Assembly: GCF_000150275.1 (NCBI RefSeq)
Contig: NW_002060954.1
Coordinates: 930,001-994,000, forward strand
Reading direction: 5' to 3'
Length of the DNA stretch: 64,000 nt
DNA from: Trichoplax adhaerens
Taxonomy: Eukaryota > Animalia > Placozoa
Under the pieces are notes generated by a model. That model worked only from the letters and a program-made list of their open reading frames with translations. It was not told where the DNA came from and searched no databases. This document shows, one piece after another, positions 1 through 64,000 of the stretch; the first letter of the stretch is position 1, and every line of letters starts with the position of its first letter. A program made the translations under genes and the position numbers.

Positions 1-79
1 CGTGATAGCTCTAAAAATTAGATATTCATGTAATTATACTTTTCATAAAAATTTTTACATAACATGAACCAAAAAAGCG

Positions 80-3000
80 TTAAAGGAATCTCTTACGATC
101 TTCATCTCCTTCTATATCATCCTCATCATCAGAATTATCATGTAACATTCGTAGGCGATTCTTTCGACTATAATCACCCTCAGCATTTAATTCACTGTAA
201 TCATCGGACTTTTCATCAGAATCTGTTACTGTTAATACGTTAAGTATACATTTAAGAAGTTCAAAGAAATCCACATATCACCCAAGAAGATTATATTACC
301 AAGGAAATAACTAAAACGAAAATATTTTCACTTATTAACATCAGTAAAACTTACCTTCATTATTATTGCTGTTGTCATTCATTTTTTCAGAAGCTAGTTG
401 ATGGGTAATAGCTTCAAATTCAAACTCTCCTTTGAATTGAGGGTTTTCGGGCGAAATAAATCTGGGAGAATCTAGACTTGAATGGGTGGGCAATTTTTCA
501 AAATGGGGCGTCGGATCTTCTTTATCGCTATCAATACTACTTGTCTGCTTTTCGAGTATTTCGTACTCTCTTCTTCTTGCCTTCATTTTATTTCTTTGAC
601 AGTATGAATAAATGTCTGCTAATAGTCTTTGCTGCATTACTTCGTGCCCCTATCAGTATATTGCTATGGTTAGTGTCTACTGTAACATTTTTATATTATA
701 CAATGTCTATAAGCGATTCACTAGTTAACAACCGGCTCTTTCTTCGGATCTTTATCAATATCAAGTCTCGTTAGTGATTCGTTGATTTTTAGACTAAGAG
801 ATAAGGCTAATAATCCTCCAGCTCTTATATCATTTTCTCTAAGGTCCAGTCTGATTAGTCTTTTATTATCAGCGATAACTTCAGCAATAGGTACAACACC
901 TATTTAGAATAAGTTACCCATAAATTTTTATAGAATACTGGATCTCAAAAATTTGTAAATAGCTATATTATAAGAGTAGCGTTACAAATACCTTGACAAG
1001 TAATTTTTGCTGACATTAATCCCAATCGTAATAAGGATCGGTTTTTAAGCAAGCCTGTCCTGATTATATGTATACCCTCGTTTGTAATTCGATTGCAACC
1101 AAGGTTTAATGTTTCTAGATGTTTCATTTCAGGCTATTCAACAAAAAATAATTCTTACATAATTTCAATGATCAATTATTAAATATGAAGGAATTTAATA
1201 AATAAGATTGTACCAGTGATCTAGCGAGATGTTTCATTCCTAAATGAGTTATTTGATTATTCCACAATACTATAGTTGCAAGACCTCCAGTACGTGGTTG
1301 CTCAGCTAACCCCTGGCATAGATGAGCTAGACCGACATCCTTCAAAATTTTAATGATAACTTTAAATCATAATTTACACTTACTCGTAGTCGTAACAGCT
1401 TAAGCATTACTCTATTTTACGAGATTTTATTAACTTTGCCTTTACCTGAATAATATTATTTCGTAGATCAAGTAATGAAAGGGTAGAATTATATCTTAAC
1501 ATGTTCGCCAGAGGCACAGCGTCTGCTGATACTAGTTTGTTATCTCCGATAAATAGGTCTCTTAATGCTTCATTTAGTTTTAAGGCCGACGCTTGTTAGA
1601 GATAATTAAAATAAAAGAGTCTGATTTATGTCCTATTAATATGAAAATAAAACATCTAGATAAGTGTTTGACATACCTAAAAGGAACAGCGGCCGGCCGC
1701 TAACATGGGTATTTTCCATATGTAGGGTAGATAGACAAGATTTTGCCCTTATCGTTCTAGCAAGTAGTGGTATACTTTGCTCGGTCCACGTTGTATTGCG
1801 CATATCAAAGTACTCTATACTAGTCTACCATTTAAATGATCGAGAAGTATGTTTAGTGTTAATAGTTCAGTAGCAATGTATTAGTATTACGGGAAAGACT
1901 AGTAATATAGCAACCAAACTTTTTCTTACATATGAATGTAATGTTTAATTTTGTATTAAACATACCTTTTTGATCATTCTAGAAGCAGCATGCCATCCTC
2001 GTAATCTGATTTTCGGGTTATAACCACAGCTCAATCTCATTGTGCTGTGATAGTACTCAAACATTTCAAATAAAGCTATTGCACCCTATGAGAGCAATCA
2101 CAGATTGAAAAAAAATTGTAGAAAAAGTGCGATAAATATTAAGGAATAAATGTCTATCATACTTTAGAAAAATATTAAATATTATAATAGTACAGAATAA
2201 ATTTATACCCAATACCGACATTAGAGATCAAAACTAATAAATGTCACTAAAAAAAGTATCCAAGTGAACTAGTTGATTATGTGAAAGAAATTTTACGATT
2301 AGAATATGTTGAAGCCAATTGATATTCAAACTTGAATGTAAAAAGCGTTGCTCACGGTATCAAGTAAATGAACTGTAAATTAAGAAATGTTGCTCTATAG
2401 TGTATCGTTATCGTATGAAGTCATGACTCTTTCCACTATTATTAAGTGTTGGAAAAGCGTTTAAGTAGACAAAACATGGACATGTTCTATTCTAAAGAAA
2501 AGTTAAAATACAAAATACACACATGGTAAGTGCATAAAAGATTATTGCACTGTCTAGATGCGTAGCATGAGCACTGTATCATAATTTAGTAACACATGCT
2601 ATAAAGATGGATAGGTACCGAGACTGTGAATGTGAAGAGAAAGCGATTATACATTATCTGGCGATGATATGTCTCACCTCGTCGTCTAAACTGGTATTCT
2701 CAATATCGATAGTGATCCATCTCGCTCTTTTGAAAATTTCTTCTAGTGTTTCGCACGTTTTGTTGTCTGCTAATCTAGCATCTATAAAAAAATGGCATTA
2801 AAATTAGTTTAGTACTGTACGACTGCAGCAGTATGGGATAATTGTAATGATACGACAAAAATGATAAATATATCTTTGAAATTGAAAGATGTAATTTACT
2901 TTCGTCTTAATCACATACCTTTTAAATTCAGGTAAGCCTGTGGTTCATCAAAGTCAGTAATATTCTTATGAAAAAATATCGGGAAATGGTTATTATATGA

Positions 3001-6000
3001 AATGTTGATAGTTCGATTGCAAATTCATTTGTTAGGTATATCATACACATTTATAATACCTCTAGTTGCTGTATCAATTTCTCTATGGGTTTAACTCTTA
3101 ATTTAGCACAACTTTGTCGGTAAGCTGATATCATCTCGCTGGCGGTTGTAGCAGAAGCTATAAATAAAATGTAACTAGATCAGATACAAACTCGTATAAT
3201 TTTAACTAGACCTTGCTTCTTTAATTGCAACTGTCTTCCTGTATTAAGTAGACAATAAGCATAATGACAAAATAACTTTAATGCTACATATATTATATGA
3301 TACTGCACCCCATTAACCTATTATTAAAATCAAATTTAGTTTCATAATTATTTTAAGCTTCAAAGTGTAGAGAGGATATACTTATTATGAGTGCAATAGG
3401 CATAACTAAAATGTTATGTGAAACTTCACACAGCACAAATTAAATGATAAACTATTTAAGAAATCAAATCTAGTTTCAGGGGTATTTAAAGCTCCATGAT
3501 GTGGAGAAATTTTCTTTACTTTACATCAACAAGCATAAAATAGATGTTGTTTGTGACCAGAATTAACTTCAGATTGGTAAATGTCAAAAAAACTAAGTTA
3601 GATTTCAGTAAATACAGTATGATTGCGATGCTATAGTATTTAGTAAAGAATAAAATAAAAGTGTGACAACTTTATTCTATTCAGGGACTACAGTACTACC
3701 CCCAGAAACTCCTAGAAGTCCCTGACTACCCCCCCAAAAAAAACTCTAAAAATGAATTAACCGATATCTTTGATCCACGCCAGATTTACTCAGATATGTA
3801 CAGTACAGTAATAGAAACTCTTAACGGCCATTGCTAGTATAATCAGTTTTGATAAAATATTATGTTCCATATCCACCTTATTTATTGCTATGAAATCGGA
3901 AGTAAAATCTTGGATAACCTACAGGTGATTGCTGGAGGTTGATATATTTAGGTTCGATGATGATAATGTTACTCTTAATGATGATATTGTGTTCATCAGT
4001 GTATTTTTAATTTATTGTATAGCTAGGACTTATTTCAACAGCTAGTAATAAATGTAGCTTCATCTTATACTGTACTGCAGTAGCTGGTATGAACTGTTAA
4101 TAGAATATATCTATCTGGCTCTAGATAATTTACACGAACCTGATATAATGAATCATAATTAATTATTGCTAAAAGGTTGGTAACAAAAAGTGTATATTGT
4201 ATAATACTTTTTGACACTGTATGACAGCACTGGATGTAAACTTGTAGAATAACTGTTGTATGCCGTTGTACAGCACGATGGTATTTATAATAAATACATC
4301 AAAATATATCATATTATTACGAATCGATAAGATTTTATTATCCGTTACATGTTTGTTTGGATAAATACGAATTCATCTGTTGAGTTATTATTAATATGGC
4401 ACTTCAGTAGTCAGTCTATGCAGTAATCTGTTTTCCACAGTAGAGAGCAACTGCTAACTTTTACCTCTAAATGTACAGTACAATACTGGAAAGTTCACAC
4501 ATGGTCATGAAAATTTTTTTTTGACTACTAGCTACTTTAATTTCATCATTTAAAAAGTAACAAATTCACTATACTTAACTCTGGTAGAAAATGTACTAGT
4601 GTGAGTTTTTACATAGCCAGAATTTTATTTTTAGCTGAGATCAAATTATAGCAATTTTAAAAATTCGACCAGGCATTTTGCATTAACGTGCACAGTTTAG
4701 CAAGTTCACTAAAGTCAATCATTGCTGACTGCCGATTGTGCTATTGGATGTATGATCCTTGAATTTAAAATCAGTCATGATTTTATTAATATTTTTTTAA
4801 ATATATCATAGATATTGTCAGCCAATGTACTGTACTGAGCATTCACAGTGATTACATGTAATACACTCAATTGTAGTCATGATAAATTATTAATTAATTA
4901 ACATCTGCGGTTTTATACTTTTATTAATCTTACAGTATGGTACCGTAAAATGTACGGGGTGAGATATACTCGAAAAAGCTGTGGGAAATCATACAAGTAC
5001 AGTATATGATTTACTGAGAACGTGGGCTTCTAAACATTCAAATACCTTGAATAAGTTCTAGGATAATTATGACATGGTTTACATTCGATATGCTTTAATA
5101 AAAGAGGACGTATCTAACTTGCAGTGTTGAGCGAGTGTTGATCAGTTTTTTTTAAGACAAATTATAATACTGTGGTTTGACCACTACTAAGATTAGCTTA
5201 ATAAAAGGTGGCTAAATCTTACTACACATTCTGGATTAACGATTTTTTTTAATCTACTATATACCTAGAGTTGGAAAGTGTATTATAAATTACTGACATA
5301 CGAATTCGTTACAGCATTTTTGGTGGTAGTATAGTTATATTTTATCACTTATTAGAAAGCACTCTTTAGTTTATGTTTTTGTTAGTTGTGAAAGATGTCT
5401 TGAACTTGAAAGAGCGTTCCGATTGTTTTCGATTCAAAGTACTGTAAAGGCTAATGATAGTGCCATTTAAAGTATACAGTCCATTCAGTACATGATAAAA
5501 CTAACTAATAACAAAGTTACCAACTGTACTCTCTATATTGTGTACAATTCTAAAGACTTTTACCGAATTCGTATGAAGTAAATAAATCAGTGCATGTTAA
5601 CTCGGTTAAATCAAGGACAATTTGAATTAGAGAGCTGTTCAACTGGTAACAGAATGGGGTTCTACTGGAAGTAAAAGCAATCGAGAATGATAGAGCAGCA
5701 ATAAAGCGTATGTTCCATTAATTTCAACTTGTACGTATCAGAAATAAAAGAAACTGGAGTGAAAACAGATACTGTACATCCATGGTTTTATCATATCGAA
5801 GAAGCCATATGAATACTATTTGAATAAAAAGGCACTTGATACGTATGGTATACTATATAGTATCGGTGTAATGTGGCAAAGTTTGTTTTAGAGATTGGTT
5901 AGCAATAAATAAAGATGATGATGATGAGATGAAGATTAATACTAGTCGATGATGCTTACTTTTATTTTTGAATTGAACTATTCTACTAGTTTAATATCAA

Positions 6001-6396
6001 GTTCTATTGTACTCCTTTCGATTTACCTGCAATCAAAGGATCCTTCACTTCAGCAACACCAGAAACTAAATTTTCATCGGAAAATTTGACAATCTTCTTG
6101 CCGCTTCCACTTGATAACGATTCATCGTCATTGTTATATTGTTGTGGATGTGAATGATGAGAGTTATCTTGAATAGTAGGAGCATTAGCGTCCTGTTGAT
6201 CATCAGCAAGATCTGTAGTGCTCTCTTTAGGTTGAAGATCTTCACTGACATTAGCCTCTATCTTTTCTTCCACCAAGGAGGCATGTTGTCCTTTGACATC
6301 GTTAATACTGATATCGACACTACCCTCTTCTTGTAGCTCTGCTGATTTATCGCTTAGCACATGTGTATCAATTGCCAACTGATCGTCGTTACTCAT
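80..6396 (-). CDS. PPP1R37: Protein phosphatase 1 regulatory subunit 37 (LRR protein); multi-exon, 3' end probably runs to or past the left edge
   Basis: Approximate exons 6027-6396, 3060-3157, 2919-2967, 2679-2780, 1966-2086, 1676-1823, 1447-1592, 1214-1339, 992-1133, 733-899, 355-649, <=274. Peptides KIVKFSDENLVSGVAEVKDPL (RVxF-like PP1 motif), TCETLEEIFKRARWITIDIENTSLDDE and LIRLDLRENDIRAGGLLALSLSLKINESLTRLDIDK match the PPP1R37/LRRC68 family as I recall it. Confidence 0.85.
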
Positions 6397-6609
6397 TCTT
6401 GGTAAATAGTATATCTAAACCACGACGGAAAGGTAGCTCAAGTTGATACACAAATCAGGCTACCTTGTCTAACTAAAGGGGAAATTTTGAAGCAATAGAA
6501 GATACAAATTAACGATTCGCTAGATATCTAATTTATTTTCGATCTTATAGTAATTATCATCAATGTTTATTATGATGAATTGATCAATATGATCGTGATT
6601 GAGACAGAC

Positions 6610-7060
6610 CAGTACAGTACGGTGGCAAAATGGAAAGTACTGTACACTGTAGACTGTACTCTATCACTCGGGCTCTCTGTGTACTGTACAAGTGTATAGG
6701 ACAGTACAGTACGTCCACTACAGTACAGTGCTGTGTCAACAGCTTGAGCAATACGACTAACACGAAGTGAGCTAAAAATTGAAGATGGCCAAGGATGATT
6801 CTATGCAGTACTGTAATTATTATGGCGGCAGATAGAGGAGTTATTTATTGCACAGTACAGCAATAAGGTCGTGAAATATAGCCATCTAAATCTTCTTCGA
6901 TACTTCAGCTGTGAGCTATGGTAAAAAACTATGTGAAAATAGATACCATATGAAATGGTAGACTGTCATCTGCAGTGAACAACTACAGTACTGCACAGTT
7001 GCTACCGGTGTACAAGTGCAGTAGTACTAGTACACTACTAGAGTACTGGTACAGTACAGT
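6610..7060. promoter_or_regulatory. TACAG/CTGTA pentamer cluster in the PPP1R37/COX7A2L divergent gap
   Basis: Repeated cagtacagtac, gtactgtac and tacagtactg motifs between the two divergent ATGs (6396 and 7914). Confidence 0.55.
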
Positions 7061-7742
7061 ATGTCATTTTTCACAGCCACAGGCTCCCAACTGGTGATAC
7101 CGACCGTGTCACACACACACACTTACCACTGACTTTACCAGTCATATGGTTACTATCAACTTGATGGTCTCCAGGAAAGTCCGTCTGCACGTCTGTACCG
7201 CACCCTGCCGAGTCACTTGTACTAGTACACTACTAGTACTGCACAGTATGTCATTTTTCACAGCCACAGGCTCCCAACTGGTGATACCGACCGTGTCACA
7301 CACACACACTTACCACTGACTTTACCAGTCATATGGTTACTATCAACTTGATCGTCTCCAGGAAAGTCCGTCTATACGTCTGTATCGAATCCTGCCGAGT
7401 CACTTGTACTGCACAGTATGTCATTTTTCACAGCCACAGGCTCACAGCTAGTGATACCGACCGTGTCACACACACACTTACCACTGACTTTACCAGTCAT
7501 ATGGTTACTATCAACTTGATCGTCTCCAGGAAAATCCGTCTATACGTCTGTATCGAATCCTGCCGAGTCACTTGTACTGCACAGTATGTCATTTTTCACA
7601 GCCACAGGCAAAGTCACAGCTAGTGATACCGACCGTGTCACACACACACACTTACCACTGACTTTACCAGTCATATGGTTATTATCAACTTGATCGTCTC
7701 CAGGAAAGTCCGTCTATACGTCTGTACCGCATCCTGCCGAGT
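7057..7742. repeat. Tandem repeat, 4 copies of a ~168-187 bp unit with an internal (CA)n tract
   Basis: Units begin cagtatgtcatttttcacagccacagg at about 7057, 7244, 7414 and 7582 and are nearly identical. Confidence 0.95.
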
Positions 7743-7913
7743 AGTGTACAAGTGTACACTGTACAGTACGGTATTTACCGTTCGTTGCTTCTTCCTCCGC
7801 AGCTGTGCCCTGCCAGCTCTTCTAAATCTACAGAGATTAACTACTAGACTGTTGTTTAGTTTGGCTTAATTTGAACTGGAATTATTTTAAGGGATTGAAT
7901 TCATCATCCAATC

Positions 7914-9444
7914 ATGTTTTACAAGTATAACTCTTTTTCTCATCGGTTACAGCCTACTGAACCTCTTCAAGCTTACAAACCTGAAGTATGTAAGATATTG
8001 ATCAATTAATTAGAATATTATACTACAGTACTGCACATAGGGGCGGAAAGCTTGGACACATTCTACTGTACGTACATGACTGTGGACTATATGTAGGCCC
8101 TTGTCCACTTCCCAAAATGGCGTGCTTGGATAGATTTACGCCAGCAGACTTGAATAAAGGCAAATTTTAATTTATATTCCAAATCAATTCAGCCTTTATT
8201 CACTTATGTAACTGTAGTCGTTTGAATAAAATAGGTTATTGTACCGTTTTGATTGTACTGTACAGTACTGTAATTTTTAAGCGATTAGGAGAGCTTCGCT
8301 AATAGCGTTGACCGATAGTTCAACTGTTTCAGTAGCTACTGTAACTGTATTTTATGATTTACCAAGCGATCTAATCCACAAAACAGAATCTTTTTGATAG
8401 TGTTACTAATGCAATTGCTTATTTAAGTATTGAAGTTATATCAATTTTCACTATAATTCTCATATACGCATATGAAAAGTTATTGTATTATTCTATTATA
8501 CCTAATACATACATATGGCAAAATTGGGGATCGCAATATCTTCCTATACTTATGAATTCTTCTTATTTTTGAAAGGGTTTATCCAATGTCTTGCGTAAAG
8601 CACCAGAGATTCAATTTTCAGGAGCAGGCAAAGGCTATAACTTTATTACTTCCATGGTCTATAGGCCGAATATGACGCCATTATTTCAAAGAATAATGCA
8701 GGCAAGCTTTCTCCAACTTTTATAAGTAACTTCGCAATCATCTATTGTATGAACAACTTACTATGCAAAAAATGTTTGATACCCCAATTGTCCACTGTGC
8801 GATCGATTTTACGTAATTAGTGATAATAGGTTAGCTATGCTCTAAGTTTGGGCTATTAACATGCACGAATAAATGTTTTAACCTAGCAAATTTACTAAAT
8901 TTATTTATACGCGTATCATCACACCAGTCGGTAGTTTGCTGTGGAAGAGGACGAATTAAAAATTACGACTATTATAACTTTAATGAGTAAAAGTAACTGC
9001 TCCAAAGTAATATAATATCAAAATTTCATGAAAAAATATTTCATATAGTATGTGCACTTTATCCAGCTTAATGTTAAGCCTTAACTTTAAGCAGCGATAC
9101 TGCATTCTTAAACGTTTGTTTACCGTCATTACCGATTAATATCAAATATTTCACATTCACTATACAGTATGCAGTTATAATCGGCTAGATTACTCTACAA
9201 CGAACCCTCGAGATAGATTTCTTTACATCAGAAATAAGGTTACAAAGTTGGCAAGTTCTCTTTACTCTCTTCCTTAAATATTTCGCAGGCCAATAATAAT
9301 CAGATGGTCTATCTAATGCGTGGAACCAGAGATAAAGTGATATATCGCGGATCATTGGCCTTTGCTTTCCTCGCTTTTGGTCTTGGTCTAATAAATATTG
9401 GATTGGTAGCAATAAACAAAAAGAAACGTGTGCAAAGATCTTAA
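7914..9444 (+). CDS. COX7A2L: Cytochrome c oxidase subunit 7A2-like (COX7RP/SCAF1-like), 3 exons, 117 aa
   Basis: Exons 7914-7985, 8576-8701, 9289-9444 splice in frame to MFYKYNSFSHRLQPTEPLQAYKPE|GLSNVLRKAPEIQFSGAGKGYNFITSMVYRPNMTPLFQRIMQ|ANNNQMVYLMRGTRDKVIYRGSLAFAFLAFGLGLINIGLVAINKKKRVQRS*. This parallels mammalian MYYKF...AYSPQ|GL...QKFFQ|KADGVPVYLKRG. Confidence 0.85.
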
Positions 9445-11033
9445 GCCTTAATGGTGGCGTATAATGTATTTCTGTAATAAAAACATGATAGATCTTGCCT
9501 AGTCTTTGACTATGACTCATTTCAAAAATTTTTAGTTTTTACGTACATATATATGTTTGATATGATCCCACAGTATTATCGTGCCAATATTGTAATGCCA
9601 ATTTCTTGTACTTTCCGCTGCGTAATTCTATTATACTGTACAAGCAACACATCTGCCGTGAAAACATACCGCTGAAAAGCTCCTTCTCAAGTATCGCTGC
9701 CAACGTATCTGGAAAAGATTGCAGCTAAATGTTGATTTATTATGAGCTAGAAAATAATAAATTACAAATTCATACTATGATCATGAAAATGTAGAGGGTC
9801 GATATGCGTAATTCGATATATCTGATAAATTTTAATTTGTAATAACGTTAAATATGGATTATGTTGTATTTAAAAGAAACATTGCGGTACTGCATTTCAA
9901 AAGTTAGATTAAATGAATCGGTGCTGTATAGGAATTAATTTCTCAGTACAGTAGAATACAGCATAACTGCTATTCTGTAAATTTTTGGGGCAAAGTTTCT
10001 AAAGAATGTCGTATTTTGTAGCAGAATATGAAAGAGCTAGTACCGATACTGGTAATAATATACATCTAGTATTGGAACATGCTGTAGTTTAAAAGATTTA
10101 TACGGTGTATTTATACTAGTGCTGAGGCAGAGTTACGAAAAATTTATTATACTTACGGTCTGTGTGCTGCATAAAATACCGTAAGTTATGCATAATTTCT
10201 GTAAAAAGTATTGTTTACACAGTTTTAAAACAATATCAAGTTTGGTACTACCATCATTAACTCAAACTTTTTATTACCTACAGTATTTTGAATTAAAAAT
10301 TTCATTAAATGATAGCTCCTTAAGGAATATAATTAACTCCTATGCCTTGGACTAAAGTAATAGCGCAATAGTTGCCGTACAACACGTAGGAAGCAACCAT
10401 CTTTACTCCTTAGCGCGGAGTATTCGATAGTTGTACATAGCATGCGAAACCATTTTGATATGTGGCCAGTTAATAAAGATATTGGCATTGCCTTTGAAAT
10501 ATAGCAACGATTCAAATTCATTTATATTGCCATAGAATTTTATTAAAAATAGAATGATATAAATAACTATATATGCGTATACTGTACATTCTTAGAAATT
10601 TTGAAAAACCTATTTGCAACACGTATTGTAAATAATTGTCAGTCGTTGCAATATATTGAGAAGCGTGTTCACTTATTAGGCAGGGTGATGTTGTTTTAAT
10701 TTGCCTATCTACAATAATTAGTTGTATATTTAAGTTAATAAATAAATACAATTTCTTATAAAGACCAGAAAGTACAGCAAAGAGAAAAGTGTTAGGCGTA
10801 ATAAGATAGCTTTCTGACTATGTTGTTAAACTTAAGGCATTACCTTAATAAGCGTACATACATAACTTGATATAATCATGATCTTAAAATGTATCTTTCC
10901 CTTTACGTTAGAAAAGTTACAAAATAGAATTAAATGAGAGTGTTACAGGGATCAGTACCATGGCCGTGTGCAGGTAACATTAACGCAAACAAATAAAAAA
11001 CAAAATCGAAATAATCGATATCATGAATACTAG

Positions 11034-13511
11034 CTATAATGGAAAATAAGAGGTTATCAGAGATCTGCACATTGGACATGTTTGAACTTGCAGTAAACAT
11101 CTCTGGCACAAACAGCTATGCCGACATGGCAATAAGACGCTTGTAATTGCCTGTGTTTGACAGACTACACATACATTATTTAATTCTTCATTTTCAATGG
11201 TATTATCAGTTGAAATAAGGTCAGATTCGGTTTGCAAAGATTCATTTTCTTGATCTACAGCAAAAATTTTCTATAAACATAACAAGGACATAAGATTTTA
11301 TCTTTAAAATTTCATAAATCTATTTGGAAGTATCTTTTGACGTTAAGCTTTTAAATGGCAGTATTAAGTACAGGTAATGTTAGAAGTAATTAAGGTTTCA
11401 ATATCAAATCTACTATACTAAAGTACAGTAGTTTTCCATCCAAAATCAAACTTTATAAAAGTATTTTAGCTAAACCTGAAGTTGATATATGTGGCCATCA
11501 ATTGTTAATACTGATTTTTGTAGAATTTCACAATTTTGCTTAAAGAACTCGTCAGGTAGATGAATTACCATAATGAGCGCGATCTGCAAATAGAAGATGA
11601 GGATCAAATGTTATTAACATAGGCTGTCTTCAAAAGTGAGTAACTGACGATGCAGAATCTACAGCAACGGTATGGCAACGAAGTATGCAGTACTAGAGTT
11701 TAGCAATTCTAGTGCACAGTTATAAAGAAATTTAATGGTAGCACTATAAGCAGTAAAAATAAATTATAATGCTAAAGTTTTAAAAACTTTGGTGATTCTA
11801 TAAATGATGCAACTATATAGCACTAATAGTGCAAGAGATCTCTAATACAAGATGCAAGGCTATTGTCTGTATTTTCAGTCTGCACTACAGCCTTTATCCT
11901 TTAGTGTAGTTTACCGTATTGTTAAGCAGAAATTAGTAGTTATTATGAACAATTAACCGTGGAGGGATAATTTGGAGTACCAACTCATCCTTGCAGCTAG
12001 AAATCAGAGGGACTAGTAGTTAGATTACTTAGATATAGCCAGATTATGTCCGAAGGGTTTCCGCATTCAAGAAGTAGTCAGTAATTCGTTAATGAGTAGC
12101 AAAAATTTATTCTTCTGTAATACTAAAATTGGGTGTAACTGAGATTGCATCCAGCCCTTGAATTGATAGAATTGATTCAAGTTTGTGACAGATAATTTTA
12201 AGATACTGTAAGGAATGTCTGTCTAATGCAAACTTTTGTTTAGGATAATCTTACGAATAAAATCTTATACATGACATTTTAGAGGTATTTAGGTAAGACA
12301 TGGATGTTGACGTAGTATTCTGAATAAACTTACAACATATTTATCTTCTAAAACATCGACCCTCTCTTCTTCTATGATAATTACTAACGGATACGAACTT
12401 CTCGGTAAAGAACCCAGAGATATCCGTTGATTATGTAATAATTTACAATTTACAATGTTCGGCTTGCATTCTTCGATTCTGAAATATAGCCATAAAACAA
12501 GGTAATATAATTAATATTTCAATTTATACAGTAGCATACTACACTGTATTTCTCTAAACTTGTATTGTTGGTTTAGAATATTCTCTAATTACAAGCTCTC
12601 GTAGAATGGAATATAATGAAAACTTTATTATCGACAACCTAGAGCAAAGATTTAGTACTTATACGTCGTAAACTTCGTAATACAGTAATTATAATTATTA
12701 GGTATTCAACAGCTAAACAAACGCGTGCAATGCAAGTACTGTCATCTTTAGAAAGTCGAGCTATTATAAATAATCTCAAGACATTATAAGCACATAGTTG
12801 AGTAATTGTAATTATTAATACTTGAATTGCTAACAGTTGTTAGTTGTTATAATGATAGCTAGTTAACTACCTACAGATAAGTATTTCATTAAGATCTTTG
12901 TAATTTTAATCTTAAGTGATCCATAAACAAACCGTGAAAAATGAACAGTAAAGATATAGTTATCTACGTATGTAAGTTGCACGGAACTGAGTCGATTCAC
13001 CTTATGGAATGGCTATTAACTTCAGAAATACTAGCAAAGGCATCACTCAGCAACCGTCTCTTCCATCCTGTCTTACGAATACGCTCTTGAATATCACTGA
13101 TTATACGATACGTTTGATCGATTTTGACTCCCCAAAAGCTGTTGAACAAACCGACAGTTTTACTCCTTACTTCCAGTTCAATTCCATCTATCCATAGAAC
13201 ATTTGATGTAAAGTAAATTAGCATTTAAAGCAATCCTTACTAACTTACCGTAGCTATATATTACTTATGTCTGTTGCATAAAAATACTTACTCTCCGTAG
13301 ATGCCGCTTGTTGATTTAAAATCGAGACAGAAAATGGATTCGAAACTCGACTAACTTGGATAGGTCTAGCCAACAACTTGTAGGGATTATTATTTTGGTT
13401 GGTTACTGTAAATCCTCCCACTAGCCGAGTCAAGTAGCACGATATAACAATACAACACATAAATATTACTGCAATAGTATAATCTAAACCTTCATTCACT
13501 TCATTATTCAT
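11034..13511 (-). CDS. CGRRF1: Cell growth regulator with RING finger domain 1 (N-terminal TM, C-terminal C3HC4 RING E3 ligase)
   Basis: Exons 13292-13511, 13001-13187, 12334-12478, 11476-11583, 11034-11270. Hydrophobic N-terminus, FWGV motif and C-terminal CVVCQTQAITSVLLPCRHSCLCQRCLLQVQTCPMCRS. Confidence 0.8.
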
Positions 13512-13891
13512 ATTGGTAATGCCTGAAACTCCATTAGATCTCTTCCATAACCTAGCTATCCAAGGGATGAACAGTATTTATAGCAACTTAACTACGAGGA
13601 ATCAGTTTGAGCGATATGGTGCATAATGCAGCTTTCAGTACTGTACCTCTTACTAGAGTACTAACAACTGATGAAATCATCACAGTACGGTACGGTACCC
13701 TAGTGATTGTTATTACTGTAGTAGAAGCTCGACAGTATCCTACTTTTGCATTCATTGCATGCCTGGAGCTCACCGGACACCAAATATAAGTTGTAATATA
13801 CTATTAATTACTAAATGATTAGAAGTTAAGACTACGAATACAAGGCGACTAGCTCATCAAGATTAAAGTTAGTCATTTTCTATCTGGTTAA
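13512..13891. promoter_or_regulatory. Compact 380-bp bidirectional promoter, CGRRF1/FANCL
   Basis: Divergent ATGs at 13511 and 13892, with cagtactgtac and cagtacggtacggtac motifs at about 13636-13700. Confidence 0.6.
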
Positions 13892-16800
13892 ATGTCATAT
13901 CAAAACAGTCTTTTTGGTAATTGTCCGTTGCTTATCCCGCAAAATGATGATCTCACTTGTTACGAAGGCTTTATAACAGTGCAGGTATGCCTGCTCAGAA
14001 TTCACAAAGAGCAATATTATAACTGCAATAAAACTGACTAAGGTAGACTAAAATAGTAGCAGTCATTTAAACTGTAGGATGCATATTATAATAATAAATT
14101 ACAACTACAGTAGATAATAATTTATTATCCAGTATCATATCATAGCTTCGTGTTATAATATGTTTACCATAATGGTCCGGTAAATATAATTATAGTATTC
14201 TGATCTTAATTTTGACTGCGCACGTATCTTGTTTTTTACCCTTCGACTACTTTAGGAATTCACTGCAGTACAGCTTAAACAGTGTAGCATTTATTTAGTA
14301 TAAAATAAATGCATGCATTATTATGTAGACGCTTATTGATCCTACAGGCATGTTCATATTCTTTGGCGATATCTATTAAAATGAATAAATCATTCGTACT
14401 GGAATTGAGCTAATTGCTTTAGCAGCTTGTTGTAAATCAATGCAGTTAGAGACACTTTTACTGTTGATTACAGTATATTATAGAATCTAATAAATATATC
14501 ATGAATATTGGAATTTTCGATATAATACTTCTCATATTTTTTCTCAAATCGTTAGGAGGATGAATTCAAAATGCGTATTGCATTACCAGAATCTGGGTTA
14601 CTATCCCAAGCGAAGTTAGTTTAATATATGGCTGTATTTTGTGTGTCCATATATTAGTATTAGCATGAACTGTTGGATTTGCAGATAATGCAGATATCAC
14701 GGTCTATTTTTTTCCCCAGAAGAGAACTTAGCTTCACTCGCTGCAATACCATTTTTAAATGTACAGTACGCTATCCCACTTATTGGATATACTGGAGCTC
14801 TACACTATAAATAATAGTATAATTTAAACTTTTCAAATATTTTACGGTGTTATTCCTAGCGGATCATTCCATGCATTTATAAATCAAATTTTGTGCCTGT
14901 AGCGAAACTGTTTCTAATTTCTGGCATGCACCTTGTAAATAAAACACTCTGCCCTGTTGTTCTTACAAATGTTGCTTACTAATTTCTAAAAATATATTTA
15001 TACGAGTATATATCCATATCATTAACTACATACAGAATTGAATGCGATTGGAAATTAAAGAACATTCTTTCCAACTATAAGCAAGTTATACAGCAAGTGA
15101 GTGGCGGCTATTTAACATTATATGAGTATAGATAATACCTTTTATACTATGCTGCATATTGTTTGAAAAGTAATGTAGTGATTTAATGAAAGATTCATAC
15201 AGCTAATGTGACTTACAATGCAAATAATAGTCTTCTTGAATTACATGATGACCTTGTTGATAAAAGTTATTAATTTAGCTTGCTGTTGGATCTTAATTGC
15301 AATAACTTAAAATTTGTGCTCCCTTTAGAAATTAGAAAAAGCGGCAAATCTTATTCAATTTATGAAAGAGTTTAAAAACTTATTAGAGGTTATTAGCTAA
15401 TTACTCTTACGCGTTAGCTTAACAGAAGATATAAGCTTAAATTCTTCAAATTTGATACATGAATTGAAACTGACTACGGATATCATATACTGTAATGTAT
15501 GTTGTAATAAATATTTTAGGAATCGTATAAAGTAAAACTTGGAACTACTTCTGGCATAGATGACGCATTTAGCCTTTCTTTCAAAGAGATTTTACCTCAA
15601 TTAGACGATATAGGATGGGAGAAGTTAGCACTGATTTTACGGCTATTACTCTTTATCCTTGCTGTAAAATACTTCATAGCTACAATTTAATTGAATTTAT
15701 TTAAAATCTTTGCATTAATTTGTTTAATTATAGTGTAGATAATATTGATGATTTATTTACTTCGATACGATTGGTAAAAAGGTAATCTTCTGTAGAACTA
15801 TGCTAAGTAGGCTGATAATAATTGTTATATAAATGTCATATGATTTCGAAATATATTTTAACTTTACTACCTTAATTAGTCGCTTATCATGTATAAAGTA
15901 TTTCTTCTAATTTAAGCTTCACAATTTCGATTGCTTTGCTTAGAGATTTAAAATCACGACATCACTACATAAATACTCGGTTTTTACAAGAAGAGGAGAT
16001 TTGTACGCCTGTTTTTACTACCGATTTACCTATCCCGTTACACTTACCAAAGGCAAAATATCAGGTAACAGCTCCTTTATATACAGTACATTCTTTCTTA
16101 GCGTTTACTGATGTCCTATACTAGTTTCGTTAAGGAAATCTTAAATAACCTAAAAGTTCGCATTGTAAAAATAGTTAAATAAAATTAATAAACTTTATTG
16201 TACTCGAATACGTTGATTATGATGAAACTACTGCATAATTATTGGAAATATTTTATTATACGATTAATCCAATTACCTTATTTTTATATGCATAACTATT
16301 ATATTATGATTCAAAACTATATCTACTTGAAATAATGAAATATTTTTAAAATATGCAGAGTCTGAAATTCTCGATAAAAGAAAGCTATCATTATTTTTGC
16401 GAAGTAAGGATTACATTCCAAGAAAGCTGGTTTTGCAACTGAATATACTAAATATATTATTGTAATTGTTAAATAAGTATATTGTTACCCGAGCACTCTT
16501 AGCATGTATTCAAATATGTACTAATACCATCGATTCACTTCTAGGCAATTGAACTTTGTCAAGCATTCTTTGATGTCATGGATGAAATAGATAAAAATAC
16601 GTGGGTTTTAGAGCCACAAAAAGCGTCGCGTGCGAGCAAAGAACGTAGATTTTGCTTAGGTAGATATCATAATTTTGTTGAGCTATAGTCTCATTCTACG
16701 ACACCGAGAAGGGTTGTAGCTGTCCAGTCATCATGTAACACTAAGAAATATGAACTATGCTAATTAACCTTCATCAGGTAAAAATATATCTGTTCAAATT

Positions 16801-17765
16801 GATGTAAACCCGTACTATCCATCAACTATTCCTCAGTATCGATTTTTTGGAACAGATCATAGTAAGCTAGCTTCACAATTACATTAAAATAATGCAGAAT
16901 ATGATACACGATGATTTTCGATTCTTATTAATTATAATTTTTTTTTATTGTTTTTATTGTAATACAGATGTTTCTTTATTGAAGCAAAAATTGAATAATA
17001 ACTTACAGTTATGGTTAGATAGCATCGTTATCAATAATAGCGACTTTTTTGTATTATAAGTAACATTTGTAATATTATCTTTATTTTTAACAAGGAATGA
17101 AAGGAAATCATTATTGACTAACTTGCAAAAAATTTTAGAAATCTCAATTCCGTCTCCTACAAATAGTCAGAAAGAAGTATGTAGATTATGTAAATGAAAA
17201 TTCGTATATCTTGTATAACGCGTACAATATACAGCACTACACTATGCTTTCAAGAATAACACCATTATTCTTGAAACTTTCTTTTAAAAATATAAACAGG
17301 AGTTTATTACACCCTGTGGGATCTGCTGTGGATATCGCCTTAATGCGACACTGCCTGATAAAGTTTGCGATTATTCTTTGTGTGAAAAACAATTTCATTC
17401 GTTGTGCTTATTAGAGGTAATAACTTTCAACCAGAAATTGGAGTTGTGTCTTGTTAATTTTATGGGATAGAAATTTTAATATATCTATATTTGATATATT
17501 TCATGCTAATTAAATACCTTTTAGTGGTTGAAAACGTTGCCTTCATCCCGTACTAGCTTCAGTGTAATTCATGGACAATGTCCATATTGTAAAAAGGTAA
17601 GTTATCAAATTATAACTCTTCTCACATTTCCAGAATGCTTATCATCAACTACAAAGTGTGTCTCATGTGGTAATATACTGTGTACTGGCTTAGCTTAAGT
17701 CATCTCTAATCTATCGAACTATTGCTTTATCCTAGCCACTTTCAATGGAATTGAATTTTAAGTGA
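13892..17765 (+). CDS. FANCL: E3 ubiquitin ligase FANCL, about 14 small exons
   Basis: Exon 1 (13892-13984) reads MSYQNSLFGNCPLLIPQNDDLTCYEGFITVQ. Internal FFDVMDEIDKNTWVLEPQKASRASKERRFCLG. C-terminal RING CGICCGYRLNATLPDKVCDYSLCEKQFHSLCLLEWLKTLPSSRTSFSVIHGQCPYC, stop at 17763-17765. Confidence 0.92.
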
Positions 17766-18504
17766 CCTCATCTCAATTTATTTAAATTTCGCTACCGCTA
17801 AAATTCTTTATCAAACGAAATATTGGTTCTCCTAATTATAATCAGCCGCTAAACCATTACAAACTGGGGTCTAATTGTGGATATGAATTCTGCGACGTTA
17901 ATGGCTTACTAGGAATTGGAATGGTGTATAAGATACAACAGCATTAAATACCATTAAATGTATGCGATGTTTTCATCTCAGCAAATGTTATTAGAGTATC
18001 ATTCCGCAAGATATAATGTAGATACAATATTCTTTTTATGTACCGTATCATACGTACAATATGTAACGTAATAAATTTAATTAATTAATGTTATAAAAAT
18101 GTTGATATTTGTGACATGTTGATACTGTATATTGGTAATGAACTGGAAATCTTATATTGACGTGTGAGTTTCTACAATCTAAGTATAGTACGAAGGTCTA
18201 GCTTAATATTAAAATCCCTGAAATAATGTACTGTAATGAATATTGATAGACATACAAACTATGCAATACCGAATGATGTGGAACCAGTTCCTCATTTAAT
18301 CAAAGATAGTATCGATATGCTGTACAAAAAATTTATTTTTCGTAATTACGTTAAATTAGTCATTTTCCGATTATAATCACTTTCACTGTGATTACATGAT
18401 ACGATGATATCAGCAGGGAAAGAATCGTTGCATTAAATAGAATTATAATAAAGAATATATAATATCTCAATGTAGTATATAAAGCTGTGAATCATGCGTA
18501 AATT

Positions 18505-20376
18505 TCAGCTAGATGATGAATCGTAATCATCCTCATCAACTATTCGATTAGTATTGACAAATAAATCGTCGTCTGATGCGCTTTCTGATGCATCTTTATC
18601 TAAATCTTCATCTAAATCTTCATGTGTCTTAGCGCTGTTCTCGCGATGCATAGATGCATTATTCGTAACGAATTCTTCAGGCCTATTACAAGCAGTTTAA
18701 TTCGTACTTATTAGAACTGTTATCTTTCTATGCACGACCTACCGGTTACGATATTGTTAATATAACTCAGAACAAGAAGGAAACTGACCACAAGTTTTCC
18801 TCTTTAAGACTTTTAATTTGATCTGCATTAAGCACCGATGAAATTTCAGCTCTAACTTTATTGCCTTCCTCAATTGGATCTACAATTACGTAATCGCCTG
18901 TATAGCAAGAATAGGATAAACATAATTTAAAATATTTAATACTAACGTTATTTTAATTTATATGCGATATTCAATTCTGATTTACAATCCATAATTCTAT
19001 CTATGAATTGTACTGTATGATCATTGAGTGTAAAGGTTGCAATTATAGCTCTATCTACAGTTAAGTAAATCGTAAATTAACATAAAACTACGGCTTAGTT
19101 TACCTCGTTTAATCCAAATCACCCGGCGAAATTTGGATGGCATACTGCTTAAAAAGGTTTCACCAGATGCTGTAACCACCTCATGTAAATTGTTACCTCT
19201 ACTAGCTACAATCTGGTAGATAAAAAATAATATTTTTTCACTTTGTGCCTTGTATCTGGTTATGAAATATACTGCACTGCATTTACACTACATGATACTC
19301 GTATACTGTGAACTACTGTACTAGAAGAGTACTATTATTCTTCTAGTAGTCCAGGCCAGCATATTTGGGAATTTGCTAATAATATTTTAGACGTGGAATA
19401 CGGATCAGAGCTGCGTAATAATATTATTATACCCCTATTAAAGTATGAGTACATCGAGAATCAAATGATATCTATGACAATTTGACGCTTTTCTAACTTG
19501 TATCTAATTCAAATAATTAAAGTGAATAATTGGATGCAGTGATCACTAAACAATTTAATTGAATATGCTATCTTTATGCTAAGCGCGACAAATAATACTG
19601 TACTGTACGCGTATGCGATATATTGTAGTGTACCATAGTACGAGCGCTATAAAGCATTGCAAAAGTACTTATTTTTATCTACAGGTCTACTGTATATCTT
19701 GAACTAGTATTTCGTTCTAATGTAAATTTTCAGCGTACCTTAAAAATAAGTAACGATTAGCAACCCTTTGAGACAGAATTTGAATAATCTTATATAGTGT
19801 ATGAATTCTTCGCAAATATAGAACAGTAGTTACAGTACTTTTCTGAAGTGAATAAGAGTGCGGGATCATGATTGATTCCTAATTCGTATTTTGGCAATTC
19901 TATCAATTGAAATCATAGCACTACACCACTACAGTACTGGGATAATGATATGTTGACTAATTTAGGTTCTGCATTATACACTAATTAGTATGGGGCATAT
20001 GATACAGTACACTGACTATCTTGAAACGAATTTCTACAATATTTACTATATTGATCCCTAACGTGTACATGCGTATTCACTAGTAGTAAATAAAACTCTT
20101 GATTAATTTACATGATAATTTTTACACCAATCACGACTACCTAATTTTTTACCTTACTTATTAGTCAAGAATCTCATGTCTCATAAGTTAACTTATAATA
20201 CACGTATACATACTACATATCGAGAGATATAATTAACAAAATTCTTTCTGCTCATTGTATATATATATGTCATATATATCAATAATCACCTTAACGATCT
20301 GTTGTGACTCCGCTAGGGAAACATCACCAGTCAGTAATTCTTGTCGCACATATTTCTTCTTAGTAGCCTTCGACAT
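18505..20376 (-). CDS. EIF1AD: Probable RNA-binding protein EIF1AD (eIF1A domain)
   Basis: Approximate exons 20290-20376, 19104-19212, 18789-18897, 18505-18682. Peptides [61 protein letters not shown] and [10 protein letters not shown]. Confidence 0.92.
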
Positions 20377-20584
20377 TGCTAGAGGTATCCACAAATATGC
20401 AGTACTGTATCAGACATTGAAGAATAATAATTTTCTTTTATAGAAACTTACAGATGTATAAGTTGAATTTTGAATGGATAAAACAAGTTATTAACGCATA
20501 TTCTTCGCCATCAGAAATGGTGCACGATTTGCAGGTGCGGTATGGTAATTAATCAGAGAACTGATGAGCCACCGTAATTTCCAT

Positions 20585-21305
20585 ACAGAGTACTGTACAC
20601 TACTGTACCCAGTAAGAGAGTTGTCAGTAAGAAGTCGGTTCGGTCCGGTTCAGGACTTCAACAGCACTGTCTGTACTGTACTAGTAGAGTACAGTACTGT
20701 AGTGTGTACTGTACAGTACAGTACTGTACTTGTACAGTGTACAGTACAGTACAGTACTGAATCCTTTCCGGTAATGGTAAGTACAGTACAGTACTGTACA
20801 GTACTGTACTGTACTGTACTGTACTGTACAGTACATGTACTGTACTGTACTGTACTGTACTGTACAGTACATGTACTGTACTGTACAGTGTACAGTATAC
20901 AGTATTGTACTGTACACTACTGTACTCGTGTACAGTATGTACTGTACTGTACCCATAAGAGCGCTGTCAGAAAGAAAAGCGATTTGATTCGGTACGGTTC
21001 GGTTCAGGACTTCAACAGCGCTGCACGTCTGTACTGTACAGTAGAGTGTACAGTATTGTACATGTATGTAGTGTACTGTAGCTACGGTACAGTGTACTGT
21101 ACAGTACTCAATCGTTCCCGGTAATGGTCAGCCCAGTACTGTACTGTACAGTACAGTACAGTACACAAGTACAGTACAGTATTTTGGATTTTTTTAAATA
21201 CTGTACTGTAAACGGATCGGATTTGATTGGGAGTGACTGTACAGTACTAACGACGAAGCTGTACAGTGTACAGTACACTACCGTTTAGTACTGTACACTG
21301 TCAAA
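20585..21305. repeat. Densest TACAG/CTGTA pentamer array, embedded in a diverged ~354-bp tandem duplication
   Basis: Long (gtact)n and (tacag)n runs. ggttcaggacttcaacagc occurs at 20647 and 21001, and ccggtaatggt at about 20768 and 21118. Confidence 0.9.
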
Positions 21306-21596
21306 TAAATTCAATATTAACGACTCCGGTGATATTTGAAATTTATTTTACTGTTGGCGCGATTAAGCTACTGTACCGTACAGATTAGACGTCATCTCTA
21401 ACGGACGACAAGAAGAATATAACAGGTAAGAAAAAGCATGGCTAAAGACTGGTAAAAATGAACTATAATTTAATATTCTTTTACAGCTACTGATGCTATT
21501 TGAATTACCCGACTTAGACTTTGTATCGGTAGCAGGATGTGGAAGCTGATCTTTTGTAACATTTTCCTCTTCTAATCATTAGGCAGCATTGTCAAG

Positions 21597-21869
21597 ATGA
21601 GTTCAACCAGTGTCAAGCACCAAAATTTTATTTCCGAACCAATGGGTGACAAACCTGTTACGGAACTTGCAGGAATTGGTGATGCTCTAGGCAGTAAACT
21701 TCATGAAATAGGCTTCGATAAAGCTTATGTCGTCCTCGGCCAATTCTTATTATTAAAGAAGGACGAAGAATTATTTATGGAGTGGCTAAAAGATACTATC
21801 GACGCGAACAAAAAACAAGGCGGAGACTGCGTACAGTGTTTAGTGGAATGGTGTGATGCATTTCTGTAA
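21597..21869 (+). CDS. BANF1: Barrier-to-autointegration factor, 90 aa, single coding exon
   Basis: [28 protein letters not shown]...[28 protein letters not shown]...EWCDAFL is a typical BAF sequence. Likely 5'UTR intron 21426-21582. Confidence 0.97.
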
Positions 21870-23480
21870 TAACCCTTCCATGCCGAGGTAACTAGCTACA
21901 GTATTATAAGTAAGTAATCATAATTATCAGAGGTATCTAGAATCGCTGCTTTCGTTTTAATACCAATAATACAATACAATTGAATACAAGATACTGTACC
22001 TGATAAAATGTTGCAAAAATCCCAACAATTATACTTCAATAGATTGACTAGCTTCATTAATTTTTGTAATTTTATTAATTTGAATGCACAGTATCTAAAA
22101 ATTGATCTTCTGTAGTTGATATCACATAGTAATTATGACTGTGTACACCAGAGGTAAAAAAAACCCTAAACTATCTATCGAATACTACGTCATGCTAAGA
22201 ATTGACTTTCTTATATTCCCTAGGAAACTGCAAAACCTAGCAACAATCGCGTTTTACAACTAGATTCCAATTGGTTTTCATAACTGCCTTAATTAACCAC
22301 TTAATGTTATCGTGATAATGTATTAAATGAGCTATGGTTATATTTTAACGATGTAAACGAAGGTTTAATGGTCTGGGTCACAGTTAATCAATCACTCGTG
22401 AATGTATGCGATATTGAAAAATGATGACGCTGCGTTAGTTAACTTTATAAGAACATTTGATGGTTTCAATCTGTGACTTCCTTGTCTGACTATAGGACAC
22501 GTAATACGTTTTCTTGTGCTACCATTTCTTTGATTGAACACTTTTCATACTTTACGGGTGTGTTGAAACACGAGTACAATATACGTAGCAGTTTGAGATT
22601 GCAATAGCGTTCTATTAGTTTTCACCTATAGTACCTACGATTATATTATTATAAATACGTATTTTAGCTTTCTTGTATGGGTCTCAACTTGTATTGGAAT
22701 AAAAACTTTTAAAATCTTTTTGACAAAATTGATTTTAAATTACTTTGTTGTAGTGTAGGTACTATTGCTATTCCGATGTATGTTAAAGAACGAATGATTA
22801 ACCTATTAAAATTGTTACCTGAATTTTTAATAATAATATAGTATAAAGTAGCACCGTTACGGCAAAAAGACGTACGAAAGATTTTCGGAAGTAGAGTACT
22901 ATGTTGTACCATAATTTTAAATCAAATTTAAAACTCCAATTTAAACCGTACGATTTTTATTATCCTACCACAATTTAAAGGTAATATGGAAAGAAAATAT
23001 ATGTAAAGATGTTACCGATATTATCAATTTAGTCAAGGCGATTGAAAGAAGTTTTTACAAACAGCTGTTCATTGCATAATTCAAAGTTAGAAGCTCTTAA
23101 TGACAGCGTATTAATTAATTGATAAACAATCATTTTTTATAAGTAAAAATGGTATCCATTAACACCTAGCTAAAGAAAAGTCGTTTAGTAATGTAATGAT
23201 TCCGTTCTAGCTTCTAGATCAAATTGTTCATACGTTCGGTAATTACTAATACTCTTAGAATGAATGTGCATTAACAACGTAAATTGTTATATTATCGCAT
23301 ATACAGTATTATATACGAACAATATATATAAGTATATACAGCGCAGTGTGCGTCAGTTCTACTTTCTGTAGGCATCAGACAGAGATCAATGACCAGAAAT
23401 AAATTCTAAAAAATATCCAGGGAGGTAGCCTACCATATCTCGGAGAAGATGAAAGAAGCATATATTCAATTTTGATTGCC

Positions 23481-26400
23481 TCAGTGTGAAAGAATAAATT
23501 TTCCATTCTGAAGTTGTCTTATATAAACCCTTATTTTACTACCGTCTTCTTTCCCAAGCCAGACTTCGCTAGTGTTAATTGAGCAAATGATAGCTCTAAT
23601 ATGATGATGAGGTATAATTAAAAATTAATAACAGACATTAATTACAGAGTTTTACGCTAATAATCAATCGTTTGTAAAAAGCAAGGATCTGCAAATAACC
23701 TGATTTTAGTTCTTTTGTCGTCTAATGTTACCTGTCCACCTTTAAGTAACCTGATTAAATAGATGTAAAAAGAGTCAGGAAATACTGTTCAAATGGTACA
23801 CGTCTCAAACATAAGAACACTGATACTTAAGTAGCAGTTAACAATTAAGTTACATAATAAAAATAGCAATCATTCCAGCAACAAACCATTTAACTAAATA
23901 TAATAAGTACACAGTTAAATTTTATTATTTTCGCTATTGGGTGGGACTGTGGTGCGATAATGAATCGGTACTTTGGGATAAGATGAATAGACTTACGTCT
24001 GCCCTTCATAAATTAATTTACCATCTTCGAATCTGGCATTATAACGATGATCATCACCATGGTAAGAATCTAATATCAAATAACTGATTTAATATTGTGG
24101 GCGTATCGTGTAATGTGCATGATACGATATTACTGTAAATTACTGTAATATTCTAATATCATCATAATTTTAGAATTAAAATCACAAAAAGCTTACGATC
24201 AGATCTTCTTCTGGCAGCGATTCCCCTTGCCTATAAAACAGAATATTTTGAATAATTAATTGGATATTTAAATAATGAAAGAATGATATTCCGAGAGCTA
24301 ATTATCTATAATAAATTTAAGATTTACTTTTCGTAAAGTCGTCCAATCCTCTAGAATATCGACTTCACGCAGCATATAGACAATATAAGGACTTGAGATT
24401 TGTTAAAGAAGATACTTAGAAATGACAGTAATATTTTCATATATCGTTAAAGAATTCGGTAAATAGCAACAACTCAAAGCATAGAAGTGAATGAGGATAT
24501 CAGACACAGTTACAGGTTTCTTGCGCTTCTGTGGGTACAACAATCCATCAGTGCTATCACGTTTGCGACTTCCTTTCATTGAGGTATTATCAGAACTTTT
24601 ATACCAGAGTTCTGCAAAAGATGCCATAAAAAGGTATGATATTATTCTACAGAGCAAGGTAAATCTGCCAATAAGATGTAATGGCAAAATAAAATTACAA
24701 ACGCTCCTTACCTGATGACAAATCAACACAGTTGCGATCTTCTTCAAGTTTACGAACTTTTTCTTCATATTCAGCGCACATTGACTCTAACAATGCTCTT
24801 TTTTCGCTCTATTTATAAATCAAACAAATCAAGTAGAATAGTAACTGATTATTAATAAAGTAATTACTGTTATTACTGTCTGATCTAGTGTAAAATGTCG
24901 ATAAAATGTAAAGTACGTTAGCAATGTGGTATACTGCTCCATGATTAATTAGAATTCTTAACTATTAACCTCAAAATGTTGCTGTGAAGCGATTTTTTCA
25001 GCTTCGAATATGGTTGTTATAATTTGAGCCTATAACAAAGATTAGAGTTTTACTACGTAAGAATTTACCAATTGCGTAGGATCTTATTTGCAATATTTAA
25101 ATAACATACCTTACAGTCTCTAATTAATTCTAAATGATTACGTAAATAAAATAATTAATAGATTGAATAAAGATCGATAATATCACTTGAAACATTGCAT
25201 CGCTTACCAGACACACTGTTACGCTTTTTACAATGATCCTCGATTTCCGCTCTAGATGCAATATACTCTTCCGCGGTTTCTAATTAAGGGTTAAGTTATA
25301 GTTGTTATAATTACTGAAAGAGCTTAATATGATATAGGTTATACTACACAGACATCATCTTGAATTCTATACAAAGACAATTTCAGCATTGATACTAGTT
25401 GAAACAAGGTACTACAGTAATTTTTTTATTTCAACTAGACTATCTACCCAATGGATAGTGACATAATATATGGCTGCTTGCAAGCAAATGTATATTAATA
25501 CGGATAAATAAGTTACAAGATTTATAGCACTGCACAAAAATTACTTGGTCGAGGCATAATCTGGAGTTACTAAGGGGTTTACGGACAAATTTTTGCCTAG
25601 CATCTACTTAAAGTATAATCCGATCGTTTTAGGCTTTCGTAGGAGTTCTTAGTATCATTGACGTAGCTTAAATTGCAGCATAAATGCAAACAAATGTAGC
25701 AGCGCATTTCTCAGGATTGTATAAAAATAATAATAAATGATTGATTGTTCGCTACAGTATAGGCCAGGGCCCTAACTTTCACTGAGTAAATTAAGAAGGA
25801 TATTCTTGACAATAAACACGCATATTTCACTACTACATAATGATGTCAGCAACACAATAGGTCATTTGTCTAGCATCTTCAGATTAGCTACTGATTTACT
25901 CTACGAGATATATCAAAGAAATTCACACCTTTAGAAGGAGTAAAAATTGTCTGTATACAAAGTACAGCAATATTAGTATAACTTTTAAAATTAATAACTA
26001 TCATTGTAAGTAGTCGAATACAGACAGAATCCTGCTAATTAATATGAAATGGAATATCAATTATTTACGCAAGTACCATATCGATTTTATAGAATATTAC
26101 AGTAAATTCATAGTAATTCACGATTTTTGGAGTGTTTTCAACTTGCATATTTTAATACAAATTTTGTGAGGTACTCTACAGTTGGCACTATAAAGAATGA
26201 TACCGTGGGTAAGGAAGTGAAGGTAGTCCATACTACATCATTAAACCGCAATATACTATATATCCAGAAGCGATGCATAGACTCGGAAAAATCCGCGTAT
26301 TTTGAAGATTAAATCCCATTTATTTCAGAACGTAGCTTTCTCGATTTTATATCTGTGGTTCGGATAAATACTGTATAGTAAATGATAGTATACAACCTTT

Positions 26401-27793
26401 ACCTCTTGTGCACGCGCACGTATATTAATTACTCCGAATCTATTATGCAAAAGTGTAAGCGTAAATAATTGCAGCTTATTGAAATAACGCAGCCACTGCG
26501 TTCAAGAGGCAATGAGTACTGTATATAGTATACATTAAGGCAGAAGGGTAACAGCAGCATGTATACTACAAGAAATAGGTAATTTTAGAGGTTGTACAAC
26601 AAATATTATACACGTACGCGCATATGGGGTATGTGTATAAATATCTGTAATGCATGCAACTGTCGTGAGCAGATAGATTACTGCCAAATATCTAATGAAA
26701 GTGGACGAGATTGTTACGAATACTACACTTTTCAATCTGTGATCTGTAGTTTAGTCTACTGGAATTCACTGGTAGTAGGCTATATCATTTAACATTGCGA
26801 TTAGCTAAGTAAAAAAATGTAGAATTGTACCGTTTTTGATTTCCTCCGCTTTCTGATTCAATTCATTTAATCTTTCTTGAAAGAATCTATAAGATGATGA
26901 AAGATAATTTATGTTAGTTATGACAGACTGTCCAAAAAAAATATCTTACCCGATAGGACGATTGCATTTCAAAAATTAAATGACGCAACACAGTAATCAT
27001 ATCTAGCTGAAAACAACTGCAGCAAAGTGTGAAGAATAATCCTAAATAATCATGGTAGCGGTTGGAGAATTATTTCTAAATATGATACAGTATCGTATAT
27101 CAATATCGTAGTTGCGATAACTATCTGATCACAATCAAAATAAATATGTTTCATAATTAAGTACTGCAATTGTATAAAATATACCTGTCCTTGATCTCGA
27201 TAAATTTTTTTTCTAAAACCGACATATCTTGTAAGCATTCATCCTTTCTTCTTTCATTAGCTTCTTCATCGACTGAAAGAGAATGTAACAAACCGTGTGA
27301 CATAGTATGGCAAACCTTAACCACACATCTCATGGTATTTTATAAAAGCAATTATTATTTACTGCATTTTTAAATTTAATAGTAGATGGGTTGTTATTTG
27401 AAGTGTACTGCGATAGATCAATATTGTAAGTCAAAATCTGTAATCAGCATCTTGTTCAAGCCCTTATTGCTACAACTACTGGAATGAAATTATACAATCT
27501 ATGGTTAAAATGAATCATGTAAAGATGTAGTAATACAAAATGTCGTATCATGTCTACAGCTTGTATCTCAAAGCTCAACTAAGACGTACTGTCCCTAGAA
27601 TAGTACGTTAGTTCAAGTCTTGCACTTTACCTTGATCATCGCTATCCTCAGTTTCGGCTTCTTCATCTTCATCCCCTTCTTCATCTTCTTCGCATTCTTC
27701 TTCCTCCTGTACTACTTTCTTTTCGTCTTTAAGATTCTTCTCGCTAGTATCCGTAGAATTAGCAGTAGTTTTATTTTGTAAAGACGGCATCAT
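23481..27793 (-). CDS. BRMS1L: BRMS1/BRMS1L family Sin3-HDAC complex subunit (Sds3 domain)
   Basis: Acidic N-terminus (27631-27793), [37 protein letters not shown]|[17 protein letters not shown] and C-terminal [17 protein letters not shown]. Probably the pro-ortholog of both BRMS1 and BRMS1L. Confidence 0.85.
24393..24500 (-). other. U12-type (minor spliceosome) intron with AT-AA termini
   Basis: On the minus strand the 5' end is ATATCCTCA and the branch site TTCTTTAAC (24402-24410) lies about 10 nt from the 3' end CAA. Splicing at these ends restores TVS-G-PYIVYML. Confidence 0.85.
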
Positions 27794-27914
27794 GCGTCTA
27801 ATTCCGATCTAACGATGCTAATAATTTGGCTGCTCTGCTATTTGCTCAATCTTTTTCCTGCTTCTGCGTCGGTATAAATGTTAAAAACATTTGTTATTGC
27901 AGTGCATAACGTCT

Positions 27915-28335
27915 AGGCGGTACAGTACGCATGCACCGTACAAGGGTACCGCTTCCGAAACGAAACCGTCTCTGAGCTTTTCCTACTGCTGTGCATTGGA
28001 CAGACACACTCACGGTGGTAGTGGTGTTCAAACAGGCATTTCGCACTAGGAGATTGACTACAAAAAAAATCTCCATGCTGTATGGTGCAGTGTGCTCGGC
28101 ACGTGCTGACGTACGGCTGCCGGGTTGCGTGCAGTACATACAGTCCAATGTACTGTACACTGTACACTTTACATTTACTGTGCTGTACTGTACACTGTAC
28201 TGTACACGAGTTGGAGGTGAAACCATAGTCCATAGGGTATGTCCAAGTGTCCGTTGTCCAAGTCTCCTTCTAGTGGTCCATGTATTGGGTTATGGTTTTA
28301 CAGTATTTGTATGACATACTGTACAGTATACAGCA
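27915..28335. promoter_or_regulatory. Pentamer cluster and GC-richer segment in the BRMS1/NDH-2 divergent gap
   Basis: tgtactgtacactgtacac and gctgtactgtacactgtactgtacac at 28149-28207, with further copies to about 28690. Confidence 0.55.
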
Positions 28336-29719
28336 CATTAAAAAAGCTGTCAAAGTAAAATCATCAAGGTGACTAAAATATTATGCCGGATTTCATTTAA
28401 TTAAAATGATCAGCAAAACAGTCAAGTCTAATCAAATAAAACATGCTCGTGCATAGCTGTGTTTTCACCGTACAGTACAGTGAAGGTGCATCAAGGAGTG
28501 TAGTAGGTTGAAGAAGACCAGGATCCTTCTTGTTCTAACGTTATAAGTACCTGCGTTGCCTTAGTTTATTACAAGTTATGCGAAAAGTTTGGAAAGGGAC
28601 ATTGAAGAAACGTTTTTAGATTCAGATAGATTTACAATACAGTACACTATACTTCAGATCACTGCTACTGTATACTGTACAGTACCATGTATCGTCGTAT
28701 ACGTTCGCTTCCTAGCGAGCGGATTCAGGCTAGTATATGTAAATAAAAGTCATCATATTGTATTCTTGGACACATACATAGCAAGAAAATACTCAAGAAA
28801 ATTCAGTCCACGTTACTAACTTTAAAAGAAAGAGCAAATTATTCGGAATTGCTAGCTGCAGTTAGCTAGTGGAACACCGAGAGCATTTGCCATCAGACTC
28901 TTCCAAAATAGTATTACACTGTAAATAGTCGTCTAAGTCTAAAATCTGTCCGCCCCTTTATTGGATAATAAAAAAGTTGCACTTTCGCCCATGATTTGCG
29001 GCGAATCAACTGCAAGATACCTTATGAGTGGACAGTAGGTAGGCATGACGGGGTAGGGTACGAGAATGCTCATTGCTGATAGACAAAGTTCAGCCAGAGG
29101 AGCCAGCATGGCAAGAAGCTGCAGCTATACATTATAACTACGATTTCTCTATTTGTCACATACTGTACAAAACGTTTGTGCTGCCAAAATTTGCATAGCA
29201 AGTCCACCAGCACGATCTCATTCTTATACCACCTTTTAATCTTAAAGGGTATTTTATAAGCTTGCTAATATTCAAAATGAAAAAGTCATTACATAAATGT
29301 TAGTCGTATACACGTATAATAATTCATTTTTATGTCAAGTATGGCACTTGCAAGGGTATAACCAAGGTAGAAGAAAAGAATCTTTGTTTTGCTAGTATTT
29401 ATTCTCTTCTCCTATGCAACATCGTAGATGGATACAGTATGCTAATAGAAATGTACAGTATACTACAGTATGCTTGTATGTTTAACGAATGAATGACATA
29501 GTACTAGTTACTATGGTAAGAGTGTAGGCTGTTAGTTATACTATTAGACAACTAAAGCCAACGATATTGACAGTAGTGTACCTACTATTTACGGCCCCAA
29601 TGCTGTAGCTATACTGAATGATAGGATAGAAAGAGTCCATAAAAATTGATTCAATTTGAATGAATATTCAGTACGCATGCATTTATAAACTATAAATTGA
29701 TATCTGCATAGGTAAGAAA

Positions 29720-32630
29720 ATGTTGGCACTTAGAAGAACTAGTGCAAAGATCTCCAATCTTAACAGTAATTTCACTCATCAACTTCGAAGCTATGCATCA
29801 TCGAGACAACAACTAGTGATATTAGGCACTGGATGGGGCGGCTTTGCCCTATTAAAAAATATCGATAAGAGAAAGTATGATGTGGTGGTTGTTAGCCCAC
29901 GAAATCATTTCTTATTTACACCCTTATTGCCGAGTACAACTGTTGGAACATTAGAATTTCGTAGTATTATTGATCCTATTCGAAATCATGGCTTTCGTGA
30001 TGAGAAACATTTTCACTTAGCAGAAGCAGAAGATATCGAATTCAAAAGAAAAATAATATCATGCCGCTCCGCCTTGCAACCTTCACTTACCTACGAATTA
30101 AAGTATAATAAATTAGCTATCTGTGTAGGCGCTGTACCGAACACATTTGGAGTGCCTGGAGTGTATGAACATGCCTATTTCCTCAAGGTTTGCAAAATAC
30201 GATACTACGAAATGCAATGGAATTCTTACTGTGTACTATACCGTTATTGCAATTAACACTACAAAATAACCTCCTTTCTACGGTAGTAAAGTGATGGTTA
30301 ATATCGGTTAATGGGTAGCATCGGTGTTATCCACTAATTCTCCTGGATGGGATCGGCATTAGCTATAACAGTTCCATACATGCAAAAAATACAGATTACG
30401 TATCCGATACGAGTATAGTAATACTTTGTGATCTACTCTAGTTGCATAAAATGCCCAGTGTGTAGTACTCGTATTTCCTCTCATCATTTACGTATTTAAT
30501 TAATGAACTAATTAATTTGTACTTCCATATCATGTTACTATCTCATAGTATTGCCCAACTACAGTGCTTGCTTACTCATATACGCATAAAATTGTAATTA
30601 AGCATTCTTGTATAGGAAATAGCCGATGCTCGAGCAATTCGTCATCGTATCCTGCGCAACTTTGAGCTCAGTACAGAAAGCGTAATTAAAGATGAAGATC
30701 GTAAGCGTTTATTACACACTGTTATTGTTGGTGGTGGCCCAACTGGAGTAGAATTTGGAGCTGAATTGTATGACTTTATTATACAGGTAAACGTCACTAC
30801 TTTTGCTACTCCCGCTGTAAATTATACTTACTGAATTTGCAGTATGACGATTTCCGATAACGCATTTTACTTACACTTCTACTCGAATGCTAATTATTAG
30901 ACGTTATTAGAAGCTTTTATATAAACTAGTAAAGTTTACCCCTTCTAAGCTTCACTATGATAATCCCAGGACGTCGCTAAAATCTTTCCCAGTTTGCAAA
31001 ATATGGTCCATGTCACGCTCGTGGAATCAAGAGAAATATTACCATCATTTGATGATCGATTAAGAGCTCATGCCGAAAAAAAAATTGGTAAACGTGAGAG
31101 AATGAAGTTATTAAGAGGAACTGTTGCTGGTAAGGTGTTAACGGTGTAAAGGATAATAGCGTAATTCATGACACGCTGCAGCAGTTAAAACTACGCTGTT
31201 TATCAGTCATAAGCTGAATACTGACTGACCTGATCATGTTAATACTCGATATTACATGCCATTGCAATAGAGGTCAACCACGACGGCATTAAGTTAACAG
31301 ACGGCACAAACATTCAGTGTGGCTTAACGGTCTGGTCTGCAGGCTTAGCACCAAGGTCTTTAATCAAAAATGAGAATGCACTATTGCTACCTCTAAGAAA
31401 ATTCCGTAACTATGATCATCTGTTAATCTAGATGCTAGTATTGAAGATAAATTTAAATTGAACTCTAAAAGATTGTATAATTTGTATCCAGTTTCTTTAC
31501 AATAAAATAGTTTTAGAGTGTGTCAAGTGGTCTATCAAAATTAATGGTTTTTATTGATTTATTTGTATCAATGTAAAATGTTTTTGTAGAGAATTAACTA
31601 CTCGTTTGGATCTTCCTAAAACCAAACAAGGACAGGTATTTACTATACACTATTGTAATTATTATGATGTTCAGTTTCATACTGGTAAATTTTCCATAGC
31701 AAAATATATATTTGCAGTAGGCTTTGTCATAGGCTTTGACAGTCATGTTTATTAATTAAGCAAAATTATTGATACCAGTCATTCCGCTAGTTTATTACCT
31801 CTAACGTATAGTACCACCGCTCATGGACCGCGTACAAACTCCTTTTCTATAATAGTAAATGCCGAAAGTTTTAAAATTAATACGTACATACAAGTATAGT
31901 GTTTGCTTTATTAATCGAGTGACAATATTAACACTATGTTAGGTCATTGTCGACAATTATCTCCATACGATAAAACAGGACGTTGAAGGTGTCTACGCTT
32001 TAGGGGACTGTTCATACCTTCAAAGTACACCCTTACCGTGTACTGCACAGGTAATTGAAGTATTTTATGCATTTGTTACTATAACTGCCAGAAGATATGA
32101 CAATATAATTAATGGAGCAATTAGGTAGTATACCTTCAAAAACAATAAATTTCATACGCCATGATCTGGCCTCAAATTTGAAATCTCAATTGCAAAGTTA
32201 ATAATCACTATCATATTTAGAACAGTATCGAGATTCTTTCAATCAATATCAAATTTTGTACTGATAGGTTGCAGAAAGAGAAGGTAAGTACTTAGCAAAG
32301 GTACTAAGTAGCAGTCAGTCAGCTCCAAAGCCTTTCTTTTTTAAAAGCCTTGGTATGCTTGCATACGTTGGAGAACAAGATTCCCTAACTGATCTGCCTT
32401 ATGTGAAGTGGCAAGGTCTTATACTACTAATGCTAAACTTATTTTTCAAACTTCATTACGTAATTAGTAACGCATCTTTCTAATCTTTATCTGACATTAT
32501 AGGTTTTAAATCATGGATATTGTGGCATTTGGCATACACAACTCGTCTGGGAAGCTGGAGATTAAGAATGCAAGTTCCAATTGATTGGTTTAAGACCTTC
32601 ATCTACGGCAGGGATATTTCTAGATTTTAG
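29720..32630 (+). CDS. Type II (alternative) mitochondrial NADH:ubiquinone oxidoreductase, NDH-2/Ndi1-like, 437 aa, 8 exons
   Basis: Exons 29720-30187, 30616-30786, 30970-31129, 31271-31355, 31590-31635, 31943-32050, 32268-32415, 32503-32630 total 1314 nt in frame. Motifs VILGTGWGG, SPRNHFLFTPLLPSTTVGTLEFRSI, VIVGGGPTGVEFGAEL, ALGDC, TAQVAEREGKYLAK and FIYGRDISRF. Basic, Ser-rich presequence-like N-terminus. Confidence 0.93.
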
Positions 32631-33798
32631 TTTTTATTCATAAATTCAAATAGTTACTTTTGAGGACTACGGTGTCACTCTAAAAATACGTCACTACTTC
32701 TATATATAAATAAGTATATGGCAAAATAACATTTTGAACAAATATAGTCTAAAAACTTATGTACTTAAATTTTTTTAAGGAATTTATTGCATTTTACAGT
32801 CATAAAAATATGATAAAGCAATAATAATAAGATATCATAACTTAAGCCTATTAATCACCTTATTCTTATCGCTCATTTAAACAACTGAATCTATTTGTAT
32901 AGATAGATTTACGATTTATCGGTTGCTATTCCTAGATATCTGCAAAATACCATATAAATCCACCCAACCAAGGTAGAGTACTAATGCTATATGCATGAGT
33001 CTTAGTTGTGCACTCTGTAATAAAGTGAACTTTTCCAGTACCGTATCACACTACAATAATCAATGCTGGCCACAAAAAGTGTGTGTGATGATCACAGAGA
33101 ATTTCAATGTACTGCATAGCTTCTCTACTTTCGTAAAAACATGCTTGATTTATTTATCTATCTTCATGCTCTGTAGCCATACAGTTATTACCTAGGTGTA
33201 CGTATACAATTACTTTCGTTATAATGTATCATTTGAATAAAATCAATGAAGGCAGAATTTAACATTCTTGGACGACCATCTCTTATAGCTCTGAGCTTTT
33301 CTTTCTATCATTTTATGACTGATAACATGCACATCCATATACTGATGTCAATTAACTACTATAGTTTATTGGATCTAACACCTAACGGACATCGTTTTCC
33401 ATAAGCATTTGATAAATTTAGGTGTTTATTTCACCGTTATGTCATAAATGATCCTATTGCCCCTTCACATTAAATTTCCGAGGTAAACCGTTAATTGGTA
33501 CCGAATACTTTTATATTAAATACAGTAATACTTCAATGCGAGACTAATTTAACATGTTAGTTTAACTGTTCTGTCGGAAGCTTACAAGTCCAATGGAATG
33601 GCATGTATGCGATTAACAGCACCGATAGCGAACTTTTTAGGCAGATATATATAAATCTAATTTTATTGGTAAAGTCGTAAGATCACTTTATTACATAGTT
33701 AACAGCAAAAGACGATCGGTTATATGGCAATGGTTATACATCAATATTTATGTAATGTAGCTGAAGAATTTTTCGATTTTAACTTGAACTAAGATATG

Positions 33799-36700
33799 CT
33801 ATGTCAAACTGATTTCATCTTGGATCTTTGAATCAAATTCTGCTTGTGTTATCTGTTAAAAAAATATCAGACTCCATTAACACTAAGGCAATCGCCAGCT
33901 TTTAGAAATAGTAGCGTAAAATGATGCTAAGTATACTATAAGGGCACTTTGTCGTGAATAACATTCATGCATGATAACAAGAGCATTTGGCAGAGCAACA
34001 GCTAGCATCTCCCAATCATTATGGTAGATTGGAAGGTAGCAAAATACGTTAAAGCAGATTAAAAGTACTTTCTCAACATAAGTATAACCTTTCTAAAATG
34101 ATAAGATAATTTGCAGAACACTGTAATGTAATTTGTAGAATATACCTTCTTTCTTTTTAATTTTTTCATTAGATTAATTTCTTTAGTTAGATCGTTGAAT
34201 TCATCCATGATCTCGTCATATTTCTCCTATTTTTAGGTATAACGAAAATATTACGGCAACTTATTTTAATTAAGTTTGATAAAAACTTTATAAATTAGTA
34301 TTCGTACTATAACTTTGTAATAAATCAAATAGAAGTCGATAATTTGCTTATACTTTTATATGTATTTTTTTAAATTGCTTAAATTAAATTTTTTAAACTT
34401 AAACGACACTTATAATGTTAAGCTATACAGTACTTTTAAACTATTTTATCATTAATATACCGCAATCTTTCTTTTACTATTGCGTTCTTTAACTAATCTC
34501 TTCTTTTCCTTTTTCGCTTCTCGTTGCTTTTTCTTCGACCATGGTTCATTCTATAGGTAACATATTTGACAAAGACATATACAATTAAACTTAAAATATG
34601 TCCTTACTTAATACATCATTCATAATTTTATTTTATTCTTCCAGTATAACACCTTCGAGTTATTCTTAGAAGATCTTCTCTTGTTACTATTCGTAGGCGC
34701 TACGGTAAATCAAGTAATCGCAATTAGAATATATTATTATTGAGCACCGTATAAAAAACCTGCAGACATAGTCAAATTTATCGTTAAATTTTCAATAACA
34801 AAACACTAACGCTGATTTTTTAGAGCAATTTGTCTTTGTTTTTCTTTAGCCTTGTTTCTGTGTAATTTCACATGTATTAATAGTAAACATTGACAATAAC
34901 TTAGTCGATCCACCTTTTGTATACAGTACATATTACCACGAATATTCAAATTATATCTAACTTATAAGCTATGGCATCAACGTCAATATCGACAGTTTCG
35001 AATAGGCTGGTGTTAACGTTGCGTAACTCTGGCATCTTTGGCATGCGAAGTAAGCCAAAACCGCGTGCCATTGAACAAAGATCGAGCTCTTAGAAAATAT
35101 TTAGAACTCAATTAACTACTCAAAATTTTTTCAATAATCGATACTGATATCTAGTACATTACCTTTCACTCTTAAAATATAACTGCATTCGTGCTTACGA
35201 TAAGATGATACAAAAGATACAAACGCCCTTATTCCCTTTTCATATATTTCTCTGCATAAGTAGCAAGAACGAAAATTTTGTGTGAGTCACATAATAAATA
35301 ATCCTTAAACTATGAGTAGGCCAGTCTATGTGAGAGTAGCCATCGATACATAACAAATAAAAAACCGATTAAATATTACCTATCACTTTTAGATAATTCT
35401 TGCAATTTCTGAGTATAATCTGCTACTTCATGATTTGATGTAAATCGTGCAAGCGGTACCTAAAAAATGAAACATTAACATAACGCTTTCCGTAGTGTTA
35501 CACTGAGTAATTCTGTAGTCTAGTTGAGCCCATAATTCGAATGTGAGGATTTAAAAAAATTACAGTACCGGTAGCAAAGTCATACCTTCTGATTTAGCGA
35601 TAAAAACTGAACATAGGATTCTTCATTCGGATTTAAAAATATTATAGCATTTCCTGTAAAACAACAATTTAGAACAGTGTTATCAATTACTCTAATAACT
35701 ACTCGTGCGTATCGTTAACTTCCAAACCTTTATTTCCAATTCTTGCAGTGCGGCCACAGCGATGAACAAAAGCACTAGGAAGTATACAAAATAAAACATT
35801 AACAAGTCCCGGTGTACATAATAATAATCCAAAAAAGCTAATAATTCTTTAAGATATGTATACAATACACTCCGTCAGTAGCTATTACTTAGTTTTGTTG
35901 GGAACATCATATTGAATAACCCAATGCACTTCTGGGATATCTACACCTCTCGCGAGTAAATCTGTGCAAACAAGGAGTCCCCTAATTGGATCATTAATGG
36001 TATGGAAGTACGCTTGAAATCTTGCTTAAAAATTGAAAGCAACGAAACTACAACGTAAATTGGATACCTAGACATTTTGCGAAACTTCTCAAATATTAGT
36101 GTCCTCTTCTTCTTCATTTTACCGTGCATACAAAGAATGCACATATCCGGTAGTAAACTATTGCAAAGTATTAGCATAAGGTTTGCACTTCGATTAAGGT
36201 CGTACTTTGCGAGCAGAAGTAATTTTATTTATACAAAACACGTGGATACTTCAATTAGGACGAACATTATCTGCGGAAACACAGTATTTACCATTTTAAA
36301 ACATTACCAAAATATTCAACACAAGCACATGTGCTAAAAAAGGTCATATGTTTTAAATTCTGCAAATTAAAACTAAAATTAATAACTTTTAGATAAATAA
36401 ATGGCTAGTAACACTATCAAGGCTACAAGAATGTTTTACATTGCTAATTAAGAAATTAACAACCTTTCTTTCTTTTAGAAAATGAATCAGATTTGAGAAT
36501 TTTGTATCAAACCCACATAACTGTAGAAAAAAGTATAAATAAGTCTATTGCATGGAATGAAATGATAACTAATGATATAATATGTGTCAGAGACTTAAGA
36601 TTGAAGCATTGCATTAAATTATACTGTTGTAATAAAAACGGATGTACTACATCATACAACAGTCGACTATTGTGAGAAAGAATAATTTTCAGAAATGCAA

Positions 36701-39349
36701 CTTTGTTAGCGACATATCACAATTTAAGCTAATCAACGTCGAGAATTTCTAATTTAACCTCAACACAATCGTAAATATAAATTACGAATTTTTTGAATAC
36801 CATGTAGTAATTTTCAAGTGCGGCAGGAGTTTTTTGGTCTATCTGTTATTGAAAGGCAATACGAATGTATTAATATTTAGTAATTGACATAAACTATAGC
36901 CCTAATGTCTTTTGAAATTCATAATAATTTAATGATGTAAGCTGACATTTATTTTGCGATGTAGCATCAAATTTTTAATTTTATCATATACTTGTCAATC
37001 TGGTAAGCTATCAAAATTTAACCAACTTACCTGCTTCACGATATTTTTCTCACGAACAGTAATACGAACTGGATTCCTTAACCCGGCTCTAATAAGCTGT
37101 TCTAGCTTTTCAGTTTGAGTAGCAGAAAATAACCCCTAGTTCCATATATAATTTAGTTTAGACTAATCACATCCAAAATAATGGTATTTATTCCTCTGAA
37201 AAGATTACATGCTCAAAATTTTTATCAATTACCGTTCTCCTTTGCTTAGGCAAGTAACTAAAAATTGTATTAAGACTGTAATACACAAGCATATCAAAAT
37301 GTACAATCAGGATTAATTTCGAAAAAGTTGAAGTCTAGTGTTAAGTATGGAAGGATTTTCTTTTAATATTCTAGTTTAACAACAGGAGTTTCAAAATGCT
37401 CCTTTGATATGCTAATTACTGCTGTACATCACCTCTCTTCGAATCCCAGATCTAAAAGCCTATCTGCTTCATCTAGAACCAAAACTTCCTATAACAGGCG
37501 ATAAAATTTTAGAAACCTTTATAAATCAGCACTATGTAAGTTACAGTCTACTTGTTAGCTGTACTGTACTACTTGCTCTACAAAACCGAATTGGAAACAT
37601 TCACCAACAACTAAACACGATAGCTTAAAATTTAGAATCAAGTACTTCTTTTACCAGAGCTTTAATGTGGCCAGCAATATTAAAATCCGTTTTGCGCCTA
37701 TCTATAATATCCTCAAATCTTCCAGGTGTAGCAATTATTATATTGCCTCTACAATTATATCAGGAATAAATATTATTGTTTTCCCTAATATCATTAAGAA
37801 GTCTAAATAAAGCTATTTGCATTATCTAACCCATATTCTTTCCACATTTTTGCATCATTAACGGTATTGTTTCCACCAATGAAGAGAATTTGACTGTACG
37901 GAAAATCAATCAGATAGAGCATAAATGTAGATATTAAACTAGTATTAATTTATTGGCACTAATTGACGTCTGGTTATCTCAAGTGGAGAATTATATTTGT
38001 AGTGGCGCATAGTTCTAGAGCTTAAAGTATTGCTATAACACGTAACTATTAAAGTAGCAAATTTTTTGGCCTTGATGTTGCCGTATGTGATGATATTGAT
38101 TCAAACTGTAACTTTAAATCGTAATGGAATGTATCAAACCTAAGATCTTGCATATTGTCTAAAAATGGTTGTATAACTGTATGAATTTGAATAGCGAGTT
38201 CTCTTGTTGGTGTCAGAATTATAGCACCTACCTGAGAAGAAAGTAGCATAATTATATCAACTAAATATTAATATTAGACCATAATTGTAGCTATTATACA
38301 TAAGACTTACATCATATTTCCTTAGTTTCGTATCTCTATAATAGAAATAGATCAATTACATCATCTATTAAACTATCAAATAAGAGAGCACAAGGCATAC
38401 GTACTATCATAACCGACTCAAAGTCTAAGATAGCTACTGTTAGAGATGAAATATAGAAATGTTGCACTCAGAAGCTCCACAATCTATATTGCTATATACT
38501 GTAGAATAGGGCAATCACAGTACAATAACGTAGACATACAGACATGTAGACTTATGTCGTTGCAGCAAATCTATAACAATAACCGAAGTATGCAAAATAT
38601 TGAAATATAGTATTAGAATCAAAAGCAAACTATACGAGTACTGTATATTATTTCAGGATTAATAAATTGATCATAAATAGTTATCATTATTATTATTATC
38701 AGATCCACTACTAGCCCAAAATTTCGGGTCTTTCATCGATAAATAAAAATGTAGTACCTTTTGGATAACATTTGCAATATAGGTATAACAAATGCAAGTG
38801 TTTTACCAGATCCAGTGACCTATCAATAGAATAGAACGTGTATGTATATATAATCGGAATTTTGCGTAACACAGTTCATAAATAAATTAGAATATAATTA
38901 TCATTCGAAAAATACAAATCGCAAGTGTACAATGCCACAGCTTAATAAAAATATGAACAGCGCAGTTTGATTAAAATTCTCATTTCGACCAAATCAAGTA
39001 TTGTCATTGTAACAGACTTACAGCTTCAACGACAACGTCTTTATACGATAGGAACGCCGGTATCGTTGCTGACTGATGAATAAGAAAACAAAAGACATTA
39101 CTTTGTATACAGTATTCGTAGTAGCTAACATGGGACATATCGAACACAAACTAGCTTTAGCAAGACTAGAATAGGCAATCGTGTATAGTCGAATTATTAC
39201 AATCAGGATTTTGTGCATTTTCAAATACGATAAATTACCTGAACGGGTGTCATCGTTTGAAAGCCCAAAGATTGAATCGTTACAAGAGTACTAGGTAGTA
39301 ACAGAGATTCAATGGAATTCCACGATGCATGCCCATTAATAGGATTCAT
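33799..39349 (-). CDS. DDX55: ATP-dependent DEAD-box RNA helicase DDX55 (Spb4), many small exons
   Basis: [116 protein letters not shown] and [15 protein letters not shown]. Confidence 0.92.
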
Positions 39350-39629
39350 CTTTATTATTTGTATAATGACAATTATACACTTATACGCGTATAGGTATAT
39401 AACTAGTGCAGTACAGTCTATTTCTGGTTGGGACTAGCTCAAATTAAACTGAATCGTTCAATTACTACTAAATGATCTAAACTAGTTCTTTCGAGAATAA
39501 TTTCATGTTATGTTAAGTTGATCTTGATCTGCACTGCTGCAAGGGGTGAAGACTAAGAAGGGTATGCAGTCTTCTGAGCAGACCTCAGAACCTGATCCTG
39601 CAATCAAGAAACAGCTAGTTATTACTCTA

Positions 39630-40260
39630 CGGTACTGTAGTCTGTACTGTACAGTATAATACATTACACTCACCGTACACTGTACTGTACAGGGCACTCA
39701 GTGTAGAGTTTCTGCAACATTTACGTTCAGTACGAGGAATTAATCGACCGACGTACGTACGTACAGTATTTTTGACTTCGCTGTCTGAGCCTTCTGAAGA
39801 CATGTACTGTACACTATACAGACCACTGTTACGGCGTGACTTGCAATAAATAGATACTGTACTGTGTACTGTACAGTGATCAATGATCATAGGGTAAGAT
39901 GATGTGCATTATGATTTATGTAATGTAATACTGTACAGTACAGTACAGTAGTACAATGTACAGTATGGTTCAATTGTTTCTTGACAATAGTACAGTACTA
40001 TACTGTACACTGAGTGTACACTGTACAGTACACTACAATTATTACTACAGTATGTAAGGACTACGAGAAGAAAGCTTGCTTTCCTTTCAAATGTTTGTTG
40101 TACTGTACAGTACACTGTACAGTATGCCTGTACTGTACAGTGTACAGTGTACAGTATCTTTACTCCATTGTAAAACAGACTCTGCTGTACTGTACTGTAC
40201 TGTACACATGGTTCACTTTACGGAGTTGTCATAGTGATAATACTGTACTGTGCTGAATGT
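39630..40260. promoter_or_regulatory. Pentamer cluster upstream of DDX55
   Basis: Many ctgtactgtacag and tacagtacagtac runs. Confidence 0.6.
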
Positions 40261-40894
40261 GCGTAGAATCTAAGAAATAAATTTTATTATAATTTATTTA
40301 ATTTAATTTAGTTTTAACTCTCTCAATTTGGCTACTGAACTTATCCCTGTATATACTCAAAGGTCTACTCACACTAAAATTTATATGTATATTAAAGGAT
40401 AATTAATTATAGACTAGCAACTAATCTGATATCTAGTGAACTATCTCTGTACTGTAAGGTTTCTATAAAGTAAGGCTAGTACAGTACAATTATGCATTAT
40501 TGAATATACGCGTACGCGTATACGAACAAAGTTCTTTCATTGCTCATTAACTATTAATTCCGTTATAATTACTAGCTACCCTTGCTCTTACCAACTAAAC
40601 TATAGACCACTATTACAGGGGCGTGGCGAGCCCTCTAAAATGGTTGAAAGACGTTCAGCTATAGTGTTGCCTTAAATTATGTCTTTATATTGTGTAGAAA
40701 TGTACTTTCAATTTGGCTCAGATTCCATGCAGACAGATCAGTACAACCTTGAGTAATTGGCTCTTGATATTTTGATTACTTTTTATTGCAGTATTGAATA
40801 ATTCTATTTAAAGTTTCTACTACAAACTGTCAGTCACTGTTATATGTTCGGTCGCTCCAACTCATTTTACTGAACATATTAATAGGAATCCCAC

Positions 40895-41345
40895 GTACTG
40901 TACTCAGTGTACTGTACAGTACAGTACTTTAGGAGGGTAGACCGGTAGACTACAGTACAGTACACTGTACAGTACTACTGTAGCGCATATAGACTGAGTA
41001 ATATGCGTGAAGTAAAAACTTAAGGTTTCTGTAACTTTCAAGTGCACATTTTTATTGCCCTGAGTGTACACTGTACAGTACTGTATATTCACAGTCTACA
41101 GTACACTGTACTGTGCGTTTAGTACTATACAGTAGTACAGTACTATACAGTACAGTACAGTGTACTGTACATCACAGGACAAGTAAAGCGCGGGGTACTG
41201 TACAGTACTGTACTGTACTGTACGTGCAATGTAAAATTTTGAATCCGGCTCACTGTCAATTCAAAAAAAGCCACTACAGTACCGTAAAGTACGCGTAGCT
41301 CTGTACTGTACTGTACTATGAGGATATATCACATAGTACTGTGCA
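40895..41345. promoter_or_regulatory. Pentamer cluster directly upstream of the 14-3-3 gene
   Basis: Dense TACAG/CTGTA runs ending about 110 bp before the ATG at 41452. Confidence 0.6.
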
Positions 41346-41451
41346 GTCTACACAGTTATCGATTCGCTGTGAACGTTGTTTGTTAAAAAAGTAATATCGC
41401 TCTTTCGCTACTATTGGATTCAGTATCCCTGGAAAATCTTATCCATCTGTA

Positions 41452-44400
41452 ATGGCTGACCGAGACGACAACATTAACAAGGCAAAGTTAGCCGAGCAGG
41501 CTGAACGCTACGATGGTAAAGCAAGAAATAATATTTATAAAACAGTTTCTTTGTATCTCAGATTTTTTTTCCATCAGCGATGTTCGCCATTATCGCTATT
41601 TTCTTGATACTCCTTTCCTCTTCCCCTCACACCTACCCGGAGTCAGTCAGTGTCTCGTATCTCATCTGCAAGGCGACCCTTTTCTCGTCGCGAATTTTAA
41701 TTTAAACCTAAATATTACAGAGCTGAGAGTATTTACTAGCCATTCATTAGCAACGATAATATTTTGTGTGCTCGTCAAATAACTACAGCAATTGAATCCT
41801 GCTTTAATTTTATTTTATGTATATATATATATATATATATATATACAGTATAAAGAGAAAATAGTTGAATTAATATCCATTGTGTCCTGTCTACTATAAT
41901 TCTAAGATAGTAGCGCGCGATGGTAGCTTTTTTTATCGTATAGATGCACTAGTGCATTGGAAGGGAGCGTAAGATAAAAATAAAGTCAAGTAAATGGTAA
42001 AGCTTCAAGACTGTATGACGGATGAAACTACTTTTTGTTAATTTTTATGATCTCTTCGTTTTCTTTTTACAAACTGTCCAATTAAATTGATTACGGTACT
42101 GCATAAGAATCAGTTTATACCGAGTCTCACTTTACGAAGATCCCAGTCATCTCAATTTAGATATGTATAGCTTTTCTTGTATAAAAAGTAAATTGAAAGG
42201 TCAGTTCCAAAAGTAAATATGTTATTGCAACGTACTATACAAAACTTTTACATGATAAAACCCGTAAATCATCTTCAAAAGTTTTCACGCTAACAATTTG
42301 GAAATTGGTTTCAATTAATTAATATAAATCGTAACGCTGTACTACATGTACAGCGCACTGTACAGTGCTGTACTCGAGTGTATTATACACTAAAGATCTG
42401 TACTCTGCTTTACTGTTCTACTGTACTGTACAGTACAGTACTGTATAAGGTAATGTGTTCGGCAGTGTTAAAAAGCGAACTGTGCAAGATTCAACTCGTA
42501 TTCAGCTACTTTTCCGCACTGCATTCAATTTTATCAAATACTTTATGTACTCGGTGAAAATAGCGGATAGTAAATAGCTCACAATTTTTCAACATGAACT
42601 GGTTAGATATTTAAAGCATTTACGTTCTTCATGTGATATACTGTATAAAACCATGAAATGTGCGTATGTTGTCAAGTTACTAACAGACCTGGTTAGAGCT
42701 TGCAGTATTGTACTGCGCTTAGTGTTCATTATAGTAGTTATACACTTGATAGCACTATTCTTGGTAAACAACGACTGACTGGCGAGTTACTATAGCGACT
42801 GTACCGTATGCCGACTTCACATTCCCTCCCCTTTACAATCCAGTGTACAGTACGTACTGTACCGTACTTGCATTTGTTGTACTGTACAGTACTGTAGTGC
42901 ACTACCAGTTTGACGATACTGTACAATGGCCGCCATGATACAGGATAATACGCAGTGTAGTGTGCTATACAGTACTGTACGCTGCACAAATTTAACCAAC
43001 GCGTGTTAATTACAGTATTGTACAGTATAGTGTAAATGGATAATTAAATCTTATGGGCCTTTACAGTACTTTAAAAATATGACAGTAGGTTTCGTACTGT
43101 ACAAGTACTGTAACTGTATGTTAATACAGTACTGTACATGAGCTACGGACAGTCAGTCCTAGCTACGGTACTTATCAAAAAGTTGAAAACGGATATACTG
43201 GACTGTAGTGTATTTTGCAGAAGTAATTTGAAATGAACATTGTACTTTTTCACAAATTAGTGGAGAGAATTAGAAATGCAGCAATGCTGTACGTCTGTAC
43301 CGTAGTAGTTCTCCTTTCGTAACTCCTATACGCTTCCTGGTGATTAAATTGTAATTGGAAAGCAGTATACAGAAATAATACTCTTGGAAAATGATGCAGA
43401 TCTTATGATTTTCATATTTTGTTTCTTATGTTAATAATACGTGTATTTACGTATTTCATAGAAATGGTTGAGGCTATGAAGAAAGTAGCTACTTTGGACA
43501 ATGGATTAAACACAGAAGAGAGAAATCTTTTATCTGTGGCTTATAAAAATGTTATTGGTGCTCGCCGCGCATCTTGGCGTATCATCTCTAGTTTAGAACA
43601 AAAGGAGGAAAATAAAGGCAAAACAGAAAAGTATTATTTGATTGTCGATTATCGTAAACAAGTGGAAAAAGAATTAAAAGAGATCTGTAATGATGTACTC
43701 GATCTGTTGAACGGCCATTTGGTATTGTGTGCGTCGGATGGCGAATCTAAAGTATTTTATTATAAAATGTAAGTTATGCTGATTAGTAGCAGCCACTAGT
43801 GTCATTCTAACCAATAATGGTTTATACGAAGCTATGCAATCTTAAGATGTGGGACTGAGGTTTTTGTAGTTACACTATTATTGTAATTGATCTTGAACCT
43901 TGTGCTTAAATGTTTGAAACGAAAGTTACAGGTGTGGGATAGAGTATTTTTCGTCGTCAGTTCTACTATACGTATATGCATAATAAAAGTAAAAGACAAA
44001 CTCTTTTATTGCCTATATGGTTAACGTTTTGAGCAATGCTATTTTTACAACACATCATGTAATATACGGTACACTAGAGACCCTAAATCTTAAATCCTTT
44101 TAGGGTCTTTACAGTGCACGGTACATCGCCGTACATCATTCGATGCTCAATCTACTGTAGTAATAATCAATATATATCATATCGTTGATATATTGATATT
44201 GATTGTTATGCCTCTTCGGAACAGTTGTGACCCATCCTGTAGAAGAGATGTACAGTAGTAAGCGATTGAAGACTGCGAATCGATACCCACATTAAAGGAA
44301 GATCAATATGTTAATAATTTAACGAACTTGACCTTGCCCATGATTGAGACACTGATCAGAGGACTAGAGGAATAACAAGATGTACTGTAGAATAATAAAT

Positions 44401-46034
44401 AAGAAAAATATTTGGCTTATTCTTGTAATCTTGTTATTGCTCTGCTGAACTGTACGAGTTTCAGACATTACCAACAGAACATCTTATCGATTACTATACC
44501 TCGTATTTATGACTTACCGATTCTAAGAGCGTAGCAATTCAGACGGCTTAAACTTCTTAAATACCAGAAAGTCATAGCACCGGAGCTATCGGATACCAGA
44601 TTTTTAGTACTATATCAGTTTATCAATATTTCCAACTGCTTACTACTTGCTTTCAGTTTGTGGACTTATTCGTTTCGCGGGTATACTACACTTGTATAAA
44701 TTAGTACTGTAGTATGTTTTACGATATGTTTGTATTGTTATCTGCTCATATCCAAATTGACCTCTATTTTAGCGTTATTGTTATTAGAATTAAATATTCA
44801 TCAAACTGATGAGTTATAAGTTAGCTCAATGGCCTTATTGAGACGTTGTGACTTAACAGCTAAGTAGCTCTAATGTGATACCTACTATTAATTGCGATGA
44901 GGTAGACAGAACTAATATTGTGAAATATTTTGATAACTTTTGTTTAAGACGACAACTTTAGCTATCCTTTGTTTTAGCGTTATTTTATAATGCAGCCTGG
45001 ATTACTACTCTAATACTATGAAATGCTTGTGTTTACACATATGACCTGAAATGTTGATTGGAATACATATTACAATCAAATCTTGTAATTGCAGCTAGCG
45101 AAAATAGACGAACTCACTACTTAGCAGTTATCTATGACTAATCCAATTTGAATATATAACGTATAAATACTGCACGTAAATTTATACCTGTCAGCGATCC
45201 GGCGACTTATTAGCCGGTCTAGGACTAGACCATGTAGACCGTCACTATTATATAAAAATTAGATCAATCTTTGATAACAGTGTATCAAGAAGGTTTACTA
45301 TGTATTAGTGCAAGAGTAGCTTTCGTAGTAGGATGTCTACTAATGCGGCATTGTTACCTTGTACTGTAACACGTATTTCCTTTCTCTTGAAGCTCAGATA
45401 AAATACGTTTTTTTAAGTGATCGTATGAATAAAAAAAATGTTCTTGAAAGTAGCTGAGATCGATTTCTATTTCAACAGGAAAGGCGATTACCATCGTTAT
45501 TTGGCCGAATTTGCTGCCGGCAACGATCGTAAAGCAGCATCAGAGGATTCATTAGTTGCTTACAAAGCTGCTACGGACATTGCTCGTGTTGAATTGAAGC
45601 CAACTAATCCTATCCGCTTAGGTCTAGCCTTAAACTTTTCTGTTTTCTACTACGAAATCCTTTCTTCGCCTGAACGTGCCTGCAACTTGGCTAAGAAAGC
45701 TTTTGATGAAGCTATTGCCGAATTGGACTCACTTGCTGAAGATTCTTACAAAGATAGTACATTAATCATGCAACTGCTCAGAGATAATTTGACATTATGG
45801 ACGTCTGATCTAAATAGTGAGGATGGTAAGCTTTTGCTATCATTTTACCATCTGTACTTCGTAATATTAATGTACTACATTTTTAAAGTAATTTAACTTT
45901 AACATTTATTCTATCATAGTTTACTTTATTATTTTAAATTTATTCGAAAAAGTACTTAAAATTTTTCATTTTATTTCACAGGGAAAGGTGAGTCCCAGTT
46001 ACAGGAAATAGATCCAGAGGAGGAACAGTCGTAG
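41452..46034 (+). CDS. YWHAE: 14-3-3 protein, epsilon-like, 4 exons
   Basis: Exons 41452-41515, 43462-43768, 45479-45825, 45982-46034. [11 protein letters not shown]|[49 protein letters not shown]|[11 protein letters not shown] and [23 protein letters not shown]-type motifs. Confidence 0.95.
41820..41844. repeat. (TA)n microsatellite in 14-3-3 intron 1
   Basis: About 12 TA units seen directly. Confidence 0.9.
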
Positions 46035-47281
46035 TTCTATGAAAACAGAAGTTTAAAAATGCCAACTAAGAAATACAGTATATTAAATAGAAGCGATTTT
46101 GACATATGGTAGATTTACTGTATTAGCTGCTACGGTAATAATTTTTAAATTCTACCAACTGTGACCACCTACCTAATTTAATTATGTTAGTTTATGGATT
46201 TTAAGCAGAAGTTTCAAGGTTATACTGTTTAGAAGCCTTAATCACGCTGTTGTGTACTAGGTCTGTATTTTATTTGGTAAGTTAGCCATGGAAGCAGAGT
46301 TGTGATTTTTTATTGTTGTTAATAATAACGCACCTCATTTCTTCCTGTAACATTGAATCTACATTTCTTAATATGCTAAAATCTTGTCCATCGCTATTGT
46401 CGTTATCGTTAGTCATCAGAGGCATTTAAGTTAACGGTAACATTCACCAATTGTGTCATTTGTATAAAAAACACTCTGCATTAGTTGGCAGTTATTACAA
46501 CGAAATTCGGTAATTCTAATCAAAAGTACTACAGTACTTGCTATTAATCCTGTGGCTATGGAAACCTTTTTATCAATACAATTAGTATCAACTATCCATT
46601 GAGAACCTGTTTATGTTGATTTACTTTTTCTTTTACTTCAACATTGGTGTTGCCCATATTAAGACTGAAGGAAGATGTGATAACAACGCATGTTTTCTGT
46701 GTCCAGGTATGCATACAGTATACCATGTCTCGATTAAACATGTGAAGTTTTGACCACCGTTACCTTTAATAATTTAAGATAACCCACATATACTCGTTTG
46801 TAAGTAATTATTACGTTTACTTGTACTGCCGTTTATTAGTTGTCCGTATTCTTCAAAATAAATTACAAAATCTGTGCGTGTTATCTAGAATAGTCTTTGA
46901 TTATGTAGCGACGATATGTGCTGCTTCTAGAGTTGCAGCAACTATTTATTAATGAGCTACGAAAACGATTTATAGTTAATAATATGGAATGGGCATACGT
47001 ACGTTGACTACATAGTTGATACCGAAATCCGAATTACTGTATTTTTAAGGTATAAATAGAATGTAAAGATGCTAATAGTATTATTGAAGCTACTATAGGA
47101 GATCGATAATTATTTAATGTATTCATGCTTCAGTTGCAGTTTATTTATGTGTTTTTCATGAAATAATTTGGGTCAATAGCTAATTCCTGTAGTTGACATC
47201 ACATTATTACGGAGTTCTTTAGTCTTGTTCGACACTTGTGTTATGATCATCGTTACTTTAATTTTCTCCTTATCTGTCTCC

Positions 47282-47790
47282 TTACATATATAAATAATGA
47301 AGTCTGTCAGTTTGTCTGCGATAGAAACGAAGTTTAAGCAATGTACAATTGTGCATGTACATAGTGCTAAGTACGTTTAGCTGAGTAACTTTTCGCCGGA
47401 AAGCTAATGCTGTAGTATAAATCTGAGAAAATGCCGTTTTTAGCACTGAATTCAATAAAACATTTTGTGTTATGTCGTATACTAACGCCATCATGAATTG
47501 TACCATGGCTTGCACATACTCGATAAGTCCGTACCATCTATTAATATTTTTCACTTTAAAATATGATGAAATTCTGTTTATGCCGAAGATCCAGACTGCC
47601 AAGAACACAAATAAGTTTATGCTACCGTTTATGTCCTTATACTATTTATACAAGCAATTCGTATAAATACTCAGTAAAATAGACCCAATGAATGAAGCAA
47701 TCGCACACGGAATTAAATAAAAGTTAATATTAAGGCAGAGTACTTTGGTAATTTGAAGAGGAAAGAATATTTTTTGCCTTACTTGCAAAA
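47282..47790 (-). pseudogene. Possible degraded membrane-transporter-like reading frame
   Basis: A hydrophobic frame IFFPLQITKVLCLNINFYLIPCAIASFIGSILLSIY...K*...LFVFLAVWIFG...WYGLIEYVQAMVQFMMALVYDITQN has one in-frame TAG at 47642-47644. The resemblance to MFS transporters is by eye only. Confidence 0.25.
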
Positions 47791-48018
47791 TCAGTTACAA
47801 GTAAATATTATTTTTACACGTGGACGATATCGTAGCTAATTATATTAAAATGCTCACGTTCTGCCAGTAATAATTAATATTATAATTAATTAATTATTAA
47901 TACAGTATTGCACTAATAAGTAAAAAACTATATTACAATTAGCCTGGAAGATATACCGTATGTGTAAAGGTTAGTATTAGTATCAGTAATAACTGATATT
48001 CAAAGGTACTAATGATCC

Positions 48019-48086
48019 GAAACTGTGTAGTAGCCCTAGCCATTAAAGTAATTTATGTAAAATGGTTAGGGCTACTGTATAGTTTC
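48019..48086 (+). other. 26-bp hairpin (22 Watson-Crick and 4 G-U pairs, 16-nt loop)
   Basis: GAAACTGTGTAGTAGCCCTAGCCATT (48019-48044) pairs without bulges with AATGGTTAGGGCTACTGTATAGTTTC (48061-48086). Confidence 0.8.
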
Positions 48087-49816
48087 CGTCAAACTTAAAC
48101 CAGGTTGAGTTCGAAGCTATACTTCTTGCCGGGCACCACAACATACAAACAACGGTACTCGAATACGTAAACATATACTATAGTACATTCTATGGTTTAA
48201 ACATAAGACTTAAGATGGCTAATGCCGAAATTCTATAGATTATACATGCTTATGAAAGCAGTTACACAAGACAAAACCACTGTACTTATAGGAGTATTAT
48301 ACGGCTATATACAGTATGCAACGTAACTGAAACTGTTAATTGTAACCTAGAATCCGTACTGTATAGGTAAATTAGCTGAGTTCAGGAGCGAGTTAACAGT
48401 AAAAAATATGGGACTCTTTGCCGTTGCTGTCAATTCAATCTACTGTTGAAACACTAGGATTAAGTGCTACTGTTAAATATCAGAAAATATTTAGTACATT
48501 ATGACTTCAGCAGATAATGTAATTTTTAATAAAAGGCTAAAGACATGTACTATAAAAAATTATATCATGTCTGCCAAGGCTAAATGTGCAGCTTACCAAA
48601 ATCTTATCAATCTTCTTAAAAAGGAGGACATTATGATCTAGGTAATCGTTACGTAAGCAATATCACATATCCCGTTGGACAGATAAATCACGGTATAAAT
48701 AGCTTACTTTCACGATAAAAGATTGGTATTTGCATATCTTTTACGACAGGCATGCAATCAATAAGGAAACTCGCCGAAGGAAGATTAAAAAATGAATATG
48801 TTTATTAAGAAAATTTTTAGCATATTATATCTAAGATATTGTCATTAAGCAATACAGTCCTATAGATTACAAAAGATATACTTCCAGTCAATAGTTTAAA
48901 AATCAATTCTGCATTATAATTGCATTTCGTGCTATCAATAGATCACTATTGACAAATACAATTAATAATACGTAGTAGAAAATATGTGTAAACCTCTATT
49001 TGAATATATACACTATACAGGCCCTATGTAATTATAATCAACAACAAATTTTTACTAAACGTAATCATTTATAGTAATAGTAAATATACTTCATCAATAA
49101 TAACAAATTCAAGAGCTGCAGCATTTAGTTACTGTAATTCAATACTAGCAAATATCAGATCACAACAAAATCAAAAATATCACAGATATGACCAATAAAT
49201 AAATACATTAAATTCTCAGATTTTATATCACATTTTGATAAAGTTATGGCAATAGATGAAACTGGCATTTAAGACCTACAAAGTAAGATAATGCCCTATT
49301 ACCACTTCGCTGCAGTTACATCATTAAGTACGCAGTACATTTAAGAGCAAAGGCAGTACCTTTACTTGCCATTTAAATTATACAATTGTCGTTTATGCAA
49401 AATAATTTCGTAGTGGCAACTGTACAAGAAATTTATCATCAATTACAATTATAATTTCGGAAAAAATATTAATTGTGCTTGTATTGATACCAGAATTTCA
49501 CTTTAAAACCGTACAGTACTCTACACCACAGGTATTTAAGTTAAAAATCGATTGCCAAACATCTTTCTATTAATAGAGTGTACGAAAACAAATTACAAAA
49601 CAATATCTATGATAGCTCTATATTAATTAAATACTGTATATTAACATAGTTGTAATTTATACATAATTATAAGTACACTAATTTCAGCGGTTTTATCGAT
49701 GAAAGTACATATATAGCAAATTGAAGAATTTAAACATCTTATACTAGTTAATTTTAAGGCAAGTTATTTACGATACTTTTCCTCATCCAGTTGCACCGAA
49801 CGCTAATATCATTAAA

Positions 49817-52800
49817 TCACTTCCCAATAGCAATATTTTGAAATTGGTGTCGCAGCTTTTCACGTAATTTATCTCTTCTAATACGAATAACTTTCTTATT
49901 TGCTTCATAATCCTCGATATCTTTCTCAGATATTTCAATATTCTCAGATTGACAATCCTGTTACATTATGATAGCATAAAAATGTCGAGTTGTTGTTTTT
50001 CATAAGTGAAAAGTGAAATTTTCTAAAATTGTATGTAAATTAATAGTAATTTAAGGTCAAAAAATTAGAGTTTTCACCTGATGCTGACTTCCCACAAATT
50101 CTGACCAGCCCATCGAATTTAATAATTCTATTTCTTCATCAGGAATAAACGAATCACCGGGTATTACGACCACCTTCCCGTTAAATATAACACACCAAAC
50201 GGGGTTAATTTAATAGATTACACTATGTTCGACAATAAATAGCGTTTCAAATATTCATCTACACCTCATGCACCATTCGAGAGTAGGAAATGTCAGAAAT
50301 ATCTCAAGAATGAATTATCGCTTAAAATGATTAACCTGATTTTTATTAGGTAAATGATCCCCATTTTCGCAGGAGTGACAAGCATAATCGTCGGTATCCT
50401 TACTGTCGTGTGTTGCATCGCTCGAGTTACTACCGACATCAGTATCATCCTGGTAATTGATGTCATGAATTAATCCGAAAAGAAATAAAATCAAATGTTG
50501 TAGGTTTGGGATCACACTCAAACATACACGCTACAATTAATATACAGTACCTGATCTACTTGATCTTCAGTATCCAAACAGTGGCAACTATCACTACTTT
50601 TCAAATTGGAATCATTATACTCGCTCTCAACGAACGGCAGGGTATTGGCTCGACAATCAATTCCAGCTTTACAAGGTATACCGTCGGTAATTTCTTTAAG
50701 ACGAAAATATTCATGCTTAATTAAGACTGAAGCCTTACTAGCGTATCCTAAAAGGAGGAACTTTCATTAATATACCTTTAGTTCTGCGTTTCTTTCGCTT
50801 AAGGCGTTTTTGCTCTCGTTTGGTTTCTTTAGCTTTGTCTGCTTCTGAAAATTCTTGTAATATCTTTTCTAAACGTGTTTCACCTTCTCCTCCGCGTAAT
50901 ACAATCTACGACGGTAAAATATTATACTTAAGCCCCAGCAGATCATAAAAGTAACGATACTAAATATAGTTGATGCTTTCGTTTATAATTACAAACCTCG
51001 CTTTTCCTCCTTAGTGATTCAATACATAAGTAAAATAACATAATCCACGTTTGTTCTTCAGTACGCAACTTTTGCCATAATCTATGTAATCGCTCCCACA
51101 AGTGAATTCCAATACAGGTTAATATCTAAAATTCGTTAAACAATAATATAAATTTACGGTTTGGTAACAGCATTTGGTGAAAATTACTTCACGTAGCGCT
51201 AGATGATAAACTGTTAACCTCTTCTTGAGCCGCCTCCATCGACTTTGCATGATGCTCCCTACGACTAATAAAGGATACTATGAGTACCCTAATCATTGTA
51301 GATCAATTAGCGACCTAAACCTACTATCATACATCACAAGTTACCTTCCTGATATCTCGGGCTCAGCTCTATCGATCAGATGGGCAATAAAATCTGTATC
51401 ACAACGCACTTTTATACACCTGCAATGCTCATTGCAGCAACAACCAATGCCATCGTATAGATCTTTCCGATATCTGAGCAATTTTAAAACAGTACTTTAA
51501 TACTTTAAACTGCTAAATGGAATATAATTGTTTACGCACTCTTTTTCCGCAATAATGTCCAATTCTCCTAATAGTATAGCAAATGCACGTATAACTTTTG
51601 CTCTGCACTCGGAACAAAATCTATACAATAGGTGCCAAGATTGTAGTATTAGTTAACTGATAATACATCATCATACTTATGTTTTCTAAGATAATTCTCT
51701 GTTGTCCCTAGTAGTAATTGAGAATCTATTGTGACAATCTATGTAAAAATAGCAATAAATGGTATATCATCATACTTATGTTTTCTAAGATAATTCTCTG
51801 TTGTCCCTAGTAGTAATTGAGAATCTATTGTGACAATCTATGTAAAAATAGCAATAAATGGTATATTAGTGGTTGAAAAAATTAGTTATATTAGTGAGAT
51901 GAAATGTCTAACTTCTTCTCTACACTCCTGTGAAAGCGAAATCCAAACATCAATCCAAATCCCAGACGAACGATATTTATGGCTATCTAGAGAATGTAAA
52001 GGACATCGCCTAAGAAAAGGTAATAAGAACAATTAGTATCAAAATAATTTTGTAAAAGCGGCAAATGCCAGCAAGTTATAAAATACTTGTTGCGCCTATT
52101 CTTTGGGATAGTATCCAATATATCTTTCAGTTGTATACTAATAACAAATAGCAGTTAGTTAGTTATCGATGTAATTGCGGCTTTACTAATATAAACATTC
52201 TATTCAAGTGAAATATATAGCTATTGCTCTGTACAGTAGCATAGTAATGCTATTTTAAGATATATTACCTTTCCTTATATAATAAATCATATATAAGGCA
52301 AGGATCTTTCAGGAATCCTCTATCTAATGTAATGTCTAATCAATAATAACATAACCATTAGAATATACATTTAATGTTGATTTTAATTTACACAGAAGGT
52401 TGGCGTATTTATAATTACGGCCAATAATAAAATTTAAGATAGCAACACATGTAGTTGTTAAAATAATAACAAGAGGTTATGTTTAATGACAGGTATTCTT
52501 ATAAACGTAAATCAAATAATTTTATTACCATTTTGTAATAACAGTATTGGTTTCAATGCTAAATCGTTATAAGTCTGCATGTTGCATAGTAAGCCTTCGA
52601 CACTACAATGAAATTTTACATTAAATTAGTATAATAATAGTAAAGTTTGGATCTACAATATATAAAAAATGGTATTTAAAGCATCTCTTTTTTAAGACAG
52701 TTTAGCTCATGAAGTAATTACCTCTTTCGACAGCCGACGCAAGGAATCACTTGAGACATTAGCGAAATCACTTCTTTAGCAGAAACCGAAAAGGTATTCG

Positions 52801-53754
52801 ATACTTCCTCAAGATTTAAATCTTTCATAGACTATACACGACGAGGTTTTATACAGAAACCGTTAATAATAGCATAGCTTAGTTAAGTATAAAATAATTC
52901 AAATACAAATTAAAATCTTATTAATTTTACTATTTTAATATTCAGAAGACTCAAATTTAATTCATTAAAAATGTTTGGTCTACAAGATGAAATTTCATGG
53001 TAATTTACTATCAATAGGCATAGCTGTTAAGTTGACAAGCAAGTGGTTCCTGGTTGTGGCGTGACGAAGCTGATGGGGTACTACAATAGTTGCTCAAGCT
53101 ATGCCTACCATCGAGTTAATCATAAATTGTACCGTACTGACTAACGTCATTCTTGAAAACGTTCAACTTTTTTACGCATTCTAAAATCATCTGTTAATAC
53201 TAGTCTAACATTATGATTGTTAATCCATAAACAATGTTTAAAGTAATTAATAGTAGGATACTATCGCGTTTGCCTTTAATATATCGTAAAACAAAATGTC
53301 AATAGCGCAATGGGCCTTGTAATAAATTGTAATGTCAAAAGGTTACTATCCATTAACTAATTAACAACATTTCCGTCAATATTCATTGCAGTAATACAGA
53401 TCTTTAGTTATCTATGTCCGAATTACCATAGACAATCTACTTACTTGCATGAATTCTTGCAATGTGATATGGTAGCTATTATGCTGATTATTAACTTTAG
53501 GCAAGAGCTCAGTTATCTCCATAATAACCTAAGTTTATGAACGGAAGGATTACCACATAATCATACCAAATTTAAAAGTATAATCGCATCAAAAATTTAT
53601 CATTATATTTTTCATAATATAGAAATTAATGTTTAAGTATGTATTTCTAAACAACCAAAATTTAACTTACGTATCGATTACTTTCTAACATGATAGGTAT
53701 CTGTCTACTATCCAAATGATCGATATAATCCAAACTGCCAACGTATACGCGCAT
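49817..53754 (-). CDS. GGNBP2: Gametogenetin-binding protein 2 (ZNF403); start codon uncertain
   Basis: SRQIPIML, SQVIPCVGCRKSVE, RCPLHSLDSHK, WIDVWISLSQECREE, YLRKHKFCSECR, DRAEPEISGREHHAKS and LTCIGIHLWERLHRLWQKLRTEEQTW, stop at 49817-49819. Confidence 0.9.
51667..51864. repeat. Exact 99-bp tandem duplication containing a whole 62-nt GGNBP2 exon
   Basis: Copies start at 51667 and 51766. Exon copies are 51677-51738 and 51776-51837. Confidence 0.95.
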
Positions 53755-54519
53755 AACTTTTGATGTAATATTCTTCTTTAATATCTCTTTCACCACTGTA
53801 ATTCCTAATAGTTTGATTCATTATTATTAAGTCAATACTACATTTAGGCGAAGAATATTCCTATCAGACCCTGACTAAGTTGCACATCTTCAAATAAACT
53901 ACGATATATAAAAAAACTGTGCAAATGTTGTAGATTCATAGTTATTATTTACAGTATCCATCTTGGTGGATTCTGATCTCGTTTAGATGGAAGTTATGAT
54001 ATGCTGGTGCTGTAACGTTTGATTTGCGGCTAATTAATATAAATTATGATATTTCAATTATATAACAAAAAATGATTATCGGATAGCTTCTCCATGGTCG
54101 ATTATGTTCAGATTTTTGGTAAAATATATTATTAGGGAACCAGCCATCTTATAAGGTATACTACCGTATATTTACAGTATTGCAAACTACTAGCATGATA
54201 ACGGCGATATGCGCAATGAGCGTAGGGGACACGATGATATTTTACTGTAATGCGACTTGCAACACGAGTACACTTGTGCTGCATGACATATCTAGAAATG
54301 TTGCTGAAACGTCTACAGTACGAGTCTATCTTCAATGCATTTGTAGAAACATATCTGCCCATTCTTAGCAAAATCAATCAAGATTTTGGGTGTAAGATCT
54401 TAGTTCATTTGATTCAAACTAGGCCTATTTGCTTGGACCAAGTCTAATGAAGGTATCGATAGAGCCATTCCAGCGGCCTATTTGGCTATATCACAGGGAA
54501 TTGGTTGGGTCCACAACAT

Positions 54520-56280
54520 TCTGTACAGTACACTGTACAGTAGGGGCATTATACAATGGTTGGAATACTGTACAGTGTACAGTATACAATACTAGACGTA
54601 TTTAATTAAAGGATGAAGGCGGTACTTATTTATTTAAACATCTACATGAACATCATAATATTGAGAAATGGGTGATACCTTTGGATACTATCTTTTGCTT
54701 CACGTTTCATGAAAGCATAAATGCGTTTCTTTTACCCTTACCTTACATATTATGTATAATGGCAACGAACTCAATAATATGCGTCAATTTTCAAGTTGTG
54801 TAGCTGTACTCTGCTGTAGTACTACAATTAGTATCGTGAAATTTGGCCTCTTGAATATTATTATGAATCAATTGCAATAATCTAATCATGCGCGTCTTAC
54901 GATGATGAGCTCGCATAAGTTGAAGTTGTCCATAAATATCCTATTATTAAACTAGAATGTTAACAAATTGACCAGATACCTAATAAAATTATTCCTAGCA
55001 CAACCTCATTCCCTACGGAAACGAACATATTTCGCATTTGCGATACATTACAGTCTACAGTACAGTACAGTAGACTCATTCCACTTGTGCAGTATAGCGT
55101 CCAGTATAATGTATAATTACCTATACTGTACTCTATACTACGCCACACTGTTACAGTCTTTATTGTAGTAATATGGCATGGAGAAAGGTCACTTTTTGGG
55201 GGGGGGGGCACATAGATTGACATGATGTCGAATAGTGGCGTATTAGTATCTCTAATCAAACTATCCTAAAATGAATACTTAGCAGAACTATTGCCAGCAA
55301 GTATATTTACTTCAATTGTCATCGCATAGCCTACCTTTACTAGCCAAAGAGTTATTATTTGCCGCCATTTTCGGACTTTTTAAGTCTGTGCTGTCGTGTA
55401 AACTTGTACAGTACTGTACTGTGCCAATGTGGTAGAAGCCGGTTAGGTACAAGACAGTACAGTATAATGTCGCTGTGTGTTTTTATACACGTACTGTACA
55501 GTACAGTTCAGTGCGTGACAATGTGCAGTGCTGTCATCTGACACTCAGGTCTATCTGATAGTGATCGCCTACCTAAATCTTACCGGTAAGATTTGTCCAG
55601 GATACTTTACACTGTAGTCTGGCTGTCGCGTACAGTACATTGAACTACCCTCCATGAAATGCTCGTTGGCTCAAATTGCTCTACAGTACAGTACAGTATA
55701 CTGTACTGTACAAGTTCTTACAACATGTACTGTACATTGTACAGTACAGTACTCCATGATCGCTTACAAATATACTGTCAAACACTAACAAACTTGCTCC
55801 AGTTAAAGATACTGTACAGTATAGTGTACTGTACTGTACTTCAGCAATAAAAGAAGATCTGGACGAATCACCCTTGGATGGACAGACATTTTCGGCCTCT
55901 TCTCGTCAAAATATTGTATTGTGTCAAACACTTCGTTATAACGCTACTTTAGTATGAAGATAATCGATTTTGAATTGACTGATTTTTTCTAAATTAAGTA
56001 ACATTACGCTAAATCTTATTATCTATTACTCCATTCCGCTTGGAGGTAGTTATGTAAGATCATCAATGTTATTAGAATTAGTACCAGTGACTTAGAAAAC
56101 AGGCGCGGAAGATCCATACTAAGTAGCCATTTTGCGATATTTGTGGCTTCATTGAGTAAGAAACGTCCGTTTGTCTGTCTGAGAGAGTGATCAGTCCAGG
56201 TCTTCTTTTAGCAGTCCATGATAGCACTATACAGTACAGTACAGAGCAATGACACTGGACCGGTACTGTACACTGAGTAT
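54520..56280. promoter_or_regulatory. Pentamer clusters in the GGNBP2/FTSJ3 divergent gap
   Basis: Clusters at about 54520-54590, 55050-55140, 55400-55510, 55680-55845 and 56225-56275. Confidence 0.55.
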
Positions 56281-56519
56281 ACCGTACCCTGCCAGTAGTT
56301 GGAAATTACGTAAGCAAGTCGTTTCATCCGTCTGCCATGTGACCTCTACACTGCCGACTGAATCCATAGTCAACTCGCTCAAGTATTTTACTGCTATCAA
56401 AATCAATGGTGTAAAAGTTCCACAACTCTGTGGATTAAAAGGGTAGCTGATATTGCAGACTTTTCCTAGTAGGTAGTAAGTTATTATTTCGAGCTATTCG
56501 ACGCCAGTAAACGTTGCAA

Positions 56520-59500
56520 ATGGGTAAAAAAGTAAAAGTCGGCAAGAAAAGGAAGGATAAATTTTATAAATTAGCCAAAGAAACCGGTATGATGTTACCA
56601 ACATTCTATTTCATCCCTACTGTAGTATTATAATTAGGTAGACTATTCAGTGTTCCAACTTATGCACTTGCAGAACACAAAAATTGCGAAAAATGATAGG
56701 CGAATAAGTCAGTTATTTATGAATTAGTGTAATGCCAATTGATTATTTACGGTAAGATAGAACCAGTAATTATTACGACAGTCTACAGTACATCAAATAA
56801 TTAACTAAAGCTTGGTGATAAATTTCGGTATCTTGATCTTGCAGGTTATCGTGCTCGCTCAGCTTTCAAGTTAATCCAATTAAACCGGAAATTTCAGTTT
56901 TTAGAAACTTCACGAGTCTTGGTAGATCTATGTGCAGCACCTGGAGGATGGTAAGCCAAGCTTTTTTACATCATATATTTTATTCACTTTCGCACAGGAT
57001 GCATTGTGCTACACAGCAGTTACCAATAAGAAATTGGCAATCAATCATACAGTACTGAATTATGGATTATTTAAGGGATAATAAAATAATTACTCTAGCA
57101 ATCCTACTTTTTACTATTTGTTTATTCGCATAAAATTCTTTATTCAAAAATTGATCTCTTTCCAACATAAACTTTCGTTGATATACCTTTTGACAGCAAA
57201 TGACATGAATACAGTAGCATGTTGTACACTAGGAAATTGGAAACATATCGTAATCTCTTTTTCTCGTGTGTCCGTGATTACAGGTTACAAGTAGCATCAA
57301 GATTTATGCCCATATCTAGTTTGATCGTTGGTAAGCCCGTCGGAAATACTTATTTAATACTTGGCTATTTCCCAATTGCAATCATTTACCATCTCATACA
57401 ATTTTTTACCATGATTTGGTATAATCTAGTATCTTTGCAACTTTATCCTAGAAATCCTACCCCAGTTAATGTTTTCTCTGTTTGTCAATCCCTTTATTGT
57501 GGATGTCAGCTAAAATATTAAATTCTCGTTGCAGGTGTTGATTTAGTAACTATCAAACCAATTCCTAATGTTATTACTTTAACCGGAGACATTACTACTG
57601 ACGCTTGCAAACAGGTTGTTATTGTAATTATTATGTTGCTAATAGTGTAGTAGACCTTTCAACTTACATCGTACTACCAATCAAATAAATTAACATTATT
57701 GTATTATGTGATCATAGATTGTCGATAAAAGCTGTACAGTATGGCTATTTTGGATAACCTCTGTTTTAAGTGCCGTTATTCTTTCTATCGTTATAGGCTA
57801 TCAAAAAGGAACTACATACATGGAAGGCTGATAGTGTACTACACGATGGAGCTCCTAATGTCGGGCAAGCATGGGTTCAGGACGCCTTTTCTCAAGGTAT
57901 GTCCTTTAAATTTCGAAAAATTTTTGGACTATCTTACATTAGTGCATATATATATATCAACATAAGATAGCTCCATCAGCTGTGCTATCACAATAGTCAC
58001 TGTGTTGTATTGTGCATGTGATTTATGACGTTTTATTGTAGCTATGCTACGCAACCCAAGTGTAAAAATTGTTTATTAAGTTATATAATCGCTTTACAGA
58101 ATAAGTATCCTTTCATATCTCAATTATTTAGTTATATCCTGAGCATTATGATTACGCAATACTACAGATTTAAAAACCATGCAAGTATCGGTACTAATAT
58201 CTAAATAGATAATTTTTTCAATTTTGTCTACTCCATCTGTTTCCTTTAGCTCAGCTAACATTAAGTGCATTACGTCTTGCTTGCCAACTCTTAAAGCGTG
58301 GAGGCTGCTTTATAACTAAAGTCTTTCGATCAAAAGATTACTATTCATTAATGTGGGTTTTTCAGCAATTATTTAAAAAAGTCCACGCGACTAAACCGCA
58401 GGTATGCACTATACTATAATTGAGAATTACAGATCAAAACCCAAATTTCGATTTTAATGTACAATAAAGTTTTATATGTACAGTAGTCAACATCAAGAAT
58501 TGAATAAGCTAACATACCATGTTGGTATTCTTATTAATTAAAGGCATCTAGGAATGAATCCGCTGAAATCTTTGTTGTTTGCATGGTACAAATCGAGCAT
58601 ACTTAATTAAACAATAGACGTTTTCTAGTTCAATAATTACGCACAGAATGAAATTAAACTGTTATGTTACTATTATCTTGAAATAGGGATTTTTAGCTCC
58701 TGATAAGATTGACCCCAAGTTTCTTGATAGTAAGCACATTTTTAAAGATATTGAAACGGAAACGAAACAAAACAAAATAAATTTAATGTTTTCTGAGGTA
58801 ACAGAACATAGGCGCTTACATTTCTTGCCTATCCATCTTAACTATAATTGATCCATGTTTGAAAATATGTTGATGCTTTTTATTACTTATTATATAGAAA
58901 AGAAAGGATAGAAATCGAGCGGGATATCCAGACAACAAGCATACACTGTTTACTAGTACACCTGTTACTGATTTTATTACAAGTGAAAATTATCTAGATC
59001 ACTTAGCTTCGAGTAATACGGTAACCATTATATAACTTAACTGTATTTACGTTCTAGACCACCCAATAACTCCTCGTCAAAATACATTCCAACTTTAATT
59101 ACTAAATTTCTATTTTGTCTTGTTGTAATTTCGGGCAATATAAATAGCTCACATTCGATGAGGATAGCTTGATCATTGCGAAGCATCCACTTACCACAGA
59201 GGAAATTAAAACTTATTGCCAAGATATCAAAGTACTTGGTAGGAAAGAAATCAGGTAAGTAAAGTACTCATCACTAATTCTTCACACCTTTACGTAGTTA
59301 AAATATTCTTCTTCTTACTGATTGCAGAACCCTTATAAAATGGCGTAGTGACATTAGAGACTTTTATGAACAAAAGGCAACAGCTAGTGAAACTAAGTAA
59401 GTTATTCCAATTAAAAATAGCAGTATCTTTCTATAGGCATTGATGGTATGCTCCTAATAACTTTGGATATCATACAGGAAAACAGAAAATGACGAAAGCG

Positions 59501-62143
59501 CTGGTGTTGAAAGTGACGATGATGAGGTAAAATGCTATAAAGTACTCTTTTTTAATTTAAAAATAGTAAGTAGGCTTCTTAACTCTCCAATTTTTGCAAT
59601 TAAGGATGCTGCGAAAAAAAAAATCGAAGAGTTTGAAAATGAAGAGGCATCAGAACGGAAAAGGTTTTGACTCATAAGTTGCTATATATAATGATATATA
59701 TTACATCTTAGTCATTTACTTATTCATATTCAAAATATGATGATGATAAAAAGACAAAGACGGAAACGTATGCAGCTTAAACGCAAAGCTAGAGAGAGAC
59801 AACTGCTGAAAATGAAAGTGCCTGATAGTGGTATTAACTTATCAGAAGACAACTCATTATTTTCTCTCTCTACAATTACCGATCCTAAGGTGTTAAGCAT
59901 TAAAATTTTTAGACTTCTGGATTAGACCTTTAAAATTATATCGTATTACCGTAAAGTAAAAACTGACACTTGAAACTAACTACTGTACTTGTTTACTTCG
60001 TTATCAATTGATATCATGAAGAAATTGAGTAATGTCAACAGCGGTGAGATGATGCTTGGTGACGATGAAGATGAAGATAAAACTGAAGCGATGAATTTGG
60101 ATTCGAAAAACGACACCGAAAGTGACTTTGATAGCAATGATAGCTACAGTGATGATGACGACGAAGAAAGTAGAAGTGATACAAATCACTCTGATAATAT
60201 TACTAAAACCATTGGTGACAAAAAGTAAGTAATTACACATTGCTGCCGTAATTCGACGCACTTATAATTTTATAAAGTAATTACGTTATAAAGTCTTAAC
60301 GTCTCTAAGGAAATCATTCGCGCCATTTTCTAATGAATACGTGTTGCAGATCTAGTAATCCTCTTATTATTGAAATGCCGGAAGAACGATCCTTAAAGCA
60401 AAAGACAAATATGTGGTTTAGTAAAAATATTTTTAAAGAAATGGATAATGATCAAGATGAGGAGTTGGACTTTCAACAATCAATATCAAATCTTAAGGGT
60501 AAGCAAATTCGTACGTGAAGTAATAAGAGTAAATCGTAACAGCGTTCCCAACAATGATATTTTACTGTAGCGAGTCTAAATTTAACATTTATTGCATTAA
60601 ATCTTTTATCATATTATTGAAGGAGATAAATACAACTCTTGGAAGGAAGATCCTAAAATGGATAGTAATTATAGAAACAAGAGTAATGGATCTCCATCCA
60701 AGGGAGAAAGTTTGTCCGATACTACCACTACCAATGTACGAAAAGTCGTTAAGAGTGACGATGATGACAGCGATGAGAGCGACAGCGATAGCGATTATGA
60801 TTATTATCAAGGAATGAAAAATAATACCAAAACGATTAACAATGACTCGTCACAACTAATAACTAGAAACGATTTCGAAATTGCTCCTGTAGAAAATACT
60901 ATCGGTATATATGCATACATTGTGAAAAATTTAATTGCAAAATGATACTTACTTCGAGCTCTAAGTTAATCGTTTAATTAAACCTTTGAAGCACCGAAAT
61001 ATTTATCGCCAGAAGGTTTAGCTATTGGAGCATTAGCTGCTACATCGAAAAAGCGAAAAGAAGAATTTATAGATAGTGCTTATAATAGGTAAGCAATACG
61101 CGTATTAATATGGAGGTACTCGAATGTAATTATTATTTATTATACGTATATCATGCAACTTTGTAAATACGATAGATACACTTTCAATGATGAAAATCTA
61201 CCGGATTGGTTTACTGAATATGAGAAAAAGCATTATCAAAAGCAGATACCACTAACAAAGGTATTTCTTAACAAGCCTCTCTTACTCTAATCTAGCAAAA
61301 TTACACATTCACCTTACGATAAATATAATTCTATACATGTACATTTATCGTCGCTTTTATCTTCTTTATTTGTAACATTAATATAATTTAGTATAGTATT
61401 ACGAAGGCTTTATGATAACATTTTTAGGAAGAAATTCAAGAACAAAAGAAGAAATTACAAGAGATTAATGCACGGCCGATTAAAAAAGTAGCTGAGGCAA
61501 AAGCTAGAAAAAAGATGAAGGTAACCTTTGTTTACAACCAGCTGGCATATGCGTATGCCTCATGTACGAATGACTTAATTTTTTAGCTCACAAGCTGCTA
61601 TTCTTATCGTACTCTAAATAGACCTTAAGAAAAGTAGAGAGAATGCGAAAAAAAGCTGAAGCTATTCTCGACACTTCGGACGCCACTGACAGAGAAAAGA
61701 TGTTACAAATAAAAAGGTATTGATTAATTGAAATGTATTTATTTACTGATTTGGTAATTGTAGCTACTAATTATAATCATTATGTTATTATCATAAGTAT
61801 ATACAAGAAGGCTGGAGTAGGAAAGGCAAAAAAAAGCGAAAAACAATATGTAGTAGGCAGAAAAAACTTAGGTATGTCTCTTAAATTTAGCGGCAATACG
61901 GAAATGAAATTGTGCAACTGACGATGACCCCCGGCATTTACCTTAAGTTGTATTTTAATGTGTAATTATCGAAGCTCGGTATTGACATCTGGAAAATTTG
62001 TATCCAGTGATTGTAAAGTTCTGATTTAATCTCTCGATTTTCTAGGTAAAAAGCGGCCACCTGGTGTTAAAGGAAGATATAAAATGGTAGATAAAAGACT
62101 GAAAAAAGACAAGCGGGCCTCCAATAAAAAAAACAGAAAGTGA
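56520..62143 (+). CDS. FTSJ3: pre-rRNA 2'-O-ribose methyltransferase FTSJ3 (Spb1), about 20 exons
   Basis: [23 protein letters not shown]|[85 protein letters not shown] and [19 protein letters not shown], stop at 62141-62143. Confidence 0.95.
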
Positions 62144-63823
62144 GCTACCATGAGACCAATAAAGGAGAAAAATCATAGATTAAGTATTTTAGTTCTTGTA
62201 GATGCATAAAATGAACGATACAGCTTCCTTAACACTTCCTTAATCAATATTTTGTATTTCAAAATATTCATGCGATCGTTATAGTTCCGCTATGTACAAT
62301 ACATGAATAAATCAGATTTATTAACTGCGACAGAAATTTGCAACTAAAATCGAAAACATTACAAATTACATTTACTAAAGCTGTTGCATTATTAATATTA
62401 TTACCATACTCAACAACACAAGTTGCGATATTGTTGTACTTATGATACACGTATTTCGTTACATGAATAGATAAAGCCATTATTTTAATGTTTTATGGTT
62501 ATTAATCAGAATAATATCATTGCAAAGCTAGATAGGGCAATTATTGTTATTTTTATAACTTTAAACCAAAATGTCATTGAAGTAATTGTGATGGCTACTA
62601 TTTACTATCAATATCTGTATTAAACTACATGCTACTAATAAATAGTCTCATTTCATGATATTAATAGCTTAGTAGTGATTGTTATGATTTAGTACTTTAG
62701 CTGTAGATACCGTTTGAGGTTATTGTAGATATGTAGACGATTGCCTTGTTACAGTATAAGTAATCATATTATGACCTAGTAGTGTGACCCGTTATAATGC
62801 ATAATATATCGGTCGTCTAGTTAGCTAGTATGTGCACTGCATGTCGTATAATTTAACGCAATACTCCCAACCTCAATATATACTAGAGCCAATGCAGCAT
62901 TACCAAAGTAATTTTAAAATTTTTATTTTCAGATTAATAGTGTTAAAAGTATACAAACACAACTACTATGCAGCTCAAGGTACTTTAGCATAGTCTCCGC
63001 TTATACTCATAGATTATATATTTATATTAATAATTGTATAATACAAGGTTGCTTGTATATATGTACGTATGCATGCTGCATCCTGTGCATGTCTCCGCAT
63101 TGTCTTTAATATAAAAAGCATACTTTGCGTATATGGCGCAGTCAGTTGCTCTACCTCAGAAAAGTTTCTGAGTTCGAAGGGGAAATTTATCCAAGTCTCT
63201 CCTTCCAGGAACGCTAAGTATAATTAAGTAATTGCATGCACTGTGTGCAGTGCTAACTAACAATCCTCTAATACAGGGCAATGTAAAAGTGTGCGAAATA
63301 GCAAAATAACAGAATGTACTTTGCTATCTTGCTCACCATTTACATACCATTAAAATGATCTCTACCATTCAAAAGGGGATGACACTTCGCTTTACATGTA
63401 CGTATTCAAGAACTTAAGGCCATTTCAGACTGAATCTTTACGGACAGCCGCTAATTTTTGAAACCGTAATGAGTCGAGCCGCGCACAGGGAGTGAGCTAT
63501 AATAATATTAATTCAGAAACAACGCGCAGTCTTCCCAAGACTTATATAATGTCATCTAAACCGATCACGTTGAACTATTGACAGTACCGCTGAATAGTAC
63601 TACATTGCACATTTATCTATGACATCATTTTTGCTAAAGAGCTGTAATGCAGGAAACTAAAATTGTGCGCTGGGATTAGACCTAATGTATTATAGATAGA
63701 GATACAGTATGAAGAAAATATATAAAAAAGAAAGAAATGTGGACAATTTATTCTTACAAGTCTGCCAAATTGGTCAGGTGTAAAATCACCAGCAAAAAAG
63801 AATGTCATCAATCCTGACGTTCC

Positions 63824-63980
63824 TACAGTGTACTGTACAGTGCACTGTTCGTACAGTACAGTACGATACAGAGAGCACCATGTCCACTACAGTACAGTAC
63901 TGTACCGTATACTGTACTGTAGTACAGTACATTTGCTCAGTCACGGTACAGTACAGCACACAGTAGGTGGAAGTACAGTT
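63824..63980. promoter_or_regulatory. Pentamer cluster at the right edge, predicted next promoter
   Basis: Same TACAG/CTGTA runs as in the other divergent gaps. The promoter role is inferred by analogy. Confidence 0.45.
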
Positions 63981-64000
63981 ATAACCAACAATCTACGGTA

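Follow-up and report, generated by a model that had tools for sequence, protein, structure and literature searches.

Mixed-orientation (ACAGT)n arrays at gene starts in Trichoplax adhaerens

Promoter repeats in Trichoplax and other eukaryotes

Low-complexity sequence marks the promoters of broadly expressed genes in several lineages, including poly(dA:dT) tracts in yeast, GA repeats with GAGA factor in Drosophila, and CpG islands in vertebrates. Such tracts are often strand-symmetric and are associated with nucleosome depletion. The Trichoplax unit differs from all three, being a self-complementary core of 5 bp that contains neither a CpG nor a homopolymer run. Placozoan genomes are among the most compact in animals, and a 5-bp repeat offers a tractable handle on promoter recognition.

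The (ACAGT)n repeat is the commonest microsatellite of Trichoplax (Wang et al. 2010, Biol Direct 5:18; PMC2871265). Of all its copies, 54% lie upstream of genes at a distance of up to 1 kb, and 85% at up to 5 kb; the repeat is enriched near translation and kinase genes, and a role in transcription factor binding was proposed (PMC2871265). The arrays in the window studied here, a stretch of 64 kb, are almost certainly these promoter-associated (ACAGT)n arrays of T. adhaerens, as they share the genome, the ACAGT unit, and the upstream-of-gene bias. Wang et al. treat the repeat as a plain microsatellite. Strand, complement, palindromes, and divergent or bidirectional genes are not brought up in the text of PMC2871265, nor does that text contain the description by GTAC core, the switching of orientation at 35% of junctions, the variants spaced by 7 bp, or the arrays within a first intron that are set out below. 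More recently, the deep-learning model Chimaera (NAR 2026; PMC12817080) linked a repeating ACAGT motif to insulation in Trichoplax Micro-C maps. The motif is the same and goes with a chromatin feature of gene starts, but the evidence is a neural-network attribution rather than a binding or perturbation experiment, and no mechanism is offered (PMC12817080). Thousands of gene starts carry this single 5-bp repeat, which a chromatin model treats as a signal of insulation.

Because of these two reports, the association between arrays and promoters was already known, and novelty is not supported for the observation in an earlier note on this DNA, whose author knew of no description. With the association in print since 2010, we add no new phenomenon. 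Our addition is quantitative and concerns orientation mosaics, with 73% mixed windows compared with 6% for (ACAGT)n elsewhere. Orientation mixing is the only aspect of the arrays that looks under-described.

Loop anchors of placozoan promoter hubs carry a second placozoan-specific repeat, a Mutator-TIR motif (Kim et al. 2025, Nature; PMC12221973). Like the arrays, it is a repeated sequence at promoters, in its case those of housekeeping genes, and an architectural protein has been proposed as its reader (PMC12221973). However, it is a different motif, given as repeating ACGG in PMC12817080. The text of PMC12221973, in which the motif appears only in a figure, never mentions ACAGT or microsatellites. 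Within the window, only GTACG-type variants at 13684-13698 and ~20985-21005 resemble the Mutator-TIR motif, and an ACGG-like stretch at 20635-20669 lies in sequence unique to that locus.

Arrays in the window and their relation to gene 5′ ends

TACAG and CTGTA pentamers occur 505 times in the 64-kb window (249 and 256 copies, respectively). Base composition predicts ~131 copies, and in 100 dinucleotide-preserving shuffles the count was 165 ± 11 and never exceeded 191. Among the pentamers of the window, the five rotations of ACAGT rank highest in over-representation (3.3- to 3.9-fold), and TRF detected period-5 arrays. We defined a tight cluster as at least 5 pentamer copies separated by gaps of at most 40 bp; the window contains 16, compared with 0.01 per shuffle. 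The dense clusters are therefore real. Gene orientations were assigned from Pfam matches on exons, reading of ORFs, and RNA contigs (Table 1).

Table 1. Arrays of TACAG/CTGTA pentamers in the window and the gene features that flank them
Feature	Position	Strand	Context	Copies	Copies per kb
Array	6610-7060		Upstream of LRR gene (−, ATG 6396)	13	29
Gap			LRR gene (−)/gene B (+); gene B putative, from short ATG exon at 7915		
zf-C3HC4_3 Pfam match	11037-11270	−	RING gene		
Weak degenerate cluster	13636-13700		RING (−)/FANCL (+) gap	1	15
FANCL_C Pfam match	17288-17467	+	FANCL gene		
eIF-1a exon (Pfam)	19054-19287	−	EIF1AD		
Array (largest)	20585-21305		Between EIF1AD (−) and BANF1 (+)	63	87
BAF ORF (PF02961)	21597-21869	+	BANF1		
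Array	27915-28335		Acidic-protein gene (−)/NDI1-type NADH dehydrogenase (+) gap	13	31
Pyr_redox_2 match	29696-30253	+	NDI1-type NADH dehydrogenase		
Array	39624-40260		Left half of SPB4/DDX55-like helicase (−)/14-3-3 (+) gap	37	59
Array	40895-41345		Right half of helicase/14-3-3 gap	30	67
Two arrays	42337-43136 (42337-42445 and 42846-43136)		14-3-3 intron 1	30	37.5
Scattered small arrays	54520-56280		Gene K (−)/FTSJ3/SPB1 (+, ATG 56520) gap	39	22
Array	63824-63980		Window edge, downstream of FTSJ3 (+) 3′ end (~62140)	15	96

The earlier note had listed eight dense regions and placed arrays in all six head-to-head gaps. Seven of the eight regions are dense, at 22-96 copies per kb; the cluster between the RING and FANCL genes, with its one pentamer copy and six GTAC cores, mainly of the GTACG variant, is barely an array. 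Five of the six gaps are supported, and the sixth, between the LRR gene and gene B, depends on a short candidate exon assigned to gene B; the tight cluster there spans 6613-6728. The regions listed at 39630-40260 and 40895-41345 are halves of one divergent gap. The array at the window edge does not occupy an established head-to-head gap because no minus-strand gene has been demonstrated to its left; the Spb1_C profile of FTSJ3 ends at 62030-62140, and the gene partner of this array lies outside the window. The list was also incomplete, having missed the two arrays in 14-3-3 intron 1. Its statement that convergent gaps are sparse was borne out, as the five such gaps hold 2.6-7.3 pentamers per kb and the remaining window 4.5 per kb.

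The flanking genes are supported to different degrees. The helicase gene carries DEAD and CTE_SPB4 Pfam matches on the minus strand, and FTSJ3/SPB1 carries FtsJ and Spb1_C matches on the plus strand. The BAF protein encoded in the window falls in a 90% cluster with RDD47384.1 of Trichoplax sp. H2. The acidic-protein gene, for which the tested exon had no Pfam match, and the unnamed gene K (minus-strand coding segments in 49820-53860) are supported by coding potential only. The array between the acidic-protein and NADH dehydrogenase genes lies ~120 bp upstream of the ATG of the former (first exon 27611-27808, minus strand) and ~1.4 kb upstream of that of the latter (29720, plus strand).

Arrays lie in untranscribed DNA immediately upstream of gene 5′ ends and can reach into the first intron. 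In the helicase/14-3-3 gap, RNA contigs of the helicase gene extend to 39555-39568 in three RNA runs, ending ~60 bp (39568) from the array edge, and the first 14-3-3 contig (41371-41515; ATG at 41452) begins ~50 bp past the end of the second array. The first 14-3-3 intron is delimited by a GT..AG joint (41514>43461) seen in three RNA runs at a depth of 160-260. We then scored coding potential within 2.5 kb of 25 array islands in a contiguous 264-kb sample. Coding potential ran outward on 35 sides, compared with 10 on which it ran inward (Wilcoxon P = 4e-4), an excess matched by 0 of 500 random placements. These results tie the arrays to gene 5′ ends. They do not bear out the proposed specificity for divergent promoters, as coding was outward on both sides of only 11 of the 25 islands and on one side only of 13, and two islands in the window lie in a first intron. 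Since the RING/FANCL gap is almost free of arrays, arrays are not needed at every promoter. The flanking genes EIF1AD, BANF1, DDX55/SPB4, 14-3-3, and FTSJ3 are broadly used, in keeping with an enrichment near housekeeping genes, but the window contains no cell-type-specific genes for contrast.

Unit structure and orientation mosaic

The arrays are better described as a GTAC core, itself self-complementary, that recurs at intervals of 5 bp, or sometimes 7 bp, with A or T as the spacer. Close GTAC pairs are spaced by 5 bp in 360 cases and by 7 bp, the next commonest spacing, in 67; the 7-bp variants have CACTG or CAGTG between the TA steps. The spacer is A in 177 cases, T in 162, C in 11, and G in 10, a mixture of A and T far beyond what any rate of point mutation would give. 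The orientation of the unit flips at ~35% of junctions (neighbors are alike at 64-65%), and same-orientation runs average ~3 units (~15 bp). As the earlier note had observed, these switches create perfect palindromes: there are 13 copies of TACAGTACTGTA and 19 of TACTGTACAGTA, compared with 23 and 22 of the same-orientation dimers.

This mixing is a property of the whole genome. Scanning 105,631,681 bp in 1,414 contigs returned 2,688 long array matches, compared with 0 for a reversed control pattern. Only 735 of these (27%) had a single orientation across four spacers, and the other 73% were mixed. In contrast, 909 of 971 (ACAGT)n arrays of other organisms, from metagenome contigs, were single-orientation (94%, with 6% mixed), so GTAC self-complementarity alone does not drive switching. 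An ordinary slippage microsatellite, which keeps one orientation and decays by point mutation, does not match these proportions. Point mutation cannot account for the mixing in Trichoplax, which leaves three options: selection that favors symmetric sites, an inversion process particular to the lineage, or scars left by transposons.

The choice of A or T shows no left/right polarity along arrays (odds ratio 0.99), and arrays therefore carry no directional information. Core mismatches run at ~3% per position (17 of 147 cores have a single mismatch), and 4.6% of spacers are C or G; these similarly low rates indicate no extra constraint on either. The unit, GTAC[A/T], lacks CpG, and array G+C is ~40% compared with 33% for the genome. 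A CpG-island-type promoter, rich in CpG and G+C, was rejected on this basis, and the likeness to such islands is functional only.

Expansion of the arrays by local duplication and unit slippage is partly shown. The largest array, which TRF reports as 54 copies of period 5, contains an internal duplication of ~354 bp and a 36-bp higher-order repeat, and it holds repeat families D13 and D17 and inverted repeat I12. Within the stretch of 14-3-3 intron 1 that contains the arrays, contigs of other strains lack 10 nt (two units) at 42879 and have 29 nt inserted at 42469. Unit orientation at the junctions would be flipped by some additional process or by selection.

Candidate explanations for the arrays

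The candidate accounts of the arrays are binding by a factor, the mechanics of the DNA itself, and a neutral origin as a by-product of mutation; the earlier note had proposed multivalent factor binding, nucleosome exclusion, or cruciform extrusion. We favor the first account, with a probability of roughly 0.45. The arrays may act as a cis-regulatory platform, bound many times over by a candidate factor specific for the two-fold symmetric WGTACW core; such a platform would maintain open, insulated promoters at broadly expressed genes, whichever the strand. Consistent with this, Chimaera learned repeating ACAGT from the Micro-C data of Trichoplax as a motif associated with insulation (PMC12817080), and orientation mixing points to selection or a special process. 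However, the insulation link is a model-derived correlation, and arrays that merely lie at promoters could yield the same signal. The lack of extra constraint on core or spacer, the lack of polarity, and the nearly array-free RING/FANCL gap also argue against function. We know of no protein that binds or reads GTAC arrays. The plant SBP domain is a GTAC-binding domain, and its absence from the Trichoplax genome counts against a factor. A stronger form of the platform model, which we consider doubtful, is that the mosaic itself is selected and that WGTACW arrays specify promoters of broadly expressed genes through a dedicated, probably dimeric and multivalent, factor. If so, the repeat would encode a strand-neutral code of promoter and insulator identity, doing the job of CpG islands in vertebrates.

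The arrays could instead be functionally neutral, the by-product of a mutational process that favors open promoter DNA, which we regard as rather improbable but the strongest of the alternatives. In one version, slippage and duplication are accompanied by fold-back template switching at GTAC cores. In favor of neutrality, the internal duplications and between-strain differences in unit number indicate ongoing repeat instability, cores decay at rates similar to those of spacers, as if not under purifying selection, and an intron also contains arrays. In a second version, arrays are accumulated excision footprints of Tc1/mariner-type elements, each insertion-excision cycle leaving one CWGTA unit in random orientation. 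The canonical excision scar of Tc1/mariner elements of the Sleeping Beauty type is TAC(A/T)GTA, a heptamer equivalent to one array unit plus a flanking TA, and both of its orientations occur in the arrays. The near unit-wise randomness of orientation and the 7-bp variants between TA steps also fit. However, such footprints are single scars, whereas the arrays comprise tens of units at thousands of promoters, and to our knowledge arrays of this kind have never been described as footprints. Thousands of arrays, each needing many events, also contrast with the only 11 inactive Mariner/Tc1 fragments reported in the genome (PMC2871265), and same-orientation junctions exceed the 50% predicted, a comparison that internal duplications blur. 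Against neutrality in general, (ACAGT)n elsewhere mostly stays in one orientation, and a mutational process by itself leaves the tight tie to 5′ ends of broadly used genes unexplained.

Less probable still is that no dedicated protein is involved and the arrays act through the DNA itself, keeping promoters nucleosome-poor and insulating. The flexible TA and CA/TG steps, which recur at 5-bp intervals, could disfavor or phase nucleosomes, in line with the strict core spacing, or self-complementary tracts could extrude hairpins or cruciforms under transcriptional supercoiling. The palindrome-making mixed orientation is specific to the Trichoplax genome, and gene-start insulation in Trichoplax is predictable from sequence (PMC12817080). 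Array self-complementarity is strong but register-degenerate. Single strands fold better than shuffles at 20671-20951 (z = −10.1) and 41071-41222 (z = −4.2). However, the best fold of the former makes up 0.1% of the ensemble and its centroid is nearly unstructured, which indicates many slipped registers and no defined cruciform at the larger array; the smaller one retains a clear centroid stem. Moreover, same-orientation runs are short for stable extrusion, and the raised G+C means that arrays are no easier to melt than their surroundings.

Finally, chance clustering or an assembly artefact is refuted by the shuffle counts, by the reversed genome-wide control, and by independent sequencing, for although numerous tiny assembly contigs consist largely of arrays, so that arrays do disturb assembly, the same arrays are carried by independent DNA and RNA runs of several studies.

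Repeat unit and distribution of the arrays

The window has a G+C content of 33% and contains 249 copies of TACAG and 256 of CTGTA, where base composition predicts approximately 66 of each. The total of 505 compares with 165 ± 11 in dinucleotide-preserving shuffles. We defined a cluster as at least five pentamer copies with gaps of no more than 40 bp and found 16 clusters, compared with 0.01 per shuffle. The five most over-represented pentamers in the window are the five rotations of ACAGT. The true repeat unit consists of GTAC, a self-complementary core, and an A or T that follows it. Consecutive cores are 5 bp apart in 360 cases, and the runner-up spacing, 7 bp (67 cases), carries the spacers ACT or AGT. 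What the earlier note called an orientation switch is nothing more than A or T as the spacer, and the perfect palindromes that it attributed to these switches are present as two 12-nt forms, 13 and 19 times.

Seven of the eight regions described as dense in the pentamer are so, at 22–96 copies per kb. The remaining one, 13636–13700, has a single TACAG/CTGTA copy and six GTAC cores, mainly GTACG, and is not a dense cluster. Two arrays had been missed, at 42337–42445 and 42846–43136 (jointly 37.5 copies per kb). As claimed, the convergent gaps are sparse, with 2.6–7.3 copies per kb compared with 4.5 in the rest of the window. GTAC-pentamer arrays are present in many of the assembly's smallest contigs (C100–C589 and others, about 1 kb each), which suggests that the arrays interrupt assembly and that a genome-wide array count is an underestimate.

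Genes and gene starts beside the arrays

We mapped the genes of the window using Pfam searches on exons, ORF reading, our own codon-usage score, and RNA contigs.

Genes and start codons mapped in the window
Feature	Position	Strand	Basis
LRR_6	724–903	-	Pfam
RING finger	11037–11270	-	Pfam
FANCL_C	17288–17467	+	Pfam
eIF-1a (EIF1AD)	19054–19287	-	Pfam
BAF	21597–21869	+	Pfam
Putative acidic-protein gene	27611–27808	-	Coding potential only, no Pfam match
Pyr_redox_2, NDI1-type NADH dehydrogenase (by eye)	29696–30253	+	Pfam
DEAD and CTE_SPB4	34955–38267	-	Pfam
14-3-3	43395–43769	+	Pfam
Putative gene K	49820–53860	-	Coding-potential segments only, no Pfam match
FtsJ and Spb1_C	58213–62140	+	Pfam
Start codon	6396	-	
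Start codon	21597	+	
Start codon	39349	-	
Start codon	41452	+	
Start codon	56520	+	

With strands fixed by Pfam matches, coding potential, and ATG codons, the genes alternate in strand, and five of the six head-to-head gaps that had been proposed are supported. In two of these five, the left-hand gene (the putative acidic-protein gene or gene K) lacks a Pfam match. The sixth gap, from 6396 to about 7915, hangs on a putative ATG exon of 24 codons and its GT donor. The head-to-head arrangement of EIF1AD and BANF1 (18505–21869), which may match the human one, was confirmed for both genes and strands, and the complete BAF protein clusters at 90% with Trichoplax sp. H2 RDD47384.1. At 29720–32480 lies a gene encoding an alternative NADH dehydrogenase of type II (NDI1-like) with a mitochondrial-type N-terminus; its ATG is 1.4 kb from the nearest array. 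Gene K contains a 99-bp tandem duplication (51664–51861) whose two copies are 99% identical. In the gap beginning at 6396, a 187-bp unit present four times in tandem (7034–7749; copies 67–94% identical to the reference copy) occupies much of the sequence and adjoins the array at 6610–7060. Each unit contains a run of CA dinucleotides along with a degenerate GTAC motif.

Because each promoter in the window belongs to a divergent pair, the window cannot tell "divergent promoter" from "promoter." A contiguous 264-kb sample, consisting of the window and the preceding 200 kb of its contig, holds 25 array islands. We scored codon usage as log odds, with training on long ORFs; 137 segments scored above 10, compared with 17 in reversed-sequence controls, and we summed coding potential up to 2.5 kb from each island edge. 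Coding potential pointed outward on 35 island sides and inward on 10 (Wilcoxon P = 4e-4), with an outward excess of 848 compared with 13 ± 244 at random placements, none of which reached 848 (0 of 500). Both sides pointed outward at 11 of the 25 islands (4.1 ± 1.8 at random) and one side only at 13. Therefore, arrays mark gene starts generally, and about half mark bidirectional pairs: the proposed promoter link is supported, but its specificity for divergent promoters is not. Two other classifications were dropped, namely strand segmentation of the codon score with a two-state Viterbi model, which did not reproduce the known alternating genes, and assignment of islands by nearest confident ORF, which was too sparse and noisy.

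The array phenomenon is already known; the earlier note was aware of no description, but the promoter association of the repeat had been published (Wang et al. 2010, PMC2871265). In that survey of T. adhaerens microsatellites, pentanucleotides are the commonest class and ACAGT makes up 78% of them. ACAGT sites lie upstream of a gene within 1 kb in 54% of cases and within 5 kb in 85%, translation and kinase genes are over-represented nearby, and the motif was proposed as a possible transcription-factor-binding site. Our locus was not found among the ACAGT sites in the available part of that paper's table. Micro-C maps of Trichoplax associate repeating ACGG and ACAGT with insulation (Chimaera, preprint and NAR 2026, PMC12817080). 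Kim et al. (2025, PMC12221973) describe housekeeping-gene promoter hubs and a loop-anchor motif on Mutator TIRs, and ACAGT appears nowhere in their text. Literature searches by sequence strings or promoter terms returned no further description of the arrays.

Transcripts and strain variation at the helicase/14-3-3 gap

We examined the gap between the helicase gene (SPB4/DDX55-like) and the 14-3-3 gene using Logan RNA contigs, whose ends give neither true starts, strand, nor expression level. Contigs of the helicase gene extend to 39555–39568, and the array starts at 39624. Contigs of the 14-3-3 gene start at 41371, and the final array units end near 41320–41345. Almost no RNA was found at 40379–40575, between the two half-arrays, and thus 39630–40260 and 40895–41345 belong to a single divergent gap, with about 640 bp separating the two. 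Between them, at 40600–40800, lies an interspersed repeat of approximately 200 bp, a possible SINE- or MITE-like element, with at least 40 copies genome-wide (81–92% identity) and about 30-fold excess depth in DNA run X1.

A GT..AG joint, 41514>43461, was present in three RNA-seq runs at a depth of 160–260, and the arrays at 42337–43136 therefore lie within the first intron of the 14-3-3 gene. RNA contigs at 41486–41802 and 41816–41845 (depth 70–82) run from exon 1 approximately 290 nt into this intron and end at a (TA)15 tract, beyond which coverage drops along the intron. Either an alternative 5' exon or partial retention of the intron could account for this RNA.

In contigs from other strains, 10 nt (two units) are deleted at 42879 and 29 nt are inserted at 42469, and array length therefore differs among strains. 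Within the largest array (20585–21305), stretches of 36 bp and about 354 bp are duplicated. Together, the internal duplications and strain indels show that duplication and slippage are also at work in the arrays. The longer duplication (20600–20780 and 20950–21130) takes in non-repeat sequence, including the 18-mer GGTTCAGGACTTCAACAG, whose exact occurrences genome-wide are confined to those two segments. We considered the ACGG-like sequence of this array as a dispersed Mutator-TIR motif and rejected it, since there are two copies only, both from local duplication.

Orientation mosaic and its possible origins

The sole addition of some value here is the quantified orientation mosaic, together with the inference that excludes point mutation. 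In the 264-kb sample, 57 of 89 junctions between neighbouring units (64%) keep the same orientation. Across the assembly (105,631,681 bp in 1,414 contigs), a pattern of five GTAC cores with four A/T spacers matched 2,688 windows, compared with 0 for the reversed control. Of these, 735 (351 + 384; 27%) have a single orientation, which implies that orientation switches at approximately 35% of junctions. For a control, metagenome contigs were scanned with the same degenerate pattern; 120 were returned, with a G+C content of 34–63% and, by contig names, from more than 30 datasets. Their (ACAGT)n arrays, presumably of eukaryotic origin, have a single orientation in 909 of 971 windows (94%; 3% switching). 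The most mosaic control contig (L082:1240–1480, 45% G+C) carries its array as a higher-order repeat of roughly 56 bp; it was rejected as a placozoan orthologue, having no Trichoplax homology outside the repeat.

Spacer letters were A in 177 cases, T in 162, C in 11, and G in 10. Within in-phase triplets, core mismatch is about 3% per position and C/G spacers account for 4.6%. Because both values are far below the 35% mixing of A and T, point mutation cannot explain the Trichoplax mosaic, which instead needs selection for an A/T spacer and a symmetric site, lineage-specific inversion of units, or addition of units in random orientation.

We tentatively favor the arrays as a putative platform for multivalent factor binding, at slightly below even odds (about 0.45). 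An exon-by-exon search of the genome for the plant GTAC-binding SBP domain (PF03110) gave no match, but the search's own controls were also unmatched, so the domain is only tentatively absent. A less likely origin is as a neutral by-product, through promoter-targeted repeat instability or Tc1/mariner-type footprints. Intrinsic mechanics of the array DNA seem more doubtful still. Single-strand self-complementarity is strong (z = -10.1 for the larger array folded and -4.2 for the smaller). The best fold of the larger array makes up only 0.1% of the ensemble, with a nearly unstructured centroid, and the smaller array has a clear centroid stem; this predicted folding would agree more with slippery hairpins than with any defined cruciform. 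A directional initiator array, in which A-spacer junctions give CAGT on the plus strand and T-spacer junctions give it on the minus strand, predicts A-rich right and T-rich left halves and was rejected, with counts of 70/63 versus 63/56 (odds ratio 0.99).

Genome-wide, 33 occurrences of the sister repeat (GTACG)n/(GTACC)n have at least three units, compared with 0 in the control, and the repeat is present in the window at 13684–13698. It has a single orientation in 28 of the 33 occurrences and may correspond to the "repeating ACGG" reported by Chimaera.
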